IMG/VR virus record: IMGVR_UViG_2839610755_000002
Origin: a virus
Taxonomy: Duplodnaviria; Heunggongvirae; Uroviricota; Caudoviricetes
DNA length: 64,000 nucleotides
Direction: 5' to 3' (one strand)
Shown here: positions 1 to 64,000 of the stretch, in pieces
Position numbering within the stretch: the stretch's first letter is position 1
Layout: each line of letters opens with the position of its first letter
Translations under genes and position numbers: made by a program
The notes under the pieces: generated by a model
What the model was told of the DNA's origin: nothing
The model's input: the letters and a program-made list of their open reading frames with translations, nothing else
Databases searched by the model: none

Positions 1-2
1 TG

Positions 3-167
3 CGAGTAGAAACGTCCATCCACAAGTGGGCGCAGAAAGGGGAATGGGTGAATATGTGTAACCATCTCCCTGATTTCGTGAACAGTAACGGCGTGCCCCT
101 GCGAGGTTTAAAGATTCGCCGTGAAAAAGAACGCCAGCTTTGCCTGACGGGACTGGTCAATGAATAA
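3..167 (+). CDS. 3' end of a CDS that starts upstream of the window (possible endolysin Lyz C-terminus)
   Basis: Frame open from the window edge to TAA at about 165-167, translating ...NGVPLRGLKIRREKERQLCLTGLVNE. Position next to pro/prt matches the P1 lyz neighbourhood from memory. Not in the ORF track because it has no start. Confidence 0.3.
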   Translation, partial: RVETSIHKWAQKGEWVNMCNHLPDFVNSNGVPLRGLKIRREKERQLCLTGLVNE

Positions 168-195
168 ACTCCGGCAGCTCCGCCGACTTTCGACA

Positions 196-414
196 ATGAA
201 GTTATCGCTGGCGGCGATAGTTTTCGACTCGATTTTCATGGCGGTATATGTGCTCAATGAGACGTGGCCACTGGAACCGCTATTGTATGCCGGGCTTCGG
301 CTGTGCCTGACATTTTTGAGCATGGCTGCAAGATTGATGCAGCAGAAAGAAACCGCTTCAGATTGTCCACGCCGCGCGGTGCGCAAATATATGGCACGCA
401 GGCGAAGGCGATAA
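196..414 (+). CDS. small hydrophobic protein
   Basis: Part of track ORF 160..414. Internal start MKLSLAAIVFDSIFMAVYVL is hydrophobic; followed by a stem-loop terminator. Confidence 0.3.
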   Translation: MKLSLAAIVFDSIFMAVYVLNETWPLEPLLYAGLRLCLTFLSMAARLMQQKETASDCPRRAVRKYMARRRRR

Positions 415-423
415 TAGTTAACG

Positions 424-448
424 AGAACCCCGGCAGCCGCCGGGGTTA
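424..448 (+). terminator. intrinsic terminator (CCCCGGC-agc-GCCGGGG then TTATTTTT)
   Basis: GC-rich inverted repeat followed by a T-run, between convergent genes. Confidence 0.4.
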
Positions 449-458
449 TTTTTGGTGG

Positions 459-3189
<2,731 letters not shown>

Positions 3190-3255
3190 TTAATTAGAAT
3201 AATTCGCATCGTGTTTGAACGGAATTTAACACTAGTCACTTGTTAAGGATTACCA

Positions 3256-4119
3256 ATGAACAAGCTATCTATGGGGGTGTTTCGCTGTTCAAGTGTCAGC
3301 GAAATATTGAAATACATTAGGGCAATAACATCTCACCGGGCGCCGATTAAATACGGCGTGGAAAAGGTGGAAGGCAAAAGCTATGACCGACTGCGCCGGG
3401 AGGCGAATCAGAAGGCGATAGATTTGCTTAATTCGCTGGTGGACGGCGCGACACTGACAGATGAACAGCGCCAGATCCTGGCTGGGTACACCGGTGAAGG
3501 TGGCATTGGCGGGGCCGTCTCCGAATATTACACACCAAAGCCGATCGCTGAAGGCGTCTGGGAGATCATGAAGCTCTACGGCGCGGACGTAGGTAACACT
3601 CTGGAACCATCGGCGGGAACCGGCGTTTTTAATGAGACAAAACCGGTTGGTACGGTGATGACCGCGACTGAGATCAGCAGTGTTTCCGGTCGTATAAACC
3701 AGTTGTTACACCCGGAAGACAGCGTACAGATTTCCCCGTTCGAACAGCTGGCTATAAGCACGCCTAACGATTCATTCGACCATGTTGTGGGTAACGTTCC
3801 GTTCGGCGGTCGTGATAACACACGCAACATCGATAAGCCTTACGCAGAAGAAACGGACATGGGTTCTTACTTCATGCTCCGCATGCTGGACAAGATAAAG
3901 CCTGGCGGATTCATGTGTGTGATTGTGCCGCCGTCCATTGTTTCAGGTTCAAACATGAAGCGGTTACGCCTGCGCCTATCCCGTAAAGCTGAATTTCTTG
4001 GCGCTCACCGCTTGCCTACCGGTACTTTTGACGCAAACGGGACCAGTACGGTCGTTGATGTGGTGCTGATGCGTAAACATCCGGCAGAGATGGCTGAGAA
4101 AATCCCCCCTGGTGGATGA
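3256..4119 (+). CDS. darB: DarB N-terminal segment (N6-adenine methyltransferase domain), ends at a frameshift
   Basis: MTase motif I-like LEPSAGTGVF and motif IV-like VVGNVPFGG. The ORF stops at 4117-4119 just after a C6 tract while the next frame continues. Confidence 0.75.
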   Translation: MNKLSMGVFRCSSVSEILKYIRAITSHRAPIKYGVEKVEGKSYDRLRREANQKAIDLLNSLVDGATLTDEQRQILAGYTGEGGIGGAVSEYYTPKPIAEGVWEIMKLYGADVGNTLEPSAGTGVFNETKPVGTVMTATEISSVSGRINQLLHPEDSVQISPFEQLAISTPNDSFDHVVGNVPFGGRDNTRNIDKPYAEETDMGSYFMLRMLDKIKPGGFMCVIVPPSIVSGSNMKRLRLRLSRKAEFLGAHRLPTGTFDANGTSTVVDVVLMRKHPAEMAEKIPPGG

Positions 4120-7100
4120 AGGCACTCTTGAATCGGCAAATGTGCTTTGGCCAACGTTTATTTCTGGCAAGTGGTTCGAAAAGGACGGCCGCCGGTTTGT
4201 TCATGGCACCCAGGAGAAGGGTTTCCAGGGGCGTATTGAGGTTCGTGCCGACGGGCAGATTGATAACCTGGCTCTTAAAGCGAAGCTGATTCATCGTTTC
4301 GAAAGTCGTATCGACTGGTCTTTGCTCGATATGGCTGAACCGTCACCGACCGCAGATGTTGTTGATGAAGGGGAAATGCGCCTGATTAATGGCGTATGGC
4401 AAAAATATGCTGGTGGTCGCTGGATTGAAGCTGATGCCGGGAAGGAGCTGAAGATTGATGTTGCCAGTTATGGCGCGGATAGCTGGGAGGCTCTTCAGCG
4501 TAACCTGACTACCACAGAAGGTCGTCTCGGCATGACATTTACCCAGATGGCAAATGTCCGCGATAAGTACACCACATCAATCAGCGACGATATGGTGCAG
4601 CTGGTGGACTGGATTAACAGCCAGCCTGAAAAATACCGTGAACGCTTGTATCGCGGGGCGATGATTGGCCGGATGTTAATTGAATATCAGGATATGAAGG
4701 CCGCCGGGCATAGTGCTGAACAAATCGAACAGCAGCGCCTTTCTCTGGTATCCCGTTTGCAGGCAGAGATTGACCGCTTTGGTAATCCTGGTCGCGGTCC
4801 TATAGCGAAATTGTCGGGGAGCGGTGCGCGCGCCTGGTTTGCTTTCCGTGGTGCGATTAAGCTGGATGGCACTATTTCTGACGAGCTGACAGGAAAGCTG
4901 GTTACGCATGATTCCAGCGCCAGTTATGACTCCACCAGCTATCAGGACATCCTGCGTTATCTCTATAGCGATCTTACCCGCGATCCAATCCAGCTCGATG
5001 ATTTCCGCCTTGCGTTTACCGGCGAACTGCCAGCCAGTGATAAAGAGTTGCTTAATTTATTGGCCAGCACCCCTGGTATTGCGGTTTCACCGTATGGCGG
5101 GATTGTTCCGTTCGCCCGCGCCACCAGCGGCGACATTAACGAGATAGTGGCTCCAAAACAGGAATTCCTCGCCACGCTCCCCGACGGTCCAGTAAAGAAC
5201 AACGTCCTTAATCAGCTGGCAGCGATCGAAGAGAAGCGCATCAAGACGCCAGCAGAGAATATCCGCTTTAAGCTCAATAGCCGTTGGTTCGACCGTTCCG
5301 TCATTCTGGAATTTTTGCAGGAAAACGGCTATCCGGATCTGCGCTATGTGCAGTCAGTGCAGCTGGAAGGCGACGAAATGGTTTCTGACACCTATCACGG
5401 TGGTGATGGTCTGTTCGTCGGACACCGATACGGTGTCGTCCAGCGCAAGGATAAAGAAACAGGCGAGATCCGCTACGAGTGGGACCGTAAATCAGGTGAA
5501 AACGCGACCGGGTTCCCGGCACAGCTGGAAAAGTATCTCAATGGTGCGCGTATCGGTGGCAAAGATAGCGCGACGGCGAACGGCTACCGCGAGCAGATGG
5601 CACTGCTTGAGGACCAGTTCAATAAGTGGCTCAAGACGCACGATCGCTACGATGAGCTGGTTGCCAAATACAACGATGTGTTCAATAGCAATATCCCGTA
5701 TGAACACTCTGGCGATCCGCTTGGGTTGAAGGGATTAAGCGGTAAGCGCCAGCCATTTGATTACCAGAATAGCGAGGTGCGCCGACTGTCCGAAGATGGG
5801 CGCGGCATCCTGGGCTTCGGCACCGGGCTGGGTAAAACGACGACCGCGCTGGCGCTTGAGGCGTTCAACTATGAGAACGGTCGCTCCACCCGTACTGCTT
5901 ATGTAGTGCCTAAAGCAGTGCTGGAAAACTGGTATTACGAAGCAAAAGAGTTCCTGAGTGAAGAGGCATTCAGTAACTACCTGTTCGTCGGTCTTGATGT
6001 GCTGATGGATGGCGATCAGATTCGCCAGGTGCCGGTGCTCGATGAGAACGGTAAACCTGTTCTTGGTACTGATGGCACTCCAGTTATGCGCGATGCTCTT
6101 AAGCTGGCAGATGAAGCCACTATCACGGCGCGGATGAACGCGATCCCGCACTCAAATTACCGTGCAGTCGTGTTTACCAAAGAACAATACGCCCGCATTC
6201 CGCTACGTGATGACACCGTAGATGAGCATGCACAAGACATGCTTTATGACTTCGTTGCTGCCGGGCGTGTGGCCAGCGCAATGGACTCCGATTCCCATCG
6301 CAAAGAGGCGGCGCGTCGCCGGGTATTGTCGGAGTATTCAGATACCGGTACCGAAAAAGCAGAGAAGTATCCGTACTTTGAGGATATGGGCTTCGACAGC
6401 GTGATTGCTGACGAAGGCCACAACTACCGCAATAGCTATAAAAATGGTCGCGAAGCGTCACAACTGGCCTATCTGCCCACCAGCGCGGTGGCGCAATCGG
6501 CGCGGGATATGGCAATCAAAAACGCGTACCTGATGAAAAAGAATGGTGGGCGCGGACCGGTTCTCCTGACTGCAACGCCAGTAGTTAACACCCCGATCGA
6601 TGCATACAACATGCTTTCTCATGTGCTGCCGAAGGAATACTGGCAGAAGATGGGGATCTACGGTCCTGATGACTTCGTTAAATTCTTCGGCAAGACCAGG
6701 CTGGAAACGGTACAGAAAATCAGCGGCGAAGTTGAAGAAAAAATGGCGCTGGTGGGTTTTGAAAACCTTGATGCGCTGCGCGGCATATTCCATCGCTGGA
6801 CAACGCTTAAAACGGCGGAAGACGTTAAGGATACCGTGGAGATCCCGGAACTGGACGAACACCAGCAGGATGCACCACTTACTGAAGAACAACTGGCGGC
6901 GTATGAAGAATTGCGTCAGCAGGCGGAAGCGGCAGCCAAAGCCAACAATGGCGTAACGACCTCGGTCAATGAAGACGGCGTGATTGAGCACGAGAAAGCC
7001 CGTCCGATCTTCTCAATAATCAGGGATATGGACCGCGTATGTACTGACATGGACCTGTACTATCGCCGGATCACCTATCGTTTCCTGCCGGAGTATGCCG

Positions 7101-10024
7101 ATGCGGTGCAGCAGCTGGCGGACAGTTTGCCTAAACAAGCCACCAGCGAAGACGACGACAGTGATGATTCAATCACGCAGCAATCGCAATACTCCCTGAT
7201 AGATAAGGGCGAGTTTATTCAGTTGCAGGTTCCGGAAGCGTTCGAGCAGGAAGTGAATAAGCGCCTGGCCAGGTTTGGCATTGACGAACAGACCGTAACT
7301 CACCCCGTTACGCCCAAATACGCGAAGCTGATTGCCACGCTGAAGGAGTTTTTCCCGGAAGGTAAGCAAATCATCTTCACCGATGAAAAAACGCAGCACC
7401 AGAAGCTCAAGCGCATTATCTGCAATGCTCTTAACCTTGAACCTTCAAAGGTGGGGATCCTGAATGCTCAGACGGTTGCCGAGGCAGGTAAAACCGGTCA
7501 GAAACTGAAAGCTGTTAAACCGCCGAAAGAGCTACCGGATGAACCAACAGATGCGCAGATAGCGAAATACAACGAGCAAATGGCTCGGTATGACGCCTAT
7601 ATCGCGCAGCAAAATGAAATGTCGTTGGGCGGTCTGGAAAAGATTGCAGCCGACTTCCAGGAGGGCCGGACTCCGATCATCATCTGCAACAAAAAGGCAG
7701 AGGTGGGTATCAACCTGCATCGAGGAACGACGGATATCCACCACCTGACGTTGCCGTGGACTCCAGCCAGCATCGCACAACGTAACGGTCGCGGTGCACG
7801 AGTTGGCTCCAACCGTGCAAGCGTTCGCGTTCACTACTACTGCGGCAAGGGGTCTTTCGATGAATACCGACTGAAGACGCTGAAGCGTAAAGCAGGCTGG
7901 ATCTCCGATATCCTCCGTTCAGATAAGTCAGAAATGGAGAACGCCGACGCCAATGACATGATCGAAATGCAGATGTATACCGCGAAGGATGACGGCGAAC
8001 GTCTGGCAATGATGCAGGTTCAAATGGATAAGGCGAAAGCTGCGAAACGCGCTCGCCAGAAAGAACAGGCTACTATCGACCTTCAGAACTACATCAAGGC
8101 GCAGCACGCAGCTGGTGAGGATGTGGAGGTACTTACCGCTGAATTGGAGCGAAGCAAAGCGGAACTTGAAAAGACCACCGCCGACGTCGCCAAATTCAAA
8201 CAGGCGGTAATGGCCAAAGCAGCTGATAACGCAGACTGGAAAGCCCGCTGGGGTAGCGTCCATCACACAGACCGTATGTTGTTAGCACAGTATCGCGCGT
8301 CGTTGAAAAGCGCCATTCAGCGCAAGGCTAATATCTCTCAGGCCATCTCCCGCTATGAGAAATTATTGAACCGTACTCAGAAGGCCGCGACGGATATCAA
8401 ACGCCTGCGCCCGCTGGTGGAGGATGCAATAAATAAAGGCATTCTGGATGTTGATCCTGATCTGGTTAACCATGCGAATGAGTTCCTTGTTATCGGCGAT
8501 CGCTCATGGCGTGTAGGCCAATACTATGATTGTGCCGGTGATATCGTTCGCATTAAGTCGCTGGACTTCGACAGCCAGCGCGCAGACGTGGAGATCATCT
8601 TTACCTTCAAAGGTACCAAATCGGGTAACTGGGATGTGAAGACGCTGGATAAACAGGTTGATGTAACTCCCGATGAAGATGCTGTTATGCAGAAAATCAG
8701 TGGTGGCGTCTCCATCGCCGGGATTAACGACATCATTTCCTGTGACGATTTCTACCGTTTCCAGCAGCGCGGCATGATCAAAATCACTGACTCATACGGC
8801 GTTCAGACTACAGAGTCAGGCTATAGCATTGATTTTGTTGGTACCTATACGTACCCACTGAAGCATGCGGTTTACCCGGATCGCCGTGACGGCGCGCTGA
8901 AGTCGTCAATTGCAAAATGGGTGCTTGGTATGATGTCGGAAGGGAATAACCGCCAGATCCGTTCGGCAGAAACATTCCTGGTTGAACTGTTTGGCTCCAA
9001 TTATGGCGATGTAATCGCGTCATACGGAGATACGCTATCCCCTGAAGCAATTCAGGAGAAAATAGCGGATGCGATCGCCAGAATGCCGGAAAAAACAAAC
9101 CAGGGGGCTACTCGTAACGGGGATTCTGAACTTGAGGTCACCAATGCTATTTTCGGTACCAATGAGTTCCGGGCGTCAGATTATGAGATCACCACAGCAC
9201 AGTTTGGCACCATTGGCATTTACAGCAATAAAGACGAGATCAAGCAGGCAATGGACGCAGCAAGCGCGCGCATTGCAGCAGAACGGAAAGCCAATCTGAA
9301 TCATGCAGTCGCCGCGCTGACTCAATCGTGGGTAACAGCAATCAGGGAGGCCGCCACCACAGGAAAAATCACACCGGCAATTGCGGATGTCGTAAACGAC
9401 GGCTCTAAATTTATGGATGCCTATAAAATGGATGCGATGAAGTTGCCATCAGCCTATGGTCAACTCAGCTATCGCATGACCTACAACCTGGTATCAATGT
9501 TTTCCGACCTTGCCATCCTTGGGCTGGTGGATCTTAACGAGGTTACGCCGGACTTGCTCAGCATGCGCAAGAATCATGTGGAGATATTGCAGAGAATTAA
9601 CACGGTTCTTGCCGGGCGCACCGATGAAGAGAAACAGGCCGACGCTGATCGGATAAACCTGGCCCTTGGCAACATCACGGAGGAAGAAATTGCCGCCAGA
9701 AACGAGAAACAAGAAGAGTTATCATCAATACAGGGTGATGCCACCAGCATAGCTCAGTCTCTTGGTCTGAATTATCGCGTATCCACTGCCGACCTGAAGA
9801 TGATGTACGCACCAAAATTCGCCGCTGGAGAGGTATTTGGGCTTCAGGAGGCGTCCGGCATGAAAGGCGTTCTTTTCCGTGCTAAAGACGCAATCAAGGA
9901 AAAATTCGGCGCTCGCTGGCTGCCAGCGAAGGCGAAGAACAGCGATTTCCCGGGTAACTGGTGGATTATCGAGACAAAACACAACGTGGCGGACGTTCTG
10001 GCCGTCATCCAACAATACGCATAA
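4112..10024 (+). CDS. darB: DarB C-terminal segment (helicase-like large protein)
   Basis: 1970-aa ORF overlapping the previous one by 8 nt in another frame. 287+1970 aa is about the recalled 2255-aa P1 DarB. Walker-like GFGTGLGKTT and DEGHN motifs. Confidence 0.75.
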   Translation: MDEGTLESANVLWPTFISGKWFEKDGRRFVHGTQEKGFQGRIEVRADGQIDNLALKAKLIHRFESRIDWSLLDMAEPSPTADVVDEGEMRLINGVWQKYAGGRWIEADAGKELKIDVASYGADSWEALQRNLTTTEGRLGMTFTQMANVRDKYTTSISDDMVQLVDWINSQPEKYRERLYRGAMIGRMLIEYQDMKAAGHSAEQIEQQRLSLVSRLQAEIDRFGNPGRGPIAKLSGSGARAWFAFRGAIKLDGTISDELTGKLVTHDSSASYDSTSYQDILRYLYSDLTRDPIQLDDFRLAFTGELPASDKELLNLLASTPGIAVSPYGGIVPFARATSGDINEIVAPKQEFLATLPDGPVKNNVLNQLAAIEEKRIKTPAENIRFKLNSRWFDRSVILEFLQENGYPDLRYVQSVQLEGDEMVSDTYHGGDGLFVGHRYGVVQRKDKETGEIRYEWDRKSGENATGFPAQLEKYLNGARIGGKDSATANGYREQMALLEDQFNKWLKTHDRYDELVAKYNDVFNSNIPYEHSGDPLGLKGLSGKRQPFDYQNSEVRRLSEDGRGILGFGTGLGKTTTALALEAFNYENGRSTRTAYVVPKAVLENWYYEAKEFLSEEAFSNYLFVGLDVLMDGDQIRQVPVLDENGKPVLGTDGTPVMRDALKLADEATITARMNAIPHSNYRAVVFTKEQYARIPLRDDTVDEHAQDMLYDFVAAGRVASAMDSDSHRKEAARRRVLSEYSDTGTEKAEKYPYFEDMGFDSVIADEGHNYRNSYKNGREASQLAYLPTSAVAQSARDMAIKNAYLMKKNGGRGPVLLTATPVVNTPIDAYNMLSHVLPKEYWQKMGIYGPDDFVKFFGKTRLETVQKISGEVEEKMALVGFENLDALRGIFHRWTTLKTAEDVKDTVEIPELDEHQQDAPLTEEQLAAYEELRQQAEAAAKANNGVTTSVNEDGVIEHEKARPIFSIIRDMDRVCTDMDLYYRRITYRFLPEYADAVQQLADSLPKQATSEDDDSDDSITQQSQYSLIDKGEFIQLQVPEAFEQEVNKRLARFGIDEQTVTHPVTPKYAKLIATLKEFFPEGKQIIFTDEKTQHQKLKRIICNALNLEPSKVGILNAQTVAEAGKTGQKLKAVKPPKELPDEPTDAQIAKYNEQMARYDAYIAQQNEMSLGGLEKIAADFQEGRTPIIICNKKAEVGINLHRGTTDIHHLTLPWTPASIAQRNGRGARVGSNRASVRVHYYCGKGSFDEYRLKTLKRKAGWISDILRSDKSEMENADANDMIEMQMYTAKDDGERLAMMQVQMDKAKAAKRARQKEQATIDLQNYIKAQHAAGEDVEVLTAELERSKAELEKTTADVAKFKQAVMAKAADNADWKARWGSVHHTDRMLLAQYRASLKSAIQRKANISQAISRYEKLLNRTQKAATDIKRLRPLVEDAINKGILDVDPDLVNHANEFLVIGDRSWRVGQYYDCAGDIVRIKSLDFDSQRADVEIIFTFKGTKSGNWDVKTLDKQVDVTPDEDAVMQKISGGVSIAGINDIISCDDFYRFQQRGMIKITDSYGVQTTESGYSIDFVGTYTYPLKHAVYPDRRDGALKSSIAKWVLGMMSEGNNRQIRSAETFLVELFGSNYGDVIASYGDTLSPEAIQEKIADAIARMPEKTNQGATRNGDSELEVTNAIFGTNEFRASDYEITTAQFGTIGIYSNKDEIKQAMDAASARIAAERKANLNHAVAALTQSWVTAIREAATTGKITPAIADVVNDGSKFMDAYKMDAMKLPSAYGQLSYRMTYNLVSMFSDLAILGLVDLNEVTPDLLSMRKNHVEILQRINTVLAGRTDEEKQADADRINLALGNITEEEIAARNEKQEELSSIQGDATSIAQSLGLNYRVSTADLKMMYAPKFAAGEVFGLQEASGMKGVLFRAKDAIKEKFGARWLPAKAKNSDFPGNWWIIETKHNVADVLAVIQQYA

Positions 10025-10057
10025 CAGGAGCGCCCGGTTCGCCGGGCGTCGCATAAT

Positions 10058-10498
10058 ATGGCCACACTATCTGATACAATAAAACCGAATAAAACATATC
10101 TTGAGGCGGTACTCCGTACAGCGTTGTTAGGAAAGACAGAAGACGAATACGTTGATTTCTTCCTGTCAGGGCTACGCGGGCGATTACTGAAAAATCCCCG
10201 CCTGTACCGCAGCTATGGCCCATACTGGCCGGAAATTAAAAAATTATTACTGGAGCGCGGTTATGGTAATTTGGGTCGTCTCGTTGACCGTGACGTTCGC
10301 AAAATTTACCGTTATGACCGCCCGGCGCTGACGCTCATAGCTGCGACGCTCTACAGCCAGGAGCGTTTTGATAACGGTCAGATATACTCAGCCTGGCATT
10401 TATTGCCAGTGCCTGAAGAAGTTGACGACCAGGACTATGAGTTTGAGTCTTACGATTTGGAAGTTGAAGCCTTAGCACAGGCTGGAGAGAAAACTTGA
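10058..10498 (+). CDS. Ulx-like hypothetical protein
   Basis: 146-aa ORF between darB and lxc, the position of P1 ulx (recalled). Confidence 0.45.
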   Translation: MATLSDTIKPNKTYLEAVLRTALLGKTEDEYVDFFLSGLRGRLLKNPRLYRSYGPYWPEIKKLLLERGYGNLGRLVDRDVRKIYRYDRPALTLIAATLYSQERFDNGQIYSAWHLLPVPEEVDDQDYEFESYDLEVEALAQAGEKT

Positions 10499-10743
10499 AA
10501 AAGCGATACTACACAGTAAAGCATGGGACGCTACGAGCATTACAAGAGTTTGCTGATAAGCATAACGTTGAGGTGCGCAGGGAAGGGGGAAGTAAAGCTC
10601 TGCGCATGTACCGTCCGGACGGGAAATGGCGTACGGTCGTCGATTTCAAAACTAACAGCGTTCCCCAGGGCGTCCGCGACCGGGCATTCGAAGAATGGGA
10701 GCAGATCATCATAGATAACGCATTGCTCCTGAATGCTGATTGA
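10495..10743 (+). CDS. lxc: Lxc-like small protein (C1 corepressor)
   Basis: 82-aa ORF overlapping the ulx stop by 4 nt; size and position as P1 lxc (recalled). Confidence 0.5.
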   Translation: MKKRYYTVKHGTLRALQEFADKHNVEVRREGGSKALRMYRPDGKWRTVVDFKTNSVPQGVRDRAFEEWEQIIIDNALLLNAD

Positions 10744-10804
10744 TTTCCTGTTAGGTCACTTTATTTTTTAGAGTGGCCTAAATTACTCTTAATGAGGATG
10801 TGAT

Positions 10805-11755
10805 ATGAATGTTTTTATTGATACAAATCTATATTTAGAATTTTACAGGATGGGTAGAGATAAACTAGATGAGCTGGATAAAGTATTTGCCTTACATCAA
10901 TATGGTCGTTTAAAACTTTGGTTACCAGAGCTTTTAGTGAATGAGTTCTGGAGAAATCGTTCTAAAGTTCTCTCTGAAACCATAAAGGAAATAACAAAAG
11001 ATTATAAGCCCGCGCTTCCCCAGATTTTTAGGCAACATGAAAAGCATTCACAATTTAATGATAAGGTTATAGAAGCAGGTAGGTTAAAGAATGAAATTAT
11101 TACAGATATCCAGAAATTGTTTAAAGAGGAGGCTTTGGCTGCCGATATTGTAATTAAAAGGATTTTTGATGCAGCATCTAAAATAGAGGCTGATGATGAA
11201 ACAATAGATAAGGGGAAACTTCGATTTGATCTTGGAAACCCGCCAGGCAAAAATAAATCATATGGTGACGCAGTTAATTGGGAATGTTTGCTAAAAGCGA
11301 TACCAGACGGTGAGGATATATATATCATAACTGAAGATGGTGATTATAAAAGTGCCTTTATAAAGGATGATATGAATGAATATTTGAAGCATGAGTGGAA
11401 AAAAAAGAAAAATTCAGAACCACATATCTATTCCCGCTTATCAGAGTTTATAGGCGAGCACTTTCCTCAAGCTAGTAACTTGGTGGAAATGGAAGTTAAT
11501 CTCACTATAGATGAATTACGACACTCTGGCAGTTTTGCTACAACACATCGAGTTGTAGCAAAATTATTAAAGCTCACTCACTTTACACAAGAGCAAATCC
11601 TAAAAATAATTGATATTTATTTTGAAAATGATCAGGTTGGTTACATCAAAGATGATGATGATGTGAAACTTCTTGCCAGAAGACTAATATCATTAGGTGA
11701 CGAGGATAAAGATCCTGAAGGGATGCTGGAGACATTCCGTGTATTTATTGATTAG
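10805..11755 (+). CDS. PIN-like nuclease-domain protein with uncharacterised C-terminal domain; candidate stand-alone defence/abortive-infection gene
   Basis: 316-aa ORF in a visibly AT-rich cassette. N-terminus MNVFIDTN plus GDAVNWE and IITEDGDY give a PIN-like acidic pattern. Sits where P1 has res/mod. Confidence 0.6.
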   Translation: MNVFIDTNLYLEFYRMGRDKLDELDKVFALHQYGRLKLWLPELLVNEFWRNRSKVLSETIKEITKDYKPALPQIFRQHEKHSQFNDKVIEAGRLKNEIITDIQKLFKEEALAADIVIKRIFDAASKIEADDETIDKGKLRFDLGNPPGKNKSYGDAVNWECLLKAIPDGEDIYIITEDGDYKSAFIKDDMNEYLKHEWKKKKNSEPHIYSRLSEFIGEHFPQASNLVEMEVNLTIDELRHSGSFATTHRVVAKLLKLTHFTQEQILKIIDIYFENDQVGYIKDDDDVKLLARRLISLGDEDKDPEGMLETFRVFID

Positions 11756-11761
11756 TATAAT

Positions 11762-11780
11762 GGGCGCATAGTTAGCGCCC
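11762..11780. terminator. stem-loop GGGCGC-atagtta-GCGCCC between convergent genes
   Basis: Perfect 6-bp GC stem directly after the PIN-like gene stop and the mat-like gene end. Confidence 0.4.
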
Positions 11781-11787
11781 AATAAGT

Positions 11788-12429
11788 TTAAAGATAATTA
11801 TCTTTACCAGTTAATGAACCTTTAGGCACTTTCCGCGCGGCAATTTCATGAGTAGCTTGAATTATATTCACTAGGGGACTTAGTAACGACGTATCCTGAT
11901 TGGCCTCAACTTCTCCAGCCATTGCCCTGATGTAGTCGGCGCTGGCAACGTTGTTGTATTCCGTCGCAAAGCAACATAGTAACGTCAGAACATGTTCTGT
12001 CGTTATTTCGCTCCAGTTGATGTTGAAAAATTCATCGCCTTTTTTATCGTGTTCGGAATCGAAGATGCTTTTGTGAAGGATGTATTTGCCGGATTCCTTG
12101 CGCGGTAACTTGATTGCTTTCTGGCGTTCCAGCTCCTTATAAATCTGCATTGCCTCAATTAGTACCGGCCTGCTGTTCATGAAGGGATCGCGCAACCTTA
12201 CACGCTGGCCAACTCGACCAGTAATAAAGCTGTTTTCCTCTTCCACCAGCACGATAAAACCCTTTTCCTCTTTTTCTCGCAATTCGCGCAGCAGCTGGAG
12301 TTCCATATCGCGGCGGCGTTCAGGGTAGCTGGTCCGCTCAGCCATTATCAGCTCGTTATTGATCCATGCAGCAGTCATTGACGCCGGTTTGCCGACGCTC
12401 ATCGAAACAACGCATATTTTCTTATCCAT
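11788..12429 (-). CDS. Mat-like protein (position of P1 mat)
   Basis: Track ORF 11788..12576; start moved to internal ATG (MDKKICVV) preceded by AGGGGG. Confidence 0.4.
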   Translation of the reverse strand: MDKKICVVSMSVGKPASMTAAWINNELIMAERTSYPERRRDMELQLLRELREKEEKGFIVLVEEENSFITGRVGQRVRLRDPFMNSRPVLIEAMQIYKELERQKAIKLPRKESGKYILHKSIFDSEHDKKGDEFFNINWSEITTEHVLTLLCCFATEYNNVASADYIRAMAGEVEANQDTSLLSPLVNIIQATHEIAARKVPKGSLTGKDNYL

Positions 12430-12618
12430 AGCGCCCCCTACAAAAAAGAAAAGCCACCAGCGGCGGCTTAGCAATACAACTGAAGGTAGCGCCCGGTACT
12501 CAGACTGTGCCGTCCATGGAATATTTGAAAAGGGATCCATCCGTACCGGGCGTGTGATGATTCTGACTGAAGTCACTTGTCAGTTGTCAATCATTTATCA
12601 TTAAAAATAATATATTTA

Positions 12619-13179
12619 TTAGTGCATGATGTTTGCCATCTCATAGGCGTCAGCCAGTAACTCCATCTCTGACTTGTTCAGCAGGGTGAATTCTTTCTTG
12701 CCTCCAACCACACCATCGGCATGAACAGGGACCAGCCAGGGGTATTTTGCTCTTACTTCAGCCGGTGCTGCATGCTGGTGGTGCCATCTACAAAGTGGCA
12801 ATTGCTTTTTATGACAACCCGGCGCGGTACGACCGGCGATATGGTGCAGAGACACCTCATTAGATATTACTCCATGCATATAGCAGGCAATGCAGGGGAG
12901 AGCGCCAAGAGCATTGGCGATGCGCCGTTCCTCCGCCGTTGGTGTTCTCCCCTTCAAGCCACGAGATTTTATTTTTACCGCGCTTTTCCGCGTTTTGCTA
13001 GCTGGTGGGCGCTCTTTCTGTTTAGCGATACGGCGGTCGATAGTATCCCGCATTTTCTGATATTGAAATTCTCGCCAGACCGGATCAGCCAACTTCTCCC
13101 GTTGCCGAGCGATCGCTCGTTCTCTGGCTGCCTTCTGCCACTTGCGGCACTGTTCAATTTTTTGTTCGATTGTTTTCAT
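12619..13179 (-). CDS. ref: Ref, HNH-type recombination enhancement endonuclease
   Basis: 186 aa with Cys/His-rich HNH-like core (CIACYMH...HH...CRWHH); size and position match P1 Ref (recalled). Confidence 0.8.
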   Translation of the reverse strand: MKTIEQKIEQCRKWQKAARERAIARQREKLADPVWREFQYQKMRDTIDRRIAKQKERPPASKTRKSAVKIKSRGLKGRTPTAEERRIANALGALPCIACYMHGVISNEVSLHHIAGRTAPGCHKKQLPLCRWHHQHAAPAEVRAKYPWLVPVHADGVVGGKKEFTLLNKSEMELLADAYEMANIMH

Positions 13180-13278
13180 ATGGTCAAAAAAAAGGCGGCC
13201 TAATGGCCGCCAATGATGTCAAGGAGTGAAGTAATGGCAACGTCTTCGTAGTTGACAAAAACTGCGGCTCAATTATAT

Positions 13279-13295
13279 CAATTAATTAGAGCAAT
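13279..13295. promoter_or_regulatory. C1 operator-like site upstream of ref
   Basis: ATTAATTAGAGCAAT matches the reverse complement of the recalled C1 operator consensus ATTGCTCTAATAAATTT. Confidence 0.55.
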
Positions 13296-13426
13296 GATAG
13301 ATATTTTATTTATCGTGAGTCACATTTTTTCACTTCAGTATCTGTCTGCTATACTCCTTCTTGATTGATTGGATGCGGAATACAAACCCGCTCTTTTGTG
13401 CAGCCTGGCTCCTTGCCAGGCTTTTT

Positions 13427-13738
13427 TTATTTCATCATGGAAGCTGTTAATGCTTTGGACCTTGCTGAACTGATTGAAAGGACATTGTTAACCTTACCCA
13501 AGAGTTCGCCAAACTCAGACATCACTTTAGCAAAACCTCGCCGTGCTTCTTCCTCGGTAGCATTCATCACGAAATGTTCAGCACTACGCATACTTTTGAC
13601 AGGAAACGCAACGGATATTGAGTCAATATCAGGCATTCTATCGCTCAGCTTTACAGTGACAATGACGGCTGGCGACTGAATATTAGTGCTTACAGACAGC
13701 ACTACATATTTTCCGTCGATGTTGAAATCCTTTCTCAT
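13427..13738 (-). CDS. Cra-like small protein
   Basis: ORF immediately downstream of cre, preceded by GGTGG; position of P1 cra (recalled). Confidence 0.4.
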   Translation of the reverse strand: MRKDFNIDGKYVVLSVSTNIQSPAVIVTVKLSDRMPDIDSISVAFPVKSMRSAEHFVMNATEEEARRGFAKVMSEFGELLGKVNNVLSISSARSKALTASMMK

Positions 13739-13754
13739 ATGCCACCATAAATAT

Positions 13755-13771
13755 CAAATAATTAGAGCAAT
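13755..13771. promoter_or_regulatory. C1 operator-like site between cre and cra
   Basis: Core ATTAGAGCAAT present with flanking mismatches. Confidence 0.45.
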
Positions 13772-13788
13772 TTATTATACATTGACGG

Positions 13789-14820
13789 CTAATCACCATC
13801 TTCCAGCAGGCGCACCATTGCCCCCGTTTCACTATCCAGATTACGGATATAGTTCATGACAATATTTACGTTGGTCCAGCCACCAGCTTGCATGATCTCC
13901 GGTATTGAAACTCCGGCGCGGGCCATATCTCGCGCGGCTCCGACACGGGCACTGTGTCCAGACCAGGCCAGGTACCTCTGACCAGAGTCATCCTTAGCCC
14001 CGTAAATCAATCGGTGAGTTGCTTCAAAAATCCCTTCCAGGGCGCGAGTTGATAGCTGGCTGGTGGATGATGGCGAGGCAACACCATTTTTTCTGACCCG
14101 GCAAAACAAGTAGTTATTCGGATCATCAGCCACACCAGAGACAGAAATCCATCGCTCGACCAGTTTAGTTACCCCCAGGCTAAGTGCCTTCTCTACACCT
14201 GCGGTGCTAACCAGCGTTTTCGTTCTGCCAATATGGATTAACATTCTCCCACCGTCAGTACGTGAGATATCTTTAACCCTGATCCTGGCAATTTCGGCTA
14301 TACGTAACAGGGTGTTATAAGCAATCCCCAGAAATGCCAGATTACGTATATCCTGGCAGCGATCGCTATTTTCCATGAGTGAACGAACCTGGTCGAAATC
14401 AGTGCGTTCGAACGCTAGTGCCTGTTTTGCACGTTCACCGGCATCAACGTTTTCTTTTCGGATCCGCCGCATGACCAGTGAAACAGCGTTGCTGTCACTT
14501 GGTCGTGGCAGCCCGGACCGCCGATGAAGCATGTTTAGCTGGCCCAAATGTTGCTGGATAGTTTTTACTGCCAGACCGCGCGCCTGAAGATATAGAAGAT
14601 AATCGCGAACATCTTCAGGTTCTGCGGGAAACCATTTCCGGTTATTCAACTTGCACCAAGCCGCCCATGACCGGCAAACGGACAGAAGCATTTTCCAGGT
14701 ATGCTCAGAAAACGCCTGGCGATCCCTGAACATATCCATCAGGTTCTTGCGAACCTCATCACTCGTTGCCTCGACCGGCAATGCAGGCAAATTTTGGTGT
14801 ACGGTCAGTAAATTGGACAT
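13789..14820 (-). CDS. cre: Cre tyrosine recombinase
   Basis: 343 aa, MSNLLTVHQNLPALP...MVRLLEDGD; near-identical to the canonical Cre sequence from memory, with a few substitutions. Confidence 0.97.
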   Translation of the reverse strand: MSNLLTVHQNLPALPVEATSDEVRKNLMDMFRDRQAFSEHTWKMLLSVCRSWAAWCKLNNRKWFPAEPEDVRDYLLYLQARGLAVKTIQQHLGQLNMLHRRSGLPRPSDSNAVSLVMRRIRKENVDAGERAKQALAFERTDFDQVRSLMENSDRCQDIRNLAFLGIAYNTLLRIAEIARIRVKDISRTDGGRMLIHIGRTKTLVSTAGVEKALSLGVTKLVERWISVSGVADDPNNYLFCRVRKNGVASPSSTSQLSTRALEGIFEATHRLIYGAKDDSGQRYLAWSGHSARVGAARDMARAGVSIPEIMQAGGWTNVNIVMNYIRNLDSETGAMVRLLEDGD

Positions 14821-15229
14821 TTGACACTCAGATAATGGTTTTAAGTAAAGTGTACAGGATCGGCTCTGCCTTTACCTGTTTATGATTCTCGTCATAGAAA
14901 CGCCAACGACCGCGACTGCGTTCTATCTTTTCTTCACCGCGCGATAATGACAGTTGACAACTATCACGATCAAACCCTTTTGCCCGCCAGTAACCACGAT
15001 TTTTCTCAAGCTCAAGATGAGTGGACCTTTAGCAGCTGAATATCCCATTTTTCACCTCTGATTGATTGGTGGTGCTAAGTGCGCTACGCGAAATCTGGAG
15101 CACTAACACTGCCAACATTTCGCAGATTTTACGTAGCGCAACCTTGATCAAATGATCACTATTTGACCTGATAAGGTATTGAACTGTATGGATTTACAGG
15201 TAAATTAATCATGTTCAATAACCCTTAAG

Positions 15230-15263
15230 ATAACTTCGTATAATGTATGCTATACGAAGTTAT
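15230..15263. other. loxP: loxP recombination site
   Basis: Exact 34-bp ATAACTTCGTATA-ATGTATGC-TATACGAAGTTAT (13-bp inverted repeats, 8-bp spacer). Confidence 0.97.
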
Positions 15264-15305
15264 CAGATCCGAAGAGGAGTTTACGTCCAGCTGCGCACAA
15301 AAATC

Positions 15306-15322
15306 AAGAATTATTAGAGCAA
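15306..15322. promoter_or_regulatory. C1 operator-like site (Op99 region)
   Basis: GAATTATTAGAGCAAT, reverse-orientation match to the consensus. Confidence 0.55.
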
Positions 15323-15383
15323 TAAATTTAGAGAGAAAAATCCCACTCCACCAGCTAAAAACTGGATTGTTTTTCATAGTTGT

Positions 15384-15410
15384 TTGACAATTGCTCTAAT
15401 AAATTATAGT
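15384..15410 (+). promoter_or_regulatory. C1 operator (ATTGCTCTAATAAATTA) overlapping a promoter-like -35 TTGACA / -10 TATAGT
   Basis: 16/17 match to the consensus immediately after a TTGACA hexamer, upstream of coi/c1. Confidence 0.6.
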
Positions 15411-15644
15411 TTTGCCGTCGTTACGTAATACGACTTTGGATTCACTATTTAATGTGTCTTCAGCGTTGTAGAGCGGCTCAGAAGGAAATGAGCAAACAGG
15501 GAAACCTTATACAACGGCATTACAGCTATGCATTGCTCATCTTACACACAGCGCAATGTTGTTAGATTACCCCAGCATGGATCATGGGTGAAACAGTAGG
15601 TCAGAGCTTCAGGCTCTGTGTTGTCAATACAGTGAGGCATAATT

Positions 15645-15854
15645 ATGGCTTTCATTCAACCAACCATCGACGACGTTAGACATTGCTCTAACGCTTTATC
15701 TGTAGACCCTGCCGAAACCGACGCTGCCCGCGCCATTGCTGAACACTACTCAAAGATATCCAATCAGGAGTACCGCATCACCCAAGACGACCTGGATGAC
15801 CTCACTGACACAATCGAATATCTCATGGCAACTAACCAGTTAGACTCACAATAA
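15645..15854 (+). CDS. coi: Coi, C1 inactivator
   Basis: 69-aa ORF directly upstream of c1; size and position as P1 Coi (recalled). Confidence 0.75.
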   Translation: MAFIQPTIDDVRHCSNALSVDPAETDAARAIAEHYSKISNQEYRITQDDLDDLTDTIEYLMATNQLDSQ

Positions 15855-15870
15855 ATGCACTAATAAATCT
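15854..15870. promoter_or_regulatory. weak operator-like site AATGCACTAATAAATCT between coi and c1
   Basis: 14/17 match to the C1 operator consensus; carries the TGCACTAAT variant core. Confidence 0.35.
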
Positions 15871-15964
15871 ATTATTTTTGTTTGATCCCTCTATAATATA
15901 GGTCAGTAATGACCGGTTTTCTCAGCCGGGCGTTATTGACCATGTCAATTCTGGAGGAGGATCA

Positions 15965-16816
15965 ATGATAAATTATGTCTACGGCGAACAACTGTACCAG
16001 GAGTTCGTCAGCTTCAGGGATCTCTTTCTAAAAAAAGCTGTTGCACGCGCCCAACACGTTGATACAGCCAGCGACGGTCGTCCTGTACGCCCGGTTGTCG
16101 TTCTACCGTTCAAAGAAACTGACAGCATTCAGGCTGAAATTGATAAATGGACTTTAATGGCGCGGGAACTGGAACAGTACCCAGACCTCAATATCCCAAA
16201 GACTATTTTATATCCAGTGCCTAACATCCTTCGCGGTGTGCGTAAGGTTACAACTTATCAGACAGAAGCTGTGAACAGCGTCAACATGACCGCTGGCCGC
16301 ATTATTCATCTGATTGATAAGGACATTCGCATCCAAAAAAGCGCGGGGATCAATGAGCACAGTGCGAAATACATAGAGAACCTGGAAGCAACAAAAGAGC
16401 TAATGAAGCAGTACCCGGAGGATGAAAAATTCCGTATGCGCGTACACGGCTTTAGCGAAACAATGCTGCGCGTCCACTACATTTCCAGTAGCCCTAACTA
16501 CAATGATGGTAAATCAGTTAGTTACCATGTGCCACTGTGTGGCGTGTTTATCTGCGATGAAACTCTCCGTGATGGAATTATCATCAACGGTGAATTCGAA
16601 AAAGCAAAATTTAGCCTTTATGACTCCATAGAACCGATCATCTGCGACCGCTGGCCGCAAGCAAAAATATATCGCCTGGCAGATATTGAAAATGTAAAAA
16701 AACAAATTGCCATCACTCGCGAAGAGAAAAAGGTTAAGTCAGCCGCATCAGTTACGCGCAGCCGTAAAACCAAGAAGGGGCAGCCAGTAAACGACACCCC
16801 CGAAAGCGCGCAATAA
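15965..16816 (+). CDS. c1: C1 master repressor of lysogeny
   Basis: 283 aa, MINYVYGEQLYQEFVSF...; matches the recalled P1 C1 sequence and length. Confidence 0.9.
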   Translation: MINYVYGEQLYQEFVSFRDLFLKKAVARAQHVDTASDGRPVRPVVVLPFKETDSIQAEIDKWTLMARELEQYPDLNIPKTILYPVPNILRGVRKVTTYQTEAVNSVNMTAGRIIHLIDKDIRIQKSAGINEHSAKYIENLEATKELMKQYPEDEKFRMRVHGFSETMLRVHYISSSPNYNDGKSVSYHVPLCGVFICDETLRDGIIINGEFEKAKFSLYDSIEPIICDRWPQAKIYRLADIENVKKQIAITREEKKVKSAASVTRSRKTKKGQPVNDTPESAQ

Positions 16817-16821
16817 ATTAT

Positions 16822-16846
16822 GCCCGGCATCAACCGGGCATTCTTC
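16822..16846. terminator. stem-loop GCCCGG-catcaa-CCGGGC after c1
   Basis: Inverted repeat immediately after the c1 stop; the same hairpin recurs at 45243..45268. Confidence 0.4.
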
Positions 16847-16848
16847 CA

Positions 16849-17966
16849 TTATTCAGCTGCCACCGGTTTTAACAAGCCAGCATCGAGCAGTTTACGCGTC
16901 AACCACTGCTGGCCTTTACCCGTTAATTGAGGCGTCAACCGTATCTGGTAGCCATCTTCATCATCCAGCACCACTTCTTTCACCGTGAAATACCCCGCGT
17001 TGATGTACTGCTGGAACGGCACATTTTTACGTCCACCGGACGCTATCAGGATGCCGTTCTCCCGTAACCAGACAAACAGCGCGTTTTGCTTAAGTCCAAC
17101 AACCTTTGCAAAATTCCCAATCAGGATCCCTTTAGCTACTGATACCCGGTCGGCAAAATCGACTTTAGGAGCGGCGGCCACCAGCTGCTGATTTAGCTGG
17201 TGGGCTTTCTGTTCCAGAAGTTGCTTTTGTTCAGCCAGTTCGGCAGCCAGGCGTAGGGCTTCAGGAAGCGTCTGGGGGATTGCGATCGGTTGCTGTTCTT
17301 TTTGTCGGAAGTAGCTGTCTTCCAGTTTTTCAAAGAATGCCCATGCCTGATCGGTTTCGAGCATTTTAGCGTGGCGGGCTGCGCCGCGTTCTGTCCAGAG
17401 GGGAGTGAGCGAACATTGCGAGCAATTTTTACAGAGTAGTTTAAAGCTACTCTGTGCTTCAACTCGCGCAATGATTCTCCTTCAACTTTGAAAAAGTGCT
17501 TCCCTTCAACAAAGCGTACTTTGTTCTCATGATGATTTTGGCGAATACGGATTGTTTCTGTCCCATACCCTCTAGCAAGAGTCTCGGTTGTCACTACACG
17601 CACTCCCTGCCATTCCAGAACGGGAATTTCATCAGACTGATTCTGAACAACCACCAGCTCCGATTCCTGAACTGAAGGTGCATGAATTTTTTCTGATTTA
17701 ACGTTAGTTGCTTTCATTCTGTGTGCCTCCTTGCGTGCTTCGGCTGCGACGGTTGCGTAATTCAGATGACCCTGTTCGAGCAGGTATTCGCGGATATCAG
17801 ACAACAGGATACGGTGAACCGCGTTCTTGTCCTTTCTCCGGTAAAGTTGTTTGGTGATCATGAAGTAGTTGGCAATAACGCCTGGTATATCCCTGGTACT
17901 GATACAGGCAGTGTGCTGTTCAATTGCCTCGATCATCTCTTCACGGGTGACTAATGACGTTCTCAT
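16849..17966 (-). pseudogene. antirepressor-like gene, copy A (shared N-terminus, ORF6N/Rha-like middle, KilAC-like C-terminus), split across two frames
   Basis: Track ORFs 17193..17966 and 16849..17364 overlap in different frames. C-terminal part has the KilAC-like motif NVPFQQYINAGYF; first 77 aa are near-identical to the 45268..46302 protein. Confidence 0.5.
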
Positions 17967-18184
17967 AGTCCCTCCTGAGCAGAAGCGTTAACAGGGAGGC
18001 ACCAGTAACTGAGAGAATTGCGTGAATCAGTGGAAAAACGGGCAGAGAAAATACATGGGGCGTCAGGAAGCTGAGAGCGGGCCTCATCTTCTGTTGGTGC
18101 AATAACGAAGTGATAGTGACGTTTTTGGCAGGAGTAAAAGCGCCAGATAAATTCAGGATGAGTTGGGGTAGGGATAGTAGCCAT
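17963..18184 (-). CDS. Icd-like small protein, copy A
   Basis: 73-aa ORF (MATIPTPTHPEFIWRFYSC...) with AGGAGG upstream; overlaps the antirepressor start by 4 nt (ATGA). Arrangement and size resemble P1 icd-ant (recalled). Confidence 0.5.
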   Translation of the reverse strand: MATIPTPTHPEFIWRFYSCQKRHYHFVIAPTEDEARSQLPDAPCIFSARFSTDSRNSLSYWCLPVNASAQEGL

Positions 18185-18502
18185 ATTGGCAGCCTCCTTA
18201 GACGTTGGTATGTAACCACCGCAGAAGAGACCAATCTTGCTGGCGGTGGACTGTACGGAGTTGGCCTTACTGGCGTCCAAGGTAACCAGCCTACCCGAAG
18301 GTAGCCCCATACAGCCCACCATTGTAGAGGTGTGCGTGTACGCCGATACAAAAAAAGACGCGAGCGGCGTCTGTATCGCCTTAGACTTAAGCGGGAGGCC
18401 AATCCCGGCACCCGTTTTAATGAGGTGCCTGATAAGCATAAACCGAAAATGCCTCAAGGCGCAAGAGGTCAGGTTCAATGTAACATCGGTAGCTAAAAAA
18501 CA

Positions 18503-18519
18503 CAATTTATTAGAGCAAA
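18503..18519. promoter_or_regulatory. C1 operator-like site upstream of icd/ant-like module A
   Basis: CAATTTATTAGAGCAAA, 15/17 match in reverse orientation. Confidence 0.55.
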
Positions 18520-18522
18520 TAT

Positions 18523-20007
18523 TCATTCATTAAGCCATGCCAGAGCTTCATCAACCTGCGCTTCGTCTTCGACGCTAAGCACTTCATCCTGGGGAACATA
18601 ATCAGCCAGCATAGCGAAACAATATGTATCCCAATGGTCTGGTGAGTGCAGGTTGAGTTTTTTCTTCATATCCTCCTTACTCATCACTTTCCATTGACCT
18701 GCGGAGTTAATCCCTACAGGGATTTTCGACGCTTCCTCAATAGTTTCATTACCCTTATCCAGTCTCATACGACCAGATTTTACGGCCTCTGCGGCTTGAA
18801 CGTTGGCATAAGCACGTTTATCAAAGTACAGGCTCTTATCTTCACGGCTATGCATCTTTTTACCCCAGCGTATACGCTGTACGGTAATACCATAATACTC
18901 GTACATCAGATCCGCCGTTGCTTTACCCAGGCCATCGCCGTCTATCGCTATGGTGATATTTGGGAATCGCTCAGGATTACATTCTGCGAAAATTTTGGCG
19001 GCAAGCTGCGTTTCTGTAACGTCTGTGTATTCCAGCATTCGATAGTTGATTACACGGCGTTTATTTCGCTGGCCGGACACCATCATGATATTGATAACGG
19101 ACTTATCCCGTCCCGTACCACCAGCAACGTCCACACATGCAAGCCAGCCCCATCCTTTTGCAATCTTGACTTTCCGCCGCGTTGCACGTTCAACCTCATC
19201 ACGTCCAAGAAGGAAGCCATCCTGTGATTTAGGGAATAGGCCGCGTACCTTAATCATGTACATAGGGTTATCGCGCCCGCCGTACTCCGCCAGCTTCATT
19301 TTGATAAATGCTGGCGTTACCAGCGGTGATTCCTCACTGTTAAGCGTGATCGCCGTATAAACGCCATCAGGGTTACCAGGACGCTTGGCCAGTTTATGGT
19401 GAGTATCGTAGAAATAGCCGCTTGGGCGTGTAGGCTGTGACAGTAATAAGATGCGGTTATCCTGTCCGGTAAGAGCACCGGTGATGATACCGAAAGCTCT
19501 ATCACTGACACCGGAGGCTTCATCGATAATATACAGAAGATGATCTGCGTGTTCACCGGCGAGAGCTTCTTCACTTCCCAGACGAAAGCCCTTCGGTACT
19601 ACAGTCCATACACCTTTACCAGTAACCTCATAGAAAGCGGTTTCTGTCAGAACAAAATAATCAGCAAGCCATGGGAAACGGCTGGTGGCAGTAGCCCAGT
19701 TTATCTTGATGTACTTGAATATACCGGTCATTACCTGCTGAATTTTGTTCGCAACGATAATGGCTCGGGCACCGGGATACATGATTATGAACAACATGAT
19801 CATGATAGAAGTCATGTCTGATTTCCCGGTACCGTGACCAGACGAAACAGATGTCTTGCTACCCTGTTCCTGCACAGACTCAATAATCAGATCCTGCTGC
19901 CAGGTAGGTGTTTTGCCGAACAAAACATCAGCGGCCGCAATCCAGTCATAACGATATAGCGCCACCAGCTCGCGCCAACGTGGATCCGTTACGCAACTTC
20001 TGGCCAT
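18523..20007 (-). CDS. pacB: terminase large subunit PacB
   Basis: 494 aa with a Walker A-like [10 protein letters not shown]; adjacent to pacA. Confidence 0.8.
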
Positions 20008-21200
20008 TAATCATCATCCCCGTATAGCTTGCGGGTAACTTCTTCGTCTTCCTCCTCGTCTTCGTCCAGGTCTTGTTCCAGCCATGGGTCGTTTGATGCA
20101 CCTTCAGTATCAACATCTCCATAACCGCCTGTATCAACGATATCGGCGATTTCTTCCCTACGCTGCTCAATCCACAATGCGGCATCCGCGCGGCGGTTGG
20201 CGGCCCGTTCTCGCGCAACTTTGTCCAGATCTTCAAGAGAAGGGCCACCGACGGCTGTTTGCCTTTCCTCATCATCGGTATTGGTCTTAGGAGCACGCAG
20301 ATCGGCTTTGATTTGCTCCAGCATCAGGGGCGGCACTTTCCCGCCATGCGCCTCGATGAATTCAGCTGCTTCCAGCACTGACCAGTTATTTTCACGCTTT
20401 CGTTCGTATGCCAGCTTAACAATGCCAGCTTGCCCCATAGATAAAGCGTGCTTTTCCGCCTCCCGGCTTTCTTTTCGATAGTTATTCCGGATGCTGTAAA
20501 TGGTGTTGATCAGGCTGCTTATCTGCGCGGAACAGCTGTTTAGCATGCTCGCGATACGATATTCAGGCGGAGTCCCTTCATCATCGTCTTTTTGCTGATC
20601 GCGCATTTCCTGCACCAGACGAATACACGTATCCCTGGCGTTCTCCAGCATAAGGAGATGAGAAAGAGACTTTTCCAGAAGAGTGGTTTCCAGAACATCG
20701 GCCCCGGACCGACGCAACATAGCGCGCGCGGCCTTCCGCGCTTCAACGTTATCTATCAGGTAATCGCCAGCTTCGAATTCAAAGCGTTCACCATCATCAT
20801 CCAGGGTGTCGCGTTCCAGGCGATCACGTAAGGTCCGGTGGGCGCGGGTGATCACGTCATGATCATCAGAACGATCATTTATGCGCTTATTTTGGCGCTT
20901 CGCATTCTCGACTGCGGCACTGACAACGGCATTAACCCTTTGTTTTTCCGCTATTTCAGCCGCAATGTGATTACCTGCATGTTGATCATTAGAGTGATCA
21001 ATGATCATGCTTTTTAGTGGCTTCCTGACTGGCTTATTTGGCTTGCGGCTGTCCGCTGTCCTGGTGTCTTCTTTGAAGGCACGGAGATAACGACGTGCAG
21101 TATTAGGGTTAAGATTAAACTCGGCGGCATACTGTGCGATGGTGTAACCACCATCTCGCGCCAGGCGAGCAAAATTCTTCTTGTGATCGTCCCAGGTCAC
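20007..21200 (-). CDS. pacA: terminase small subunit PacA (contains pac)
   Basis: 397 aa with acidic C-terminus; contains clustered TGATCA hexamers typical of the P1 pac site. Confidence 0.8.
20849..21008. other. pac: pac packaging site (two clusters of GATC-containing TGATCA/G hexamers)
   Basis: TGATCAC/TGATCA/CGATCA at about 20849-20877 and three TGATCA at about 20984-21008, roughly 110 bp apart within the 5' part of pacA. Confidence 0.75.
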
Positions 21201-21285
21201 TTATGCTTCCTTTCGTAAAAACTCTTTTTGACGCGAGGGTAACGAAAGTCACATGTCAAAAGGCCCGGAACGGGCAAGCAATCAA

Positions 21286-21738
21286 TCAGATACGTGCGGA
21301 TGTGGCATTACCGTAATGACGGTGCTGACGGGCCACCTTATTGAAAAGTTGACGCGCCATTACCCAAGGCTGGTGCTCCCGGCGTTCCTTTTCGTCCTGC
21401 GTCATATAGAGTTCGTTCTGGAGTTTTTCATCAAACCGGCGCGGAGCGCGGCTACGGCGAAAGAATTCAGGATTCAGAGAGTGGATCTGAAATCTACGTG
21501 GGCGTGTACTGTCATCAATCAAAACAGACGAATACTTAGACACAGCGATAGCCTTTAAGCGCAGATAAACATCGCGCTTATCGACATCCAGATGCGGGTA
21601 TTCCTTTTCAAGAATTGCTGCGAGTTCTTTCGCTGATAGAAGAGATTTAGTGCGGATCATGTAATCCGCAATCTCGTACGATGTTATTCGTGAGTGATTT
21701 ATTTCCATGAAGTGGCGTCCCTGCCAGTTAAGTAACAT
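21286..21738 (-). CDS. lpa: Lpa, late promoter activator
   Basis: 150-aa ORF immediately upstream of pacA with an operator-like site upstream; position as P1 lpa (recalled). Confidence 0.6.
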   Translation of the reverse strand: MLLNWQGRHFMEINHSRITSYEIADYMIRTKSLLSAKELAAILEKEYPHLDVDKRDVYLRLKAIAVSKYSSVLIDDSTRPRRFQIHSLNPEFFRRSRAPRRFDEKLQNELYMTQDEKERREHQPWVMARQLFNKVARQHRHYGNATSARI

Positions 21739-21808
21739 CCTGTCACCTACTGATTAGCCCATGTCAACTAATCAACGTGGAATATAATACCCTCGATTAA
21801 AGAAATAG

Positions 21809-21825
21809 CAATACATTAGAGCAAT
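21809..21825. promoter_or_regulatory. C1 operator-like site upstream of lpa
   Basis: CAATACATTAGAGCAAT, 14/17 match in reverse orientation. Confidence 0.5.
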
Positions 21826-21826
21826 T

Positions 21827-22870
21827 TTATCTAACGCTCGACGAGTGACTTGTGATAGCGCCGACTCCAAGCGCGTAATCAAAGAACAATCGTTGATGCA
21901 TCGCCAGCCTGCCGTGCGTCTTCTCCCAATTATCGCGGTCACGCTCAATATCACGCTGGCATGACTGGCACAGAGGAATTGCGTAAATGTCATGCGCGCA
22001 TAATCGACTATGACGAACGATATAAGGCGTAATGCGAGCGCCAGCTCCCGCAGCTCCACATCCACAGCACGGACGGGAAGCAACAAAGTCCATGTACTCG
22101 GGTAATTTTAGCGATTGCAGTTTTGGTATTTTGAAATGCGCCATGCCAGGGTCGGAGTCAACATCCACAGGGCATACTTTTGCACGCATCGGCGCGGCGC
22201 GTTCTTCCATCATCTGAACATATGCTGTAGCACGATCGTCGTACGGGCGAATATCCGCCTCTTTCAAAGGTCCGCTATCCTGCGGAGCAGCCTTCATCTT
22301 ATTTATTGATATGCGGCAAACTTCTTCCGGCATCAGGTGCATCATGTTGCGCATGAAAGCCCACCAGCACAGTTCCTGAATACTTAAATCATGGCCATCT
22401 GAAAGCCCCATTTCCTGACGGGCGACATCCAGTATCCAGTTAACGCGATTATTATGCAGCGTTTCTTTCAGCTCATTAAAACCACGCATCCGGTAATGGT
22501 TATCGTGATGCCAGCACAACAACACCGCGCTATTGTCTCGTTCTGCGTGGACAATATGGTTGTCACACCAGCTACGATCTGCGGCCTGGCATTGCCCCTC
22601 TTTCCTGCGCAACCACGCCACCAGCGCGTCAATTCCACCAATACGGCGAAACAGTTCATCGCTGTTAAAAAACGGCTGCAACGCCTCATTTGTTGCCATA
22701 GTTTGCTCGGAAACAACGAGGCCGTCGTCCATGTGCTCGATTAACTCACGCGGCACCGGCTCCATAATAAATTTACGGCCAGCCTCCACCAGCTTTCTGA
22801 CTTCCTGATCCACTTTGAATGTGGCGACGCCAAGCTCTTTTTGTACAAAGGGAGTAATTACGGCTTTCAC
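21827..22870 (-). CDS. PdcB-like protein with Cys/His-rich segments
   Basis: 347-aa ORF between doc/pdcA-like and lpa; contains CWHHDNH and CQSC motifs. Confidence 0.4.
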
Positions 22871-22897
22871 ATCACACCTTTCATCACTGATTGGGCT

Positions 22898-23098
22898 TTA
22901 TCTGCTGCCCGGCATTCTCTGTTTAAGCACAACCATTTCCTGACGGCATAACACAGCAATAGCAGTCCTGGCTCTAATTTGCTTACCAACCAGGTATTGC
23001 TTTACCTCGCGGCGACTCACGCCATCAAGAAGCATCTTTAACGCTTCACGGGACAATTTGTTGTATTTGCGTGCCATTAATCTACTCCGCAGAACCAT
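22898..23098 (-). CDS. PdcA-like small protein
   Basis: Small ORF immediately downstream of doc. Confidence 0.3.
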
Positions 23099-23462
23099 AC
23101 AATCTACGTAACGTGGCGGCGACAGAAGATACAGATATCTCGCCAGTCGCAGCCCCTACGGTAAGGTCTGCCAGTTCAGGTGAATCAAATACCTGCACCC
23201 CGTTACGGCGTAGAAATAACAGCGCACTGTTTAGCGCGGTACGCTTATTGGCATCATTGAATATATGCCCTCTCGCCGTAGCCACCAGGTAGGTGGCGGA
23301 GACTTCGAAAAGGTCGGTGATCTCTTCGTAGGCAACTCTGGCCTGAACTCTCCCGATAATGGCCTCTGCCCTACCCGGATCTGACATTCCCGGCAGGCCG
23401 CCGTAGCGGCTTATATTCGCATCATGAAGCGCAATAAGTTCTTCCGGTGATATATGCCTCAT
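23082..23462 (-). CDS. doc: Doc toxin (Fic-fold kinase)
   Basis: 126 aa with Fic-like motif [11 protein letters not shown]; matches recalled P1 Doc. Confidence 0.92.
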
Positions 23463-23683
23463 TATCGGTTAACCAGTTCCTTGTTGGTGGAGTCCAGGGT
23501 GTCAAACAGGGATGCAAATTCAGCATCCAGCGCCGCTTTTTTGTAGGCTTCGAAAGTAGCCTTGCTGACAATTACTGCTGGCTCACGGCCTCTGCGGGTG
23601 ATTTCAACCTCTTCCCCGGCTTCAACATTGTTAAGCACTTCAGAAAGGTTGCCACGCGCGGTACGGAAGTTAATGGATTGCAT
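23462..23683 (-). CDS. phd: Phd antitoxin
   Basis: [26 protein letters not shown]...; 73 aa from the internal ATG with GAGGTG upstream; overlaps the doc start. Confidence 0.92.
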
Positions 23684-23692
23684 AAACACCTC

Positions 23693-23713
23693 GTGTACTC
23701 GTTATGTGTACAC
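23693..23713. promoter_or_regulatory. phd-doc operator palindromes (GTGTACTC ... GTGTACAC)
   Basis: Two GTGTAC-containing half-palindromes immediately upstream of phd. Confidence 0.6.
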
Positions 23714-23755
23714 AATTATAAACTTCACAGGCATAAAGCACCAGCACTTTGCAGC

Positions 23756-24145
23756 TTAAATGATCGGACAATCATCAAACTCCCCACATCGGGCATCATT
23801 GATGACATGAGTGATCACACCAAAAACAGCATTACTACCCGTGTAACCATCGTCATCTACTGGTAACGCCTCTTTCTTCCCGGTGCTTAAATCCTCCAGG
23901 TGCTGGCGCGGATACTTTCGGTATCTCTTTATGCGATATTCACCCTCCATAGCGCAGACAAGCAGCGAACCATCAACCGGAGTAAGCGAGGAATCAACCA
24001 CCAGCAAAGCACCCTGCAATATTCCCTCACGGTGATGGCTGTCTGCCGCCCGCATGAAGTAGGTCGCTGATGGATGCCTGATTAGTTGCTGATCAAGAGA
24101 AATTCTGCTTTCAACATAATCCGCCGCAGGAGAAGGGAAGCCCAT
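23756..24145 (-). CDS. humD: HumD (UmuD-like S24 peptidase)
   Basis: 129-aa ORF with a LexA box 20 bp upstream; position as P1 humD (recalled). Confidence 0.75.
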   Translation of the reverse strand: MGFPSPAADYVESRISLDQQLIRHPSATYFMRAADSHHREGILQGALLVVDSSLTPVDGSLLVCAMEGEYRIKRYRKYPRQHLEDLSTGKKEALPVDDDGYTGSNAVFGVITHVINDARCGEFDDCPII

Positions 24146-24164
24146 AGCGTTTTCACCTCAATAA

Positions 24165-24184
24165 TACTGTTCATTTACACAGTA
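24165..24184. promoter_or_regulatory. LexA (SOS) box TACTGTTCATTTACACAGTA
   Basis: CTGT-N8-ACAG palindrome with TA flanks, upstream of humD. Confidence 0.8.
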
Positions 24185-24319
24185 TACATTAAAGAGACAC
24201 CTTTGGTGCAAACGCGTTATGTACATCAACCACCGCAGATGATTTTGTGCGCTTTGCTACTATTCATCACCAACGGATCAGCGTAACCTCATTGCCAATC
24301 AGTTAATAAGGAATTAGCT

Positions 24320-24892
24320 ATGCCTAATCGCATTCCTCTCGATCCTGTATTGCCCAAAAATTTTGACTGCACTCCTAACGAGAGACGCTCTAAAGCTCAG
24401 CTGGACGCCTGGTGGGACCATCCCTATGGGGTTACAGAACATGACGGGAAAATTGTTGTTTATTGTCTGAATGGTGGCGCGTGGGACCGTCCATCCGTGC
24501 TGGGTTTGGCAAATAACTATGATGAAGCCTGTGAACTTGCCGAAAGACAGCAGGCTAGATGGGTAAAAACGCGGTCACAGCCGATATTTATGTACTCACA
24601 GGAACCTCCATTTGTGCTGGCGAGAATGCCGCAGCGACCGGATCATCAACAAGAAATTGTTGCTGAATTTTCCTCAATGGATGAGATGAATCTCTTCTCA
24701 TTAAAGCAGGAAGAAAGGGATCGCGTCGAAGTGTCTCCAACTCTCGACCACAACCGGATGAACCTGGCCCAACTCGCCTGGTACAGCAAAGAATTGGAGA
24801 TGTCTATTGCCCGGCTTGAAAACGAAAAAGCCGCTATCCAAGCCCAGCATGAAGCTGTCATTGCCAGGATACGAGAAGTTCAAAACGGTTAA
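24320..24892 (+). CDS. hypothetical protein (position of P1 lxr)
   Basis: 190-aa ORF divergent from humD. Confidence 0.4.
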   Translation: MPNRIPLDPVLPKNFDCTPNERRSKAQLDAWWDHPYGVTEHDGKIVVYCLNGGAWDRPSVLGLANNYDEACELAERQQARWVKTRSQPIFMYSQEPPFVLARMPQRPDHQQEIVAEFSSMDEMNLFSLKQEERDRVEVSPTLDHNRMNLAQLAWYSKELEMSIARLENEKAAIQAQHEAVIARIREVQNG

Positions 24893-24898
24893 CTACCG

Positions 24899-25150
24899 CT
24901 ATTTCTTTACGGCATCATCTTTCTGATATGCCGGATCGCTCCCTTTTGGCAACTGGAGGCTTAACTGCCGGTAGTGCCGTAGCCGTTCCATGAAATAGGT
25001 GCGCAGATTCTCTGGTTGATCGCGGGCTACCTGTTCAGCTATGACTGGTATGTTCAATCGCTCTTTGTACGCCACACCGCTGGCAGCCAGATCAACGTTA
25101 ACCTTATCCCGTTCTTCCTGACTTTTAGCTGCAATATTCCAGTCGCTCAT
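24899..25150 (-). CDS. hot: Hot, homolog of DNA polymerase III theta subunit
   Basis: 83 aa; [27 protein letters not shown] resembles E. coli HolE (recalled). Confidence 0.75.
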
Positions 25151-25152
25151 AT

Positions 25153-25425
25153 TTAAGGCTCACATTTCCAGATGGTATTCTGAACACCCGAACCGGGCGC
25201 TAGATGAGGGTTAGCGTTCGCGCTATGCTGATATACTGCTTTAGACTTCCCATATTGCTGACAGGCTTTATCTGCGGTTTTTTGCAGGCTATCCAGGCCA
25301 TACCAACCATCTGACTGTATGCTTACCTTTTCACCGTCGTTGTATTGCACCATTGCACACCCAGATATAGCCAGTATCGCGCCGACAATAACGCTTTTCC
25401 ATAAAACTCTATGCAACATAGACAA
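25153..25425 (-). CDS. putative lipoprotein
   Basis: N-terminal signal with lipobox-like AISGC. Confidence 0.45.
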
Positions 25426-25997
25426 AAATCCCCTCTGTGAATTGAGGGGATTTTAGCATGGTGATCAGAGATCAGCTTTATGCAGAATTTTATCCACCAG
25501 CGATGTGATTTTTTCTGCCAGGTCATCATTACTTACCCAATCCTGGCGGGCAGCCAGAACGGGCGACAAGGCTAATATTAACTCTCGTCGTAATGATACG
25601 TTCCTTGCTACAGGCGGAATACGTGGTGCTGGTGGTGGTTTAAGCCCCTCGCTCCCTTGTATTTCTGGAGTATTCGGCTGATAGCCATTAGTTATTTTCG
25701 GCGGTATTGGACGAGGACGAAACATCGCGCTACCTCCTACACTCAGGGCAGGTGTTCCCTTCCGCAAAGTAGGGGAAACTGCTATCAAGTTCATCACACC
25801 ATCTGCGATGCTCGTAGCACCAAAAAGCCTCCCACGGTAAACCAAAAGACTTCATCCACCGGGACACTCGATCTGGTATATCTGCTGGTGGCAGTTCTTC
25901 TGGCAATAATTTGCCTGATAATTCCCTTTCCGCCCGCGCCAGCATTCCTTTTAGACTCGCATTCTCTTTTTCAAGAATCTCTATGCGCGCCTGTAAC

Positions 25998-26648
25998 TCA
26001 GCTTTCGTTGGCATGGCCCGCCTCATGCTTATCAGCCACCAGCGGCAATAAAGCCCTGGCCATCTTATGAACCAATAGTGCATCAATAATGCCAAGCGTA
26101 TGCCCCGGCTTAATGTTTAATGCCGCCTCAAGGTGACACCTTTCCAGGCCACTTTTCTCGGCTTGTTTATGATGATCTGGCGTAATAACGTCGCCCAAAA
26201 CACGGCTAATTTTTTCTCGTAATTGCTGGGTGCCAGCACACTTGATCGCTGTATCGTGGATGCGGTTAACCAGTTCGCGATAAACATGCGGCTTAATTCG
26301 GATACGTTCACCGGTGACGCCCTTTCCTGGCGCTGGCACCGAACTATCCGGAATATCCGGATAGTTGCCAGCCTCGTAAGCTACCCGCAGCCAGTGCATG
26401 AATGTTTCAGTGGACACACAACCGCAGTCCACATCGATTTTCGCGCGTTGCTGTTCCAGCCACTGCTCAAAATTCAATCTACACGTATTACTTTCATGTT
26501 GCTCTTTTTGTCTCAAGGCCAGCATCTGCTGGGCTATTTCCAATACTTCATCTGCCGTATATCCAGCACCGTGACCATACATTTCGATACGGGAAATAAT
26601 CTCTGATATACGCTCTTCAGTTATTCTGGTCATTTCTTTTTGCGCCAT
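25998..26648 (-). CDS. hypothetical protein
   Basis: 216-aa ORF; no recognisable motif. Confidence 0.35.
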   Translation of the reverse strand: MAQKEMTRITEERISEIISRIEMYGHGAGYTADEVLEIAQQMLALRQKEQHESNTCRLNFEQWLEQQRAKIDVDCGCVSTETFMHWLRVAYEAGNYPDIPDSSVPAPGKGVTGERIRIKPHVYRELVNRIHDTAIKCAGTQQLREKISRVLGDVITPDHHKQAEKSGLERCHLEAALNIKPGHTLGIIDALLVHKMARALLPLVADKHEAGHANES

Positions 26649-27004
26649 TTCTTTTCACATTCCTTAGTCCATTTTTCAATGTTCATTTTGGCAATATCAG
26701 TCATTCCATCACCTAAGAAATACTTTCTCCGGTACGTCTTGCACTTAAACCACACTACAACAGCCACCAGCCAGAAAATAAAAGGCCATACAGCAATACC
26801 AACTCCAGCCGCGATAAAGCACAATAGCCATAAATGAAGCTCTCCAACTTCTGTTTGCGGCAATATTCTTAAAGAATTAAGCAGCAGACTGAAGGAATGG
26901 TCGTATGCATTGGCGGTATAAGACATGCAATCCATATAATTAAAGTCATAGCCTGCGGCTGCCGCCCATAATGGGCGGTCAAGAAAATGTTTTAGTGTCA
27001 TCAT
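26630..27004 (-). CDS. predicted membrane protein
   Basis: 124 aa with two hydrophobic segments and a basic C-terminus; AT-rich block. Confidence 0.4.
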   Translation of the reverse strand: MMTLKHFLDRPLWAAAAGYDFNYMDCMSYTANAYDHSFSLLLNSLRILPQTEVGELHLWLLCFIAAGVGIAVWPFIFWLVAVVVWFKCKTYRRKYFLGDGMTDIAKMNIEKWTKECEKKWRKKK

Positions 27005-27010
27005 ATAAAT

Positions 27011-27304
27011 TTAAGGTTCAGACCAGTTATCTTCAATAGCAATGCTTAATCTTTGTAGCCATTCTGCTAATTTCAGCATTGCTTCTCTTTCGCTTAAACC
27101 ACGAGGAAAATCATCAAGCGAAATTGTTGGCTTGAAGCCCCCGTAATTATCCATTTCAACAGTCAGATTTTGCTCCAGCACGGTATTCCTTACGCGGCTG
27201 TTGTGTCGAAGCAAATATACTGAACGTGATTTATTGGTTTTATGGTCAAACTGATATTCGGTAAGTATCATCTGGCTTTTGCCATGACTATTACCTCTCC
27301 ACAT
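27011..27304 (-). CDS. hypothetical protein
   Basis: Track ORF 27011..27391 trimmed to the internal start MWRGNSHGK. Confidence 0.3.
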   Translation of the reverse strand: MWRGNSHGKSQMILTEYQFDHKTNKSRSVYLLRHNSRVRNTVLEQNLTVEMDNYGGFKPTISLDDFPRGLSEREAMLKLAEWLQRLSIAIEDNWSEP

Positions 27305-27311
27305 ACTTACC

Positions 27312-27434
27312 TCACTTAATAAAACAACTCCATACGTAGTTGATGATTTTTTCCCACGTAATATAAATATGCACTCCAGCAGAAAAACCAAAACCTACAA
27401 TTACTGAAAAAATCAAAACATTTACTTTTGACAT
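27312..27434 (-). CDS. very small hydrophobic protein (about 40 aa, one predicted transmembrane helix)
   Basis: Hand translation MSKVNVLIFSVIVGFGFSAGVHIYITWEKIINYVWSCFIK in an AT-rich block; below the track size cut-off; coordinates approximate. Confidence 0.25.
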   Translation of the reverse strand: MSKVNVLIFSVIVGFGFSAGVHIYITWEKIINYVWSCFIK

Positions 27435-27482
27435 TATAAATTTTCTCTCGGTGTCGTAGGTGATAGCACCATAATTGATAAT

Positions 27483-27716
27483 TTAGTGAGTTAGCAGTTC
27501 CATTTTTTGGATGATTTCCGCATGAGCATCATCGTTATCAACACTTAACTCGTTTAATGCCTCTCGCACCACATCAACTTCTTCTGGTTGGAAGAAATCA
27601 TCTCGGTAGTCACCAAATAGAACCGAAACAAGCCTGCCACCAGCAACATCAAGATTGGCGCTAACAGGTGGCTCTTTACCATCCTCAAATTCGACTACAA
27701 AAGTTATTTTTCCCAT
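27483..27716 (-). CDS. small acidic hypothetical protein
   Basis: Track ORF 27483..27734 with internal ATG preceded by GGTGG. Confidence 0.35.
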   Translation of the reverse strand: MGKITFVVEFEDGKEPPVSANLDVAGGRLVSVLFGDYRDDFFQPEEVDVVREALNELSVDNDDAHAEIIQKMELLTH

Positions 27717-27801
27717 CGTTACCACCAGCGACAAATTGAATACAAACCCAGTGCTGCCGCCATCACAATTCCTACCGTGGTGAATGCTTCAGGCCAGCTC
27801 A

Positions 27802-28062
27802 TTATCTCACCTCCAGTCTCCATACCGCCTGACCAATCCGGCTGGCATGGGTATCTTTGGATGCTGTTCCGTCTTTAGCCATCTCCATAAGAATTTTGCG
27901 CAAATCTGCCGAACGCCATTCTTCATCAGGAAATTCCTTCTCCATTGCCAACCGCAGATTCCAGGTTGCCATCCTGAATGGATATTCCCCGCCGAGAGCT
28001 TTATCTTGCAGGGCAGCCCGGGAACGCATCACCTGCAAAACCTTCTCTTTTACATCCATCAT
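27802..28062 (-). CDS. hypothetical protein
   Basis: Internal start MMDVKEK overlaps the upstream stop (ATGA), suggesting translational coupling. Confidence 0.35.
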   Translation of the reverse strand: MMDVKEKVLQVMRSRAALQDKALGGEYPFRMATWNLRLAMEKEFPDEEWRSADLRKILMEMAKDGTASKDTHASRIGQAVWRLEVR

Positions 28063-29279
28063 TTCGCCCCCTTCGGAGGTTCTGGCAACGGCATCCAGAA
28101 CAAGACGTTCCCTAACCACGATAAAGTGCCGTCGCTCAACTCCACGTATTCCCCTTGCACCTGTCCTGCCATATACTCGCCGTGCTTTGAATAAATTAAA
28201 ATCCAATCATCTTGAGGGGGCATTCGCTCACTACAGCTTATCCAACCATCCTGAGTTACCGGAAGCGAGAACGGCAGCACATCTCTGTGAACAAGTTTTT
28301 GCTGTGACAGGTTATCCAGAACTTTCTGTACTGCTGCATCACCGAATACACCAAGCGCATCTGCCATAACTCCTACAACCTGATAAGCCTCAGCGCATAC
28401 CGTGGATAAACCATCCTGAGTTACCGGAGAGTTGCCGTGTTCTTTAATGTGCAAGCGAGGTTCACCATCTTTTGGCTCAGGCCACTGGCGCTCCATGTTG
28501 ATCTTCAATTTATCTTCCATAGCAGCGGTAATTTCAGCATCGCTGATGCCAGCACGGCGCTGTGCATCCCACAACAGAAACTGCATATCAGCCCACTCGC
28601 TAAGATCGTCTGGTTCGGCTGCGGCTTCCAGTGCCTCTTTTGAGAGATGTTTCAGCGGGCCAACTGGACCAACACAGCCAAACGTCTTATCTGACCATTC
28701 AGCATGGCGCTGCCGGATTAAATTGCGCAATTGAAGCGATGATCCGTTCTCCTCTGACAACTCTTCATGATTACTTGCAGGTTCGACACCCTGAAGCATA
28801 TCCGCGCGGCAGGCGTTAAGCGCGTTTTGCACGCGTTTAGCGTTCTGTACTTCGTATTTAGGTGCGGCTGCCAATGCCCATAGCCAACCAATTTCATAGC
28901 TATCAGCTTTTGATAGAGCACATTCCATTTCCAGTGTTATTTTCTTAGGTACGAGTTGCCAATCATCTGGCACTACTGGCGCTGGCGGGGCGGTGTAAAG
29001 CGGTGTTATTTCTACCCGAAAATCACCGACTTTATGCAGTCGCCCCCACCGTTCGGCTTCTGCTTTGTCAGAATACATAGCGGTGAACGTATTATATTCA
29101 TGGTCAATTTGCGTGAAGGTTGCCTTCCACGCCACTGGCTCTGCTTCCAGCGATGCCAGCGCGATACGAAACACATTGGCAAGCAGGCTGTCTGAAGATT
29201 GGTTATCGTGCGCCGCATCGCTCAGAAAGCCAGTGATGAATGATTTAATCTCTGCGCTTTCTCTGGTAATAGTTGCCAT
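28059..29279 (-). CDS. DUF550/DUF551-like protein (MazG-like dNTP pyrophosphohydrolase-type, phage-associated)
   Basis: Start MATITRESAE with AAGGAAA upstream; C-terminal WISCSERMPP...VLFWMPLPEPPK resembles the DUF551 signature (recalled). Confidence 0.45.
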   Translation of the reverse strand: MATITRESAEIKSFITGFLSDAAHDNQSSDSLLANVFRIALASLEAEPVAWKATFTQIDHEYNTFTAMYSDKAEAERWGRLHKVGDFRVEITPLYTAPPAPVVPDDWQLVPKKITLEMECALSKADSYEIGWLWALAAAPKYEVQNAKRVQNALNACRADMLQGVEPASNHEELSEENGSSLQLRNLIRQRHAEWSDKTFGCVGPVGPLKHLSKEALEAAAEPDDLSEWADMQFLLWDAQRRAGISDAEITAAMEDKLKINMERQWPEPKDGEPRLHIKEHGNSPVTQDGLSTVCAEAYQVVGVMADALGVFGDAAVQKVLDNLSQQKLVHRDVLPFSLPVTQDGWISCSERMPPQDDWILIYSKHGEYMAGQVQGEYVELSDGTLSWLGNVLFWMPLPEPPKGAK

Positions 29280-29849
29280 ATCTGTTTCCTTATGTGGGTT
29301 AATTTTATTGTGTAGCTTCCTGAATAGTGTAGGCACCTCACTCTCCTTTAGTGCGCAAGTAGTTTTTCCAGCGGTTTTGCGCCGCGCTGCGCTTATCTCG
29401 GACTCCCTCTCTGGCAATTCCAGAAAATGAAAACAACACCACACGGCGATTGCTAACTCTCAACCACTGGCTGGGGTAGCAAAATCTGTATACACGGGAG
29501 ATAAGCATCTTAGCTTTACGGTTTTTCATCGTTTTGTTCTCCGATTAGTTCAGCCATTTTTATTACCGCCCTTTCGGGCGGCATCCCGACATTAATCGTT
29601 GTGGTAACTCATGGCTTCATTTGCAGCATCAACCGGATCAACCTCCCACCAGCAATAATTTGGGTCGGTTCCTTCAGGTGTCCACGGCTCTAATTCATTT
29701 TTTGCTACATTCTCGTCAGCAGTAATTTTAAAAATCTGCTCAGAGAATTTTTTTACCCACTCGTTATATTTTTCCGCGTTAATGGTTTTCTGTGTATTTA
29801 ACATAGATATACCTCCGGTTAAGGATTAAATTTTATTTACAGTGCTGAT

Positions 29850-30209
29850 TTAATATTCAGTTCTGGATTTTGTCGCTCTGCGTATCCGCGCTTTCGCGTT
29901 ACGCTCAATCTGAATTAGCTTTTCTATATTTTTTCGCCTTTCCTGTTCCTCCTGGCGCAATAGTTTTACATCATCTGCCAGCCTGGTTTCTCTTTTCGCA
30001 ACAGAGAGCATCCAGTCAAATGGCTCCACAACTGCACCGCAGATTTTACAGCGGACCTGACGCTCTTTTTCATCAACCCGGACAGAGGCATGATGGCAAT
30101 ATGGTCTTTCCGATGGTTCATAAAGAAAATTAACCTGATTACGTGGGTCATCCTCTTTTACCGGAAATAAAACAATATTACTTAACTCATCTTCTGGTTT
30201 TATTTCCAT
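29850..30209 (-). CDS. small Cys-containing hypothetical protein
   Basis: Internal start MEIKPEDEL with AAGGAG upstream; CHH...CKICG motif. Confidence 0.35.
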   Translation of the reverse strand: MEIKPEDELSNIVLFPVKEDDPRNQVNFLYEPSERPYCHHASVRVDEKERQVRCKICGAVVEPFDWMLSVAKRETRLADDVKLLRQEEQERRKNIEKLIQIERNAKARIRRATKSRTEY

Positions 30210-30879
30210 GCTCTTCTCCTTTGATGTGAATGCCAGCGTCAAACATCATATGCAGCTCTCCTTTTCGAAGCTGGGCGGCTAACTCATCACATATGTGCGT
30301 CAAAGAGCAAAGTTTGATTGATGGGTGTTCGCGCATCATCTCTACCCCCTGCGCCCGAGCTTCAGCCAGGAAAGCGTCGGTGGCTGGAATTTGCGGCATC
30401 CCTCCGTCTGTTGCGCAGATATACGCATCAGATATTTCATCCTGCTGGCCATCAAACACGTAGCAACAGCCCCTGATAAACAGCTTCATTGAGGCATTCT
30501 CCACTGCCAGCGCCGTGCGATTACCATCCAGCTCTGCAATGCGCTGTTTTGCGGCATCCAGTTCAATCGACAATTTTTCCAACTGCTCTTGATGCTTCTT
30601 GTATTCCTGATATGCGTGCCAAGACTGACCTTTGCGCACACTATCAGTGATATCAGTAATCTGTTCTGGTGTTAGCGTGGTCAGTGGCTGTGATGGGAAA
30701 ATAAGCACTTTCCCGGAATCCCAATCAAAACCAGCGTGAATTGACTGAACCTCAACTGAAGGTGTTGAACCAATGCTGCCAGGCGAATGAACAACGATCG
30801 TTACATCCATATCGCGACGATGGCTGTGGTTGTTGGACAAAATACGATTCACCAACTCAGAAAATTTGGAAAATTTCAT
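30187..30879 (-). CDS. Ea22-like coiled-coil protein (paralog 1)
   Basis: Shares IPATDAFLAEARA with the 31163..31900 protein. Confidence 0.4.
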   Translation of the reverse strand: MKFSKFSELVNRILSNNHSHRRDMDVTIVVHSPGSIGSTPSVEVQSIHAGFDWDSGKVLIFPSQPLTTLTPEQITDITDSVRKGQSWHAYQEYKKHQEQLEKLSIELDAAKQRIAELDGNRTALAVENASMKLFIRGCCYVFDGQQDEISDAYICATDGGMPQIPATDAFLAEARAQGVEMMREHPSIKLCSLTHICDELAAQLRKGELHMMFDAGIHIKGEEHGNKTRR

Positions 30880-31162
30880 GCTGATTCCCCTTTCTCTGCT
30901 CTCTCCTGTCGGAACATCACTATCATCAGGTCGCCTTTTGTCGCTATCCTGGCTGTTGTACCTGGTTCAATGCGGCTAAGCTCAAATGCGTCATAGAACG
31001 CTTCTAATGCCTTCTGGCGTAGTTCCTGTTTGCGCCGTTTTTTCCACTGTTTTAGGAAAATGGAACCCAGCCATCGCCATGTACGGGACATGATGTAAAG
31101 CCAACCGAGAAGTGCCAGACCGGTATTTAGGAGCGTATCGATCGTTATTGTCGTGTCGATAT

Positions 31163-31900
31163 TCACTGGCTGCTTCCTTTGCGAATCTGTTCCGCCCATT
31201 CTTCAAGGGATTTCTCCGCATATTCACCAGACAGGCCATCAATCGGGTACGGTTCATTAGCCAACTCTTCTTTCGCTGACAAAATCATGCGTGTAACGTC
31301 GAAAACTTCACGCAAAGACTTATTGATAAATCCGTGATTGAACGCAGCAGCAAGACGGCTGGCGGTATAGTTAATCCCCTCGTTGCGTGCTTCCGCACGA
31401 ATTTCAGCCAGAAAAGCATCGGTAGCTGGAGTTTCGCTGTGGTGTAGGGCATCGTTGATAATCATTGCAGCAACACCAGCCTGCCCTGCATCCGTGACCG
31501 ACACATGCTCAAGAGTTACGGCCATTGCGTGTTTCAGCCCGGCGTTCTCTGCCACCAGCGCCGCGAGATTAGTCTCAAGCTCTGAAATTCGGCACGTGGC
31601 ATCAATATTTGTGTCCTCCAAGCACTTAATTTCACCAAGCAGCTCCAGTGCAACCTTTGGGTTGAACGCGGCAACATGACGAGCGTTGTTCTCTGCATTT
31701 TTCTGTCCATCAAAGCCGGTCCATTTGATAACGTCTTCACATCGTTCATCACCGGGCGTGTGCACCGCATACGTACCAGTACCCGGCGAAATAAATGCGA
31801 CCCATTCGCCCTGTGTTGCCTGTTTTGCTATCTCACGCAGTGCCCGGTAATTAATTTCGCTCACTGGCTGCCTCCTTTGCGGAGTTGCGCTTCGATGCAC
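31163..31900 (-). CDS. Ea22-like coiled-coil protein (paralog 2)
   Basis: Shares TPATDAFLAEIRAEA with the 30187..30879 protein. Confidence 0.4.
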   Translation of the reverse strand: MHRSATPQRRQPVSEINYRALREIAKQATQGEWVAFISPGTGTYAVHTPGDERCEDVIKWTGFDGQKNAENNARHVAAFNPKVALELLGEIKCLEDTNIDATCRISELETNLAALVAENAGLKHAMAVTLEHVSVTDAGQAGVAAMIINDALHHSETPATDAFLAEIRAEARNEGINYTASRLAAAFNHGFINKSLREVFDVTRMILSAKEELANEPYPIDGLSGEYAEKSLEEWAEQIRKGSSQ

Positions 31901-32379
31901 GAAAAAAAAGACTCCCGAGTATGACTGTTAAGAGCTGGTGCGAACGCCGCGTTAAGAACGGCAGCATCACAGCCGTCATCAATATAGAGCGCAATTTTTT
32001 TCTCCAGGCGCGCTTTGGCTTCCTGCAACTGCATACCCCGGCACGCACGCGGGATATAATCAGCAATTTGAGCGATAGCTTTTTCGTTCTGTTTAAACAT
32101 GCTTCACCTCGATAGGCTTGATGGTGTCTAACAGCAGTCGACGGCGCGTATTTTCTGCAAAGTGGCGGCGTCCGGTATCTTTGTGGTAAAACTCATTTTT
32201 GCCGACGACCCACATCCGCTCTGTTTGGTGCAGTTTTTTTACCTGCGGCCCGTCTTTGGTGATCACGGTGCCGGTATGGGTTTTTACGATTGTCATGCCA
32301 CTACCTCTTCGAACAGATGAACGAGACAGGCCGATGCTCGTCCACCTGAAAAACTGACGATTTGATGCATACTCACGGT

Positions 32380-32844
32380 TTATTCCTGAATGCGCTTAAA
32401 CTCGATTACCCACACCAAGGGATTAGCGTTCCAGCTTTCTTCACCATAGATGGATTCCCACAGGCGCTGGAACGCAACCTTGGCCATTGCGAAATCCCCC
32501 TTGGGAGTAAGGAATGTTCCCGGGTGATCAGGAAGCAAACTCCCAGCAGGCGGAACGCCCTCAGCCCTTGCATCGCATTCGCTGATATCGTTCAACCGTT
32601 CAACGCGCACGTTGGTAATTTCCAACAGAATGCGTGATGCCCATCGCGGCATGTGAATTGATGGACGCCACCCACCATCAAACTTTTCATTCACAGTGTG
32701 AGGTTTCCAGTCGGCATCATCGGGTATCGACCATAAGCCGTAATCACCAGGTTTTTGCTCGCAACTGGCCCGATAAATCCTTGCTGCGTTCTTCTCATCG
32801 CCACGACAAAGGTTGTCGTTCCAGTACACTGCAACCATCCTCAT
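32380..32844 (-). CDS. hypothetical protein
   Basis: 154-aa ORF overlapping the 3' end of 32795..33100 in another frame. Confidence 0.3.
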   Translation of the reverse strand: MRMVAVYWNDNLCRGDEKNAARIYRASCEQKPGDYGLWSIPDDADWKPHTVNEKFDGGWRPSIHMPRWASRILLEITNVRVERLNDISECDARAEGVPPAGSLLPDHPGTFLTPKGDFAMAKVAFQRLWESIYGEESWNANPLVWVIEFKRIQE

Positions 32845-33100
32845 TGCCTAATATCGCCAACGCTTCACGGACCCATATGCGATCACCAACGTTACCGAAC
32901 GGGCATAAACCATGTTCAGGTGCATCCATAACGTGGGTATAGACACCATTGCGTTTCTTTGTCGGTTTACGGATAACCAGGCAGTTATCGGCCCTGACAT
33001 TTTTTACAGGTCGGCGAGTCTGCGTCTTCCTTCCTTCAAGGATGGCCCGGACCATCTCATCGTTGAAAATCATGCCGCGCTCTTTCACTTCGCCTTTCAT
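32795..33100 (-). CDS. hypothetical protein
   Basis: 101-aa ORF; first gene downstream of the operator-like site at 33279. Confidence 0.3.
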   Translation of the reverse strand: MKGEVKERGMIFNDEMVRAILEGRKTQTRRPVKNVRADNCLVIRKPTKKRNGVYTHVMDAPEHGLCPFGNVGDRIWVREALAILGNEDGCSVLERQPLSWR

Positions 33101-33278
33101 GCATCCCCCTTACCCATGTGCGACGATGCCGCCAAAAGTGATAGAGAACAGCCAGAAATAGATCGCGGCCATAATGATTTTGAATGCCGTGTTCATATTT
33201 TCAGCTCCTGTGATTGATTGGATACATGCCGCGCCTTGCGGCATGTTTTTATTTTCACTTCCCCTGCCTTAAAAATCA

Positions 33279-33295
33279 AGATTTATTAGAGCAAT
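33279..33295. promoter_or_regulatory. C1 operator-like site
   Basis: AGATTTATTAGAGCAAT, 16/17 match; overlaps the stop of the HAD-like gene and precedes the next minus-strand operon. Confidence 0.55.
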
Positions 33296-46853: not shown

Positions 46854-46899
46854 AAGCGGTATCGTAAAAATCAATACAATCGCAATCATATGAATAGAA

Positions 46900-47898
46900 T
46901 CAATCATTACCGCGCGACGGTTTCTGCGTGATAAACGTTTCAAGCATCTTTTCCGCAATTGCCGACCAGGTGTGACACTGGACCTTTTCAGCATTTTTCA
47001 CGCGATCAACGCGAGCAATAACCTCATCCCAATCAATCCGCGACTTGATAACCATATGGTTCACCAAAGCCAGGCGATCTGGCGGAAGGCAATCTGGCGG
47101 CGTTAATATCAACGCCCCACACATTGCCGCCTCAAGAACAGTTAATCCAAGGCTTTCGGGATGCGTAACGATAAAAACGTCACTCTTACGCAATTCAGCT
47201 GCAAATTCGGTTGCTGGTACCGGCGTCCGTCTGTATGGAGTTACCGAAATATTCCCCGGATCAATGGTAACCAATCCGTCATCGGTCAACGTTCTGGCCT
47301 CATACGGAACGGGCAGACGCTGAAGGTTCATAAGGATACTTAAGGAGTGATCAAACCCACTAACATCAAATGCAGCGTGGTCTACAAAAATACGCAGAAC
47401 ATCGTCTGTCTTGGTTTCCAGATGGAACAGTTCCTGATTCGCTGCCCATCCAACATGTTTGTTAAAGCGATTATGACGCTCTAACCTGCCGGGATTATCC
47501 AGGTACCGCCAGGTATCATCGCGGACAGTAAAAGTAATATCGACTGGTGCCGAATCCAGCATAGAACCGTCATATACCTGGGCTACCCATCCAGAGAATC
47601 GGCGACACAGTTGCATGCCTATTTCCCTGGGTACCGTAGTAAAATACCTCAATCCTGGTGCCAAAATGGCCTTCGCAGAACATGCGGTCGCAGCAGTCAA
47701 CACAGCTTCAACATAATCCTCCGGGCTTTCGACGCCAGGGGAATATGGACGATGGTATTGCAATGTTACCCCTGCCTCACTAAAGGCGCAGGCCAGGTTA
47801 TAAGCCCACATTTCCGTATATGTTTTCACATCACTGATGGCTTCAAATTTTCGCCCAATGATCAGGATGTTCATCGGCTTTTCCTCATTCCATTGCAT
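46900..47898 (-). CDS. GT-B-fold glycosyltransferase-like protein
   Basis: C-terminal HPESLGLTVLEAAMCGALIL resembles the GT1/GT4 E-x7-E region; immediately downstream of ban. Confidence 0.5.
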   Translation of the reverse strand: MQWNEEKPMNILIIGRKFEAISDVKTYTEMWAYNLACAFSEAGVTLQYHRPYSPGVESPEDYVEAVLTAATACSAKAILAPGLRYFTTVPREIGMQLCRRFSGWVAQVYDGSMLDSAPVDITFTVRDDTWRYLDNPGRLERHNRFNKHVGWAANQELFHLETKTDDVLRIFVDHAAFDVSGFDHSLSILMNLQRLPVPYEARTLTDDGLVTIDPGNISVTPYRRTPVPATEFAAELRKSDVFIVTHPESLGLTVLEAAMCGALILTPPDCLPPDRLALVNHMVIKSRIDWDEVIARVDRVKNAEKVQCHTWSAIAEKMLETFITQKPSRGND

Positions 47899-49268
47899 TA
47901 ATAATCCTCTTGCCAGTCAGCACCGGCATAGTTATCAAACCGTGAGTATTGGCCGTTAAAAGCCAATCTCACCGTGCCAATTGGGCCATTTCGTTGCTTT
48001 CCGATAATTACCTCGGCAATGCCCTTCATTTCGCTATCCGGGTGATAAACTTCGTCGCGATACAGAAACATGATCAGGTCTGCGTCCTGCTCAATTGCTC
48101 CTGATTCACGTAAATCTGAATTTACCGGTCGTTTGTCCGCACGCTGTTCAAGCGATCGATTAAGTTGTGACAATGCCACCACCGGTACTTGTAATTCCTT
48201 CGCCAAAGCCTTCAGTGAGCGAGAAATCTCGGCAATTTCCAGCGTTCGGTTATCTTGCAGCTCGGGGACGCGCATAAGTTGCAGGTAGTCGATCATAATC
48301 ATGCTCAAACCACCATTTTCTTTATAAACACGACGAGCGCGGGAACGAAGCTCTGTAGGTGTCAGGGCGCTTGAGTCATCAATAAAAATATTCTGCTTGT
48401 CCAACAGAATCCCCATTGCGCCAGAAACCCGCGCCCAATCCTCGTCGTTAAGTTGCCCTGTTCGAATACGAGTCTGATCAACGCGTGCAAGAGAAGCCAG
48501 TGAGCGCATCATCAGTTGGTGGCTCGGCATCTCAAGGCTAAAAACCAATACGGGCTTATCGTTACGGACTGCGGCATTTTCGACGAGATTCATCGCAAAC
48601 GTAGTCTTCCCCATCGATGGGCGGGCGGCGACAATAATGAGATCGGACGCCTGAAGTCCTGCCGTCTTCTTATTGAGATCGGTAAATCCGGTATCAAGCC
48701 CCGTTACACCATCATGCGGTCGCTGAAACAACTCTTCTATGCGAGATACCGTTGCATCGAGAATGCTGGCGATATCTTTTGGACCACTACCGCTCTTTTG
48801 TCGTTTTTCAGCTATTTCAAAAACGCGGCGCTCGGCCATATCCAGCAATTCATTGCTGCCCCTGCCATCCTGCGCATATCCAGCTTCAGCTATTTCATTT
48901 GCGACGGAAATCATTTCACGAACAACCGCGCGTTCACGAACGATATCCGCATAAGCACAAATATTTGCCGCGCTGGGCGTGTTCTTTGACATCTCCGCAA
49001 GGTACGCAAAACCACCGGCGCGTTCTAATTTACCGTTCTGTTCAAGTGCTTCAGCAAGTGTTATCAAATCAATCGGTTTGCCATGACTTAATAACCTCTC
49101 CATCTCACTGAAAATTTCACGATGAGCACTGGTATAAAAATCATCAGCAACTATACGATCTGCAACTTCATCCCAGCGGCAGTTATCAAGCATTAAGCCA
49201 CCAAGTACAGCTTGTTCTGCACTAAGGGAATTTGGCATGGATTCAAGAGGGGATGCAGACATTAGCAC
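47898..49268 (-). CDS. ban: Ban, DnaB-family replicative helicase
   Basis: 456 aa with DnaB-like N-terminus (SAEQAVLGGLMLD) and Walker A (ARPSMGKTTFAMN). Confidence 0.85.
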   Translation of the reverse strand: MLMSASPLESMPNSLSAEQAVLGGLMLDNCRWDEVADRIVADDFYTSAHREIFSEMERLLSHGKPIDLITLAEALEQNGKLERAGGFAYLAEMSKNTPSAANICAYADIVRERAVVREMISVANEIAEAGYAQDGRGSNELLDMAERRVFEIAEKRQKSGSGPKDIASILDATVSRIEELFQRPHDGVTGLDTGFTDLNKKTAGLQASDLIIVAARPSMGKTTFAMNLVENAAVRNDKPVLVFSLEMPSHQLMMRSLASLARVDQTRIRTGQLNDEDWARVSGAMGILLDKQNIFIDDSSALTPTELRSRARRVYKENGGLSMIMIDYLQLMRVPELQDNRTLEIAEISRSLKALAKELQVPVVALSQLNRSLEQRADKRPVNSDLRESGAIEQDADLIMFLYRDEVYHPDSEMKGIAEVIIGKQRNGPIGTVRLAFNGQYSRFDNYAGADWQEDY

Positions 49269-49542
49269 TCCACCCAGGCGTGCTGAATGTCAGATATAAT
49301 CGGCATACTCAAATCACTCCTAACGATATGAGTCATCACCAGAAAATCAGGATTAATGCGCCGGACTCTTCCCGGCTGTCACACCGAATCGCCAGGATGG
49401 TGAATCCGCAGTCCGACGCTATGAACGGGGCTTGCACATTCCGGCTACCTGGTTTGTTGCCTGAGCTAGGGGAAAGGTTACCCCTTTAACGTCACCAGAC
49501 CGCTAACGACGCATGTGCCAGACGCCGTGTTACAACCAAATA

Positions 49543-49618
49543 TGGTGGCCCCTACCGGACTTGAACCGGTGACCGTGCGATTATGAGTCGCCAGCTCTAA
49601 CCACTGAGCTAAAGGGCC
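49543..49618 (-). tRNA. tRNA with CAU anticodon (Ile2/Met-type; ileX-like acceptor stem)
   Basis: Hand-folded cloverleaf: acceptor GGCCCTT/AGGGGCC, anticodon loop CTCATAA, T-loop TTCAAGT, encoded CCA; coordinates approximate. Confidence 0.7.
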
Positions 49619-49645
49619 GGATTACTGCCAATTTTGCTTACGCTT

Positions 49646-50473
49646 TTATTTCACCGGAACAAACGGAACAGCGGTATTACTGGTCATATACTGCGGTAAT
49701 GTACCGTTCCATTTGTTGATCGCTTCCAAGTCCATAACACCGGGGTTCTGGCGCAGAGCTTCACCACGTAAACGAATGGCATCAGCTTCGGCCTGGGCTT
49801 TTGTGCGAATAGCATCAGCCTGTCCGGCAGCTTCCGCGCGCAGCATGTTGGCCTCTGCTTCACGTTGTTTGACCTCTTGCTCGCGTTGCAGGGTTTTTTG
49901 GTTTGCCGTGACTTTGGCGTTAATACTGTCAATAACTGTTGGCGGGTATTCTGGCTTACCTACATAAGAGAGGCTCATCACCTGAATGCCGATTGGCGTC
50001 ATTTCTTCCTGAATGTCTTTAAGGGCTGCATCAAGCAATTCAGATTTGCCACCGTCGATAAATTTGTCGGTGGTCATTTTGCTGGCTAATCGGTTCAGAG
50101 CATCTGCAACCTTCTGGCGTAGATCGGTATCAGTAATATCATCTACACCTTTGCGATAGGTCTGAAATACCGTTGTGACTTTTGCTGGATCAACCTTGTA
50201 GGCTACGCCGATGTGGTAACCAATGGTTGTTCCGTCGCTCATCTGGAAGCTGAACGGCTCATCGTATGTCTTCATTTGCTTAAAGGTCGGGAAGATATAA
50301 ACTTCAGTATTCAAGCCTGTCCAGTAGCGACCAACGCCAACTACTTCACCGATACCTTTATCATCCCCCAGCTTATTTACTTTGATCCCTACGTTACCTG
50401 GCTCTACCCGATCGCATCCGGTCAGACATAAAGAACCCAAAATAATCGCTGCACTAATCAACGTTTTTTTCAT
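49646..50473 (-). CDS. SPFH/band-7 family lipoprotein (Plp-like)
   Basis: Signal peptide with lipobox LTGC, then a prohibitin-like domain and Ala/Glu-rich coiled coil. Confidence 0.55.
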   Translation of the reverse strand: MKKTLISAAIILGSLCLTGCDRVEPGNVGIKVNKLGDDKGIGEVVGVGRYWTGLNTEVYIFPTFKQMKTYDEPFSFQMSDGTTIGYHIGVAYKVDPAKVTTVFQTYRKGVDDITDTDLRQKVADALNRLASKMTTDKFIDGGKSELLDAALKDIQEEMTPIGIQVMSLSYVGKPEYPPTVIDSINAKVTANQKTLQREQEVKQREAEANMLRAEAAGQADAIRTKAQAEADAIRLRGEALRQNPGVMDLEAINKWNGTLPQYMTSNTAVPFVPVK

Positions 50474-50690
50474 TAATTAATTTCCTGGTTTTTTCACGAA
50501 AAAAGACTACTGCGAAAGCCGGGTAAATGAGCGCGAGAAGGACTCCCAACAATACAAGTATTGTGCTGTTAGATGAGATCATATTTGGCAAAAGCCAAAC
50601 ATACAGAACCAGTGACACAATCAAACAGAGGACGGCATAAATATATAACCGCACCCATAGCGTTCGACATTTGTTCGGATTGTTCTGCAT
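50454..50690 (-). CDS. small membrane protein (Upl-like)
   Basis: 78 aa with two hydrophobic helices, overlapping the plp-like start. Confidence 0.4.
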   Translation of the reverse strand: MQNNPNKCRTLWVRLYIYAVLCLIVSLVLYVWLLPNMISSNSTILVLLGVLLALIYPAFAVVFFREKTRKLINEKNVD

Positions 50691-51563
50691 CCTCTCACTC
50701 CATTATTTAACGAATAAAAAAGCTGCGGTGCCGGGTTCCTCCCGGTGTCCTTTGGCTGGTTATCCACCGTGGACGTGGAAACAAGGAGAAATAATGGACA
50801 GATATAACCATTTCCCCGCGTGCGCTTAGCCGCATTCACCGCAACGGAAAGAGCATTCTTGGTGGACCTGTAGATTGGGATATGAACCCGTTACAGGAGA
50901 ATGCTCTTACCTGTTACGTGCTCCGTTTCGTGGAGCTAACGGCGGGTGATCAGACCGCACCAGACTGGACTTATTTCAGCGTTATGCTCATGCCAGAGAA
51001 TCAAACTGTGATGGTCGGTGCTGAACTCCGACACAGGGTTGTAGCAAGCCCCGCAAAGCGCGCACTACTGTAGTTGCGGCACATCAGCCTGTGCATTCAC
51101 CACAATGTTGAGAACACTGGTTGTCACGCGGCAACGCAACATTTATTCGTAGATTGGGATATGACCCCGTTACGCCAGTGTTCTCAACGTTGTAGTTGTT
51201 ATGCGTATTCTCTTACTAACCGCACACCAATACATTTCCCATCACGTTCATTTGTCTCGAAACGTGAATACTTAAGTTCGCCGTTAATAATCGCTGTTAC
51301 AACCCGTATCCCGTTAAACGCCCACATATTTCGCTCCATTTACACACATTACCAGTCGCCGGTTACGGTTCCGGCCAGGCCTCTTCCTCAACGGGGTGTT
51401 CTCCATACGGACTACCGTTTATTGGTCGTTCCTGCGGTTTATGTTGTGAAGCCAGATGCTTATCTTCTGGTTGCTTCTAAGATCTGCACTTCATCACAAC
51501 GGTAAGAGCACTCGATGCATTTAAGCCAGGCCCCATAAGGGAGAATGCTCTTACCTGTTATGT

Positions 51564-51639
51564 TGGTGCCGATTAACGGGATCGAACCGCTGACCATTCG
51601 CTTACAAAGCGACTGCTCTACCAACTGAGCTAAATCGGC
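51564..51639 (-). tRNA. tRNA-Thr (UGU)
   Basis: Hand-folded: acceptor GCCGATT/AATCGGC, anticodon loop TTTGTAA, T-loop TTCGATC, encoded CCA; coordinates approximate. Confidence 0.8.
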
Positions 51640-51643
51640 AATG

Positions 51644-51730
51644 TGGTGGGGAGTGATGGAGTCGAACCACCCGAGTCGCAATGACAGTAGATTTACAGTC
51701 TACCCCGCTACCCCTACGGACTAACTCCCC
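51644..51730 (-). tRNA. putative class II tRNA, Tyr-like (GUA anticodon, long variable arm)
   Basis: 87 nt: acceptor GGGGAGT/ACTCCCC, anticodon arm GTAGA-CTGTAAA-TCTAC, 15-nt variable arm, T-arm GGTGG-TTCGACT-CCATC, CCA. D-arm pairing is irregular. Confidence 0.45.
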
Positions 51731-51735
51731 TAAAG

Positions 51736-51810
51736 TGGCGATGGTGGGTGGATTCGAACTACCGACCAGTTGGTTAACAGCCAACTGCTCTACCGCTGAG
51801 CTACACCATC
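51736..51810 (-). tRNA. tRNA-Asn (GUU)
   Basis: Hand-folded: acceptor GATGGTG/CACCATC, anticodon arm GTTGG-CTGTTAA-CCAAC, T-loop TTCGAAT, CCA; coordinates approximate. Confidence 0.75.
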
Positions 51811-52273
51811 ACTTGCCGGGTACGTCTCCGGCGAGGGCTTCCACCTCCGTATGCTTTTCGGCGCACCGCGCCCTGGCTGCAATTCGGTAACAGGGGATGC
51901 ATAACCCTGGCTTCCAGCGTGATTAGCGCCTTCAGCATGACGGGATATACCCGTAAATTCGTGGAACTGTACCCAAAGTGCTGTTAAGCACCGCTGTTAC
52001 GCTGAAAAGAAAACGCAACAGGAAAGGACGCTGACCAACAGATGGCCCCTTCTCGTTCATCTGGTTAATCACACCAGCGCCCTTACCTGTTGTGCCTCCC
52101 CGTTCCCTAATACACAGACGGGGACACTCTGCGGTCGATTTTTTGACGGGGGACGACTCATACCCCATGGCATCTGGCTTCTTAGGCCGCTACCATCATC
52201 AGATCATCGTTTGCATTTACTTTAATGGTCAGTTTCTAAACCGCCGCAAAGTCGCTAACCATGACGAAAACCC

Positions 52274-52301
52274 TGAAAAAAACGCCCACCCGAAGATGGG
52301 C
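52274..52301 (-). terminator. intrinsic terminator downstream of dmt (GCCCATC-TTCG-GGTGGGC then T7)
   Basis: 7-bp stem with a UUCG tetraloop and a run of 7 T on the minus strand, about 190 nt after the dmt stop. Confidence 0.6.
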
Positions 52302-52475
52302 AAACTGGACGCTCGTAACGCACTTCGGCGTTGCCACTTAGGCGCATGGTCAACCTGGCAACTCGGTGGTTTGTCTGGGAGGACTAGGCCCAGCCATGCT
52401 TACCGCCGCGCCTGTCGCGGCTAACAGCTAAATCGCTCTATAAATCACGATTCATTGAGGTGATATTACACTAAT

Positions 52476-52492
52476 AAATTTATTAGAGCAAT
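52476..52492. promoter_or_regulatory. C1 operator, perfect consensus match, overlapping the dmt stop codon
   Basis: AAATTTATTAGAGCAAT is the exact reverse complement of ATTGCTCTAATAAATTT; preceded by ACACTAATAAATTT giving a near-palindromic double site. Confidence 0.7.
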
Positions 52493-55400
52493 ATACCCAA
52501 AACGTCATGAGCTACACCTCGAGTGTCCCCCTTACAAGACACAGAACGTCTGGCAAAAAGAGGTTCCACTCTGAAGCCACTGTCATGATAAAGCTCTCTG
52601 ATGTTTGGCGCGCCACTGTTAGTAATGAGAACCTTTGCACCTCGACGATGAGCATCCGTCAACAGAGACACCAGGCGTTTTTGCTCTTCAAACTTAAAGT
52701 CATGACCGGAATAGTTCGTGAATCCCTCTGTATTTGGAAGCGGTTCATACGGCGGATCGCAAAAGATGACATCTCCTTCTCCGGCAGCTTCAATCACCGC
52801 TGCAAAATCACCGCATACAAACTCAGACCGCCCTTCCGCACCGAGGAAGGCTTCCATCTCCTGTAATGGGAAATACGGAGTTTTATACTTCCCATAACCG
52901 ACATTGAACTCACCGGCCTGGTTGTAACGCGTCAATCCGTTAAAACAATGTCGGTTCAGGAACAAAAACGCCGCTGCGCGATGTAAATCATCATAGACTT
53001 GTTTGTTAAACGCATTCCGTACTGCCAGGTATCCTTCCTGTGTGTTGTAGTCCTGGAAGAAACGATGTGCCAGAGTGATAAGTGAATGCGCCTCGCGTTG
53101 CAGAGTCTTGTAAAAGTTAATCAGGTCAGCATTCACATCATTTAGCAGATTTTCCTGGTATCCGGCATTCATGAAGACAGCTCCGCCACCAACGAAAGGT
53201 TCAATCAGGCGCTTCCCTTCTGGCAAATAGCGAAAGATTTGTTCCAGAACACCAAATTTTCCACCAGCCCATTTGAATATGGACCGTTCGAATTCTGCCG
53301 CTGGTTTAACTTTTCGCTCTTTTGTTTCACTTCCTTCTTTCTGCCGACATACGGCCTTAGTAATCCGATCGCCAATCCAGCGCATTACTGGTATTGCCAT
53401 ACTATTGCCGATCGCTTTGTAACGCGGTCCGTCAGCTGCAAGCATTGCGGCCTCTTCTTCGCTTAAATCTGGATAGTGATTGTGCAGATATGCCAGTTCA
53501 TCTGAATTAACTTTTTTACGCTTTTCCGTAGGGATCAACGTATGCCAATCAGGAAAACCTTGCAGCCTTTCACATTCGACAGGGGTAAGACGGCGCATTC
53601 TACCGTCGCCGAGCAATACAATTGGTGCTTCATGGTTACATGTCAAAGTTGGTGCCGAATTATCGGTTTTTATCTCAGCCCCTCCTTGCCCATGTGCCAT
53701 GGCAATTATGTTTGTATCATCGCAAGTTCTGATAGCGATGTTTGAAGTATATCTGGTAGTTTCCTTCCCCTCGCCTCTGCTCGGCGCAATATTCCGGCGC
53801 ACGCCTTCGAACTCAAAAAGTACCGTTGCGGGATCGAGATCTGTTCGAGCACTTGCGACAACAAACACGCGTCGGCGTCGTTGTGCCACTCCGAAGTATT
53901 GGGCATCAAGGATTCTCCAGGCCACTTTTCGCTGCGGTCCATAAATACAACCACACTGCGGCCACTTTGGAACATGGCAACCGGTTTTGCCATCCCACCG
54001 CCAGAACGCGTTGCTTTTTCCTGATTCAGGTCGATCACCTGGTTCAAATGGCACATCTTCTCCAGCCAATCCGGCAAGGAAACATCCGAAGGCGTTATCT
54101 GCCGATGACAAGACTCCTGGGACATTTTCCCAGACGATAACGGCTGGTTTGAGAAATGACTCAGCCCGTTTGTCGTCAATTGCATTTGCAAGCTCCACAT
54201 ACTTTAAAGTTAGCGCGCCACGCTCATCATCAAGCCCACCACGTAATCCCGCGATACTGAATGCCTGACAGTTATGGACCACCGCACCATTGAGGATATA
54301 GGAATGATCACCTTCGACTTCTATGTTGTATACAGTATCTAGGCCTACCGATTTAAACTCTTTGACTGTTCGTAAAAGCATTCCATGAGCCAATCTTGAT
54401 TTACGTGACAATTTCTGCGGGCAGATTGTTACCTGATAATAATTCCGTTGATTTACCACGCGATCCTCGATCACTTTTTTGGGCTCAACTTCAATAAAGC
54501 TGACCGAAGAAACATAACCACAAGTCTGTGACAACCCCGCAACGCCCCAAGCAAGCGCAGAACTAACACTATTAATTCTAAATCCCGCTTTACCACTTGG
54601 TGTCCCATCAGTATCAAGATAGCCTTGTAAAAACACATGACGCAATGGATGCGACATCACCCATGCAGGGATACGCTTAGCATGGCTTAACTCGCCAAAA
54701 TGTTCATTAAGCCAATTGGCATAACACGTATCATTCAAGGTTACTTTGATGCTCCCTCGGATTTCGCTTGCCACGGAAAATATGTTTTCTGGTATGCGGC
54801 AATGAAACTTTCTCAATTTCTGGCAATTTATGCCAAAAACAACCGCCTTCTTAGATTTACCTCTCCATCTCCTAATATATCCATCGCCAACATAAGCGCC
54901 CGCAAGATACATAGCCTGTTCTTCAGACAAGAACCGAGAACAAATATCTGGAAATGCAATATTGAAATTAGTTAGAGCGCACCATTGATATCCCGGCATA
55001 TCACATGCTGCTCGCCATTCCGGTTCAGACAACAACTCTCTCTTAAAATATGTGCCATTTTTCCGGGTGTTTTGGGCTTTCCACCGAACAGCCAGGAAGG
55101 GATGGTCATTGGTTGTTCTTATACCTAAAGGCTGCCCAACGGCATTAAGTAACCCCGTATTAGCTATTTTTGAACCAACTCTTTTTACTTGTTGTAACCG
55201 CCCGAGATGACTGACTACGTAATCACCAGGGCAAACATTTTCTATTGGTTTATAGCCATTTTTACAAAGAACCATATGCCCCGCGGTAAAACATGGTGTT
55301 CCCCCGACGAGCACGTCAGGGGATTCGATTTCCCCAGCCAAGACTTTTTTGGCAAGTTTTTTCATGTCGCCAAGGTTGGCAACATGGGGCCAGCGGAGCG

Positions 55401-55524
55401 CAAGAACGGCCGATGGAAAAGGCTCGATTTCAGCAAACCACGCCGGACGCATACCCAACGGTTCCCAGGCAATACTCGCGGCTTCAATTCCACTGCAAAC
55501 AGATCCATAGCACAGCTCTTTCAC
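52483..55524 (-). CDS. dmt: Dmt bifunctional DNA methyltransferase (N-terminal C5-cytosine MTase interrupted by an intein; C-terminal Dam-like N6-adenine MTase)
   Basis: C5 motifs I ([11 protein letters not shown]), IV (GGTP|CQAFSIAG, split by the intein) and VI (VIVWENVPG); Dam-like KWAGGK and DPPY in the C-terminal half. Confidence 0.8.
54271..55293 (-). other. intein (341 aa) with LAGLIDADG homing-endonuclease domain inside dmt
   Basis: Starts with Cys (CFTAGHMVL), has TTNDHPF (block B-like), [12 protein letters not shown] and [11 protein letters not shown], ends ...NGAVVHN followed by Cys; excision restores [12 protein letters not shown]. Confidence 0.7.
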
Positions 55525-56426
55525 TGCTTAGCCTCTCCGCCAAGGGCATTTACCAGAGCATCAACCAGGCACGAAATTTCACTGGTCAACAGGAAGAAAT
55601 CTGCGTCCAGTCGCTGCGCAACATCTTCACTATCAATATCAGAGTTCTGCTCAAGCAATTCATCCGCAAATTTGACGCTGGTAAGGCTGAAGTTATGGTC
55701 CAGTGTAAATTTAATGCGGTTCTGCCAGTCGAGTGCCAACTTAGTGACGAGCTTGCCAGCTTCCAGGTGTGTGGAAATTTCATCGCTTCCCAAATCCTGC
55801 TTTTTCACTCGGGCAATACCGCCATCCTCAAGCACTGCCTTAAGTTCTGCCGCATCCCCCATTTGAAATCCCTGTGGAGCACTACCATCACGTACCCAGT
55901 CGGTCAGCGTTAATTCAATGGGATTTTCAACACTCAGGGGAACAGCAGGAAGAGAACCCAGAGACTTACGCATAAGCGCGAGCATATCCTCTGCCTGCCG
56001 CGCGCTGGCATTGATATAGATACGTTTAGTTGAACCGTCGTAGATCGCCTGGATAACAGAAAACTTTGAAAAAGCCCGTGGCAGAAGAGAATGCAGAACT
56101 TCGTCTTTCAGGGAGTCCTTCTCTGTTTTCTTCAGTTTACGCGCTTGTTCTTGCTGAAGTTTTTCAATTTTTTCTTGAATAGCTCGCTGGATAACCGGCG
56201 GGGGAAGAATTTTTGTTTCGCGCTTTGCTTCAACAAGGATAAAACCATTTCCATGCATAGCGATAACTTCAGAATTATCACCAAATGGCGATACAAAACC
56301 GAACTTGGCCATATCCTGACTACCGCATGGCGTGAAAAGGATCATTTTCTTTTTATCTTCTAAGTCGGTCAGATCCGCCTCACGAGAAAGTTTATAAATA
56401 GTAATGTTTTTCCAGTGCTTAAACAT
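55521..56426 (-). CDS. hrdC: HrdC, RdgC-like recombination-associated protein
   Basis: Internal start [13 protein letters not shown] resembles the RdgC N-terminus (recalled); about 301 aa. Confidence 0.6.
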
Positions 56427-56775
56427 GTTGTAACCCTTGAATATCAACCACAGAAAGCTCGTCTTTGTAGAAAAAGGCCAGGTTGTGGCACCCCCTCGTT
56501 TGAGCGTATGAGCTGGGACCAATTTCGTTCTTCCAGACAAATGGCTTCAAATCCGTACGGCGAAGCATAAAAACGCGATTTATTCCGCTCTGATTCCCAA
56601 TGAGGCAAAAGCCTTCTTTCACCTTGATAGCCTGCAAGTTGTCGAGTTCACCGCTGGTTACACGGCTATCGAACTCTTTGCGGCTTATTAGCTCCATCTG
56701 CATCTGACGACTCCAAACAAATGCCCATTGAAGGGCGATGGCTGAATGGTACCGAAAATACGACATAAAAAACAA
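56419..56775 (-). CDS. Uhr-like small protein (upstream of hrdC)
   Basis: 118-aa ORF with alternative start; first gene after the operator-like site at 56775. Confidence 0.35.
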
Positions 56776-56791
56776 TATTTATTAGAGCAAT
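56775..56791. promoter_or_regulatory. C1 operator-like site upstream of the uhr-hrdC-dmt operon
   Basis: ATATTTATTAGAGCAAT, 16/17 match. Confidence 0.6.
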
Positions 56792-56872
56792 TTTGCGATA
56801 AGTAAACGCCATACAGACCACAAATAACCTAAGTTAAAATAACGAAAATCAGAGCAAATAATTGGTGATGGC

Positions 56873-57157
56873 GTGGCAAGCATTGCAACAAAAGACAGCA
56901 TTTGTTCGGGGCACGGAGGATTCCCATCCAGGCCTCCTGTAGAGAGTGAACCACTACTTAAAGTCAACGGAGTCGAAGTGTTAGTTGATGGTAAGCAATA
57001 TGCACAGCATACCGATGGAAACAGTACGCACGGTGGGCAAGCTATATCAACCAGGGCATGGTTTACCGTCAATGGTAAAGGGATCGTATGCGTTGGTGAC
57101 CCTGTTTCATGCGGATCTACCGTAGCGTCCGGAGACGGCCTGGTTCAGGTAAGTTAG
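56873..57157 (+). CDS. PAAR-like repeat protein
   Basis: ICSGHGG, STHGG and CVGDPVSCGSTV motifs typical of PAAR-type spike-tip proteins; start codon uncertain. Confidence 0.45.
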   Translation: MASIATKDSICSGHGGFPSRPPVESEPLLKVNGVEVLVDGKQYAQHTDGNSTHGGQAISTRAWFTVNGKGIVCVGDPVSCGSTVASGDGLVQVS

Positions 57158-57165
57158 GAGATATC

Positions 57166-57954
57166 ATGCTGGAAAAAGACTACCAGTTATCCGCATATAA
57201 AAAATTGGCCGCCGCCGGTGGGATGAAAACACCTGGTGCCATAACATCGGCACGAAACAGTGCTAACACAGCAAAACTGCTTGCAGAAGAATTGACCGGA
57301 TTAATTCTGGATACAATTGTCTATCCCGACACTATTACCAGCTATGTTTCAACGATCAGAACAACCACAACCGGCTTAACGAACATTGGAGAACTGGCAA
57401 CTAAGCACGCGGACCTGTTGGCTGGTTATGCAGATCTGTCAATGCTGCTTCAACTCGATATTGGTTGGGATGTTTACTGCCGTGCTAATGAGCGAGAAGT
57501 TTCAGAACTGCCGATCTCTATTGCCATTGGTGATGTGAATATTACTAAATCGCTTGAGGACGCTGTTAACGCGCTTAATACATCAAGTTTAGTCGCTGCA
57601 ATGGGGGAGATTAACCAGGCCCTTAACACTGGCTCAGAAAGCTCGTCAGGCTCTGGTTCAGGCGGCGGCACTGCCACTCCCCCACCAGCACTAACAGAAG
57701 AGCAAATTGAATCTCTGAAAGTAGCAACTGAACAGTTTGGGGTTGTTTTCAACCAGACAACAGCACCCACAACTGCGTTACAACAGCAGTATGAACGAGC
57801 GAATGAAAGCGCCAACGTAGCCATAACTGCTTATAACCATGCTATCGGTACCGCGCTTGCGGAAGCATCAGCAAATAAGGCCAGCACAGCCAGCGCAGTC
57901 GCCGCTTTGGTTCCTGATTCTGTTCTTGATGAATTAAACAAAGCGGCACGGTAA
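57166..57954 (+). CDS. hypothetical protein with Ser/Gly-rich linker
   Basis: Internal start MLEKDYQL preceded by AGGAG; track ORF 57109..57954. Confidence 0.4.
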   Translation: MLEKDYQLSAYKKLAAAGGMKTPGAITSARNSANTAKLLAEELTGLILDTIVYPDTITSYVSTIRTTTTGLTNIGELATKHADLLAGYADLSMLLQLDIGWDVYCRANEREVSELPISIAIGDVNITKSLEDAVNALNTSSLVAAMGEINQALNTGSESSSGSGSGGGTATPPPALTEEQIESLKVATEQFGVVFNQTTAPTTALQQQYERANESANVAITAYNHAIGTALAEASANKASTASAVAALVPDSVLDELNKAAR

Positions 57955-57993
57955 CAAAGGACTTCATTGATAATTTTTCTTCAGGAGGAAGAC

Positions 57994-58154
57994 ATGTCAT
58001 TCTTTTCTACGTTAAAAACAGCTTTGTCTTTGAAGGAGAAACTTGCTGCTACTGGTGTTCTTGTTCTGATTTGCGCACTTGTTGGTGCTGGGTTTGCATG
58101 GGAACGTCATCAGCTAAAGCAAGCCATGGAGAAAATTGGCAGTCTTGATCAGGC
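57994..58154 (+). pseudogene. 5' fragment of a transmembrane/coiled-coil gene interrupted by IS copy 2
   Basis: MSFFSTLKTALSLKEKLAATGVLVLICALVGAGFAW... with AGGAGG upstream; the frame runs into the IS. The same frame resumes after the IS (about 59468-59654). Confidence 0.45.
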
Positions 58155-58196
58155 TGAACCGCCCCGGGTTTCCTGGAGAGTGTTTTATCTGTGAAC

Positions 58197-59087
58197 TCAG
58201 GCTGCCAGATCATCGTTTCCGATGGAAGCATAATAAGCTTTTTCTGCTTCTGCCGGAGGAGTATGGCCCAGCCTTCCCAGCAATCGTCGATTGTTATACC
58301 AGTCCACCCACGTTAGTGTGGCCAGTTCCACTTCTGCACGGTTTTTCCAGCTCTTACGGTGTATTACCTCCGCTTTGTAAAGACCATTGATGCTCTCAGC
58401 CATCGCGTTGTCATACGAGTCGCCTGTACTCCCTGTTGATGCCAGTAATCCGGCTTCTTTTAGTCGCTCCGTATAGGCCAGTGACACATACTGAGAGCCT
58501 TTATCGCTGTGATGGATGGTGCCAGACGGACGACGGGCCCACAACGCCTGCTCCAGCGCATCCAGCACGAATGTCGTTTCCATAGACGATGAGACCCGCC
58601 ACCCCACGATGTATCCGGCAAACACATCAATGATAAACGCCACATAGACGAAGCCCTGCCATGTGCTGACGTAAGTAAAATCAGCCACCCACAGCTGGTC
58701 AGGTCGTTCTGCCACGAACTGACGGTTTACGCGGTCGCCTGCGGCAACGGCTTTCCGGCTGATGGTCGTACGGACCTTTTTACCCCGGAGAACACCGGCA
58801 AGTCCCATAACCGCCATGAGACGTGCCACTGTACATCTGGCCACCCTGATTCCTTCCCGTAACAACTGACGCCAGACTTTACGCACACCGTACACCTGAT
58901 GATTTTCATCGTATACGCGCTGTATCTCTCTCTTCAGCCAGTCGTCGTGCTGCGCACGGGCACTGCGTTTATCCGGATGATGTCGCTGTTGCTGACAATG
59001 GTAATACGTTGACGGGGCAATATGCAGTTCGCTGCATACCGGTCCGACCCCGTACTGCTCACGCAGCTTATCCAGCAGTGGCATCAT
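58197..59087 (-). CDS. IS3-family transposase OrfB
   Basis: Identical to the 41784..42674 protein. Confidence 0.85.
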
Positions 59088-59410
59088 TTTTTCCAGAGGC
59101 GGTCGAACTCCGCCTTCGCAAAATAAGCGGAAGCCTGGCGAAGGATATCGTTACTGCGGCGCAGTTCACGATTTTCACGTTCCAGCTCTTTCAGACGCTG
59201 ACGTTCAGCGCTGGTGAGCCCACCATCACCGCCCCCGGTATCCCGCTCATGCTGGCGAACCCAGACACGCAGAGTCTCCGGCGTACAGCCAATCTTTGGG
59301 GCAATGGAACAAATTGCCGCCCACTGTGAGTCATATTCATCCTGACTTTCCAGAACCATACGAATCGCCCGCTGACGGACTTCGGGGGAAAAACGAGTAT
59401 TTTTAGTCAT
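59084..59410 (-). CDS. IS3-family transposase OrfA
   Basis: Identical to the 41461..41787 protein. Confidence 0.85.
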
Positions 59411-59562
59411 CCTGTTTACCTCTTTCTCAGGGAGTTTAGTCTCCAGGATTTCCGGGGCGGTTCAGGCTGTTAAGGAACGTGATAAGTCAATAATGGATCT
59501 TAACCAGACCATTGAGACGATGAACAAAGCAGAGCAACATTTTCACAGCCAGGAAGTGAAAA

Positions 59563-59895
59563 ATGAATCAGAACAAGCCAAATATGCTGACAGGCAAATG
59601 GAACGAAAAGCTGAAGTTCAGAAACAACTGGTTGCGGCGGGTAATGTTCGCTAGCGCATTCCTGCTGACACTCAGCGGTTGCTCCGGGAGTCGATCAGCG
59701 AATTTAACGCCGACGCCGACAAAGGTTAACCACCCTGCCCCCAAAAGTGCGTTTATGTGCAGGATGCCAGAGTTTAGCAGTGAATATTTTGATGATCTGC
59801 CAGCGTATATCCTCGATACAGAAACGATGCTGATGGGGATTAACAGGAAGAATCGCAACGTTAATGATTACAACCGCGCTATCAGCGGTAACTAA
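59563..59895 (+). CDS. lipoprotein (Mlp-like); likely start at internal Met about 59644
   Basis: MFASAFLLTLSGC lipobox followed by a Pro/Thr-rich segment; overlaps the 3' end of the IS-interrupted upstream gene. Confidence 0.5.
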   Translation: MNQNKPNMLTGKWNEKLKFRNNWLRRVMFASAFLLTLSGCSGSRSANLTPTPTKVNHPAPKSAFMCRMPEFSSEYFDDLPAYILDTETMLMGINRKNRNVNDYNRAISGN

Positions 59896-59906
59896 AAGGG
59901 ATTTTT

Positions 59907-60299
59907 ATGTCTGATAAAGTAACAGTAAAGCAAACTATCAACAAAGCGACTTCAATCTACAAAATTGAGCACATCACTGTTGGCAAGCCAGGATCTGAAC
60001 AATACCGTCATGCTTTCGAGCTTGCCGATCAGCTTGGTTTAAAACACCCGGATTGCATCGAGCATGTATTTCCGACCTATGCTGATGAGCAATGTACTCA
60101 TGTTCTTACCGAAGAGGATTTTTTCAGCACTGAAGAACGAGAAGGCGTTGATCGCTGCATTGGTGTGATTTGCTCTTCAGTGAGTTATGAGTTATTCCCT
60201 AATGTCCATGAAAATGGTGGTATTGGATACCAATTCCTGTACGAAGGCGATGAGCTTAAATGTTATGAACATGGTCTTCTTATCGAAAGCGTAGAATAA
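59907..60299 (+). CDS. hypothetical protein
   Basis: 130-aa ORF followed by a stem-loop and the oriR elements. Confidence 0.4.
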   Translation: MSDKVTVKQTINKATSIYKIEHITVGKPGSEQYRHAFELADQLGLKHPDCIEHVFPTYADEQCTHVLTEEDFFSTEEREGVDRCIGVICSSVSYELFPNVHENGGIGYQFLYEGDELKCYEHGLLIESVE

Positions 60300-60312
60300 T
60301 ACCCTTCCTTCC

Positions 60313-60337
60313 AACCGGCTATGTTGGCCGGTTTATT
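60313..60337 (+). terminator. stem-loop CCGGC-tatgtt-GCCGG then TTTATT
   Basis: After the 59907..60299 stop. Confidence 0.4.
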
Positions 60338-60341
60338 CAAC

Positions 60342-60350
60342 TTATCCACA
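60342..60350. promoter_or_regulatory. DnaA box TTATCCACA (oriR)
   Basis: Perfect 9-mer DnaA box adjacent to a GATC cluster and iterons. Confidence 0.65.
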
Positions 60351-60355
60351 GCATA

Positions 60356-60412
60356 GATCCAATAAACAGATCCTAAAGAGAACCCAGGAAGATCCAAAGA
60401 AGATCCCGGATC
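60356..60412. repeat. cluster of five GATC (Dam) sites in AGATCC-type short repeats (oriR)
   Basis: GATC at about 60356, 60369, 60391, 60402 and 60409. Confidence 0.65.
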
Positions 60413-60451
60413 GCTGTAAGCCGCGCCATTTCTGGCCTGAAATGGGATCAA

Positions 60452-60557
60452 CATTGACTATACGCGATTTTATGTTGACTGTGCACGATTTATTGTTGAC
60501 TGCACGCGATTTATTGTTGACTATATGCGACAGAAACATTGACTGTACGCGATTTTA
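60452..60557. repeat. incC: five direct iterons (TTGACTRYRCGCGATTT-like, about 21-bp period) upstream of repA
   Basis: TTGACTATACGCGATT, TTGACTGTGCACGATT, TTGACTGCACGCGATT, TTGACTATATGCGACA, TTGACTGTACGCGATT. Confidence 0.8.
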
Positions 60558-60632
60558 GAGCCTGACTATTCACAGTTGTTGATAACTGCAATCCAGATGA
60601 CGCCAGGCCGCGCCACATATGGAGAAACCACG

Positions 60633-61517
60633 ATGCTGGAAGAAAATAAAGGCTTCCTTAGCGTTGAAGAAGTTGCAGGAAATACAGGAGAAATCCACAG
60701 CCTGAAACCCAATAACAATAGCACTATACAACCCATTGCTTTGTTGCGCTTAGGTGTGTTTGTGCCAACCTTAAAATCTACCAATGTGGCACTACGTCGC
60801 GGATCGTCAGTTACTACAAACACAACGAACGCAACCGAAGAACTATCAAGCCTCAAAATTGTTGAGCAGGAAGGCTATGAGGGAATTGAAATTCATGGTC
60901 CACGCCTGGATATGGATACTGATTTTAAGGTGTGGGTGGGCATAACCTCCGCGTTGTTTGACTACGCACCTGATGATGACGGCATAATCACCCTGCCATT
61001 CTCCGAGTTTGCCGATCGATGCGGCTATCCACGTAAGCGCCTTTCAAAGGCGTTCCGTAAAAGTATTGATGACTCTCTGACACGCATTCAGCAGACAGTT
61101 GTCAAATTCCGCTTCCCGGCGGCAAAAGGTCATCTCAATAACATTAACGTCAACTTGTTGGCATATAGCAGCCTGAATACCGAGCTTGATGTTATCGAGA
61201 TCCAGCCGCAGAAACAGCTATCTGAACTTTACTATGTTGACTATAAGCGAATCCTGAAGCTGAAGATGCTGGATAAGCTCGGGCGCAAAGAGACGGCCAA
61301 GGTACTGTATACATTCTTTGAGGCTCTACCCGCCAACCCGGCACCTGTCAGCATTGAGCGCCTTAGAGCAAGGCTTAATCTCAAATCATCCGTTAGCGTG
61401 CAAAATAGCGTTATCAGAAAAGCCATGAAAGATTTGGAAGCTATTGAATATCTTAAATTTTCAGAGATAAAAAACGGCAGGAAAATCGGCTTTCAGATCC
61501 ATAAGCGCAATCCATAA
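60633..61517 (+). CDS. repA: RepA plasmid replication initiator (P1 R-replicon type)
   Basis: Start MLEENKGF after GGAGA; TIQPIALLRLGVFVP, GPRLDMDTDFKVW and LYTFFEALPANPAPVSIERLRARLNLKS resemble recalled P1 RepA. Confidence 0.85.
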   Translation: MLEENKGFLSVEEVAGNTGEIHSLKPNNNSTIQPIALLRLGVFVPTLKSTNVALRRGSSVTTNTTNATEELSSLKIVEQEGYEGIEIHGPRLDMDTDFKVWVGITSALFDYAPDDDGIITLPFSEFADRCGYPRKRLSKAFRKSIDDSLTRIQQTVVKFRFPAAKGHLNNINVNLLAYSSLNTELDVIEIQPQKQLSELYYVDYKRILKLKMLDKLGRKETAKVLYTFFEALPANPAPVSIERLRARLNLKSSVSVQNSVIRKAMKDLEAIEYLKFSEIKNGRKIGFQIHKRNP

Positions 61518-61776
61518 TATTGACTATATGCGATAGCGAGAAGTTGACTATAGGCGACATTCGTTGACGCTGGTGGATTTTTGCTGGCGTCAATATTCTG
61601 CAAGTCGCTATTGAGATGGCTTTTAGGGTCATTTCATCGCGTATAGTCAACGTTTCTCCCGACAATATCTTACATAGTCGATCTTTGGTGGAGTTAAATC
61701 GACTACAGTCAACTTTTGACTGTAGTCACATCGCGCATAGTCAACTATTCACATTAACTTTCGCGCATAGTCAACA
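61518..61776. repeat. incA: about 8-9 iterons in both orientations downstream of repA
   Basis: Repeated TTGACTATATGCGAT / ATCGCGCATAGTCAA-type units. Confidence 0.75.
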
Positions 61777-61809
61777 TTTGCGCGGTTCTCATCAAGCAGT
61801 GGTATTGAT

Positions 61810-62145
61810 ATGCAAGAAGAGAAACAACACTACCTCTACGTTCTGGTGCCGGAGAACGGAGATACTTTTAAAATCGGCATTTCATGTGGTCCATTGGCAC
61901 GGTTTAAAGGGCTACAAGTGAGTCCCGATTTTGCGCTTTCACGGGTCTATCGTGGTACGCGTTTGGCAATGGTTAATCTTGAGCGGGCTTTACACGCAAC
62001 CTTTTTCCCCTGGAATGCGCCGTGGGAGAAAAGCGCCGGTGGCGGGCATACTGAATGGTTTACACGAGAGTGTCTTGATAAGGTTTTGGCTCATATCGAA
62101 TATCTAAATGATATGTGGGGAGGGATTCTCGAGCGCATTAAGTAG
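61810..62145 (+). CDS. T5orf172/GIY-YIG-like small protein
   Basis: YLYVLVPENGDTFKIGIS and GGGHTEWF resemble the T5orf172 domain pattern (recalled). Confidence 0.4.
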   Translation: MQEEKQHYLYVLVPENGDTFKIGISCGPLARFKGLQVSPDFALSRVYRGTRLAMVNLERALHATFFPWNAPWEKSAGGGHTEWFTRECLDKVLAHIEYLNDMWGGILERIK

Positions 62146-62214
62146 AATGATTTACTTCAGCGTCCAGTAGATGCTGCTCGCTCTTTCGAAAAAGAACTGG
62201 ATGTTACTTCTATC

Positions 62215-62619
62215 GTGACTTTCAAAGATGACGCAGGAATGAGGGACGTGGCTTATGTCTCCATATCTGGCTATGAACCGGACGCGATCCGCGCTCAATG
62301 TGAATTGCTGAAAGCAATGTTTATGCTTCGGACTAAATATCCCTGGGAGACAGGGCGGGTGTGCTTCCCTATGGAAGAGTTAACCGCCACCATTGATTCT
62401 CAGCTTTACCACGATAATCCAGAGAAGTTTTTTAGCCTTTTAGCCGGTAATGGGCTTAACTGTGTGTCCGGGCTGGGGCGAAGTAGAATCCAACATGCCT
62501 CGCTCTTCGGTCCCTTCTTTTACGATCGACACGGGTACTTTGAGGCTGAACTTCCGGCGCTTACGCGTGCTATAGATACTATCGATTTCGAACGATTATT
62601 CGCTGCTCTTAGCAAATAA
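62215..62619 (+). CDS. hypothetical protein
   Basis: 134-aa ORF followed by a clear intrinsic terminator. Confidence 0.4.
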   Translation: MTFKDDAGMRDVAYVSISGYEPDAIRAQCELLKAMFMLRTKYPWETGRVCFPMEELTATIDSQLYHDNPEKFFSLLAGNGLNCVSGLGRSRIQHASLFGPFFYDRHGYFEAELPALTRAIDTIDFERLFAALSK

Positions 62620-62626
62620 CACTGAT

Positions 62627-62648
62627 GCCCCTGAACGGGGCTTTTTTG
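62627..62648 (+). terminator. intrinsic terminator GCCCC-tgaac-GGGGC then TTTTTTG
   Basis: GC stem with T-run directly after the 62215..62619 stop. Confidence 0.6.
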
Positions 62649-62735
62649 TGCCTTTCTTGTAACTCTCAATCGTGCAAAATGAACAAAACATGCAGAGAAT
62701 GCCATGTACAAGCATCTACGCATACATTATTATTT

Positions 62736-62773
62736 TATGCAGCATTTTTAATTAAATTCAAAAATACAGCATA
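62736..62773. promoter_or_regulatory. parA promoter-operator imperfect palindrome (TATGCAGCATTTTT ... AAAAATACAGCATA)
   Basis: 14-bp arms matching 12/14 around an AT-rich centre, 15 bp upstream of parA. Confidence 0.5.
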
Positions 62774-62787
62774 AAGGATGACTTTCG

Positions 62788-63984
62788 ATGAGTGATTCCA
62801 GCCAGCTTCACAAGGTTGCTCAAAGAGCAAACAGAATGCTCAATGTTCTGACTGAACAAGTACAGTTGCAAAAGGATGAGCTACACGCGAACGAGTTTTA
62901 CCAGGTCTATGCGAAAGCGGCACTGGCAAAATTGCCTCTACTGACTCGAGCGAACGTTGACTATGCCGTAAGTGAAATGGAAGAAAAGGGTTATGTTTTC
63001 GATAAACGCCCTGCTGGCTCTTCAATGAAATATGCGATGTCAATTCAGAACATCATTGACATATATGAACATCGCGGAGTGCCAAAATACCGGGATCGCT
63101 ACAGCGAAGCGTATGTGATTTTCATCTCCAATCTTAAAGGCGGTGTGTCAAAAACTGTATCGACGGTTTCTCTGGCGCATGCAATGCGTGCTCACCCTCA
63201 TCTTCTGATGGAAGATTTAAGGATTCTGGTTATTGACCTTGATCCGCAATCTTCAGCAACGATGTTTTTAAGCCATAAACACTCTATTGGTATCGTAAAC
63301 GCAACATCTGCACAGGCTATGTTGCAGAATGTAAGCCGTGAAGAGCTGTTAGAGGAGTTTATTGTTCCTTCTGTTGTACCTGGGGTTGACGTTATGCCTG
63401 CGTCGATTGACGATGCCTTTATTGCATCCGATTGGAGAGAGCTGTGCAATGAGCATCTACCGGGTCAGAACATCCATGCTGTCCTGAAAGAAAATGTGAT
63501 TGATAAGCTGAAGAGCGATTATGACTTTATCCTCGTTGATAGTGGTCCTCACCTTGACGCCTTCCTGAAAAATGCTTTGGCCTCGGCCAATATACTGTTT
63601 ACACCTCTGCCGCCAGCAACTGTCGATTTCCACTCATCGCTTAAATACGTTGCCCGCCTTCCTGAGTTGGTGAAACTCATTTCGGATGAAGGCTGCGAGT
63701 GCCAGCTTGCGACTAACATTGGTTTTATGTCCAAGTTGAGTAACAAGGCAGATCATAAGTATTGCCATAGCCTGGCTAAAGAAGTGTTCGGTGGGGATAT
63801 GCTCGATGTCGTCCTCCCTCGCCTTGACGGTTTTGAACGTTGCGGCGAGTCTTTTGACACTGTTATTTCAGCTAACCCGGCAACGTATGTTGGTAGTGCT
63901 GATGCATTGAAGAACGCGCGAATTGCCGCGGAAGATTTTGCTAAAGCAGTTTTTGACCGTATTGAATTTATCAGATCTAACTGA
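62788..63984 (+). CDS. parA: ParA partition ATPase
   Basis: 398 aa with deviant Walker A ISNLKGGVSKTVSTVSLAH; size and position match P1 ParA (recalled). Confidence 0.88.
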   Translation: MSDSSQLHKVAQRANRMLNVLTEQVQLQKDELHANEFYQVYAKAALAKLPLLTRANVDYAVSEMEEKGYVFDKRPAGSSMKYAMSIQNIIDIYEHRGVPKYRDRYSEAYVIFISNLKGGVSKTVSTVSLAHAMRAHPHLLMEDLRILVIDLDPQSSATMFLSHKHSIGIVNATSAQAMLQNVSREELLEEFIVPSVVPGVDVMPASIDDAFIASDWRELCNEHLPGQNIHAVLKENVIDKLKSDYDFILVDSGPHLDAFLKNALASANILFTPLPPATVDFHSSLKYVARLPELVKLISDEGCECQLATNIGFMSKLSNKADHKYCHSLAKEVFGGDMLDVVLPRLDGFERCGESFDTVISANPATYVGSADALKNARIAAEDFAKAVFDRIEFIRSN

Positions 63985-64000
63985 GGAGTAAGAAACCCCC

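Follow-up and report, generated by a model that had tools for sequence, protein, structure and literature searches.

The darB gene of the P1-like element analyzed here is broken by a genuine one-base insertion, in which a run of five cytosines (C5) has become a run of six (C6), and the altered allele is inherited on a single haplotype. The most probable explanation (a rough probability of 0.86) is that this insertion arose once and has been transmitted ever since with the loss of the function of the gene, which makes the locus an ordinary pseudogene. The analysis was based on a window of 64,000 nucleotides from a tailed virus (IMG/VR record IMGVR_UViG_2839610755_000002), and all the positions given below refer to this window, that is, the whole stretch of DNA that was analyzed.

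Anatomy of the broken reading frame

An earlier note on this DNA had described a darB-like gene split into a methyltransferase portion at 3256..4119 and a second portion at 4112..10024, and the coordinates recovered here are the same. The features of the locus and its neighbors are as follows:

1471..3180, minus strand: prt (portal), in the P1 gene order
3256..10024, plus strand: the darB pseudogene over its full extent, 6769 nt (P1 and the intact alleles have 6768 nt)
3256..4119, plus strand: upstream darB ORF of 287 aa, with the capsid-targeting N-terminus and the N6-adenine methyltransferase core, ending in ...AEKIPPGG (stop)
4067..4069, plus strand: TGA that closes the downstream frame at its 5' side and bounds the interval of the frame switch
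4104..4109, plus strand: the CCCCCC homopolymer (C6), the mutation itself, with C5 in the intact alleles and one additional C here
4112..10024, plus strand: downstream darB ORF of 1970 aa from GTG 4112, with SNF2/ResIII/Helicase_C modules and no capsid-targeting N-terminus
4117..4119, plus strand: premature TGA that ends the upstream frame (codons GCT GAG AAA ATC CCC CCT GGT GGA TGA)
10058..10498, plus strand: ulx, an intact Dar-system partner gene of 146 aa, in the P1 gene order
10495..10743: lxc, in the P1 gene order

The frame switch is confined to positions 4070..4116, because the TGA at 4067-4069 closes the downstream frame on its upstream side. The C6 tract is the sole run of five or more identical bases in this interval, so the earlier description of CCCCCC as the only homopolymer holds for runs of this length, but not for shorter ones, given the AAAA present at 4099-4102. 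The alignment with the intact alleles contains one frame-changing difference, the change from C5 to C6, which is seen as GAGAAAATCCCCCTGGTG in P1 and pET6.1-IncY, and as GAGAAAATCCCCCCTGGTG in the window. As the earlier note had predicted, a 1-nt indel at this tract is sufficient to fuse the two frames, and the removal of one C produces a frame of 2255 aa, the length of P1 DarB, without an internal stop; the wild-type peptide across the frameshift junction is ...AEKIPLVDEGTL... The repaired translation is identical to P1 DarB (YP_006479.1) at 2223 of its 2255 residues (98.6%), while the DNA differs from P1 darB by 146 substitutions in 6768 nt, an identity of 97.8%. Chance is not at issue here, because the 1-nt indel sits in a gene that is otherwise 97.8% identical to P1 darB.

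A single uninterrupted darB frame, encoding a product of approximately 250 kDa, is absent from the window, where it is broken at the C6 tract and stopped at 4117-4119. The upstream ORF adds three out-of-frame residues (PGG) before its TGA. No Shine-Dalgarno-like sequence was found upstream of GTG 4112, the nominal start of the downstream ORF, and gene callers place its start at ATG 4532, for a product of 1830 aa; the internal ATGs with Shine-Dalgarno-like sequences in this frame are found at 4376 and 4532. The locus is darB by descent, but a pseudogene as it stands.

The domains of the protein are distributed on the two sides of the break. The upstream ORF has Pfam matches to N6_Mtase (residues 90-282) and Eco57I (residues 160-244), and its residues 86-267 align to the catalytic core of EcoKI HsdM, including motif I (EPSAGTG) and motif IV (NVPFGG). 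This core ends at approximately residue 282-290, and the break falls just past it. The downstream ORF matches the SNF2-rel_dom, ResIII, and Helicase_C domains, which means that the methylase-helicase dyad is present in the darB of the window, but with its two domains in different frames. The N-terminal 30 residues, which are identical to those of P1 DarB at all 30 positions, correspond to the capsid-targeting signal of the protein, and are sufficient for targeting (PMC9024508). The published facts on DarB that underlie this account are drawn from PMC9024508, PMC12810830, PMC11109961, and PMC5512222.

The order prt, darB, ulx, and lxc in the window matches that of the P1 record, with darB divergent from prt/pro. 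The hdf, darA, ddrA, and ddrB genes, whose position lies upstream of the window, are intact ORFs in the sibling plasmid pF1273-3. The record of this sibling also contains several other flagged pseudogenes, and the window itself contains two IS629-type elements, with the insertion of one of them having truncated a gene for a tail protein.

Distribution and ancestry of the C6 allele

The tract was surveyed in 5,426 complete E. coli genomes, using queries of 42-45 nt for each length (C4, C5, C6, and C7), with every 28-nt seed forced across the tract. Among the 439 genomes that were scorable, the tract was C5 in 428, C6 in eight, C4 in three, and C7 in none. Two of the three C4 records have further lesions in darB, with ECO12 being annotated as "frameshifted; internal stop", and UID2309220007 presenting a second 1-nt gap. 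None of the 19 phage records contains C6, and all 19 are in frame.

The identical C6 allele, over the same 401-nt stretch, is found in eight complete E. coli plasmids of O157:H7, O111:H8, O103:H2, and other strains, which were sequenced by different laboratories in different countries and years, and all of which are annotated as "frameshifted" by RefSeq. These carriers, listed as "N-6 DNA methylase, frameshifted", are pF1273-3, pTX376-2, p94_0962-2, the 2012C-4227 plasmid, three O111:H8 plasmids, and pO103_CEC12044_1. The tract was also C6 at all ten of the loci fetched from draft assemblies, such as GCA_020356665.1, and the exact 287-aa truncated product occurs in 1927 index blocks and on no fewer than 1000 contigs. 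By contrast, the intact C5 copy of the exact O111-type allele (P0031) was found on two contigs, and may be either an ancestor or a revertant; the intact protein, which matches the repaired O111-type allele exactly, has the accessions EFU4944104.1, EJL1131788.1, and EPF8042450.1. A search of the literature for reports of this darB frameshift returned nothing specific. The break already carries a pseudogene annotation in RefSeq, and represents ordinary gene decay.

The C6 allele is tied to one ancestral background. A 5' haplotype block, extending from 3256 to about 4254, is common to all 18 of the C6 carriers sampled, with a single variable site, and differs from four non-C6 alleles by seven single-base differences (six synonymous and one nonsynonymous). 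Among complete genomes or plasmids, the closest C5 allele reaches only 98.5% identity over the 401 nt. Downstream of the block, the carriers are mosaic; each has between 0 and 103 differences from the window, most of them synonymous and none creating a new stop, a pattern that is consistent with recombination with functional alleles. Over darB as a whole, pF1273-3 and pTX376-2 are identical to the window, p94_0962-2 has one substitution, the O111 plasmids have 16, and the O103 plasmid has 71. The plasmid pF1273-3, identical to the plasmid of the window in darB, is separated from it elsewhere by four SNPs and by two additional IS insertions in the window.

Relaxed selection was sought in the substitutions of the C6 lineage, where the differences are too few to show decay; either a recent lesion or recombination with intact copies of the gene would account for this pattern. 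In most carriers, the downstream frame remains open over its full 5.9 kb, and the window and 14 of the 17 carrier loci that were fetched show no further stop or indel in it. This openness fits a young pseudogene or one refreshed by recombination, but a frame that is still in use would look the same. The other three of the 17 loci have a 2000-nt deletion inside darB, and no microhomology was found at its ends.

Origin, consequences, and alternative readings

The favored course of events begins with the gain of one C in darB, presumably by replication slippage at a short homopolymer, which would have happened once, in a P1-like plasmid prophage. Inheritance, and recombination between plasmids, would then have carried the C6 allele through Shiga-toxin-type E. 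coli, in O157:H7, O111:H8, O103:H2, and other strains. A protein begun at the normal start ends after 287 residues; it retains the capsid signal and methyltransferase core, and lacks everything farther downstream, including the SNF2-type helicase. The 1970-codon frame is left without a good ribosome-binding site at its 5' end, and any product initiated internally would have no N-terminal signal to load it into the phage head. A full-length, virion-delivered DarB is not expected, because the break parts the N-terminal capsid signal from the SNF2 helicase. Phage P1 without darB is sensitive to EcoB and EcoK (PMC9024508, PMC11109961), and the DarB-dependent protection against type I restriction of the EcoK/EcoB type would probably be lost here, because DarB is a virion-delivered protein that acts on the injected DNA. 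The loss of darB may be tolerated because the elements persist chiefly as plasmids, and because decay is under way in others of their genes. Of the interpretations put forward in the earlier note, an inactivating mutation in an anti-restriction gene is thus the one that the evidence supports, with the loss of function being expected from the anatomy of the break.

The same anatomy leaves some room for a milder interpretation, in which C6 would be a leaky or reversible form of darB, with the 287-aa product being packaged and injected as a stand-alone enzyme, or as a filler that alters the contents of the head, complemented by rare slippage or reversion, and tolerated or favored in the plasmid-borne P1-like elements of STEC. 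Because the break is located at a domain boundary, the 287-aa fragment, with its capsid signal and complete methyltransferase core, could perhaps fold and enter the head; +1 slippage at CCC-C might yield a trace of full-length DarB, and rare reversion from C6 to C5 may occur, as one C6-type allele also exists in a small number of intact C5 copies. Taken as a whole, this interpretation is considered decidedly unlikely.

Another reading, in which both parts of the split gene are functional, the 287-aa product and a helicase fragment with a start of its own, whether jointly or independently, so that C6 would be a variant rather than a null allele, is very unlikely. It draws on the position of the break at the C-terminal edge of the methyltransferase core, rather than within it, on the retention of the N-terminal 30 residues that suffice for capsid targeting, on the open downstream frame with its internal ATGs at 4376 and 4532, and on how common the C6 allele is. 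The helicase fragment has no capsid signal, however, which means that the two parts could not be delivered together, and the fusion of the methyltransferase with SNF2 is described as a nearly invariant dyad in the family of DarB (PMC5512222). The three carriers that lost 2000 nt of the downstream part indicate that selection does not maintain it, other genes of the prophage are also in decay, and the abundance of the allele is explained by the heavy sequencing of clonal STEC lineages.

Recoding, whereby a +1 ribosomal shift at CCC-C or slippage of the RNA polymerase still yields a useful amount of full-length DarB, is just as improbable. A C6 tract is short for transcriptional slippage. For ribosomal shifting, the site AUC CCC CCU contains the known slippery motif CC[C/U]-[C/U], the shift needed is +1, and a slip of the P-site tRNA-Pro from the CCC at 4105-4107 to that at 4106-4108 would produce exactly the wild-type ...IPLVDE... 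In E. coli, CCC-C is reported to support up to 1% of +1 frameshifting, a value measured at the second codon, which is described as the most shift-prone position (PMC4519876), but the slippery site of darB is codon 284. The 25 nt upstream contain no Shine-Dalgarno-like stimulator, and the 0-frame codon that follows is CCU, an ordinary codon rather than a stop. Shifting at 1% or less would provide fewer than one DarB per virion, against the approximately 40 copies that are packaged (PMC9024508). The frameshifted layout is not conserved either, given that 428 of the 439 scorable genomes and all the phage records are in frame.

The C-tract might also be a contingency repeat, with frequent slippage turning darB on and off; this is the phase variation raised in the earlier note, and its probability is, once again, very low. 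Three tract lengths (C4, C5, and C6) do exist in the population, and the intact C5 copy of the O111-type allele on two contigs could be a revertant. In known contingency loci, phase variation is driven by mononucleotide runs of about 7-8 nt or more, whereas the darB tract is short: it has 5 nt in most of the scorable genomes and 6 nt in the window, and the survey detected no longer tract. The C6 state is invariant in the 18 carriers sampled, it occurs on a single haplotype, C7 was never seen, and the contigs with the truncated product outnumber those with the exact intact counterpart by at least 1000 to two. A G5 run at 3273 in darB, used as a control, was G4 in five and G6 in none of about 296 genomes, and the 1-nt variants of the C-tract (three C4 and eight C6, the latter a single lineage, among 439) do not exceed this level. 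The C-tract is not especially unstable, because the control has a similar share of 1-nt variants.

The last alternative, a sequencing or assembly error in a tract that is truly C5, is the least probable of all and was rejected. Homopolymer indels are the typical error of long-read assemblies, and some 1-nt variants at short darB runs do look like such errors (as in the two C4 records with further lesions), but the identical C6 in eight complete genomes from different groups, countries, and years, its recurrence in every draft locus fetched and on the contigs with the exact truncated protein, and its strict linkage to one SNP haplotype, which random errors would not show, effectively refute it at the population level.

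Significance and comparison with known systems

The genuine and inherited insertion has little significance beyond annotation, for which the ORFs at 3256..4119 and 4112..10024 should be treated as one darB pseudogene, with a real frameshift that should not be corrected. The C6 tract is characteristic of a widespread P1-like plasmid lineage in Shiga-toxin-type E. coli, and the allele, together with its 5' haplotype, could be used as a simple marker to recognize this lineage. Phage particles, if they are still made, should lack the DarB protection against restriction of the EcoK/EcoB type, which could slightly narrow the range of transfer.

The closest known system is the DarB of P1 itself (P1_gp011, YP_006479.1), a methyltransferase-helicase of 2255 aa, and an internal head protein of the Dar system, with which the locus in the window shares its position between prt and ulx, its repaired length, and its architecture. 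The P1 gene is intact, whereas the frame in the window is broken after codon 285, leaving a fragment of 287 aa and an orphan frame of 1970 codons. Phase-variable contingency loci likewise have a frameshift at a mononucleotide run whose length varies in the population, but darB C6 differs from them in its tract of only 5-6 nt, its stable state within the lineage, its single origin, and its lack of excess variation. Compared with a +1 site of the prfB type, darB has the slippery P-site codon (4105-4108), but not the slow A-site codon, the Shine-Dalgarno stimulator, or the conservation. The "frameshifted N-6 DNA methylase" pseudogenes of RefSeq, on the other hand, are the same C6 allele, with nothing different at the locus, and the pattern as a whole is that of the homopolymer-slippage pseudogenes of decaying prophages and plasmids, in which the gain of one base is followed by clonal inheritance and later deletion, with IS elements elsewhere, and from which nothing sets darB C6 apart.

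Anatomy of the break in darB

The split of darB is real and correctly located, and a reading of 3950-4250, together with the ORF listing, bore out all of the coordinates proposed in an earlier note. The run CCCCCC occupies 4104-4109. Given that one TGA closes the downstream frame on its 5' side and another ends the upstream frame, the switch is confined to 4070-4116. The earlier note considered the C-run to be the only homopolymer in this interval, which holds for runs of at least five bases, but not for shorter ones, as AAAA is found at 4099-4102.

Features of the darB region
1471..3180, minus strand, prt
3256..10024, darB
3256..4119, plus strand, upstream ORF, ATG start, 287 aa, C-terminus …AEKIPPGG, stop TGA 4117-4119
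4067-4069, TGA closing the downstream frame
4112..10024, downstream ORF, +1 frame relative to the upstream ORF, 1970 aa
10058..10498, ulx
10495..10743, lxc

The 401 nt around the tract are 95-97.5% identical to P1, P7, and other P1-like phages, and mostly 95-99% identical to several hundred P1-like plasmids of E. coli, Salmonella, and Klebsiella. The P1 reference counterpart is darB (P1_gp011, 6768 nt, 2255 aa), flanked by prt/pro and ulx/lxc. The comparison with other P1-like alleles, as the earlier note had advised, located the lesion precisely: the alignment with P1 and pET6.1-IncY (a plasmid with an intact gene) is gapped in a single column, at the tract, which reads GAGAAAATCCCCCTGGTG in the intact C5 alleles and GAGAAAATCCCCCCTGGTG in the C6 allele of the window, and darB spans 6769 nt in the window versus 6768 nt in both of the others, so the lesion is the gain of one C in a C5 run. 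Translation after the removal of one C yields 2255 aa with no internal stops, and 2223 of the 2255 residues are identical to P1 DarB. The gene contains 18 homopolymers of at least five bases, of which the mutated tract is the sole C-run. This tract leads directly into CCTGGTGG (4108-4115), which agrees with the Chi sequence GCTGGTGG at seven of eight positions; P1 darB reportedly has 11 Chi sites (PMC11109961).

Distribution and origin of the C6 allele

In a survey of 5,426 complete E. coli genomes, 459 of which have the tract-containing part of darB, exact copies of the window's 401 nt, including C6, were recovered from eight: the O157:H7 plasmids pF1273-3 and pTX376-2, three O111:H8 plasmids, one O103:H2 plasmid from Japan, and the plasmids of strains 2012C-4227 and 94_0962. 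A 44-nt query, with each 28-nt seed forced across the C6 tract, returned the same eight complete genomes and no others. The pseudogene status is already known, as RefSeq labels the gene "N-6 DNA methylase, frameshifted" in all eight. In the public assembly collection, 1927 index blocks and at least 1000 contigs have the exact 287-aa truncated product, and C6 is present in all ten of the draft-assembly loci fetched.

In an alignment of 18 C6 carriers and four alleles lacking C6, the 5' part of darB, between the start codon and about 4254, had a single variable site among the carriers and seven single-base differences (six synonymous) from the other four, with C6 strictly linked to this SNP haplotype. 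Among the C5 alleles of the plasmid and genome collections, the closest match to the 401 nt reaches only 98.5% identity. Beyond about 4255, the carriers are mosaic and differ from the window by 0-103 substitutions, of which most are synonymous, and no new stop codons were found in this part of the gene; the genes flanking darB also vary. The simplest reading of these alignments is that C6 would have arisen once, followed by the recombination usual among P1-like plasmids. The C6 allele is a homopolymer frameshift of an ordinary kind, with a single origin and stable inheritance, and it makes darB a pseudogene.

The earlier note also raised slippage-prone phase variation, on which the tract lengths, counted by tract-specific queries, have a direct bearing.

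Lengths of the darB C-tract and a control G-run
C-tract at 4104: C5, 428 genomes; C6, 8; C4, 3; C7, 0
Control G-run at 3273: G5, 291 genomes; G4, 5; G6, 0

Set against the G4 and G6 counts of the control, the C4 and C6 counts show that the C-tract does not exceed the background of one-nucleotide variants that short G/C runs have in this survey, and the C6 length is invariant wherever sampled. G4, at the run equivalent to 3273-3277, was observed in unrelated complete genomes (database matches H126-H130). The C4 records (loci L024, L025, and L026) are from unrelated hosts and countries, and two of the three have further lesions in darB, which suggests that these two represent long-read homopolymer errors, although the C4 of one of them, ECO12, may be real, given that its product is found on three contigs. 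A small opening for phase variation is left by P0031, an intact 2255-aa DarB protein identical to the C5-repaired O111-type version of the C6 allele (EFU4944104.1, EJL1131788.1, and EPF8042450.1; two contigs), which has either persisted from the ancestor or arisen by reversion. The repaired O157-type version was absent from the same collection.

The frameshift might also be bypassed during translation, a process that is possible but unlikely to matter. A +1 shift is required, and a slippery motif, CC[C/U]-[C/U], is present within the site AUC CCC CCU, where +1 slippage of the tRNA-Pro would restore the exact wild-type sequence. The frequency reported for such frameshifting, up to 1%, applies to the second codon, where shifts are most likely (PMC4519876), whereas the darB site is codon 284, the next codon is ordinary, and no upstream stimulator was found at this site. 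At 1% or less of about 40 copies per virion, slippage would provide less than one DarB molecule per head.

The sequencing or assembly error envisaged in the earlier note is excluded for practical purposes by the eight complete genomes, the truncated product on at least 1000 contigs, the ten drafts, and the haplotype linkage.

Signs of decay in the element

The window is a sibling of the E. coli O157:H7 plasmid pF1273-3, but is distinct from it, with four SNPs and two extra IS copies, and is otherwise 99.99% identical. A tail-protein gene that lies immediately 5' of a baseplate gene has lost its 3' end to the IS copy at 41407-42716. The RefSeq record of pF1273-3 lists additional pseudogenes that map to the window, and at 11470-14216 of this record (outside the window), a structural-region gene labelled "bleomycin hydrolase" is interrupted by an IS3-family element.

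Insertions in the window, and pF1273-3 pseudogenes mapped to it
About 41407-42716 and 58154-59463, opposite orientations, identical 1.31-kb IS3-family elements with IS629-type ends (TGAACCGCCCCGG), both missing from pF1273-3
40741..41409, truncated tail-protein gene (PHROG 1906, profile 1-225 of 245)
14828-15048, frameshifted "creatininase"
16849-17966, frameshifted KilAC antirepressor
18209-18526, partial ash-family gene
28214-28799, partial dATP/dGTP pyrophosphohydrolase-domain gene
32380-33100, frameshifted hypothetical gene

Three C6 carriers (2012C-4227 and draft loci L020 and L022) share an exact 2000-nt deletion in the downstream part of darB, equivalent to 7976-9975, with no microhomology found at the junction; the first two otherwise match the window's darB, and L022 differs at 38 positions. 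None of 19 records in the phage collection has C6. This pattern of decay fits an element living mainly as a plasmid, in which selection on darB may be weak, since an anti-restriction protein would matter only when a new host is infected.

Predicted consequences for DarB and comparison with known systems

DarB, an internal head protein of ~250 kDa, is loaded last of the Dar components, with each virion containing about 40 copies, and its N-terminal 30 residues suffice for capsid targeting (PMC9024508). These 30 residues are identical in the repaired protein and P1. The deletion of darB renders P1 sensitive to EcoB and EcoK (PMC11109961; PMC12810830), and the methylase-SNF2 fusion has been described as an almost invariant dyad (PMC5512222). 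The Pfam matches of the upstream ORF are N6_Mtase (residues 90-282) and Eco57I, and those of the downstream ORF are SNF2-related, ResIII, and Helicase_C. The catalytic core of EcoKI HsdM aligns with the DarB N-terminus from motif I (EPSAGTG) through motif IV (NVPFGG), reaching "RLPTGTF..G..T.V" at residue 267, and the N6_Mtase match on the repaired protein ends at residue 290, which places the break, at residue 285, where the methyltransferase core comes to its C-terminal end. What remains in the 287-aa product is the targeting signal and the catalytic core, and all else is lost. No Shine-Dalgarno-like sequence was found 5' of the GTG at 4112, where the downstream frame starts, and any product of this frame would lack the targeting signal. 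Of the three alternatives offered in the earlier note, the evidence favours an inactivating mutation, and DarB function has presumably been lost in the C6 allele. The other Dar genes (hdf, darA, ddrA, ddrB, and ulx) are intact ORFs. The remaining curiosities are limited to the position of the break, which coincides with a domain boundary, the slippery nature of CCC-C, and the existence of one C6-type allele in a few intact copies.

The slot 3' of lxc (10805-12540) appears to house variable cargo or defence genes: it contains a SIR2-family protein, an AraC-type regulator, or a DUF2971 protein in other C6 carriers, and a YaaC-family protein in pET6.1-IncY. The order prt, darB, ulx, lxc is the same in the window and P1; this slot houses res/mod (type III R-M) in P1, and a PIN-domain protein and a hypothetical gene in the window.

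What the first reader, a model, noticed from the sequence alone, without database searches (positions are those of the whole stretch)
10744..11790. AT-rich single-gene cassette with a PIN-like nuclease domain where P1 carries res/mod
Between lxc (ends 10743) and the mat-like gene (11788), where reference P1 has the EcoP1I type III R-M genes (recalled), there is only a roughly 1-kb cassette that is conspicuously AT-rich compared with the flanks. It holds one 316-aa ORF with its own upstream AT-rich promoter-like region and a perfect stem-loop (GGGCGC-atagtta-GCGCCC) at its end. The N-terminal 190 aa have a PIN-like acidic pattern (MNVFIDTN, LPELLVNEF, GDAVNWE, IITEDGDY); the C-terminal 125 aa are unassigned. 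Composition, position between darB/lxc and cre, and domain content make this a candidate stand-alone defence, abortive-infection or exclusion nuclease acquired horizontally.
Basis: partly seen in the sequence, partly recalled or inferred. Interest (0 to 1): 0.8.

Follow-up and report, generated by a model that had tools for sequence, protein, structure and literature searches.

The report
PIN nuclease defence cassette in P1
In the slot where phage P1 keeps its restriction genes, this P1-like plasmid-prophage carries one gene for a PIN-type nuclease fused to a small sensor-like domain related to the single-stranded-DNA sensor of the anti-phage protein DARNA, so it is probably an untested anti-phage defence gene.

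Summary
A GC-poor (0.33-0.36 against about 0.50) 1-kb insert between lxc and mat carries one 316-aa ORF (10805-11755). Two details fail: no sigma-70 promoter is detectable upstream, and the acidic residues are E177/D178/D180.

The lxc-mat slot is a cargo-exchange site in P1-like elements. It alternatively holds EcoP1I res/mod, CapRel(SJ46), SIR2, YaaC or DUF2971 genes. Homologues elsewhere sit beside Hachiman, restriction systems and Abi genes, or in prophage accessory slots.

New here: residues 225-316 form a compact helical-repeat domain. It is homologous to the distal ssDNA-binding part of DARNA (PD-T7-3), a HEPN tRNase activated by ssDNA. hhalign scores 41 against a shuffled maximum of 21, and reciprocal HMMs recover most members of each family. 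The DARNA base-contact residues F368, Q403 and W406 align with the family's conserved F244, Q277 and W/Y280.

My reading is a single-protein abortive-infection nuclease, PIN effector plus DARNA-like sensor. It is not a DARNA, VapBC or PDC-S34 member. Function is inferred, not shown.

The parts
10741..10743 (+). lxc stop codon, which is the left junction of the cassette
   Evidence: Six P1-like elements with different cargo are identical up to this codon and unrelated after it. The codon is TGA in both PIN alleles and TAA in the others.
10751..10781 (+). 13-bp-stem hairpin between lxc and the PIN gene; likely an lxc terminator or attenuator
   Evidence: Terminator-like hit. Energy -17 kcal/mol, z -4.9, 0 of 200 shuffles as stable. 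Conserved in the 90% allele, and every other cargo has its own hairpin at this spot.
10794..10798 (+). Shine-Dalgarno sequence GAGGA, 6 nt before the ATG
   Evidence: Read directly from the sequence.
10805..11755 (+). 316-aa ORF: PIN_12 nuclease plus C-terminal helical domain (annotated WP_001100381.1, PIN domain-containing protein, in an identical plasmid)
   Evidence: dN/dS is 0.08 against the JL22 allele. The AlphaFold2 model has pLDDT 90.9.
10805..11476 (+). Extended PIN_12/DUF4935 nuclease module, residues 1-224
11477..11752 (+). C-terminal helical-repeat domain, residues 225-316; homologous to the distal ssDNA-binding part of DARNA and to the C-terminus of PADLOC PDC-S34
   Evidence: PDC-S34 matches 50/50 members. 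hhalign to the DARNA profile gives probability 81% and score 41.1, against a shuffled mean of 13.9 and maximum of 21.2. The domain folds alone with pLDDT 95.8. In some relatives a Pro/Gln-rich linker separates it from the PIN module.
11761..11781 (.). GC-rich 7-bp hairpin between the convergent PIN and mat genes; probable bidirectional terminator
   Evidence: z -3.2 on the + strand and -5.6 on the - strand. Conserved in the JL22 allele. It did not meet the scan's T-run rule.
11788..12540 (-). mat; its 3' end co-varies with the cargo, so the right junction lies inside it
   Evidence: Annotation. The alignment of the right junction shows only partial conservation of the mat 3' end among cargo types.

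Best explanation
This is a single-gene anti-phage defence cargo sitting in the lxc-mat exchange slot of a P1-like phage-plasmid. The protein has two modules. The first is an N-terminal PIN_12 (VapC-group) metal-dependent nuclease, most likely an RNase. The second is a C-terminal helical-repeat domain of about 92 aa, homologous to the distal part of DARNA's C-terminal domain, the part that reads bases of single-stranded DNA. Proposed mechanism: in the lysogen the nuclease is held inactive. When another phage infects, exposed ssDNA (in DARNA, ssDNA presented by the phage's own SSB) or a related nucleic-acid cue binds the C-terminal domain. The PIN nuclease is then switched on and cuts cellular RNA such as tRNA, rRNA or mRNA, stopping the infection at the cost of the cell. 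Shown here: the gene, its PIN fold and intact acidic residues, purifying selection, the slot's cargo exchange, defence-type neighbourhoods, and homology of the C-terminal domain to DARNA with conserved contact residues. Inferred: defence activity, an RNA substrate, ssDNA as the trigger, and an abortive outcome.
Against: There is no experimental phenotype for any member of this family. The library holds no paper on it beyond a 'function unknown' classification (PMC5499597). Pairwise BLASTP to DARNA is not significant. Under default filters only 1 of 50 members hit the PD-T7-3 model. Only the distal ~90 of DARNA's ~300 C-terminal residues are shared. DARNA needs a dodecamer built through its HEPN and proximal C-terminal parts to bind ssDNA, and this protein lacks those parts. 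D372, which reads cytosine in DARNA, is H or R here, so the ligand may differ. The fold of the domain is a generic helical repeat. No promoter was found. Some homologue contexts are uninformative. PIN-like enzymes can also cut DNA.
Confidence: 0.55

Rival explanations
1. It is a defence nuclease that attacks the invader directly. The C-terminal domain would be a substrate-targeting nucleic-acid-binding domain, guiding the PIN nuclease to phage ssDNA, replication intermediates or phage RNA, rather than an allosteric sensor that triggers self-harm.
For: The evidence from slot and neighbourhood is the same as for the main reading. The domain is homologous to a base-reading ssDNA binder. The PIN-like superfamily includes DNA flap nucleases (PMC5499597). 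In some relatives a flexible linker tethers the two domains, which suits a tethered targeting domain.
Against: The closest structural matches are VapC-type RNases, not FEN-like nucleases. The only characterised relative of the domain, DARNA, uses it as an activator site. A constitutively active nuclease aimed at ssDNA would also threaten P1 and host replication.
Confidence: 0.2
2. It is an addiction or growth-control toxin of the plasmid-prophage, or an RNA-processing factor serving P1's own lysogeny or lytic programme, with no role against other phages.
Against: There is no antitoxin ORF; the flanks are 61 bp and 32 bp. Only 23 of 716 matching plasmid records and 30 of 5426 E. coli genomes carry it, and it is interchangeable with bona fide defence genes. 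Homologues occur in chromosomal defence islands unrelated to P1.
Confidence: 0.1
3. It is a counter-defence or host-takeover nuclease used by the P1-like phage during its own infection, for example degrading host RNA or defence RNAs. It would then resemble the neighbouring darB/ulx anti-restriction genes.
For: It is adjacent to, and in the same orientation as, the darB-ulx-lxc genes, and ulx is annotated as Ulx-like anti-restriction. The family occurs in 25 viral contigs.
Against: Many homologues are chromosomal and sit inside defence islands rather than in phages. The slot otherwise holds host-protective systems. The C-terminal domain is shared with a defence protein.
Confidence: 0.07

Closest known systems
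DARNA (PD-T7-3), an ssDNA-activated HEPN tRNase (Vassallo 2022, PMC9519451; bioRxiv 10.64898/2026.02.22.705581)
   Same: It is a single-protein system with an N-terminal RNase-type effector and a C-terminal helical domain. The last ~90 residues are homologous (hhalign score 41 against a shuffled maximum of 21; reciprocal HMM detection). The ssDNA base-contact residues F368, Q403 and W406 match the conserved F244, Q277 and W/Y280.
   Different: The effector is PIN, not HEPN; there is no Rx4H motif. The protein is 316 aa against 455 aa and lacks DARNA residues about 160-350, which build the dodecamer. D372 is replaced by H/R. The full-length PD-T7-3 model does not match.
Pfam PIN_12 / DUF4935 (PF16289), VapC group of the PIN-like superfamily (Matelska 2017, PMC5499597)
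   Same: The protein is a true member by HMM score, fold, acidic residues, the long helical insert after strand 2, and mono-cistronic genes.
   Different: The family is catalogued as 'function unknown'. The paper reports no homology to any protein of solved structure for the C-terminal part, whereas here that part is linked to DARNA and PDC-S34.
CapRel(SJ46), a fused toxin-antitoxin defence protein (PMC9712102)
   Same: It occupies exactly the same lxc-mat slot in the P1-like phage SJ46. It too is a single polypeptide with an N-terminal toxic enzyme and a C-terminal regulatory or sensor domain.
   Different: The domains are unrelated (a RelA/SpoT pyrophosphokinase). The trigger is a capsid protein. 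The gene lies on the opposite strand.
EcoP1I type III restriction-modification (res/mod of P1)
   Same: It has the same genomic position and the same orientation as mod and res.
   Different: It is a two-gene system of about 5 kb that discriminates by methylation and cleaves DNA. It shares no sequence with this cassette.
VapBC type II toxin-antitoxin systems
   Different: There is no VapB antitoxin gene. The protein is twice the size of a VapC, with a helical insert and an extra C-terminal domain.
PADLOC candidate PDC-S34
   Same: Its C-terminal ~72 profile positions match all 50 family members.
   Different: Profile positions 1-296 of 384 do not match, even in the 395-aa relatives, so its N-terminal part is something else. 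PDC-S34 is itself unvalidated.

Membership tests
Pfam PIN_12 (PF16289, former DUF4935) | HMM score above the curated gathering threshold | tested here: met
   The score is 60.7 bits against 32, over residues 3-181 and the full profile 1-172. All 120 listed homologues carry PF16289.
PIN domain-like superfamily | PIN alpha/beta/alpha fold | tested here: met
PIN domain-like superfamily | Conserved acidic metal-binding residues | tested here: met
   D6, E47, D114, D155, D178 and D180 are each 50/50 in the alignment.
PIN domain-like superfamily | Mg/Mn-dependent nuclease activity | not testable with these tools
   This needs a biochemical assay.
VapBC type II toxin-antitoxin | Adjacent small antitoxin gene (VapB) in an operon with the PIN toxin | tested here: not met
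   There is no ORF in the 61-bp upstream or 32-bp downstream gap. Neighbours differ in every homologue locus.
DARNA / PD-T7-3 | N-terminal HEPN domain with the Rx4H motif | tested here: not met
   The N-terminus is PIN_12. The PD-T7-3 model matches only residues 178-281, whereas true members match end to end at about 1e-160.
DARNA / PD-T7-3 | Distal C-terminal ssDNA-binding region with F368, Q403 and W406 | tested here: met
   hhalign gives probability 80.7% and score 41.1 against a shuffled maximum of 21.2. F244 is 48/50, Q277 is 49/50, and position 280 is W or Y in 41/50. D372 is not conserved (H/R). This is homology by sequence; the structural superposition was not possible.
DARNA / PD-T7-3 | Dodecameric assembly; tRNA cleavage activated by ssDNA with phage SSB | not testable with these tools
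   This needs biochemistry or cryo-EM. The proximal C-terminal region that forms DARNA's interfaces is absent here.
PADLOC PDC-S34 | Full-length match to the 384-position model | tested here: not met
   Only positions 299-370 match (1.2e-11; 50/50 members).
Cargo of the P1 lxc-mat variable slot | Insert bounded by the lxc stop codon and the mat 3' end, with conserved flanks | tested here: met
Abortive-infection defence system | Protects the population from phage through death or arrest of the infected cell | not testable with these tools
   No phenotype data exist for this family in the searched literature.

The most novel reading that the evidence does not exclude
The distal DARNA domain may be a portable ssDNA-reading sensor cassette that evolution has attached to at least three different effectors: HEPN in DARNA, PIN_12 here, and the unknown N-terminus of PDC-S34. 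Sensing SSB-presented ssDNA would then be a widespread trigger logic for defence. A phage-plasmid that carries such a sensor would have to avoid tripping it during its own replication. One route would be a host-like SSB; I did not examine P1's SSB here.
Probability: 0.35. Interest if true: 0.75.

Novelty: new variant of a known kind. Interest (0 to 1): 0.6.

Why it matters
If confirmed, three things follow. A validated function would be added to a widespread 'function unknown' family (PIN_12/DUF4935; the C-terminal profile alone has 1397 representatives at E<=0.001). The ssDNA sensor just described for DARNA would be shown to be modular and reused with another nuclease. And the P1 lxc-mat slot would be established as a compact, easily mined defence-exchange site whose remaining unannotated cargo (YaaC with its partner, DUF2971, SIR2) are ready-made candidates. 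It also bears on how clinically common P1-like phage-plasmids, carriers of ESBL genes, protect their hosts from therapeutic phages.

Tried and rejected
- PDB sequence searches with the protein and with the family profile found nothing.
- Foldseek against the PDB gave only weak PIN hits.
- The afdb50 library was unavailable, so I could not list other proteins carrying the C-terminal fold.
- The exhaustive representative search with the C-terminal profile returned 1397 hits, but the 150 shown were all the same PIN architecture or fragments of it. Other N-terminal partners, including PDC-S34, stayed invisible.
- tblastn of the C-terminal domain against plasmids found only the cassette itself.
- The PD-T7-3 lead looked spurious at first, because only 1 of 50 members hit the model under default filters and BLASTP was not significant. 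I recovered a DARNA sequence by scanning viral contigs with a back-translated motif built from the published contact residues (confirmed). I then re-tested with profile-profile alignment, shuffling controls and unfiltered reciprocal HMMs.
- A VapBC toxin-antitoxin reading was rejected because there is no antitoxin.
- I found no sigma-70 promoter upstream of the ORF. The P1 P2mod promoter that overlaps the lxc stop is degraded here: TGATTT against TAAACT at -10.
- There are no Rfam matches.
- No flanking direct or inverted repeats suggest a transposon or integron.
- Literature searches for PDC-S34, PF16289 and PIN_12 found no functional study.

Full report
**1. What is in the sequence**

The window carries a P1-like backbone. 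On the + strand lie darB (to 10024), ulx (10058-10498) and lxc (10495-10743). On the - strand lie mat (11788-12540), ref, c8/cra and cre.

Between lxc and mat is a 1044-bp insert with a single ORF, 10805-11755 (+), of 316 aa. Its GC fraction is 0.33-0.36, against about 0.50 on the left and 0.42-0.52 on the right.

A 13-bp-stem hairpin (10751-10781; -17 kcal/mol, z -4.9) fills most of the 61-bp gap after lxc. A GAGGA Shine-Dalgarno sequence sits 6 nt before the ATG. A 7-bp GC hairpin (11761-11781) lies between the convergent ORF and mat.

The sigma-70 scan finds no + strand promoter upstream of the ORF. In P1, the mapped P2mod promoter overlaps the lxc stop codon. Its -10 is TAAACT in P1 but TGATTT here. 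Read-through from the lxc promoters annotated inside ulx in P1 is my inference.

There are no Rfam matches and no flanking repeats.

**2. It is a real, selected gene found only in P1-like elements**

The cassette occurs in 23 PLSDB plasmids, in 30 of 5426 complete E. coli genomes (always on plasmids of about 90-100 kb), and in phage JL22. It comes in two alleles, at >=99% and at about 90% DNA identity.

Between the alleles dS is 0.41 and dN/dS is 0.08, while the flanks are about 97% identical. That indicates strong purifying selection and an origin separate from the backbone.

**3. The slot**

In P1 the same interval holds mod and res (EcoP1I). The slot varies across phage and plasmid records that share the flanks:

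| Element(s) | Cargo between lxc and mat |
|---|---|
| P1, P7 | mod and res |
| SJ46 and many plasmids | a 373-aa RelA/SpoT protein, CapRel(SJ46) |
| other plasmids | SIR2 protein (435 aa) |
| other plasmids | YaaC protein plus a 169-aa partner |
| other plasmids | DUF2971 protein (336 aa) |
| this window and relatives | the PIN gene |

Homology breaks exactly at the lxc stop codon, and each cargo brings its own hairpin. On the right the break lies inside the 3' end of mat. This fits exchange by recombination in the flanking genes.

Three of the alternative cargoes match PADLOC candidate models: CapRel is PDC-S33, DUF2971 is PDC-S31 and SIR2 is PDC-S25/ThsA-like. CapRel(SJ46) is experimentally anti-phage (PMC9712102). 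The res-mod region has been described as 'highly variable region 1', with low GC, in 54 P1-like elements (PMC9603915). P1-like phage-plasmids are reported to carry type III R-M, dGTPase, PrrC and CapRel systems (bioRxiv 10.1101/2025.09.12.675607). I found no paper that treats the PIN gene.

**4. The N-terminal module**

Pfam gives PIN_12 (PF16289, formerly DUF4935) at 3e-16 and PIN_8 at 2.6e-13.

D6, E47, D114, D155, D178 and D180 are invariant in 50 sequences down to 32% identity. So is the loop R140...GNPPGK...GD.

Matelska et al. (PMC5499597) placed DUF4935 in the VapC group, called its function unknown, and noted that its genes are mono-cistronic.

A relative in the P2-like Ralstonia phage RSA1 (ORF18) lies on the opposite strand between gpS and gpV. 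It shares residues 1-224 (hhalign probability 99.1%) but has a different C-terminus. The nuclease module therefore ends near residue 224.

**5. The C-terminal domain**

In some viral-contig relatives a Pro/Gln-rich linker separates this domain from the PIN module. That argues it is an independent domain.

PADLOC's PDC-S34 model matches this domain in all 50 members, but only over its own positions ~299-370 of 384.

The window protein also hit the PD-T7-3 model at 7e-5. PD-T7-3 is now called DARNA. It has an N-terminal HEPN tRNase and a C-terminal domain (aa 160-456) whose distal part binds ssDNA bases. F368 stacks on thymine, Q403 makes two hydrogen bonds to thymine, W406 stacks on adenine and D372 reads cytosine. 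F368A and W406A abolish defence.

Only 1 of 50 members hit that model under default filters, and BLASTP was not significant. I therefore tested the link separately.

- I recovered a DARNA sequence by scanning viral contigs with the back-translated motif F-x3-D-x29-NQxYWxN (locus L020). It is confirmed as PD-T7-3 at 2e-164.
- I collected its family and aligned 44 members (A5).
- hhalign of the PIN C-terminal profile against the whole DARNA profile aligns residues 231-316 to DARNA 355-446. Probability is 80.7%, E is 1.3e-5 and the score is 41.1. The longer query profiles give 72% and 60%.
- Two hundred column shuffles of the query gave a mean of 13.9, sd 2.4 and maximum 21.2. The reversed query scored 15.7.
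- With HMMER filters off, a DARNA C-terminal HMM detects 246 of 267 PIN-family proteins at E<=10. Of these, 77 are below 0.01 and the best is 1.3e-6. The best of 2216 unrelated ORFs scores E 0.25.
- The reverse HMM detects 91 of 120 DARNA proteins, with its best decoy at 0.98.

The most conserved columns of the two families coincide:

| PIN family | DARNA family |
|---|---|
| S241 (47/50) | S365 (43/44) |
| F244 (48/50) | F368 (37 F, 7 Y of 44) |
| N275 (50/50) | N401 (43/44) |
| Q277 (49/50) | Q403 (44/44) |
| W280 (33 W, 8 Y of 50; Y in this window's protein) | W406 (18 of 44) |
| H248 (37 H, 12 R of 50) | D372 (42/44) — not shared |

I conclude that the domain is homologous to DARNA's distal ssDNA-reading region and probably binds nucleic-acid bases, perhaps with another specificity. 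The DARNA preprint does not mention such fusions.

**6. Neighbourhoods of homologues**

The gene is always solitary, and its neighbours change.

- In a Klebsiella/E. coli-type island it lies between hsdM/hsdS and Mrr and McrA-like genes, with CP4-57-type genes.
- In Pantoea it lies in a prophage beside the serine recombinase.
- In Vibrio it lies between giant helicase genes.
- In Serratia it abuts Hachiman HamA/HamB.
- In a metagenome-assembled genome it lies among AbiEi, a type III R-M system, PIN_3 and FRG genes.
- In Salegentibacter it follows EndoU and DUF3800 genes.
- The Aeromonas and Labilibaculum loci are uninformative.

**7. Verdict**

The defence interpretation is supported by position, neighbourhood and domain content, but it has not been demonstrated.

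The best mechanism is a single-protein abortive-infection nuclease: a PIN RNase effector controlled by a DARNA-like nucleic-acid sensor. My confidence in defence is about 0.75. My confidence in an ssDNA-type trigger is about 0.4.

The protein is a member of PIN_12. It is not a member of DARNA, VapBC or PDC-S34. I rate it a new variant of a known kind (an effector swap on a known sensor), with interest 0.6.

Noticed in passing
window 3256-10024 (C-run at about 4104-4109): darB is split into ORFs of 287 aa and 1970 aa by one extra C in a C6 run; phage JL22 has C5 there. The identical plasmid record lists no darB CDS in the PLSDB table, which omits pseudogenes. This is either a genuine loss of the DarB anti-restriction function or a homopolymer sequencing error.
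   Followed up: partly
window 10741-10790; loci L011-L014 at the same junction: Every alternative cargo in the lxc-mat slot starts with its own strong hairpin right after the lxc stop codon. The stop is TGA in both PIN alleles and TAA in the other four cargo types aligned and in reference P1. In P1 this codon is part of the -10 of the mapped P2mod promoter.
   Followed up: partly
window 11788-11860; alignment A4: The 3' end of mat differs between cargo types, so mat alleles travel with the cargo. Whether Mat C-terminal variants have any functional link to the cargo is unknown.
   Followed up: no
L012 6691-8240 (NZ_CP060921.1): The two-gene cargo in the same slot, a YaaC family protein (346 aa) plus a 169-aa protein, has no PADLOC match at 1e-5. 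It is another untested defence candidate.
   Followed up: partly
L015 4968-5909 (Ralstonia phage RSA1 ORF18): This P2-like phage carries a PIN_12-type module with a different C-terminal domain. The gene is inserted on the opposite strand between the tail genes gpS and gpV. I recall this as the orf30 accessory position of P2; I did not check that here.
   Followed up: partly
L020 (IMGVR_UViG_2585427757_000010), - strand around 4962-5084: A full-length DARNA/PD-T7-3 gene (455 aa) lies on a 17-kb contig classed as viral. Its neighbourhood was not examined.
   Followed up: no
window 15230-15263: This is the 34-bp loxP site (ATAACTTCGTATAATGTATGCTATACGAAGTTAT). Exact copies turn up in the Lactococcus phage Q33 records and, at six places, in a Nonomuraea record. 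These may be leftovers of Cre-lox engineering rather than natural homology; I did not check.
   Followed up: partly
L035 5962-7182 and L036 5908-7182 (IMG/VR contigs): Relatives of about 395 aa have a Pro/Gln-rich low-complexity linker of 40 to 70 residues between the PIN module and the C-terminal domain.
   Followed up: partly

Follow-up and report, generated by a model that had tools for sequence, protein, structure and literature searches.

The window, a stretch of 64 000 nucleotides analysed at its full length, belongs to a P1-like phage-plasmid (99.8% identity over 25 kb with pTX376-2 of E. coli O157:H7) and is reversed in orientation relative to P1. It carries c1 (15965–16816, plus strand; 283 aa), the product of which is 98.9% identical to P1 C1.100 and would be the repressor reading the sites described below, as well as the C1 co-repressor gene lxc (bof; 10495–10743, plus strand; 100% identity to P1 Lxc) and a Coi protein 97% identical to P1 Coi; the cognate repressor and its modulators are encoded on the same element. 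C1 is the master repressor of phage P1, and a single monomer occupies each of its asymmetric 17-bp sites (consensus ATTGCTCTAATAAATTT); Lxc strengthens C1 binding, and Coi and Ant counteract C1. In P1, C1 binds 22 dispersed operators of this consensus (PMC8546580) and represses the c4-icd-ant operon (PMC8198154).

In an unbiased k-mer count, no 10-, 11- or 12-mer of the window was more over-represented than the core of the motif. The exact 11-mer ATTGCTCTAAT occurs 11 times against 0.05 expected (0/100 shuffles), starting at 13285, 13761, 15313, 15390, 21815, 33285, 35371, 35426, 46843, 52482 and 56781 and lying within 17-mers that start at 13279, 13755, 15307, 15390, 21809, 33279, 35371, 35420, 46837, 52476 and 56775, respectively. 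TTGCTCTAAT variants are present at 18503 and 46821 and weaker sites of the ATTGCACTAAT type at 15854 and 39044. For a position-weight matrix, 19 operators were taken from the P1 annotation (AF234172); its application to the window, a check that the first-pass annotation had proposed, gave 20 sites scoring 14 bits or more, where 0.58 would be expected, and 19 scoring 16 bits or more (0.12 expected), with scores of 15–28 bits among the 20. With up to three mismatches the consensus was matched 17 times (0.35 expected), and the sites share its asymmetric 17-bp form with a near-invariant core at positions 2–11. Chance or compositional matching in AT-rich intergenic DNA is a negligible prospect, as nothing speaks for it beyond weak matches of 8–13 bits occurring at near the expected number, and it is refuted by the 11-mer count, the excess of matrix matches and the positional orthology to P1. 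The 13 strong and two weaker sites of the first-pass annotation all exist and were correctly identified as C1 operators, with one start displaced by a single nucleotide (15306 for 15307); as a census the list was incomplete, lacking the sites at 12612, 15682, 15865, 38137, 52465 and 3310.

The window was aligned site by site with P1, in which 20 'phage repressor C1' protein_bind features are annotated. Sixteen strong sites and a degenerate Op99b are positional orthologues of annotated P1 operators (Op2a/b, 68, 72a/b, 82, 83, 86a/b, 88, 94 and 99a/c/d/e), and the −35/−10 hexamers annotated in P1 are conserved around these canonical sites, which places them on or against sigma-70 promoters. Omat/Op2b (CATGCACTAATAAATAT; 12612–12628, minus strand; 20.5 bits) is identical to P1 2628–2644, overlaps the ref stop codon and retains the Pmat and LPmat hexamers. 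Oref/Op2a (13279–13295, minus strand), the orthologue of P1 1962–1978, lies between the −35 and −10 of P2ref. Oc1e/Op99e (15307–15323, minus strand) overlaps with its 3′ end the −35 of P4cre (cra-cre), Oc1d/Op99d (15390–15406, plus strand) lies between the −35 and −10 of P1coi (imcA-imcB-coi-c1), Oc1c/Op99c (15682–15698, plus strand; 15.2 bits) is inside coi/imcB and the bivalent Oc1ab/Op99ab (15854–15881; arm a at 15854–15870, plus strand; degenerate arm b at 15865–15881, minus strand) covers the −35 of Pc1 (autoregulation). Op99c, the degenerate Op99b and the site at 3310 discussed below are weak or lie within coding sequence.

Olpa/Op94 (21809–21825, minus strand) overlaps the −35 of Plpa, from which the late-promoter activator gene is transcribed, and Op88/OpmgT (33279–33295, minus strand) heads the pmgT operon (25153–33295) and overlaps its promoters. 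Op86b (35371–35387, plus strand) and Op86a (35420–35436, minus strand) flank PpmgR (pmgR-pmgS); Oppp/Op83 (38137–38153, plus strand) scores 19.5 bits and O26/Op82 (39044–39060, plus strand) lies in the divergent gp26/pmgL control region. The bivalent Obanab/Op72ab (52465–52492, identical to P1 68667–68694) covers P1ban and P2ban and heads an operon of a tRNA, an SPFH gene, ban and dbn, and Odmt/Op68 (56775–56791, minus strand) overlaps the −35 of Pdmt (uhr-hrdC-dmt). The earlier assignments to ref, cra/cre, coi/c1, lpa, uhr-hrdC-dmt and two icd/ant modules were right; 13755, which precedes c8, had been listed with no gene assigned to it. Overlap with upstream stop codons, which had been claimed for three sites, holds for pap (by 1 nt, at 33295) and for dmt, the TAA of which (52483–52485) is inside the operator core of Op72ab; the pdcB stop codon (21827–21829) merely adjoins Op94 across a 1-nt gap.

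Minor-allele fractions per position, calculated from unique sequences of up to 80 IMG/VR relatives per region, were 1.4% for core positions 1–11, 7.4% for the upstream flank and 4.3% for the downstream flank; the relatives lie very close together, with C1 identities of 99% or more, and shared ancestry accounts for part of this conservation. The Op2a core is conserved in 54/60 relatives, Op99d is identical in 72/74 and Op72ab in 61/63, and Op99c has the same sequence in P1 and in all 80 relatives compared. The same sites are found in pTX376-2, together with Op51, Op53 and Op21.

The element is very probably a P1-like plasmid prophage of E. coli O157 in which the sites serve as operators of a master repressor of the P1 type, C1; we infer from the sequence that C1 binds and represses at every one of them. 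The finding is largely textbook, since most sites lie exactly where P1 has them; a few are extra. Compared with P1 (AF234172/NC_005856: Op2a, 2b, 21, 51, 53, 55, 68, 72ab, 82, 83, 86ab, 88, 94, 99a–e), the window has the same 17-bp asymmetric motif, repressor, genes, promoter hexamers and mix of monovalent and bivalent operators; counterparts of Op21, 51, 53 and 55 fall outside it. Each site appears to overlap or abut the −35, spacer or −10 of a sigma-70 promoter, so bound C1 would shut off the downstream functions during plasmid lysogeny. This would apply to ref, mat, cra/cre and coi/c1 itself, to lpa and with it the switch to late genes, to the pmg operons and gp26/pmgL, to the operon of the ban helicase, and to uhr-hrdC-dmt and the antirepressor cassettes.

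The sites at 33279, 35371/35420 and 52476 had been ascribed to accessory-gene operons. This was mistaken, because they match P1 position for position, with conserved promoter hexamers, and are the canonical Op88, Op86a/b and Op72a/b. The accessory genes have entered two of these backbone operons. A 6-kb insertion absent from the P1 Op88 operon (26380–32386) splits pmgT on the strand of the Op88-overlapped promoters (minus) and carries small lambdoid-type genes (Ead/Ea22, DUF4752, dATP/dGTP pyrophosphohydrolase plus DUF551), and pmgU-like ORFs come next in the operon; in the Op72ab operon an SPFH-domain gene replaces the tciABC of P1 and there is an extra tRNA-Tyr. The matrix scan found no site of at least 13 bits in the 6-kb insertion, in the PIN-gene region that replaces res/mod or in the IS copies. 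The sixteen strong sites are P1 operators inherited in place, and the cargo has brought none of its own. A C1 regulon that includes the cargo, as first proposed, stands as far as position is concerned and lacks a cargo-specific operator: the Ea22-type cluster and the SPFH gene are probably co-repressed by virtue of lying inside pre-existing C1-controlled operons.

It is possible, if not the reading we favour, that the cargo is outside the C1 regulon, using internal promoters of its own, which may escape C1, or being insulated from Op88 in a tolerated insertion hot spot (the pap-lxr variable region). P1-like plasmids are known to differ from one another in the pap-to-hot interval (region of difference RD-5; Venturini, 2019), which ranges from 2.3 to 9.2 kb and measures 4–9 kb in 25/27 relatives; P1 has predicted internal promoters before upfM in the same stretch, and one promoter-like match (29684–29655, minus strand) lies inside the cargo. 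Promoter-like matches in the region are nevertheless fewer than in shuffled sequence (6 versus 14.5), and a terminator scan of the minus strand gave only weak hairpins (3–4 G–C pairs, no clean T-run) and no strong terminator before 25454–25425. The insertion is within the pmgT reading frame, all cargo ORFs are on the pmgT strand, many of them with start and stop codons that overlap or abut, and a single Op88 is retained at the head of the interval in all 27 relatives, whichever variant follows. These observations argue against a cargo outside the regulon.

Four strong sites are without an annotated P1 counterpart (13755, 18503, 46821 and 46837), as is a candidate site at 3310. The first (ATTGCTCTAATTATTTG; 13755–13771, minus strand; 22.5 bits) lies in the 50-bp spacer between cre and c8, with the c8 ATG 17 bp further on, and starts 3 bp past an extended −10 (TGTATAAT; 13781–13774). 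It is likely to be an operator placed where a c8 transcript begins. The core is intact in the window and in phiW39, whereas laboratory P1 and P7 have ATTGCTATAAT, in which C7 is changed to A, creating TATAAT. That it is merely a promoter element (TCTAAT serving as a −10) or neutral shared sequence is rather unlikely. This would fit the TATAAT at that place in P1 and P7, the unusual position downstream of the predicted Pc8 and the lack of an annotated operator there in P1, where binding was studied. Position 7, however, is an invariant C in all 19 operators of the matrix, and with this base altered P1 and P7 could not have revealed binding; the site outscores seven annotated P1 operators. The 11-bp core is also intact in 55/62 IMG/VR relatives and varies about 19 times less per position than the upstream flank, which is the most variable stretch measured.

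The candidate operator at 3310–3326 (ATTGCCCTAATGTATTT; minus strand; 17.1 bits) falls within the 5′ end of darB and precedes the prt-pro operon, whose orientation it shares. It is identical, though unannotated, in P1 (17166–17182, about 85 bp upstream of LPpro), is kept in pTX376-2 and also occurs in an E. albertii plasmid without annotated darB, 127 bp upstream of the portal gene.

The remaining sites head two immI-type cassettes. The first (16849–18519, minus strand) lies between pacB and c1, a spot for which an ant insertion has been reported (Venturini, 2019), and consists of an operator (TTTGCTCTAATAAATTG; 18503–18519), an isrK-like leader (18351–18428), a C4 RNA (18239–18326), icd and ant. 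The RNAs were matched by Rfam (C4 at 75.9 bits, isrK at 60.8 bits) and the genes were found by tblastn (Icd, Ant1). The promoter reads TTGTGT-17-TACATT, and the operator core is intact in 37/37 relatives that have the module. Since ant is frameshifted by comparison with an intact E. albertii homologue, the operator may now gate little beyond the c4 and icd products. The arrangement, in which an isrK-matching leader is followed by a C4-type RNA and then an antirepressor, recalls the isrK–antirepressor locus of Salmonella Gifsy prophages (Rfam RF01394); unlike that locus, the window copy is in a P1-type plasmid behind a predicted C1 operator.

The second cassette (45241–46853, minus strand) lies between dbn and gp5 and is headed by a double operator, a 33-bp palindrome (ATTGCTCTAATAATTTTGATTTATTAGAGCAAA; 46821–46853). 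P51a- and P51b-like promoters, a1b1 targets (46721–46773), a C4 RNA (46568–46653; 70.7 bits in Rfam, which also matched c4-a1b1 at 46721–46773), icd (46299–46520), an intact ant (45268–46302) and a terminal hairpin (45241–45262) follow; icd and ant were again found by tblastn. The promoter at 46837 reads TTGATT-17-TACCAT. As in the bivalent Op72ab and Op99ab of P1, two inverted 17-bp C1 sites stand tail to tail over a promoter; the P1 sites have 6 bp in common and together span 28 bp, at an offset of 11 bp, whereas the arms here overlap by just 1 bp and span 33 bp, at an offset of 16 bp, and from this geometry two C1 monomers would sit on roughly opposite faces of the helix.

The arm at 46821–46837 might instead be half of an RNA or DNA hairpin that stabilises or terminates the ban-dbn transcript at its 3′ end or forms a cassette-boundary or recombination structure. 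The palindrome does fold as RNA (−15.6 kcal mol−1, z = −5.1), lies 46 bp past the dbn stop codon and heads icd/ant cassettes at four genome positions in relatives, as would suit a module boundary. Neither strand has a U-tract after the stem, however, and this arm alone scores 21.1 bits as an operator, is placed in the spacer of a promoter that aligns with P1 P51a and has its precedent in the inverted double operators Op72ab and Op99ab, so that the hairpin is an improbable explanation. Both arms are kept in 5/5 orthologous loci.

Both cassettes have the part order of P1 immI (Op51–P51a/P51b–c4–icd–ant1/2), that between dbn and gp5 being 80% identical to it in DNA sequence. In each, a C4 RNA precedes icd and ant and has matching a/b target boxes, with complementary b′/b2 boxes. 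The new sites share an operator plus TTGxTT (−35) layout with Op99e, Op88, Op68 and Op51. The promoter elements given for the new sites, including the extended −10 before 13755, were read directly from the sequence and were not picked up by a simple consensus scan, in which the P51a-like promoters heading the new cassettes reached 8/12 matches and so fell below the threshold. Unlike P1 immI, neither cassette lies at the canonical position between sim and kilA-repL, and both are additional to the canonical copy, which is present in the near-identical pTX376-2 in a part outside the window. The 46837 arm is analogous to Op51 but in a relocated cassette, and Op51 is one arm where the dbn/gp5 operator has two. 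The C4 recognition loops of P1 (TCACTAAC/GTTAGTGA) are replaced in the dbn/gp5 cassette by TCATGTAC/GTACATGA, with compensating target changes, while the pacB/c1 cassette has a different C4 scaffold, the isrK-like leader and the frameshifted ant. As operators head these two additional self-contained cassettes, C1 would also gate extra antirepressors.

In P1-like phage-plasmids the cassette occurs at no fewer than five intergenic junctions (sim/kilA, pacB/c1, dbn/gp5, lydD/pro and mat/c8) and in up to five copies in one plasmid. At the head of every copy examined stands a C1 operator, as judged by sequence, which in some copies is the 33-bp tail-to-tail double operator, a geometry absent among P1 operators. 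The C4/target specificities differ among the three copies of this lineage that were compared. We tentatively propose that operator, promoters, C4, icd, ant and hairpin behave in natural P1-like phage-plasmids as one self-contained cassette that can move and, separately, that wild elements have a c8 operator which laboratory P1 and P7 lack. If natural elements do keep the c8 operator, control of c8 in the wild differs from that in the textbook strains; the differing C4/target specificities would place a superimmunity array of several specificities under one C1 repressor.

A weight matrix was constructed from 19 P1 operators that carry a 'phage repressor C1' binding-site annotation, with the GenBank annotation of P1 (AF234172) as the operator reference. 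In the window it detected 20 sites of at least 14 bits, compared with 0.58 expected from second-order Markov simulations. The sequence ATTGCTCTAAT occurs 11 times (0.05 expected) and the 17-mer consensus with up to three mismatches 17 times (0.35 expected). The motif core was also the most repeated 10-, 11- and 12-mer in an unbiased k-mer count, and a chance origin of the repeats is ruled out by these four counts. All sites listed in the first-pass annotation were located to within one base; the observation holds and greatly exceeds chance expectation. Chi sites were the next over-represented class in the k-mer count. The Chi octamer GCTGGTGG is present in 53 copies across the whole window (1.9 expected), for example at 1044, 3435, 33829/33844 and 39825/39839/39966, and some copies form close inverted pairs, as within the pmgS-pap terminator hairpin (33826-33854).

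The window was placed in the P1 family (Punavirus) by megablast, and plasmid pTX376-2 (NZ_CP038288) from E. coli O157:H7 is 99.8% identical to it across 25 kb. Mapping by blastn showed the orientation to be reversed relative to P1: the window starts with lyz/pro/prt/darB, followed by mat-ref-c8-cre-lox-immC-c1 and pacBA-lpa-...-hot, and after hot carries the pmg operons, tail genes, ban, dmt and oriR before ending in parA. The encoded C1 is 98.9% identical to that of P1, Lxc 100% and Coi 97%. C1 is known to bind 22 dispersed operators that share the asymmetric consensus ATTGCTCTAATAAATTT (PMC8546580); Lxc serves as co-repressor, and both Coi and Ant antagonise C1 (PMC8546580; PMC8198154).

Operator identities were assigned by pairwise alignment of each site plus 50 bp flanks to P1, with the P1 promoter hexamers overlaid. 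The sites correspond to Omat/Op2b (12612), Oref/Op2a (13279), Op99e (15307), Op99d (15390), Op99c (15682), Op99a (15854), the degenerate Op99b (15865), Olpa/Op94 (21809), OpmgT/Op88 (33279), Op86b (35371), Op86a (35420), Oppp/Op83 (38137), O26/Op82 (39044), Op72b (52465), Op72a (52476) and Odmt/Op68 (56775); those at 12612, 15682, 15865, 38137 and 52465 had been absent from the first-pass census. The P1-annotated −35 and −10 hexamers are conserved at all 16, and these together with the alignments bear out the reading of the sites as C1 operators. The sites at 15854 and 39044, previously regarded as weaker variants, are not doubtful: they are Op99a and Op82, of the ATTGCACTAAT type. Overlap with upstream stop codons holds for pap (33295) and for dmt, the TAA of which (52483-52485) lies within the operator; the pdcB stop (21827) only abuts its site, with a 1 nt gap. 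Plasmid pTX376-2 has the same sites and, in the part beyond the window, also Op51, Op53 and Op21.

What the sites are had thus been read correctly, but which operons they head was partly misassigned. The site at 52476 was rejected as the head of an accessory or dmt operon, since it is Op72a of the ban operon; alignment to P1 places the head of the dmt operon at 56775. The sites said to head accessory-gene operons are the backbone operators Op88, Op86ab and Op72ab. The weight-matrix scan covered the 6 kb insertion in pmgT (26380-32386), a feature that distinguishes the window from P1, as well as the res/mod replacement, the IS629/IS1203 copies and the repA region, and found no C1 site of 13 bits or more inside any of them. 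Candidate cargo-specific operators (29684, 26985, 11093, 11745 and 61495) scored only 8-13 bits, at about the chance rate, and were rejected.

Membership of the cargo in the C1 regulon, as originally proposed, would therefore rest on position and not on operators of its own. The tblastn gene map (P1 proteins as queries) splits pmgT, with P1 PmgT residues 93-239 matching 32386-32832 and residues 232-308 matching 26150-26380. The intervening dozen small ORFs, including Ead/Ea22, DUF4752 and a dATP/dGTP pyrophosphohydrolase+DUF551 protein, all lie on the pmgT strand. A simple scan of this strand from Op88 to 25454-25425 detected only weak terminator-like hairpins, and promoter-like matches in this region were fewer than in shuffled sequences. 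The pap-to-hot interval, described as variable region RD-5 by Venturini et al. (2019), measures 4-9.2 kb in 25 of 27 relatives and has the P1-type length of 2.3 kb in just two, and is headed by a single operator, Op88, in all 27 loci. With Op88 alone at the head and the cargo on the pmgT strand, the cargo is therefore probably co-repressed as a passenger of a long-established operon.

The window departs from P1 in other ways. The type III restriction-modification genes res/mod are exchanged for ~1.1 kb (10741-11859), which encodes a PIN-domain protein according to a relative's annotation, and RepA is only 41% identical to that of P1, being a RepB-family initiator in the relative's annotation (region 60436-62686); neither region contains a C1 site. 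In the Op72ab-controlled ban operon an SPFH-domain gene (49630-50460, − strand; pTX376-2 annotation) replaces tciA/B/C, and an extra tRNA-Tyr (GTA; 51644-51730, − strand) lies between tRNA-Asn and tRNA-Thr. The dmt gene (52486-55524, − strand) is longer than in P1 by ~1 kb (54270-55291), located between P1 Dmt residues 78 and 78-264; a relative has it annotated as a single Dam-family methyltransferase of 1,013 residues, compared with 754 in P1, and the extra sequence looks more like an added or exchanged domain than a disruption. P1 DarB is split by tblastn into residues 1-284 and 282-2255, overlapping at 4100-4107, which suggests a frameshift in darB. Two IS3-family insertions of ~1.3 kb, IS1203/IS629-like in the relative's annotation and of opposite orientation, lie at 41406-42716 (ALIL pseudoknot match at 41742, + strand) and 58156-59462 (match at 59013, − strand). 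Because this pair interrupts gp7 (tail stability) and ppfA, the window copy is probably defective as a phage; in pTX376-2 the IS is located elsewhere (in rdgC) and gp7 is intact.

A candidate operator without annotation in P1 was found at 13755-13771, within the 50 bp cre-c8 spacer. The window and phiW39 carry ATTGCTCTAAT here, whereas laboratory P1 and P7 carry ATTGCTATAAT; the change affects position 7, which is C in 19 of the 19 annotated operators in the weight matrix, and creates TATAAT. The core is intact in 55 of 62 relatives, and its upstream flank is the most variable stretch measured. As an extended −10 element, TGTATAAT (13781-13774), ends 3 bp ahead of the site in the window, the transcript would start inside the candidate operator. 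A further site, ATTGCCCTAATGTATTT (3310-3326, − strand; 17 bits), lies within the 5′ end of darB and points to prt-pro. P1 has the identical sequence at 17166-17182, ~85 bp upstream of LPpro, again without operator annotation, and an E. albertii plasmid with no annotated darB keeps it upstream of its portal gene; it is possibly a weak C1 site that has gone unrecognised.

Conservation was assessed by extracting orthologous 17-mers from IMG/VR loci surrounding c1, dbn and pap (up to 80 per gene), among which the canonical sites are nearly invariant. The per-position minor-allele fraction, counted over unique sequences alone, was 1.4% for core positions 1-11 and 3.6% for positions 12-17, compared with 7.4% and 4.3% in the upstream and downstream 30 bp, respectively. 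The relatives are closely related, with C1 at least 99% identical, so the pattern supports operator constraint without settling it.

Further candidate operators head two antirepressor cassettes (C4 RNA, icd and ant; immI type) that are additional to P1. Between c1 and pacB, an operator at 18503-18519 begins 3 nt past the pacB stop and heads an isrK-like leader, C4 RNA, icd and ant; its core is intact in all 37 relatives bearing this module. The ant gene (16849-17966, − strand) is frameshifted into ORFs 17193-17966 and 16849-17364, in contrast to the intact 371-residue homologue of E. albertii p06-3542; the C4 RNA, icd and operator appear to be intact. Venturini (2019) recorded an ant insertion between pacB and c1, in RCS47 and pTZ20_1P, and also reported that pSvP1 carries icd-ant homologues in its res-mod region. 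The second cassette, between gp5 and dbn, is an immI module of 80% identity with intact c4-icd-ant, headed by a 33 bp palindrome (46821-46853) 46 bp past the dbn stop. The palindrome comprises two operators sharing one base pair; P1 Op51 has the first arm only. The second arm fills the spacer of the promoter aligned with P2c4/P51a of P1, and a P51b-like promoter (TTGATC-17-TATAGT) follows. P51a-like promoters are predicted at the new sites from alignment to the annotated P2c4, and were not flagged by a consensus promoter scan. The palindrome could alternatively be a terminator, as its RNA hairpin is stable (−15.6 kcal/mol), but no U-tract follows it and this reading is a minor one. Both arms are retained in all five orthologous loci. 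One hairpin, ATGCCCGGTTGATGCCGGGCAT, ends both cassettes.

Beyond the window, the pattern TTGCTCTAAT-N11-ATTAGAGCAA was found in 17 P1-like IMG/VR loci and heads icd/ant in every locus with enough flank, at dbn|gp5, lydD|pro, mat|c8 and in a dbn..c1 rearrangement. In the last (IMGVR_UViG_2548876964_000015), a bivalent-operator icd/ant cassette comes after dbn, with c1-coi-imcBA immediately behind it; recombination of the dbn|gp5 with the pacB|c1 cassette appears to have rearranged or deleted the genome between them, and multi-copy cassettes may serve as recombination substrates. A c4-icd query of PLSDB matched 1,133 places in 685 plasmids, and E. albertii p06-3542 has five cassettes, each headed by an operator, two of them bivalent. 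The C4 recognition loops vary among copies, with compensating changes in their targets: TCACTAAC/GTTAGTGA in P1, TCATGTAC/GTACATGA in the dbn|gp5 copy and TCACAATC/GATTGTGA in the canonical copy of pTX376-2, the pacB|c1 copy having another scaffold. This suggests that P1-like elements may collect antirepressor cassettes that differ in specificity and are all under the control of a single C1. A literature search outside subscription journals (e.g. Gilcrease & Casjens, 2018) returned only the icd/ant observations of Venturini (2019) on multi-copy immI cassettes; an earlier description may exist.

Given the P1 identities of the operators and the published operators and consensus, the finding for the most part recovers the C1 regulon of P1 in a related element and is ordinary for a P1-like element; the extra operators and the cassette pattern add modestly to it. 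Its main value is in annotation: the operators of a P1-like E. coli O157:H7 plasmid are mapped completely and checked. The conserved candidate c8 operator, lost in laboratory P1 and P7, could guide tests of how representative laboratory P1 is, and the operator-headed cassettes with different C4 specificities could guide superinfection-immunity experiments. The notion that cargo genes have acquired C1 sites of their own is corrected. If the position-based reading is true, lambdoid-type cargo in the pmgT and ban operons would be silent in the lysogen and expressed early after induction, which would bear on how phage-plasmids carry accessory and, elsewhere, resistance genes.

Follow-up and report, generated by a model that had tools for sequence, protein, structure and literature searches.

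Among the common carriers of genes for resistance and virulence in E. coli are the P1-like phage-plasmids, whose immunity circuits decide which relatives coexist, displace or induce one another. The immI region of P1 and P7 combines a C1 operator, the sites a1 and b1, the antisense RNA C4, and the sites a2 and b2 on the icd ribosome-binding site with a 73-aa Icd and, across an ATGA overlap, an ant gene with a nested Ant2-type start. In the P1 annotation, the a1 and b1 sites are labelled only as 'putative' targets. Immunity of phage P4 relies on a processed RNA, CI, of the same Rfam clan as C4, which pairs with flanking seqA and seqC repeats on its own transcript and, instead of occluding the ribosome-binding site of an icd gene, causes premature transcription termination of the replication genes; P4 immunity is not known to include Icd or Ant.

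A further related arrangement is isrK-orf45-anrP of Salmonella Gifsy-1, in which a short ORF, AUGA-coupled to an antirepressor, lies downstream of an IsrK RNA with its own leaky terminator (Hershko-Shalev et al. 2016, PMC4825925). A processed RNA of ~80 nt arises downstream of isrK, the short RNA of Gifsy-1 reportedly acts in trans to stimulate translation from the read-through mRNA, and P4 SeqA was described as the structural homologue of IsrK in the same paper (PMC4825925). Within the IsrK family, Hfq binding and such activation in trans are on record for Gifsy-1 only. With respect to the pacB-c1 junction of P1-like elements, our literature search gave only an ant insertion, noted for RCS47 and pTZ20_1P by Venturini et al. 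(PMC6906374), and a second c4-icd region noted in D6-like plasmids (PMC6799933); no description of C4 or IsrK RNAs at this site was found in that search.

Results

We analysed a 64,000-nucleotide stretch of a Caudoviricetes virus record (IMGVR_UViG_2839610755_000002), here called the window, which belongs to a P1-type plasmid prophage and in which 1,706 bp separate c1 (15965-16816, plus strand) from pacB (18523-20007, minus strand), compared to 24 bp in P1 (NC_005856). The initial annotation, which gave the two genes as adjacent in P1 and placed about 1.7 kb between them here, was thus correct on this point, and all of the features that it listed within the insert were found where it had placed them. 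On the minus strand, the insert carries in order a C1-operator match, an IsrK-family leader, a C4 RNA, an Icd-like ORF and ant. This 1.7 kb most probably constitutes a second, complete immI-type module with its own C4 specificity, in which ant is dead by an inherited deletion; it is referred to below as module 2. The comparator was the resident immI of the window (45268..46853, minus strand), with an operator at 46837-46853, a c4-a1b1 element at 46721-46773, C4 at 46568-46653, icd at 46299-46520 and an intact ant encoding 344 aa at 45268-46302.

Aligned to immI of P1 and P7, module 2 showed similarity in icd and ant, and its operator-like and leader parts aligned as well, the parts following one another as they do in immI. 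It differs from these regions in lying between c1 and pacB rather than beside sim/kilA-repL, in having an IsrK-type leader with its own intrinsic terminator, in the specificity of its C4 loops and targets, in the ORF6N middle of its Ant, and in the frameshift of ant in the window.

The operator-like site of module 2, TTTGCTCTAATAAATTG (18503-18519, minus strand), starts 3 nt past the pacB stop codon and matches the C1 consensus ATTGCTCTAATAAATTT at 15/17 positions, the two mismatches being the first and the last. Sites within 3 mismatches of the consensus numbered 17 in the window against 0.35 expected by chance, and the remaining 16 occupy positions typical of known P1 operator regions. The site aligns with Oc4/Op51 of P1 and P7 immI; judged from its two mismatches and its position at Oc4, the earlier proposal of a C1-operator-like site at 18503-18519 appears sound.

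Two candidate promoters were placed on the minus strand by alignment to annotated promoters of P1. The upstream candidate (18477..18505; TTGTGT, a 17-nt spacer and TACATT) has a -35 element that overlaps the operator and corresponds in position to P2c4/P51a of P1, while the proximal candidate (18435..18464; TTGCGC, an 18-nt spacer and TATGCT, aligned to TTGACC/TATAGT of P1) corresponds to P1c4/P51b and has a -10 element whose end lies 6 nt upstream of IsrK position 1. Both candidates are weak (7/12 consensus positions). A consensus sigma-70 scan called no promoter for the module; as promoter calls both come only from the P1 alignment, and the position of the proximal one was judged also from where the Rfam isrK match begins (18428).

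The leader at 18351..18428 (minus strand) matched the Rfam isrK model RF01394 over its full length (model positions 1-77) with 60.8 bits (gathering threshold 50), and it shows the features of the IsrK family, namely three hairpins, a terminal intrinsic terminator and a score above gathering. The terminator-like hairpin, AGACGCcgctcGCGTCT with a 6-pair stem followed by seven T (18349..18372, minus strand), was called independently and belongs to the isrK match; P1 and P7 immI are without it and have an alignment gap there. Within the leader, the a1 site TTGGCCT (18396-18402) lies inside a hairpin loop and the b1 site GTCTAAGG (18379-18386) in a linker, and a sub-threshold c4-a1b1 match (20.5 bits) to Rfam overlaps the same RNA.

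Downstream of the leader, at 18239-18326 on the minus strand, is a second copy of a C4-type antisense RNA, which matched RF01695 over its full length (model 1-87) with 75.9 bits (gathering threshold 45). Its minimum-free-energy fold has the canonical C4 shape at -41.6 kcal/mol, a shape that was predicted for all C4 sequences compared, with the b' loop CCTTGGAC at 18275-18282 and the a' stretch AAGGCCAA at 18261-18268. The target sites in the icd leader (18193..18234, minus strand) comprise a2, TTGGTCT (18228-18234), and b2, again GTCTAAGG (18196-18203), which overlaps the icd ribosome-binding sequence AAGGAGG (18193-18199). The C4 loops are complementary both to a1/b1 upstream and to a2/b2 downstream, with duplexes predicted at -11.3 (a1), -12.4 (b1), -8.6 (a2) and -13.9 (b2) kcal/mol, a2 and b2 each including one G-U pair.

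Across the C4 RNAs compared, cognate duplexes were predicted at -8 to -9 kcal/mol for the a sites, apart from the -11.3 kcal/mol of a1 in module 2, and at -12 to -14 kcal/mol for the b sites, whereas cross-pairing between the two modules of the window was predicted at only -2.5 to -4.1 kcal/mol; the resident C4 on a2 and b2 of module 2, for example, gave only -2.5 and -3.5 kcal/mol. Because C4/target specificity differs between module 2 and the resident immI, the two switches are predicted to be independent, neither C4 RNA acting on the targets of the other. Loops and targets change together in 6 module variants, with a1/a2 complementing a' and b1/b2 complementing b'. The a and b sites are TTGACAG and GTTAGTG in P1, TTAGCAG and GATTGTG in P7, TTGACAG and GTACATG in the resident immI, TTGGCCT (a1) or TTGGTCT (a2) and GTCTAAGG in module 2, TTGAGAC and GTCAAAGG in RCS47, and TTGAGAC and GCAAAAGG in JL22 and D6. 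The RNA specificity of module 2 looks intact.

The Icd-like ORF of module 2 (icd-2, 17963-18184, minus strand) is intact, encodes 73 aa, aligns with P1 Icd, and matched NCBIfam NF033153 (phage_ICD_like) with 49.8 bits (cut-off 25); it is annotated in RefSeq as WP_000201261. Its stop codon overlaps the start of the downstream ant (ant-2) as ATGA at 17966-17963, such that the 73-aa ORF with a strong AGGAGG site and an ATGA overlap described in the initial annotation is confirmed by the coordinates. The broader proposal of a c4-icd-ant architecture as in immI is likewise borne out by the full-length C4, the IsrK-type a1/b1 element in a leader of ~335 nt, the loop pairing and the Icd homologue.

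A reading in which the whole module is inert recombination debris, untranscribed and without a role in immunity, could draw on the weakness of the promoter matches, on the loss of ant here and IS insertions into this gene in two or more further plasmids, and on a 450-bp stretch that is 96.7% identical to the resident immI and indicates recent recombination between the two copies. However, it is difficult to see how loops and targets could covary at three sites each over discrete types unless pairing were under selection; moreover, leader and C4 sequences of the module-2 type are at least 98.5% conserved in about 100 plasmids, and both icd and the operator are intact. We therefore consider this reading unlikely and retain that of an immI-type module, while noting that the retained RNA part may be not yet decayed rather than selected for.

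At a coverage of at least 80%, the module was carried by 267 of the 816 PLSDB plasmids with a match to the query region; the corresponding figure for complete E. coli genomes was 247 of 5,426. The cassette is accordingly accessory, being present in roughly a third of query-matching plasmid records, which are essentially P1-like phage-plasmids. That the module is common and already annotated in P1-like plasmids, and not peculiar to the genome of the window, had escaped the initial annotation.

The ant gene of module 2 (16849..17966, minus strand) is a pseudogene whose N-terminal part resembles P1 Ant1, followed by an ORF6N domain in the middle (about 17439-17621) and by KilAC at the C-terminal end (about 16885-17190). 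As had been suggested earlier, it is split over 17193..17966 and 16849..17364, and the domains fall on the two frames accordingly: ORF6N (Pfam PF10543, 52.2 bits) on the former, and ANT/KilAC (PF03374, 108.5 bits) on the latter. An Ant2-like internal start (codon 84; 17715-17717) has AAGGAGG ahead of it. Near-identity to the resident Ant extends over the first 86 aa and the last ~165 aa; hence the ORF6N segment that was previously read as an extra middle segment is indeed present, although it replaces the middle third of Ant rather than being inserted into it. D6 Ant was considered as the source of this segment and rejected for want of similarity; the D6-like part of the module is confined to the leader, C4 and the beginning of icd.

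Compared to every relative examined, one base is absent between 17402 and 17403, within the ORF6N domain, and it is this inherited 1-nt deletion that makes ant-2 a pseudogene. The reading frame of ant-2 is broken in the window and intact in relatives, and RefSeq flags the gene as 'frameshifted'. When the missing base was restored, the sequence encoded a 372-aa protein identical to the intact WP_024235726, in which, as in the intact protein of relatives, ORF6N and KilAC are joined in one polypeptide; in RCS47, JL22 and E2, ant is also a single ORF. Among 131 records sharing the ant-2 allele over the stretch around the deletion, the exact deletion allele (71/71 bases) was present in 7 complete-genome plasmid records, and the other 124 carried the extra base, each one that was translated giving an intact 372-aa Ant. 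The 7 records come mostly from E. coli that are of the Shiga-toxin type or associated with cattle, carriers being, for example, O157:H7 F1273 and TX 376-2. They represent different strains, serotypes, hosts and countries (USA and elsewhere; beef, cattle, veal and human sources), and their deletion sits in a 2,001-bp stretch that is 100% identical across them, one record scoring slightly lower. The frameshift is a real mutation of a lineage. The earlier suggestion of a decaying second immunity module is thereby upheld for ant, which carries the inherited deletion, but not for C4, the leader and icd, all of which are intact.

Could full-length Ant still be produced by -1 ribosomal slippage? The deletion created CUC CCC UCU, on which tRNA-Pro could move back one base on C-CCC into the downstream frame, which is free of stop codons starting some 25 codons ahead of the deletion, and the product would be a full-length Ant with a single Thr-to-Pro change, restoring SLPLWTERGAAR. 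Nevertheless, a canonical X XXY YYZ heptamer is absent, and as the site is missing in 124 of the 131 same-allele records it is not a conserved device, which disposes of the programmed frameshift offered in the initial annotation; most relatives simply have one ORF. Slippage to full-length Ant is very unlikely, and any that occurred would be low-level leakage.

We regard as highly improbable that the two halves act separately, one as a 257-aa protein of N-terminus plus ORF6N and the other as a 171-aa KilAC protein starting from the ATG at 17364. Both ORFs are open, each has a recognisable Pfam domain, and P1 itself makes a nested shorter Ant2; yet no ribosome-binding sequence is found upstream of the ATG at 17364 (CGCCACGCTAAAATG), this ATG lies about 170 nt ahead of the stop codon of the upstream ORF, which makes translational coupling impossible, and the frameshift drops the conserved LWTERGA end of ORF6N and adds 66 out-of-frame residues. 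That the gene is in fact intact and its split an error of sequencing or assembly, as the initial annotation had also allowed, is scarcely credible: the phage record vB_EcoM-673R5 (99.3% identical) does show another 1-nt gap, which lies in a C run at a distance of 25 nt, and its assembly has c1 and pacA annotated in pieces too, which indicates that indel errors occur in such data, but here an identical deletion recurs in separate complete-genome records from different strains and sources with near-total identity over 2,001 bp, and the lost base is an A between C's, hence not a simple contraction of a single-base run.

Discussion

The c1-pacB insert is an already known accessory module of an ordinary kind, and its earlier reading from the sequence was correct; what is partly new is that C4 falls into distinct specificity types and that the second ant has been lost repeatedly. 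With promoter use, RNA processing, translational repression, polarity and Ant-C1 binding modelled on work on P1/P7 and IsrK, transcription of module 2 would start just past the pacB stop codon, from one candidate promoter on the C1 operator and a second ~70 nt downstream, and the 5' end of the transcript would form an IsrK-family leader that displays a1 and b1 as decoy sites and ends in its own terminator. Read-through transcripts would carry the C4 antisense RNA; once this RNA is processed, its a' and b' would base-pair with a2 and b2, masking the icd ribosome-binding site. If P1 immI is a guide, a block on icd translation would also stop expression of ant, through polarity and translational coupling at the ATGA overlap, and Ant, once made, would inactivate C1. 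The a1/b1 leader may serve as a decoy, as an activator in the manner of IsrK, or may have no role. With ant-2 a pseudogene, and with icd and the RNA part intact, the module in the window would at most supply C4-based immunity and Icd, and not antirepression. Between the stop codons of ant-2 and c1, a G+C-rich hairpin, ATGCCCGGttgaTGCCGGGCAT (16820..16841, minus strand), is likely to be a terminator for the convergent transcripts of these genes; P1 has a short CCATGCCGGATGG hairpin in the same place.

Module 2 resembles the Gifsy-1 arrangement in its full-length Rfam isrK match, its own terminator and its short ORF overlapping an antirepressor gene, whereas PMC4825925 describes neither a C1-type operator nor an Icd homologue for Gifsy-1. 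RCS47 (FO818745/NC_042128), pTZ20_1P and JL22 have an ant insertion at the same pacB-c1 site, with genes in the same order; intact orthologues of the module-2 Ant are encoded by RCS47 (Ant, 371 aa) and JL22 ('Roi', 370 aa). RCS47 and JL22 differ from module 2 in the C4 b sequences (GTCAAAGG and GCAAAAGG, respectively), in the a sequence TTGAGAC, and in having other ORF6N alleles. The C4 and IsrK RNAs and the operator are not mentioned in the GenBank annotations of RCS47 and JL22, nor in the relevant passage of PMC6906374. The immI of phage D6, which comprises a c4-like RNA, icd and a Rha-type ant, has a leader, C4 and first ~20 icd codons of the module-2 IsrK-plus-C4 type, and its C4 loops and targets are identical to those of the JL22 pacB-c1 module. 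In contrast, D6 Ant is unrelated to the module-2 Ant (blastp E = 0.3), and the D6 module is located in the immI context of D6 itself.

A tentative and somewhat doubtful extension of these findings is that the cassette may be a swappable second slot for immunity specificity, in which plasmid lineages repeatedly lose ant and keep C4, the leader and icd as an 'immunity-only' device. If so, at least three discrete C4/target types would be swapped at this site independently of the ant allele, immunity against superinfecting relatives would be widened along with the set of resident prophages that can be overridden, and it would be mainly plasmid-living lineages (e.g., the STEC-associated one) that lose ant by frameshift or IS insertion. 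A second immI switch of its own specificity would alter how heteroimmunity works in about a third of P1-like elements, and repeated loss of the antirepressor would point to domestication for a stable existence as a plasmid. For the window itself the message is more modest, in that the cassette is known and annotated and the split gene is an ordinary pseudogene.

Plasmid p3 of E. coli 181.1 was also considered as a further independent loss of ant. RefSeq gives the gene as fragments; its translation is intact, and this plasmid was left uncounted.

A second immI-type module between pacB and c1

The window element is a P1-type (Punavirus) phage-plasmid, in which cre (13789–14820, minus strand), coi (15645–15854, plus) and c1 (15965–16816, plus) are followed by pacB (18523–20007, minus) and pacA (20007–21200, minus). 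In reference P1 (NC_005856), pacB and c1 form a convergent pair separated by a 24-bp spacer, because the genes end at 93206 and 93231. The window carries 1,706 bp in place of this spacer, in agreement with the initial annotation, which had described the two genes as adjacent in P1 and approximately 1.7 kb apart here. One edge of the insert lay directly after the pacB stop, and the other at a G+C-rich hairpin (16820–16841) near the c1 stop.

All of the elements previously listed for this insert (an operator-like site, a 73-aa ORF, an ATGA overlap and a split ant frame) were found on the minus strand. The C1-operator-like site TTTGCTCTAATAAATTG (18503–18519, minus) was mismatched to the C1 consensus at its first and last base only; with up to three mismatches allowed, the window contained 17 such sites vs. 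0.35 expected. The 73-aa ORF (18184→17963, minus) matched NCBIfam phage_ICD_like (49.8 bits), was preceded by AAGGAGG at 18193–18199, and shared ATGA between its stop and the ant start. The second ant (ant-2) was divided into an N-terminal ORF with Pfam ORF6N (17193–17966, minus) and a C-terminal ORF with Pfam ANT/KilAC (16849–17364, minus).

Two full-length RNAs in the ~335-nt leader reached the Rfam gathering threshold, namely a C4 antisense RNA (18239–18326, minus, 75.9 bits) and an IsrK-family RNA (18351–18428, minus, 60.8 bits), the 3' end of which is an intrinsic terminator, as also called by a terminator scan. A partial 'ash family protein' pseudogene in RefSeq sits exactly on the IsrK-like and C4 region (window ~18209–18526, minus; 3010–3327 of L004), and this annotation looks like a protein-model match on RNA-coding sequence.

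Alignment with the annotated P1 promoters yielded two candidates, from which we infer putative start regions for the module: TTGTGT-17-TACATT (18505–18477, minus), which overlaps the operator like P1 P2c4/P51a, and TTGCGC-18-TATGCT (18464–18435, minus), which aligned with P1c4/P51b and ended 6 nt ahead of position 1 of the IsrK match. A consensus promoter scan picked up neither of these weak candidates.

Specificity of the two C4 switches

We aligned the leaders of P1, P7, the window's resident immI at the canonical site, the second module, RCS47 and JL22 (phages with an ant insert at pacB–c1) and D6 (a phage with its own immI). All had the P1 layout, with target sites a1 and b1 upstream, the b'/a' loops within C4 and a2 downstream, and in all of them b2 fell on the icd ribosome-binding site. 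With this layout, a C4 RNA and an Icd homologue, the suspected immI architecture was supported. The a and b sites were TTGACAG and GTTAGTG in P1, TTAGCAG and GATTGTG in P7, TTGGCCT (a1) or TTGGTCT (a2) and GTCTAAGG in the second module, TTGAGAC and GTCAAAGG in RCS47, and TTGAGAC and GCAAAAGG in JL22 and D6. In the resident immI (C4, 46568–46653, and c4-a1b1 element, 46721–46773, both minus, by Rfam; region 46490–46773), the a specificity TTGACAG was that of P1 and the b site was GTACATG (loop CATGTAC); since this b site is neither P1's nor P7's, the resident immI is a third type at the canonical site.

Every variant had C4 loops complementary to its own sites, with one G-U pair per downstream duplex in the second module. 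Cognate duplexes had predicted energies of −8 to −9 (a) and −12 to −14 kcal/mol (b), vs. only −2.5 to −4.1 kcal/mol for duplexes across the window's two modules, and all C4 sequences were predicted to adopt the canonical fold. That loops and targets change together, at three sites per element, argues most strongly that the RNA part is probably under selection for pairing. The two switches of the window are also predicted not to cross-regulate.

Relationship to the resident immI

In a DNA comparison, 17708–18157 was 96.7% identical to 46044–46493 of the resident immI, and 16812–17283 was 86.9% identical to 45233–45681; the ORF6N segment and the module-2 leader had no counterpart there. The 96.7% repeat is direct, spans 450 bp (3' icd and the first 86 ant codons) with ~28 kb between copies, and is likely a substrate for gene conversion or recombination between both switches. 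The repaired ant-2 protein is a mosaic, in which residues 1–86 and the C-terminal ~165 residues were near-identical to resident Ant and codon 84 is the Ant2-type internal start. An ORF6N domain was indeed present in the middle, but it replaces the unrelated P1 Ant middle rather than being an extra segment, as had been proposed. The leader, C4 and first ~20 icd codons of D6 immI resembled those of the second module, whereas the two Ant proteins were unrelated.

Loss of ant-2

Compared to ant from RCS47 (371 aa), JL22 (370 aa) and the E2 plasmid (372 aa), the window gene lacked one base between 17402 and 17403 (CACTC[A]CCCTC, coding strand), and restoring it gave a protein identical to WP_024235726, the intact 372-aa Ant of relatives. 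A 71-base query spanning the site found the deletion allele at full length (71/71) in exactly 7 complete-genome records, each belonging to a different strain (O157:H7 F1273 and TX 376-2, EH2252, EH031, UTAK-13, OkiPb01717 and O103:H2 CEC12044), while 124 other records matched with one extra base. A 2,001-bp stretch around the site was essentially 100% identical among the seven, and RefSeq labels the gene a 'frameshifted' pseudogene. The frameshift is real: the initial annotation had left open a decaying module or a programmed or erroneous frameshift, and the deletion shared by seven records upholds a true mutation and disposes of an error. Slippage by −1 on CCCC, a run that the deletion creates, might in theory bring ant back into frame, but nothing points beyond leakage. 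The deletion takes away the conserved ORF6N end and cuts off the KilAC domain, and ATG 17364 had no ribosome-binding site upstream. Ant of the second module is thus dead in the window.

The c4, icd and ant genes of P1 and P7 are the subject of established work, on which we draw here. By analogy with annotated P1/P7 immI and IsrK of the Salmonella prophage Gifsy-1 (PMC4825925), the transcript would begin with a leader bearing a1/b1 and terminate partially; read-through would produce C4, which would act on a2 and b2 to stop icd translation, thereby blocking ant via coupling and polarity, and loss of C1 would increase transcription via the C1 operator. On this analogy, any activity left in the window would be confined to C4-based immunity, Icd and the leader RNA.

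Other losses were found in pUTAK-8-2, where an ISEc23 insertion removed the KilAC domain of ant-2, and in the G5 plasmid, with ISSen4 after codon 36; both retained icd and the RNA region. In pUTAK-8-2 (1890–2500 of L011) the window's ORF6N ant allele was combined with RCS47-type C4 loops and targets, so the RNA specificity region recombines independently of ant. Phage vB_EcoM-673R5 had a different 1-nt gap in ant, at 17376, which was not counted as a loss because several genes are broken in this assembly. Relative to the window, its sequence (L002) had two further single-base gaps in the leader (18350 and 18393), and its GenBank record gives c1 and pacA as fragments, which suggests that the assembly has indel errors. 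Plasmid p3 of E. coli 181.1 was rejected as a loss, as its ant is intact and only the annotation is fragmented.

Distribution and genomic context

With at least 80% of a 2-kb query taken as presence, the module occurred in 267 PLSDB plasmids out of 816 with a match and, among complete E. coli genomes, in 247 of 5,426. The window-type leader and C4 were at least 98.5% identical in ~100 plasmids, with other types forming a separate 60–90% band. The second module is of a known kind, widespread and already annotated: an ant insertion between pacB and c1 is described for pTZ20_1P and RCS47 by Venturini et al. (PMC6906374), and a second c4-icd region is on record for D6-like plasmids (PMC6799933). 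The literature searched contained no description of C4/IsrK RNAs, an operator or specificity types at pacB–c1; the covariation in specificity and the recurrent inactivation of ant-2 are a useful, incremental addition.

Elsewhere in the window, two identical ALIL pseudoknots (121.5 bits each), a frameshift element of IS3-family transposases, were matched in inverted orientation at 41742–41858 (plus) and 59013–59129 (minus), ~17 kb apart. The two IS copies flank the immI and tRNA region, in which Rfam placed four tRNAs (49546–51810, minus) between the resident immI and the downstream IS copy.

Follow-up and report, generated by a model that had tools for sequence, protein, structure and literature searches.

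An IsrK-type RNA and a C4-family antisense RNA form a probable second, differently keyed immI-type switch upstream of a phage antirepressor gene

Introduction

The immI operon of phages P1 and P7 reportedly relies on an antisense RNA, c4 (Citron & Schuster 1990, 1992; Heinrich et al. 1995). The c4 mechanism has been demonstrated experimentally in P1/P7, and the C4 RNA of P1 is excised by RNase P to give a molecule of 77 nt. In the immunity system of phage P4, a CI RNA is processed from the leader transcript, and sites complementary to it lie both upstream (seqA) and downstream (seqC). The features of P1 used throughout this study were taken from the RefSeq annotation NC_005856, in which the decoy role of the upstream sites a1 and b1 carries the label "putative."

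A locus with the order isrK-orf45(STnc1160)-anrP has been described in Gifsy-1 of Salmonella (Hershko-Shalev et al. 2016, PMC4825925). IsrK supplied in trans increased anrP translation 139-fold, and both the binding of IsrK to Hfq and its trans activation of antirepressor translation are known only for Gifsy-1 (PMC4825925). Function was restored when mutations were combined in the pairs G28A/C162U and G31A/C159U (PMC4825925). The authors explained these results by a switch in mRNA structure together with translation of an upstream open reading frame (uORF), rather than by titration of a trans-acting C4 RNA, and they regarded the segment downstream of isrK as an open reading frame (ORF) that they likened to P4 CI, not to P1 c4 (PMC4825925). 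Second ant modules have additionally been described between pacB and c1 in RCS47, JL22, and pTZ20_1P, along with a related module in D6 (Venturini et al. 2019, PMC6906374).

Here, we analyze the leader between pacB and an Icd-like gene (copy A) in a 64,000-nucleotide stretch of viral DNA (IMG/VR record IMGVR_UViG_2839610755_000002), referred to as the window, which also holds a classical immI leader (copy B). An earlier note on this DNA had proposed a c4-like regulatory RNA in copy A. All features described below lie on the minus strand.

Results

The leader opens directly after the pacB stop codon with an Op51/Oc4-like operator of the C1 repressor (TTTGCTCTAATAAATT, 18504 to 18519), which bears out the operator proposed upstream of copy A and carries one mismatch relative to the C1 operator consensus ATTGCTCTAATAAATT. 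C1-operator-like sites occur 17 times in the window versus 0.86 expected. A candidate operator-overlapped promoter of the P51a/P2c4 type can be placed at 18477 to 18505 (−35 TTGTGT at 18505-18500, 17-nt spacer, −10 TACATT at 18482-18477); it falls under the scan threshold, and what points to it is the sequence together with analogy to the P1 annotation, in which Oc4 overlaps the −35 element of P2c4/P51a with the same geometry as the copy A operator. A candidate constitutive promoter of the P51b/P1c4 type lies at 18435 to 18464 (−35 TTGCGC at 18464-18459, −10 TATGCT at 18440-18435), with a predicted start at 18428. At the position equivalent to TATGCT, P1 has the annotated P1c4 −10 element TATAGT, and the promoter scan of copy B returned TTGATC-17-TATAGT. 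In the copy A leader, the promoter scan found none on the minus strand, and both candidates are weak matches to consensus. Across relatives, a TAnnnT hexamer ends 7 nt before the isrK +1, and its T6, A7, and T11 are (nearly) invariant in 19/19 and 17/17 aligned loci.

Starting at the predicted +1, the copy A leader contains a full-length match to isrK (RF01394; 18351-18428, 60.8 bits against a gathering threshold of 50, E = 1.5e-10, model positions 1-77 of 77). This 78-nt IsrK-family leader RNA is predicted to fold into three hairpins, of which the last is an intrinsic terminator (18350 to 18371) with the stem GACGC/GCGTC at 18371-18357, a 5-nt loop, and then seven T residues at 18356-18350. 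The element coincides with the hairpin and T-run noticed earlier at about 130 nt past the operator, the measured distance being 132 nt. It had prompted the idea of a c4-like RNA but is not part of c4; the terminator ends a separate, upstream IsrK-type RNA, and C4 starts 24 nt farther downstream. The terminator scan gave one terminator-like site versus 0.4 expected in shuffled sequences, so the hairpin taken alone is not significant; what makes it so is its place as the 3' hairpin of the full-length isrK covariance-model match.

Hairpin 2 of the IsrK-like RNA presents the a1 decoy site UUGGCCU (18396 to 18402) in its loop, and the b1 decoy site GUCUAAGG (18379 to 18386) occupies the single-stranded tail. 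Both are traits of c4-a1b1 (RF03163), in which a hairpin loop carries a1, b1 lies farther downstream, and the C4 RNA after them is complementary to each. The RF03163 model itself did not reach its gathering threshold of 46.7 in copy A, where it scored 20.5 bits at 18388-18441, overlapping the isrK match. In eight loci (L014, L015, L016, L019, L029, L032, L048, and L083), the RF03163 model likewise overlaps isrK matches, and c4-a1b1 therefore appears to describe the 5' two-thirds of the same element. These sequence comparisons suggest that the Rfam families isrK and c4-a1b1 are the same element and that isrK should be assigned to the C4 clan. The IsrK-type RNA of copy A is the predicted functional equivalent of the a1/b1 leader of P1.

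A hairpin and T-run found 150 to 170 nt after the pacB stop codon, on the same strand and in the form of a canonical intrinsic terminator, might instead merely end transcription of the late operon pacA-pacB, or shield the antirepressor against late read-through, with no role in a small RNA. We regard this as very improbable. Lambdoid, SfV-like, Stx, and chromosomal prophage loci without an upstream pacB have the same hairpin as the conserved 3' element of isrK, on which ground the reading of it as a pacB terminator only was rejected, and it stands at a fixed distance after the conserved −10 element and the a1/b1 sites. Roles as late-operon terminator and as IsrK terminator are, moreover, not mutually exclusive.

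Downstream of the IsrK-type RNA, copy A contains a C4 RNA at 18239 to 18326 (RF01695; 75.9 bits against a gathering threshold of 45, E = 4.7e-13, model positions 1-87 of 87), in agreement with the c4-like RNA that the earlier note had proposed for this leader. A mature form of 76 nt (18320-18245) was predicted by homology with the annotated 77-nt C4 of P1. The minimum free energy (MFE) of C4-A is −41.6 kcal/mol (z = −3.5), and the MFE fold reproduces the Rfam consensus structure: a tRNA-like shape, the same as that of P1 C4, in which a long closing stem surrounds two hairpins and a single-stranded junction. The predicted processing context is likewise as annotated for P1 C4, whose boundaries read GGUGGGG...CCACC; in copy A, AAU precedes the boundary and GGUGGG follows it at the 5' end, and CCACC stands at the 3' end. 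Two segments are unpaired in the MFE fold, b' (CCUUGGAC, 18275 to 18282) in the loop of the second internal hairpin and a' (AGGCCAA, 18261 to 18267) in the junction. Overall, the copy A leader encodes a C4-family antisense RNA that follows an IsrK-type RNA, a putative decoy.

The 3' strand of the C4 closing stem (CCACCGC, 18249-18243) can alternatively pair with GCGGUGG at 18222-18216. The resulting hairpin (18216 to 18249; −16.7 kcal/mol, z = −2.8) holds the a2 target site in its loop, and across 17 loci the helix is 100% paired and shows compensatory changes in 3/7 pairs.

Sites complementary to C4 follow on the operon mRNA. The a2 site (UUGGUCU, 18228 to 18234) is complementary to a', and b2 (CGUCUAAGG, 18204-18196) overlaps the Shine-Dalgarno sequence AAGGAGG (18199-18193) of the ORF whose start codon is at 18184. 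On the minus strand of the whole window, GTCYAAGG occurs only in b1 and b2. Within copy A, b' forms 9 bp with b2 (−13.9 kcal/mol) and 8 bp with b1 (−12.4 kcal/mol), and a' forms 7 bp with a2, one of them G-U (−8.6 kcal/mol), and 7 bp with a1 (−10.9 kcal/mol). A search for complementarity between leader segments and ribosome-binding sites had been suggested as a check, and its outcome is the 9-bp pairing of C4 b' with b2 over the Shine-Dalgarno sequence.

By alignment column, pairing was 99.2% for a':a2 (columns 219-225 with 252-258; 5/7 pairs compensatory), 92.8% for b':b2 (204-212 with 282-290; 7/9), 98.3% for a1:a' (44-50 with 219-225; 5/7), and 96.1% for b1:b' (60-68 with 204-212; 7/9). Sites were obtained by anchor-based extraction, and per-pair counts were drawn from an in-register alignment of 17 loci; the MAFFT alignment, in which copy B, Ro157c2, phiv142-3, and phi296 were misplaced, was not used for them. 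In these 17 loci, C4 and the downstream sites were 95.6% paired, with 12/16 pairs changed on both sides, and C4 and the IsrK sites were 97.1% paired, again with 12 of the 16 pairs changed on both sides. Covariation reached 0.72 for the downstream sites (at most 0.10 when slid) and 0.75 for the IsrK sites (at most 0.15 when slid), values to be read with the knowledge that the structure was taken from one aligned sequence and that the sequences are related, both of which inflate such measures.

Cognate pairings were stronger than non-cognate ones in 19 loci (14 loop and 11 junction variants; Mann-Whitney p from 4e-8 to 5e-11) as well as in a set of 26 loci (20 loop and 14 junction variants; p from 4e-10 to 2e-15), from which 8 of 14 genome loci with a CAGG variant of hairpin 2 are absent since the anchors did not fit. 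Together, the 26 loci display at least 20 specificities in the loop and 14 in the junction, and their sources are P1-like plasmid prophages, Stx, lambdoid, and SfV-like phages, and prophages of many Enterobacterales. A scan of genome contigs with the pattern ATGGTGGGCTGNATGGGG, in place of which Gifsy-1 has GGGGCGUAUGGGG, gave at least 120 matches, many of them by chance in unrelated phyla, and at least 15 Enterobacterales loci. In 17/17 phage loci, and in 14/15 C4-bearing genome loci among the matches listed, C4 is preceded by isrK at a distance of 20 to 65 nt. We found the combined isrK and C4 module in many Stx/lambdoid prophages as well as in 646 PLSDB plasmids, and in one GenBank record, isrK and C4 are already annotated next to each other.

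We then placed the Gifsy-1 mutations on this scheme, using the sequence in S7 Fig of PMC4825925 with one G restored according to the mutagenesis primers. G28/C162 and G31/C159 are Watson-Crick partners and fall exactly on the a1:a' duplex, a pairing for which the compensatory mutants thus give experimental proof in Gifsy-1. The mechanism put forward for Gifsy-1 could nonetheless hold here: the read-through mRNA would adopt a translationally inactive fold that pairs its IsrK part with downstream sequence, short IsrK would bind this mRNA directly and open it to ribosomes, the "orf45" uORF, with its AUG in the C4 region, would drive downstream translation, and the C4-like segment would serve mainly as cis structure and uORF. 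Native gels, 30S footprints, and the reduced activation of orf45 start and stop codon mutants speak for it in Gifsy-1 (PMC4825925), and co-expression of STnc1160 with IsrK raised toxicity rather than lowering it (PMC4825925), which counts against a decoy model. In copy A, an open frame runs from the C4 AUG (18322), which lies 46 codons before the Icd-like ORF and shares its reading frame. The MFE fold of the whole read-through leader is the cis-paired form, with a1:a' and b1:b' paired, which speaks for the P1-type switch as well.

Several observations nevertheless make this mechanism unlikely as the account of copy A. The frame from the C4 AUG closes after 3 to 39 codons in about one-third of the loci, including P1, P7-like, RCS47, D6, JL22, phi346, phiv142-3, Pantoea, Sodalis, and Symbiopectobacterium; for this reason, orf45 was rejected as a conserved coding gene. 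The orf45-type peptide is variable exactly at the RNA specificity sites. In every locus, the orf45 segment is recognized as C4, and its fold resembles that of P1 C4; STnc1160 exists as a stable, processed RNA (PMC4825925), and mutations of the orf45 start codon also strike the C4 closing stem. Finally, a structure switch with a uORF leaves the covariation of a2/b2 with a'/b' unexplained.

Coding capacity of the leader as a whole was also considered. A 187-aa ORF (17963-18526) is open in the window, and GenBank records draw CDSs across the RNAs in the homologous region (SfV orf37, cdtI orf44, sal3, and Stx1_14744). A protein-coding leader has next to no likelihood, however, and was rejected: the substitutions are base-pair compensatory, not codon-like, many relatives have a disrupted frame, the segment is matched by two covariance models, and outside its Icd-like part the ORF has no Pfam or NCBIfam match. 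This suggests that several phage records contain artefactual CDSs where these RNAs lie.

The Icd-like ORF (73 aa, 17963 to 18184) is 80% identical to P1 Icd and matches NF033153 with 49.8 bits against a cut-off of 25; a Pfam search of this small ORF gave no match. Its stop codon overlaps the next start codon (ATGA). The antirepressor gene that follows (16849 to 17966) is split into a 257-aa ORF (17193-17966) carrying an ORF6N domain (PF10543) and a 171-aa ORF (16849-17364) carrying a KilAC/ANT domain (PF03374). When the 371-aa Ant of RCS47 was used in tblastn, residues 1-187 matched in one frame and residues 176-371 in another. The copy A antirepressor is thus frameshifted relative to RCS47 Ant, and the regulated output may be impaired.

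From these two overlapping ORFs in place of an intact Ant, and from the annotation of the 257-aa part alone in the nearest phage record, one could argue that copy A is a decaying remnant whose RNAs are still recognizable, with the module idle since its antirepressor broke. We find this quite improbable. Copy A retains all four complementarities, and nothing is disrupted in its terminator, Shine-Dalgarno sequence, Icd-like ORF, or ATGA overlap. Its leader recurs in 300 plasmids at 100% or at least 99% identity, which argues for maintenance, and each antirepressor ORF has a complete domain, so that both might be made.

Copy B is a classical immI leader (46518 to 46868) with an operator pair at 46821-46853, promoters from the promoter scan at 46868-46840 and 46795-46767, and the icd ATG at 46520. 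It is 94.3% identical to P1 48209-48490, where matching features are annotated. Its a1 (46735-46729) and b1 (46721-46715) are followed by C4 (46653-46568; RF01695, 70.7 bits), which holds b' (46611-46604) and a' (46597-46591), and then by a2 (46567-46561) and b2 (46538-46531). RF03163 scores 52 bits, above its gathering threshold of 46.7, and an isrK alignment at 46679-46760 is sub-threshold at 43.1 bits and includes a weak hairpin, CCGCAG..GCGG, followed by UAUUUUU. The leader had been described as terminator-free, which held for the consensus scan but not for this weaker isrK element with its weak hairpin and U-rich tract.

Three repeat copies had likewise been reported in copy B and were confirmed as two of GTTTGACAG, at 46729-46737 and 46561-46569 (0.45 expected window-wide), and one of its complement CTGTCAAC, inside the copy B C4 at about 46590-46597. 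In P1 terms, these repeats correspond to a1, a2, and a', respectively. Contrary to the contrast drawn in the earlier note, copies A and B share the same architecture. Pairing of C4-A with the copy B targets yields merely −0.6 to −4.3 kcal/mol. Since copies A and B carry different, non-cross-pairing a'/b' sequences, each C4 should control its own operon alone. Copy A is very probably a P1-immI-type switch, present as a second, differently keyed copy beside the classical copy B.

Discussion

We conclude with high confidence that the copy A leader constitutes a complete RNA immunity switch of the P1 immI type. The membership of its RNAs in known families, their complementarities, and their covariation across relatives were observed directly. 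How the switch would operate is modeled on P1. Transcription would start at about 18428 from the constitutive promoter and also farther upstream from the promoter under control of the C1 operator. The first product would be the 78-nt IsrK-type RNA ending at the intrinsic terminator, and from read-through transcripts, the tRNA-like C4 (76 nt predicted, 18320-18245) would be excised. C4 would display a' in its single-stranded junction and b' in its hairpin loop, which would find their partners in a2 and b2 of the operon mRNA. Pairing at b2 would occlude the Shine-Dalgarno sequence of the Icd-like ORF, so that icd would not be translated; with icd untranslated and the antirepressor coupled to it through ATGA, the antirepressor would be silent and the C1 repressor safe. 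The a1/b1 decoys of the IsrK-type RNA would compete for C4, either in cis or in trans as an abundant short RNA, and this competition would set the threshold at which the antirepressor escapes. For expression, processing, repression, and the decoy role at copy A, we infer by analogy that the locus behaves as its better-studied relatives do.

Beyond this locus, isrK is probably the a1/b1 leader of a P1-type C4 system, and "orf45"/STnc1160 of Gifsy-1 is probably its C4 RNA. Together with a2 and b2, the two would then make up one widespread, easily re-keyed lock on antirepressor genes, in which the short RNA acts as an anti-antisense sponge, and P1-like phages with two orthogonally keyed modules, such as the present one, could escape the RNA immunity of relatives that have one. 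The analysis resolves all parts of a regulatory unit where only an unannotated 350-nt leader had stood and links P1 c4, the Rfam family c4-a1b1, and Salmonella IsrK/STnc1160, which databases and reviews treat as separate items. It also depicts a phage whose two antirepressor operons each have an RNA lock of their own, with no cross-reaction expected between the two RNAs, a situation that bears on coexistence, exclusion, and induction among P1-like plasmid prophages, elements that commonly carry resistance genes. This kind of switch is well known in phages, and current understanding is not overturned.

Among the known systems, P1 immI has the annotated order Oc4, P2c4, P1c4, a1, b1, C4, a2, b2, icd, and ant1, which is the same in copy A; in both, b2 lies over the Shine-Dalgarno sequence and ant is coupled by an ATGA overlap. 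As in the heteroimmunity of P1 and P7, specificity in copy A resides in a'/b', and P1, the P7-like Ro157c2, and copy B each differ in a or b. Copy A, with a'/b' sequences that differ from those of P1, is located between pacB and c1, whereas P1 immI adjoins sim; its leader is not alignable with that of P1 by BLAST and, unlike P1 immI, scores as isrK, not as c4-a1b1. A strong intrinsic terminator follows b1 in copy A, compared to only a weak one in P1, and the frameshifted antirepressor with its ORF6N N-terminal part also sets copy A apart.

The second ant modules of RCS47 and JL22 match copy A in position, between pacB and c1, and in gene order, and the isrK and C4 tandem is present in RCS47, JL22, pTZ20_1P, and D6. 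Their leaders are only 73 to 85% identical to copy A, and the a'/b' sequences of RCS47 (UUCCCUUUGACG / AGUCUCAAC) differ from those of copy A (UUACCUUGGACG / AAGGCCAAC). Modules of the RCS47 type additionally have an isrK-C4 spacer that is 20 nt longer, and their ant is intact, unlike that of copy A.

Gifsy-1 shares with copy A the isrK family and its terminator, a C4-like RNA after a spacer of 24 to 29 nt, and an antirepressor as the regulated gene. There, however, the RNA pair stands directly before the antirepressor without icd, and the locus belongs to a lambdoid prophage, downstream of antQ. P4 CI, by comparison, brings about premature transcription termination of replication genes, whereas C4 masks the ribosome-binding site of an antirepressor operon.

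The leader between pacB and an Icd-like gene carries two RNA family matches

The window is a plasmid prophage of the P1 type. In the region described here it shares 99.2% identity with Escherichia phage vB_EcoM-673R5 (Punavirus) and 84 to 85% with RCS47 and JL22. In the first of its two antirepressor modules (copy A), pacA (20007-21200) and pacB (18523-20007) are followed on the minus strand by a 340-nt leader, a 73-aa open reading frame (17963-18184), and the antirepressor gene (16849-17966); c1 (15965-16816) and coi converge from the plus strand. The 73-aa product is Icd-like (80% identity to P1 Icd; NF033153, 49.8 bits, cut-off 25), and its stop codon overlaps the antirepressor start (ATGA), as in P1, where this is the arrangement for translational coupling. 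The antirepressor is split into a 257-aa frame (ORF6N domain) and an overlapping 171-aa frame (KilAC/ANT domain); RCS47 Ant (371 aa) aligns in two frames, one matching its residues 1-187 and the other its residues 176-371, which indicates a frameshift near 17400. Annotation of the 99%-identical vB_EcoM-673R5 covers only the 257-aa part. Insertion of an antirepressor between pacB and c1 is known in RCS47-like plasmids, with RNAs unmentioned (PMC6906374), and the record of the nearest phage, vB_EcoM-673R5, has no RNA annotated in the pacB-antirepressor leader.

The earlier note had proposed a c4-like RNA in this leader from a hairpin and T-run downstream of an operator. Both elements are present: a C1 operator with one mismatch (18504-18519) and, on the minus strand, a stem at 18371-18357 with a 5-nt loop, followed by seven T at 18356-18350. 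C1-operator-like sites number 17 in the window against 0.86 expected; among the others, two stand close together in inverted orientation at 46821-46853 (Op51 of the second module, copy B), and pairs that overlap occur at 52465-52492 and 35371-35436. Terminator-like hairpins were found once against 0.4 expected, which alone is not significant; the hairpin was accepted as real because it forms part of a covariance-model match.

An Rfam scan of the whole window at curated thresholds returned, all on the minus strand, isrK (RF01394; 18351-18428; 60.8 bits, gathering 50) and C4 antisense RNA (RF01695; 18239-18326; 75.9 bits, gathering 45) in copy A, and c4-a1b1 (RF03163; 46721-46773; 52 bits, gathering 46.7) and C4 (46568-46653; 70.7 bits, gathering 45) in copy B. 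Since the hairpin lies inside the isrK match, it is best read as the terminator of a predicted IsrK-type RNA. The proposed c4-like RNA is thus matched in the leader, but as an element separate from the hairpin, beginning 24 nt after it. Folded alone, the C4 RNA of copy A (C4-A) adopts the consensus shape (-41.6 kcal/mol, z -3.5); a hairpin loop of 10 nt and a junction of 8 nt stay unpaired.

Production, processing, and activity of both RNAs in copy A are predicted, as are two promoters. A candidate -10 hexamer, TATGCT (18440-18435), lies where all aligned loci keep a TAnnnT hexamer whose end is 7 nt before isrK position 1; the annotated P1c4/P51b -10 of P1 and a promoter-like site in copy B coincide with it. 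The -35 of a second candidate (18505-18477) is overlapped by the operator, as is that of P2c4/P51a in P1.

C4-A is complementary to the ribosome-binding region and to the IsrK-like RNA

Sites were named by the P1 RefSeq convention, in which Oc4 (Op51), the operator-overlapped P2c4 (P51a), P1c4 (P51b), a1, and b1 precede the 77-nt C4 RNA, and a2, b2, icd, and ant1 follow it. In P1, the "a" sites comprise a hairpin-2 loop upstream, the C4 junction, and a site just after C4; the "b" sites comprise a single-stranded tail upstream, the C4 hairpin loop, and a site over the Shine-Dalgarno sequence. In copy A, b' (CCUUGGAC(G), 18282-18274) pairs with b2 (CGUCUAAGG, 18204-18196) over 9 bp (-13.9 kcal/mol) and with b1 (GUCUAAGG, 18386-18379) over 8 bp (-12.4 kcal/mol). 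The junction segment a' (AGGCCAA, 18267-18261) pairs over 7 bp each with a2 (UUGGUCU, 18234-18228; -8.6 kcal/mol) and with a1 in the hairpin-2 loop (UUGGCCU, 18402-18396; -10.9 kcal/mol). Both a1 and b1 sit within the IsrK-like RNA, and b2 overlaps the Shine-Dalgarno sequence AAGGAGG (18199-18193) before the start codon at 18184. On the minus strand, GTCYAAGG occurs in all 64 kb only at b1 and b2. The complementarity to the small-ORF ribosome-binding region that the earlier note offered as a check was therefore found, in the b':b2 duplex.

Pairing covaries across related modules

We compared 17 phage loci, comprising Stx and other lambdoid phages, SfV, phiP27, cdtI, phiv142-3, D6, RCS47, JL22, and a P7-like phage. 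In all 17, isrK is followed 22 to 45 nt later by C4 and then by a Shine-Dalgarno sequence and an antirepressor or icd-like start. Among the matches listed, the tandem also occurs in 14 of 15 C4-bearing genome loci, with examples from E. albertii, Klebsiella, Leclercia, Pantoea, Erwinia, Buttiauxella, Serratia, Sodalis, Symbiopectobacterium, Phlomobacter, Chimaeribacter, and Dryocola.

Across 19 modules the exposed C4 segments vary (14 loop and 11 junction variants), and all four target positions hold matching sequences in each. Cognate and non-cognate combinations were put through the same search, and their longest complementary runs were compared by the Mann-Whitney test. Cognate runs exceeded non-cognate runs for the loop with the tail (8.6 versus 4.5; P = 1e-10), the loop with the Shine-Dalgarno site (9.8 versus 5.7; P = 5e-11), the junction with the hairpin loop (6.9 versus 3.6; P = 4e-8), and the junction with the post-C4 site (6.9 versus 4.5; P = 1e-9). 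With 26 modules, including Gifsy-1 (20 loop and 14 junction variants), P ranged from 4e-10 to 2e-15. In an in-register alignment of 17 modules, 95.6% of cells were paired between C4 and a2/b2, with both sides changed in 12 of 16 pairs, up to 4 pair types per position, and a covariation of 0.72, which fell to 0.10 or less when the register was slid; for a1/b1 the values were 97.1%, 12 of 16, and 0.75, falling to 0.15 or less. These figures come from related sequences and from a structure read from one alignment member. Chance or phylogeny alone seems an implausible source of the pattern, because there are many independent pair types and the slid controls collapse.

Other features of these loci were recorded. 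GenBank coding sequences labelled "transcriptional regulator," "immunity region," or "antirepressor" are drawn across isrK and C4 in SfV, 118970_sal3, Stx1_14744, Ayreon, and cdtI; in the comparison loci these are L006 345-1181, L007 351-1493, L008 477-1499, L009 345-1181, and L010 345-1493, and translation probably begins in fact at the ATG that follows the conserved AAGGAGGCUGCCAUCAUG. The isrK-C4 spacer is about 62 nt rather than 24 in Klebsiella, Erwinia, Pantoea, and Chimaeribacter prophages (L083, L046, L054, and L059) and holds a TATAAT-like box (GGTTATAATCCG), possibly a separate C4 promoter. Phage D6 has a second, sub-threshold C4 match (L017 516-595; 40.2 bits, gathering 45) about 470 nt upstream of its isrK-C4 pair. 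An sRNA-Xcc1 match (RF02221, 68.5 bits) lies in or after the antirepressor gene of Stx2a phage Stx2_EH0505, truncated where the compared stretch ends (L016 1432-1510).

Two modules carry different pairing specificities

Copies A and B share 96.7% identity from icd codon 10 through the first ~85 ant codons, and the KilAC part is 87% identical; the two leaders gave no BLAST alignment. Repeats noted earlier in the copy B leader were confirmed: minus-strand copies of GTTTGACAG at 46729-46737 and 46561-46569 lie on either side of its complement. Cognate C4-target pairs of both copies reach -7.9 to -13.9 kcal/mol, whereas cross pairing of C4-A with copy B targets and of C4-B with copy A targets gives only -0.6 to -4.3 kcal/mol.

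Copy B is of hybrid specificity. Compared over 46568-46773 (minus strand) with P1 (NC_005856, 48255-48459; L140), to which it is 94% identical, it has the same a sites (UUGACAG), but its b sites differ from those of P1 (GUUAGUG) and match those of P7-like phage Ro157c2YLVW (GUACAUG). Two modules are also present in RCS47, JL22, D6, and vB_EcoM-673R5; the second lies in the same pacB-c1 gap as copy A in RCS47, JL22, and vB_EcoM-673R5, and the a'/b' sequences of RCS47, JL22, and D6 differ from those in the window. Carrying two modules may favour such phages in contests over immunity.

Around copy B, two identical matches to the ALIL pseudoknot, the IS3-family frameshift signal (121.5 bits each), lie inverted at 41742-41858 (plus) and 59013-59129 (minus). 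The interval between them, about 17 kb with copy B and a tRNA cluster inside, may be a composite element or an inversion. The cluster has four tRNA genes (49546-51810, minus), one of which (51647-51730) is 84 nt and scores only 41.9 bits.

Relation to Gifsy-1 and to P1 c4

The isrK and c4-a1b1 models describe one element, judging from the sequences: they match overlapping sequence in eight loci, the copy A isrK region scores 20.5 bits (sub-threshold) against c4-a1b1, and the copy B c4-a1b1 region scores 43.1 bits against isrK, weak terminator-like hairpin included. Both matches are reported because Rfam places isrK outside the C4 clan.

In Gifsy-1, read-through from the IsrK promoter yields an untranslated isrK-orf45-anrP mRNA, anrP translation rises 139-fold with IsrK in trans, and STnc1160 is a stable RNA processed from the read-through transcript; derepression follows from each of four mutations, G28A or G31A in IsrK and C162U or C159U in "orf45," and matching double mutants bring back the wild-type conformation (PMC4825925). 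We rebuilt the Gifsy-1 sequence from S7 Fig and the primers of that paper, and it has the stated nucleotide at 11 of 11 published mutant positions. G28 and G31 lie in a1 (AUUGGCGU) and are the Watson-Crick partners of C162 and C159, respectively, in a' (UACGCCAAC), and nucleotides 109-186 have the same fold shape as P1 C4. The compensatory mutants map to a1/a', so the a1:a' pairing, deduced here from covariation, is already proven genetically in this relative.

We infer that the short RNA acts as a sponge for C4. Toxicity is stronger when STnc1160 is co-expressed with IsrK (PMC4825925), which does not fit a simple titration model. The main alternative for how the upstream RNA acts is the published Gifsy-1 cis-switch with an upstream ORF, a model that requires orf45 translation (PMC4825925). 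Consistent with a cis-switch, the whole copy A leader has as its minimum free energy fold the cis-paired form, which contains both a1:a' and b1:b'. In a further hairpin (18216-18249, minus), 18222-18216 is paired with the 3' strand of the C4 stem (18249-18243), and the loop holds a2. This hairpin is 100% paired in 17 loci, with three of seven pairs compensatory, and it and the C4 fold are mutually exclusive through the shared closing-stem 3' strand, so the transcript may switch between conformations before it is processed; because the hairpin is conserved and co-varying, alternative precursor conformations are clearly under selection. Against the upstream ORF, the orf45 start is an AUG in the 5' strand of the segment identified here as C4, and the frame behind this invariant AUG is not conserved: the stop comes after 31 codons in P1, copy B, and the P7-like phage, 39 in RCS47, D6, and JL22, 37 in phi346, 3 in phiv142-3, and 14 to 15 in five chromosomal loci. 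In copy A the frame happens to run on without a stop, in phase with the Icd-like ORF. Conservation of the C4 segment would therefore be at the RNA level.

The 411-nt leader was found in 646 PLSDB plasmids, with identity of at least 99% in 300 of these, and also in an Escherichia contig that is chromosomal or plasmid (L110). The families of both RNAs were known before, as were the mechanism and the insertion site; new are the identification of the RNAs in copy A, the specificity that they carry, and the explicit joining of isrK and the a1/b1 leader into one element. GenBank LC710660 already annotates isrK and C4 side by side, a 2025 review enters IsrK and c4 as unrelated, and the Gifsy-1 authors likened IsrK/STnc1160 to seqA/CI of P4, not to P1 c4 (PMC4825925).

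Follow-up and report, generated by a model that had tools for sequence, protein, structure and literature searches.

Phage P1 dbn encodes a predicted GT4-like glycosyltransferase that appears to belong to a conserved phage cassette of putative glycan-assembling enzymes

The window analysed here is the whole stretch of 64,000 nucleotides from a Caudoviricetes virus (IMG/VR record IMGVR_UViG_2839610755_000002). As shown in Table 1, a 332-aa ORF follows the gene of a replicative helicase on the same strand. Its start codon (ATG, 47898-47896) shares one base with the stop codon of the helicase gene (TAA, 47900-47898) in a TAATG overlap, and its own stop codon is TGA (46902-46900). The product of the upstream gene matches Pfam DnaB_C (E 1.1e-107) and equals P1 Ban. 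When 17-mers of the whole window were compared with the P1 C1-operator consensus (up to three mismatches), 17 operator-like sites were found against 0.35 expected by chance. I take the divalent pair at the head of the ban operon to be the equivalent of P1 Obanab/Op72ab, its position being assigned by analogy with the P1 annotation. A sequence-only reading of this locus had proposed a 332-aa ORF that starts at the ban stop codon in the same operon. The ORF is present as described, and the overlap, the operator pair and a gene order like that of P1 and P7 bear out the shared operon. It was also correct that the ORF ends just before an operator pair of an icd/ant-like module, which was identified as two inverted 17-mers. 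Further operator-like pairs lie at 15307-15406 and 35371-35436, the latter upstream of pmgR/pmgS like OpmgRab of P1.

Table 1. Position of dbn, its neighbours and its putative cassette partners in the window
Feature	Coordinates	Strand	Description
pmgQ	35438..36139	-	GT-A/GT8-like glycosyltransferase with DxD (phrog_1962), putative cassette partner
ppp	36136..36828	-	Ser/Thr phosphatase homologue; between pmgP and pmgQ in the P1 group only
pmgP	36810..37436	-	Paralogous MptE/Maf-like protein (phrog_2111), putative cassette partner
pmgO	37334..37996	-	MptE/Maf-like protein (phrog_4603), putative cassette partner of Dbn
P1 gene 5	44565..45197	+	Baseplate gene, convergent to dbn
immI-like insert	45198..46899	-	1.7-kb diverged copy of P1 immI (c4/icd/ant), 79-81% identical
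Inverted C1-operator-like pair	46821..46853	.	About 46-47 nt 3′ of the dbn stop codon
dbn (P7 glt)	46900..47898	-	332-aa predicted GT-B/GT4-like glycosyltransferase; EX7E at E248-E256; possible alternative start 47874 (Met9)
ban	47898..49268	-	DnaB-type replicative helicase; stop codon overlaps the dbn start codon (TAATG)
Divalent C1 operator pair	52465..52492	.	Head of the ban operon; 0 and 2 mismatches

A second in-frame ATG (Met9) lies 24 nt into the ORF, and both start codons have GAGGA 6-7 nt before them. In the alignment, every distant homologue starts at Met9, and therefore the real N-terminus may be eight residues shorter than that of the ORF. The N-terminal nine residues are poorly modelled by AlphaFold. 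P7 glt has been annotated with a much later start (864 nt).

Sequence comparison identifies this ORF as dbn ("downstream of ban", P1_gp078) of phage P1, which is glt in P7 and is an already known gene. The DNA is 97.9% identical to P1 dbn in NC_005856 and 96.5-98.3% identical to 18 P1-group phage records. P1 Dbn and P7 Glt are the same gene as that of the window (97.9-98.3% in DNA and about 98% in protein), with a shared position after ban and a shared TAATG-type overlap. Dbn is also 98% identical to a P1/E. coli protein cluster (P0001), and residues 1-331 match the profile of PHROG 2518 (E 7.9e-239), which is labelled "unknown function". The gene has been annotated as "function unknown, possible glycosyltransferase" in P1 and "putative glycosyltransferase" in P7, while RefSeq names the homologue of phage RCS47 "glycosyltransferase family 4 protein". 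Thus, it is a known gene already suspected to encode a glycosyltransferase. The 2 kb around dbn are 100% identical to pF1273-3 of E. coli O157:H7, a 99.8-kb P1-like plasmid-prophage on which dbn is annotated as "hypothetical protein". Among 74 P1-like contigs, 50 distinct dbn alleles were found, none of them with an internal stop codon, and the median pairwise dN/dS is 0.117 for dbn versus 0.051 for ban. Thus, dbn is under purifying selection. The idea of a decaying or spurious ORF was ruled out by the dN/dS of 0.12 and the 50 intact alleles.

The 3′ flank of dbn differs from that of P1. In P1, 46 bp lie between dbn and the convergent gene 5, whereas the immI-like insert separates the two genes in the window. 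The insert contains a c4-like region, an icd-like ORF (46299-46520), and an Ant/KilAC ORF (45268-46302; ANT, E 7e-32), and the inverted operator pair is a part of it rather than of dbn. Because of the insertion at the 3′ end, the last two codons of dbn have been replaced (GND in the window, GNG in P1). In 75 of 81 P1-like contigs, gene 5 comes right after dbn, and the insert was found in only 4/81 P1-like viral contigs and 6/789 matching plasmids. Relative to P1 immI it is a second, diverged copy; the window ends short of the native immI site. It could be a second C1-controlled antirepressor module altering immunity or induction behaviour. A difference from P1 is also seen further upstream in the ban operon (49543-52492), where the place of tciA/B/C is taken by a gene for an SPFH-domain protein (49646-50473), overlapped by a hydrophobic ORF of 78 aa (50454-50690). 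Four tRNA genes are present, one of the Met/Ile2 type with a CAT anticodon (49543-49618) and those for Thr, Tyr, and Asn (51564-51810), of which the tRNA-Tyr gene is extra relative to the P1 tRNA set.

Is Dbn a glycosyltransferase? Pfam Glycos_transf_1 matched residues 229-315 only (E 3.7e-5), and its score of 23.8 bits falls below the gathering cut-off of 26.4. No Pfam match to Glyco_transf_4 or any other N-terminal domain family was obtained for Dbn. Since PDB sequence searches, whether with the Dbn sequence or with the profile built on it, were uninformative, giving nothing significant beyond a short C-terminal match, fold comparison was used. The AlphaFold model was taken from an alignment-based run, the single-sequence model having a pLDDT of 35 and being unusable. 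The predicted structure consists of two Rossmann-like β/α/β domains with an inter-domain cleft, and its structural scores are higher with GT4 enzymes than with DNA glycosyltransferases. Its C-terminal domain has an EX7E motif (E248-SLGLTVL-E256), both glutamates of which are kept without exception in 23 sequences, with identities as low as 28%, and also in a distant set of homologues (A6). The motif lies inside the peptide HPESLGLTVLEAAMCGALIL (residues 246-265), which the sequence-only reading had pointed out as a GT-B-type C-terminal signature. The HMM and structure searches that it had proposed led to GT4-type enzymes as the nearest group, Glycos_transf_1 staying sub-threshold. With a predicted GT-B fold and an invariant EX7E motif, the lack of a GT fold, which it had named as the outcome that would speak against it, was not seen. 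Because the curated Pfam sequence model is not reached, the assignment relies on fold and motif, by which a GT-B fold, GT4-like glycosyltransferase is well supported as the predicted identity of Dbn. The Dbn family is small and distinct, with 375 cluster representatives among 1.84 billion (E ≤ 1e-3), and its members are mostly stand-alone proteins of about 310 aa. No membrane segment was detected in Dbn, PmgO, PmgP, or PmgQ (19-residue Kyte-Doolittle mean > 1.6). A Gtr-type seroconversion enzyme (GtrA flippase, GtrB GT2, GT-C GtrV) was considered and rejected, given the wrong fold, the lack of membrane segments, and the lack of such neighbours.

In an N15/lambda-like contig (L004), a Dbn homologue 56% identical to Dbn is encoded by the fourth gene of an overlapping run. 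It was revealed by tblastn that the families flanking it are those of P1 PmgO, PmgP, and PmgQ. The gene order is phrog_4603, phrog_2111, a 189-aa GT-A-like protein, the Dbn-like protein, and phrog_1962. Among the PHROG labels, phrog_4603 (MptE-like) is an "alpha-2,3-sialyltransferase" and phrog_1962 a "glycosyltransferase"; phrog_2111 is MptE-like. In the P1 lineage, ban-dbn and pmgO-pmgP-ppp-pmgQ form two C1-controlled operons about 9 kb apart, and the pmgO, pmgP, and pmgQ genes of the window are 97-100% identical to those of P1. The PmgQ profile matches GT8 enzymes, namely Skp1 alpha-galactosyltransferase (2.4e-5), glycogenin (about 5e-4), and weakly LgtC, and a D-x-D motif is conserved in the family. 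PmgO and PmgP are paralogous. Their MptE-like matches are weak (E 6e-5 to 3e-4, under the curated thresholds), as is the match of the PmgO profile with Cst-II (E 0.15). CMP-Kdo is the sole CMP-ulosonic acid known in E. coli K-12. The possibility that PmgO and PmgP are WaaZ-like Kdo transferases was set aside as a hint only, since it came from one weak Pfam match on a Colwellia neighbour gene that a rescan did not reproduce.

Is this gene set common in other phages? A PmgQ-like GT8-type enzyme neighbours the Dbn homologue in 21 of 21 non-P1 phage loci examined, and PmgO/PmgP-like enzymes stand beside it in nearly all of them. The cassette is contiguous in three further contigs (L093, L094, L095) and in E. 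coli phage EP_H11, while in a 95-kb plasmid of Citrobacter (L003) and two other loci (L005, L006) the set is spread over no more than 10 kb. In 13 environmental viral contigs (L097 and the twelve of L098-L109), whose Dbn proteins are 24-32% identical to P1 Dbn, a PmgQ-like gene is always directly 3′ of the Dbn-like gene, and a PmgO/P-like gene precedes the latter in 10 of the 11 having upstream sequence. The twelve contigs were recovered by a viral-contig scan seeded with the distant-member alignment A6. The same kind of scan with a P1-centred alignment yielded only near-identical P1-like contigs, scans with single proteins (P0011 and P0015) gave almost no matches, and a scan of genome contigs gave only three loci. 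In contrast, the linkage of ban and dbn is specific to the P1 group, and no helicase gene adjoins the Dbn homologue in the other loci examined. The sequence-only reading had found a glycosyltransferase coupled to the replicative helicase gene unexpected; the adjacency is real, but a functional tie was rejected since only the P1 group has the two genes linked.

The position of the cassette differs among lineages. In eight environmental myovirus contigs (L099-L103 and L106-L108; for example, L107 4664-10238), it separates the genes for tail sheath and tail tube, which normally adjoin. The order there is tail sheath, PmgO-like, GT8-like, Dbn-like, PmgQ-like, FkbM-type methyltransferase, tail tube, chaperone, and tape measure. 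The sheath proteins of these contigs are 55-97% identical, and the placement reflects one insertion retained in one lineage, not many independent events. In L097, the cassette and a methyltransferase gene lie between fibre-like genes and head-closure/tail-completion genes, and in N15/lambda-like contigs the cassette is just upstream of the terminase gene. Two kinds of natural fusion were found; one joins PmgO and Dbn (P0092, L097 4304-5872, 522 aa; domain E 2.6e-32 and 2.7e-58) and the other joins PmgQ and PmgO (L105 10978-12243, 421 aa). A Pfam search of Dbn-domain fusions of about 530 aa revealed one extra domain only, a methyltransferase in P0106. The natural fusions suggest that the cassette enzymes act as a complex. 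Dbn-like genes (24-26% identity) are also carried by the Stenotrophomonas jumbo phages OP883945 and OP752703 (about 319 kb) and by a giant-virus MAG contig (L091), and no PmgO/P/Q partner was detected for them.

Judging from the linkage across these loci and from the fusions, Dbn belongs to a conserved cassette with three to five enzymes in all. By the same gene comparisons, the cassette spans the unrelated P1 group, N15/lambda-like phages, EP_H11-like phages, and the environmental myovirus lineage. A literature search found no paper linking Dbn to PmgO/P/Q. No flippase, transporter, ligase, or initiating phosphoglycosyltransferase gene was found in the 21 phage cassettes.

Relatives of Dbn exist also in cellular genomes, and all those examined are in polysaccharide loci, two of which are of the capsule type. 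In Brucella pseudogrignonensis (L089 3256-10804) and a Colwellia MAG (L174 1-8702), a Dbn-like gene (38% and 43% identical, respectively) is adjacent to an MptE-like gene in a kps-like ABC-transporter locus. The pair stands at the end of both polysaccharide loci, and the Colwellia Dbn-like gene, with only 233 aa, may be truncated. Another locus (P0117) has sugar-nucleotide enzymes and large multi-GT proteins, with no transporter among the genes listed.

All four P1 genes have been deleted before. In-frame deletion mutants of dbn, pmgO, pmgP, and pmgQ are infectious and still plate, and they keep the parental efficiency of plating on EcoA, EcoB, and EcoK hosts, which cover type I systems only (Gonzales et al., PMC9024508). 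Wild-type P1 itself is restricted 10- to 1000-fold on these type I hosts (PMC9024508). In a CRISPRi screen, the four genes were all non-essential (PMC10695390). In a P1vir transcriptome, both ban and dbn were over-induced at 20 min in an hfq mutant, which is consistent with co-transcription.

What does the cassette act on? Since the relatives of Dbn in the 21 loci are always in a sugar-adding cassette, Dbn probably contributes to building a glycan rather than to modifying DNA. I propose that Dbn acts in a C1-repressed phage glycan-assembly cassette with virion proteins as the favoured acceptor, and would give this whole explanation a probability of about 45%. As modelled, Dbn would be a soluble, cytoplasmic GT-B enzyme of the retaining GT4 type (EX7E), functionally unconnected to the helicase. 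It would be translated from the ban transcript, and because this transcript is C1-repressed, Dbn would be made when the prophage is induced. With one or two MptE/Maf-like enzymes (PmgO, PmgP) and the GT8-like DxD enzyme (PmgQ), to which a further GT-A enzyme, a sugar methyltransferase of the FkbM type, or both are added in other phages, it may convert host nucleotide sugars into a short oligosaccharide that is sometimes methyl-capped. The lack of flippase, transporter, and ligase genes and the embedding of cassettes in virion-structure modules point to an acceptor that needs no export, most likely a tail or head protein of the phage. The function would be accessory and dispensable on laboratory E. 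coli.

In non-P1 phages, three to five GT-like genes and an FkbM methyltransferase gene are contiguous, as in a virion-glycosylation operon. Several points count against virion proteins as the acceptor. The two P1 operons are of an early, C1-controlled kind and not purely late, and the cellular relatives in polysaccharide loci point to lipid-linked glycans. No Ser/Thr-rich extension was found on the cassette-adjacent sheath, tube, and capsid proteins of the environmental contigs in comparison with Pfam and PHROG profiles. No report of a glycan on P1 virions was found in the literature; the P1 virion proteome paper is silent on glycosylation, which the study was not designed to detect. A more specific claim would be that the cassette has escaped recognition and attaches a short oligosaccharide, in some cases methyl-capped, to virion proteins of Gram-negative phages, P1 among them; as it stands, this is tentative and somewhat unlikely. 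Virion proteins nevertheless rank first among the acceptors, and envelope modification ranks second.

In the second case, the cassette would modify an envelope glycolipid on the cytoplasmic face, which may be the LPS core, capsule or its Kdo linker, or Und-PP-linked units. The receptor of P1 is the LPS core. Receptors might thus be altered or masked, leading to superinfection exclusion or to less adsorption of progeny to debris, or capsule synthesis might be sabotaged. The polysaccharide loci of the cellular relatives favour such a lipid-linked envelope glycan. Nevertheless, it is rather unlikely: none of the 21 phage cassettes has a flippase, transporter, ligase, or initiating phosphoglycosyltransferase, and the cassette is kept across evidently different hosts with differing LPS and capsules. 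Furthermore, several lineages embed it in late structural modules, which is late for a surface change, and the P1 deletions have no plating phenotype on K-12.

It is improbable that the target of Dbn and its partners is a cytoplasmic host protein or a small molecule, glycosylated for host takeover or anti-defence, or that these enzymes act separately on different targets. The protein-directed GT8 enzymes glycogenin and Skp1 galactosyltransferase are nearest to the PmgQ profile, none of the four genes is needed in the laboratory, a trait shared by many anti-defence genes, and the phosphatase genes ppp and pap are in the same P1 region. However, the tight translational coupling, the conserved gene order, and the two kinds of fusion argue for one pathway, and a sugar O-methyltransferase in the cassette fits the capping of a glycan chain.

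The glycosyltransferase assignment of the sequence-only reading is supported by fold and motif, but its leading idea of a role in DNA glucosylation and anti-restriction is disfavoured. Known phage DNA glycosylation targets 5hmC, 5hmU, or 5hoC, bases whose synthesis depends on a homologue of thymidylate synthase (PMC13326640). A DNA-modifying or anti-restriction role of Dbn, in the style of the T4 alpha/beta-glucosyltransferases or the RB69/HY126 arabinosyltransferases, is very unlikely, because the deletions plate and keep the type I restriction phenotype, wild-type P1 is itself restricted, no thymidylate-synthase homologue or other hydroxylated-base gene was seen among the genes flanking Dbn homologues in the 21 phage loci, the model scores better with GT4 enzymes, and the homologues outside the P1 group lie among tail and head genes rather than beside a helicase gene.

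The dbn gene, its annotation as a possible glycosyltransferase, and its deletion without a phenotype were already known. What is new is a testable lead to a putative common function for four orphan P1 genes, dbn, pmgO, pmgP, and pmgQ, the last three of which have so far been listed as "putative morphogenetic" genes of unknown function. If virion proteins are indeed decorated, protein glycosylation would be seen for the first time in a Gram-negative phage, and in one, P1, with excellent genetics and existing mutants. The system would parallel the virion glycosylation of mycobacteriophages on the Gram-negative side, and stability, immune recognition, or host range might be affected. There would be consequences for phage therapy, through immune shielding, and for the P1-like phage-plasmids that E. 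coli, O157:H7 among others, commonly carries. Should LPS or capsule be altered instead, phages would be directing the remodelling of the cell surface in a new way.

How does the cassette compare with known systems? Retaining GT-B enzymes of the GT4 type (BshA, PimA/PimB', GlgM, sucrose-phosphate synthase, and WaaG/WaaB) are only 9-15% identical to Dbn, which is shorter with about 320 aa, and the Arg/Lys phosphate-binding stretch of GT4 enzymes at the start of the C-domain seems, by eye, to be replaced by FVDHxxFD in the Dbn family. T4 AGT/BGT and the RB69/HY126 arabinosyltransferases are phage-encoded and have a GT-B fold like Dbn. Nevertheless, they give lower structural scores than GT4 enzymes do, no hydroxylated-base pathway is found beside Dbn, and the dbn deletion has no effect on type I restriction. 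Maf flagellin glycosyltransferases, which contain the MptE-like domain (PF01973), are about 600 aa in length, in contrast to about 200 aa for PmgO and PmgP, and the likeness of the latter to Maf/MptE-like proteins and to the Cst-II sialyltransferase comes from weak, sub-threshold matches. Cellular capsule and O-polysaccharide loci have the Dbn-like and MptE-like families side by side, as in the phage cassettes. However, they carry export genes (ABC-2 permease, ATPase, and Poly_export or Wzz-like), none of which is in the phage cassettes, while PmgQ, which is always in the phage cassettes, is absent from the Brucella and Colwellia loci. A parallel in gene content, rather than in sequence, may be the virion-glycosylation sets of mycobacteriophages (Che8 and relatives), whose capsid proteins are decorated by clustered glycosyltransferases according to the part of PMC11256854 that cites Freeman et al. 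2023. These sets consist of several clustered phage GT genes like the Dbn cassette, are likewise non-essential, and have a cytoplasmic acceptor that needs no export. The Dbn cassette, to which some lineages add a methyltransferase gene, differs in that it is known here from genes alone, that its P1 genes are split over two operons, and that its hosts are Gram-negative.
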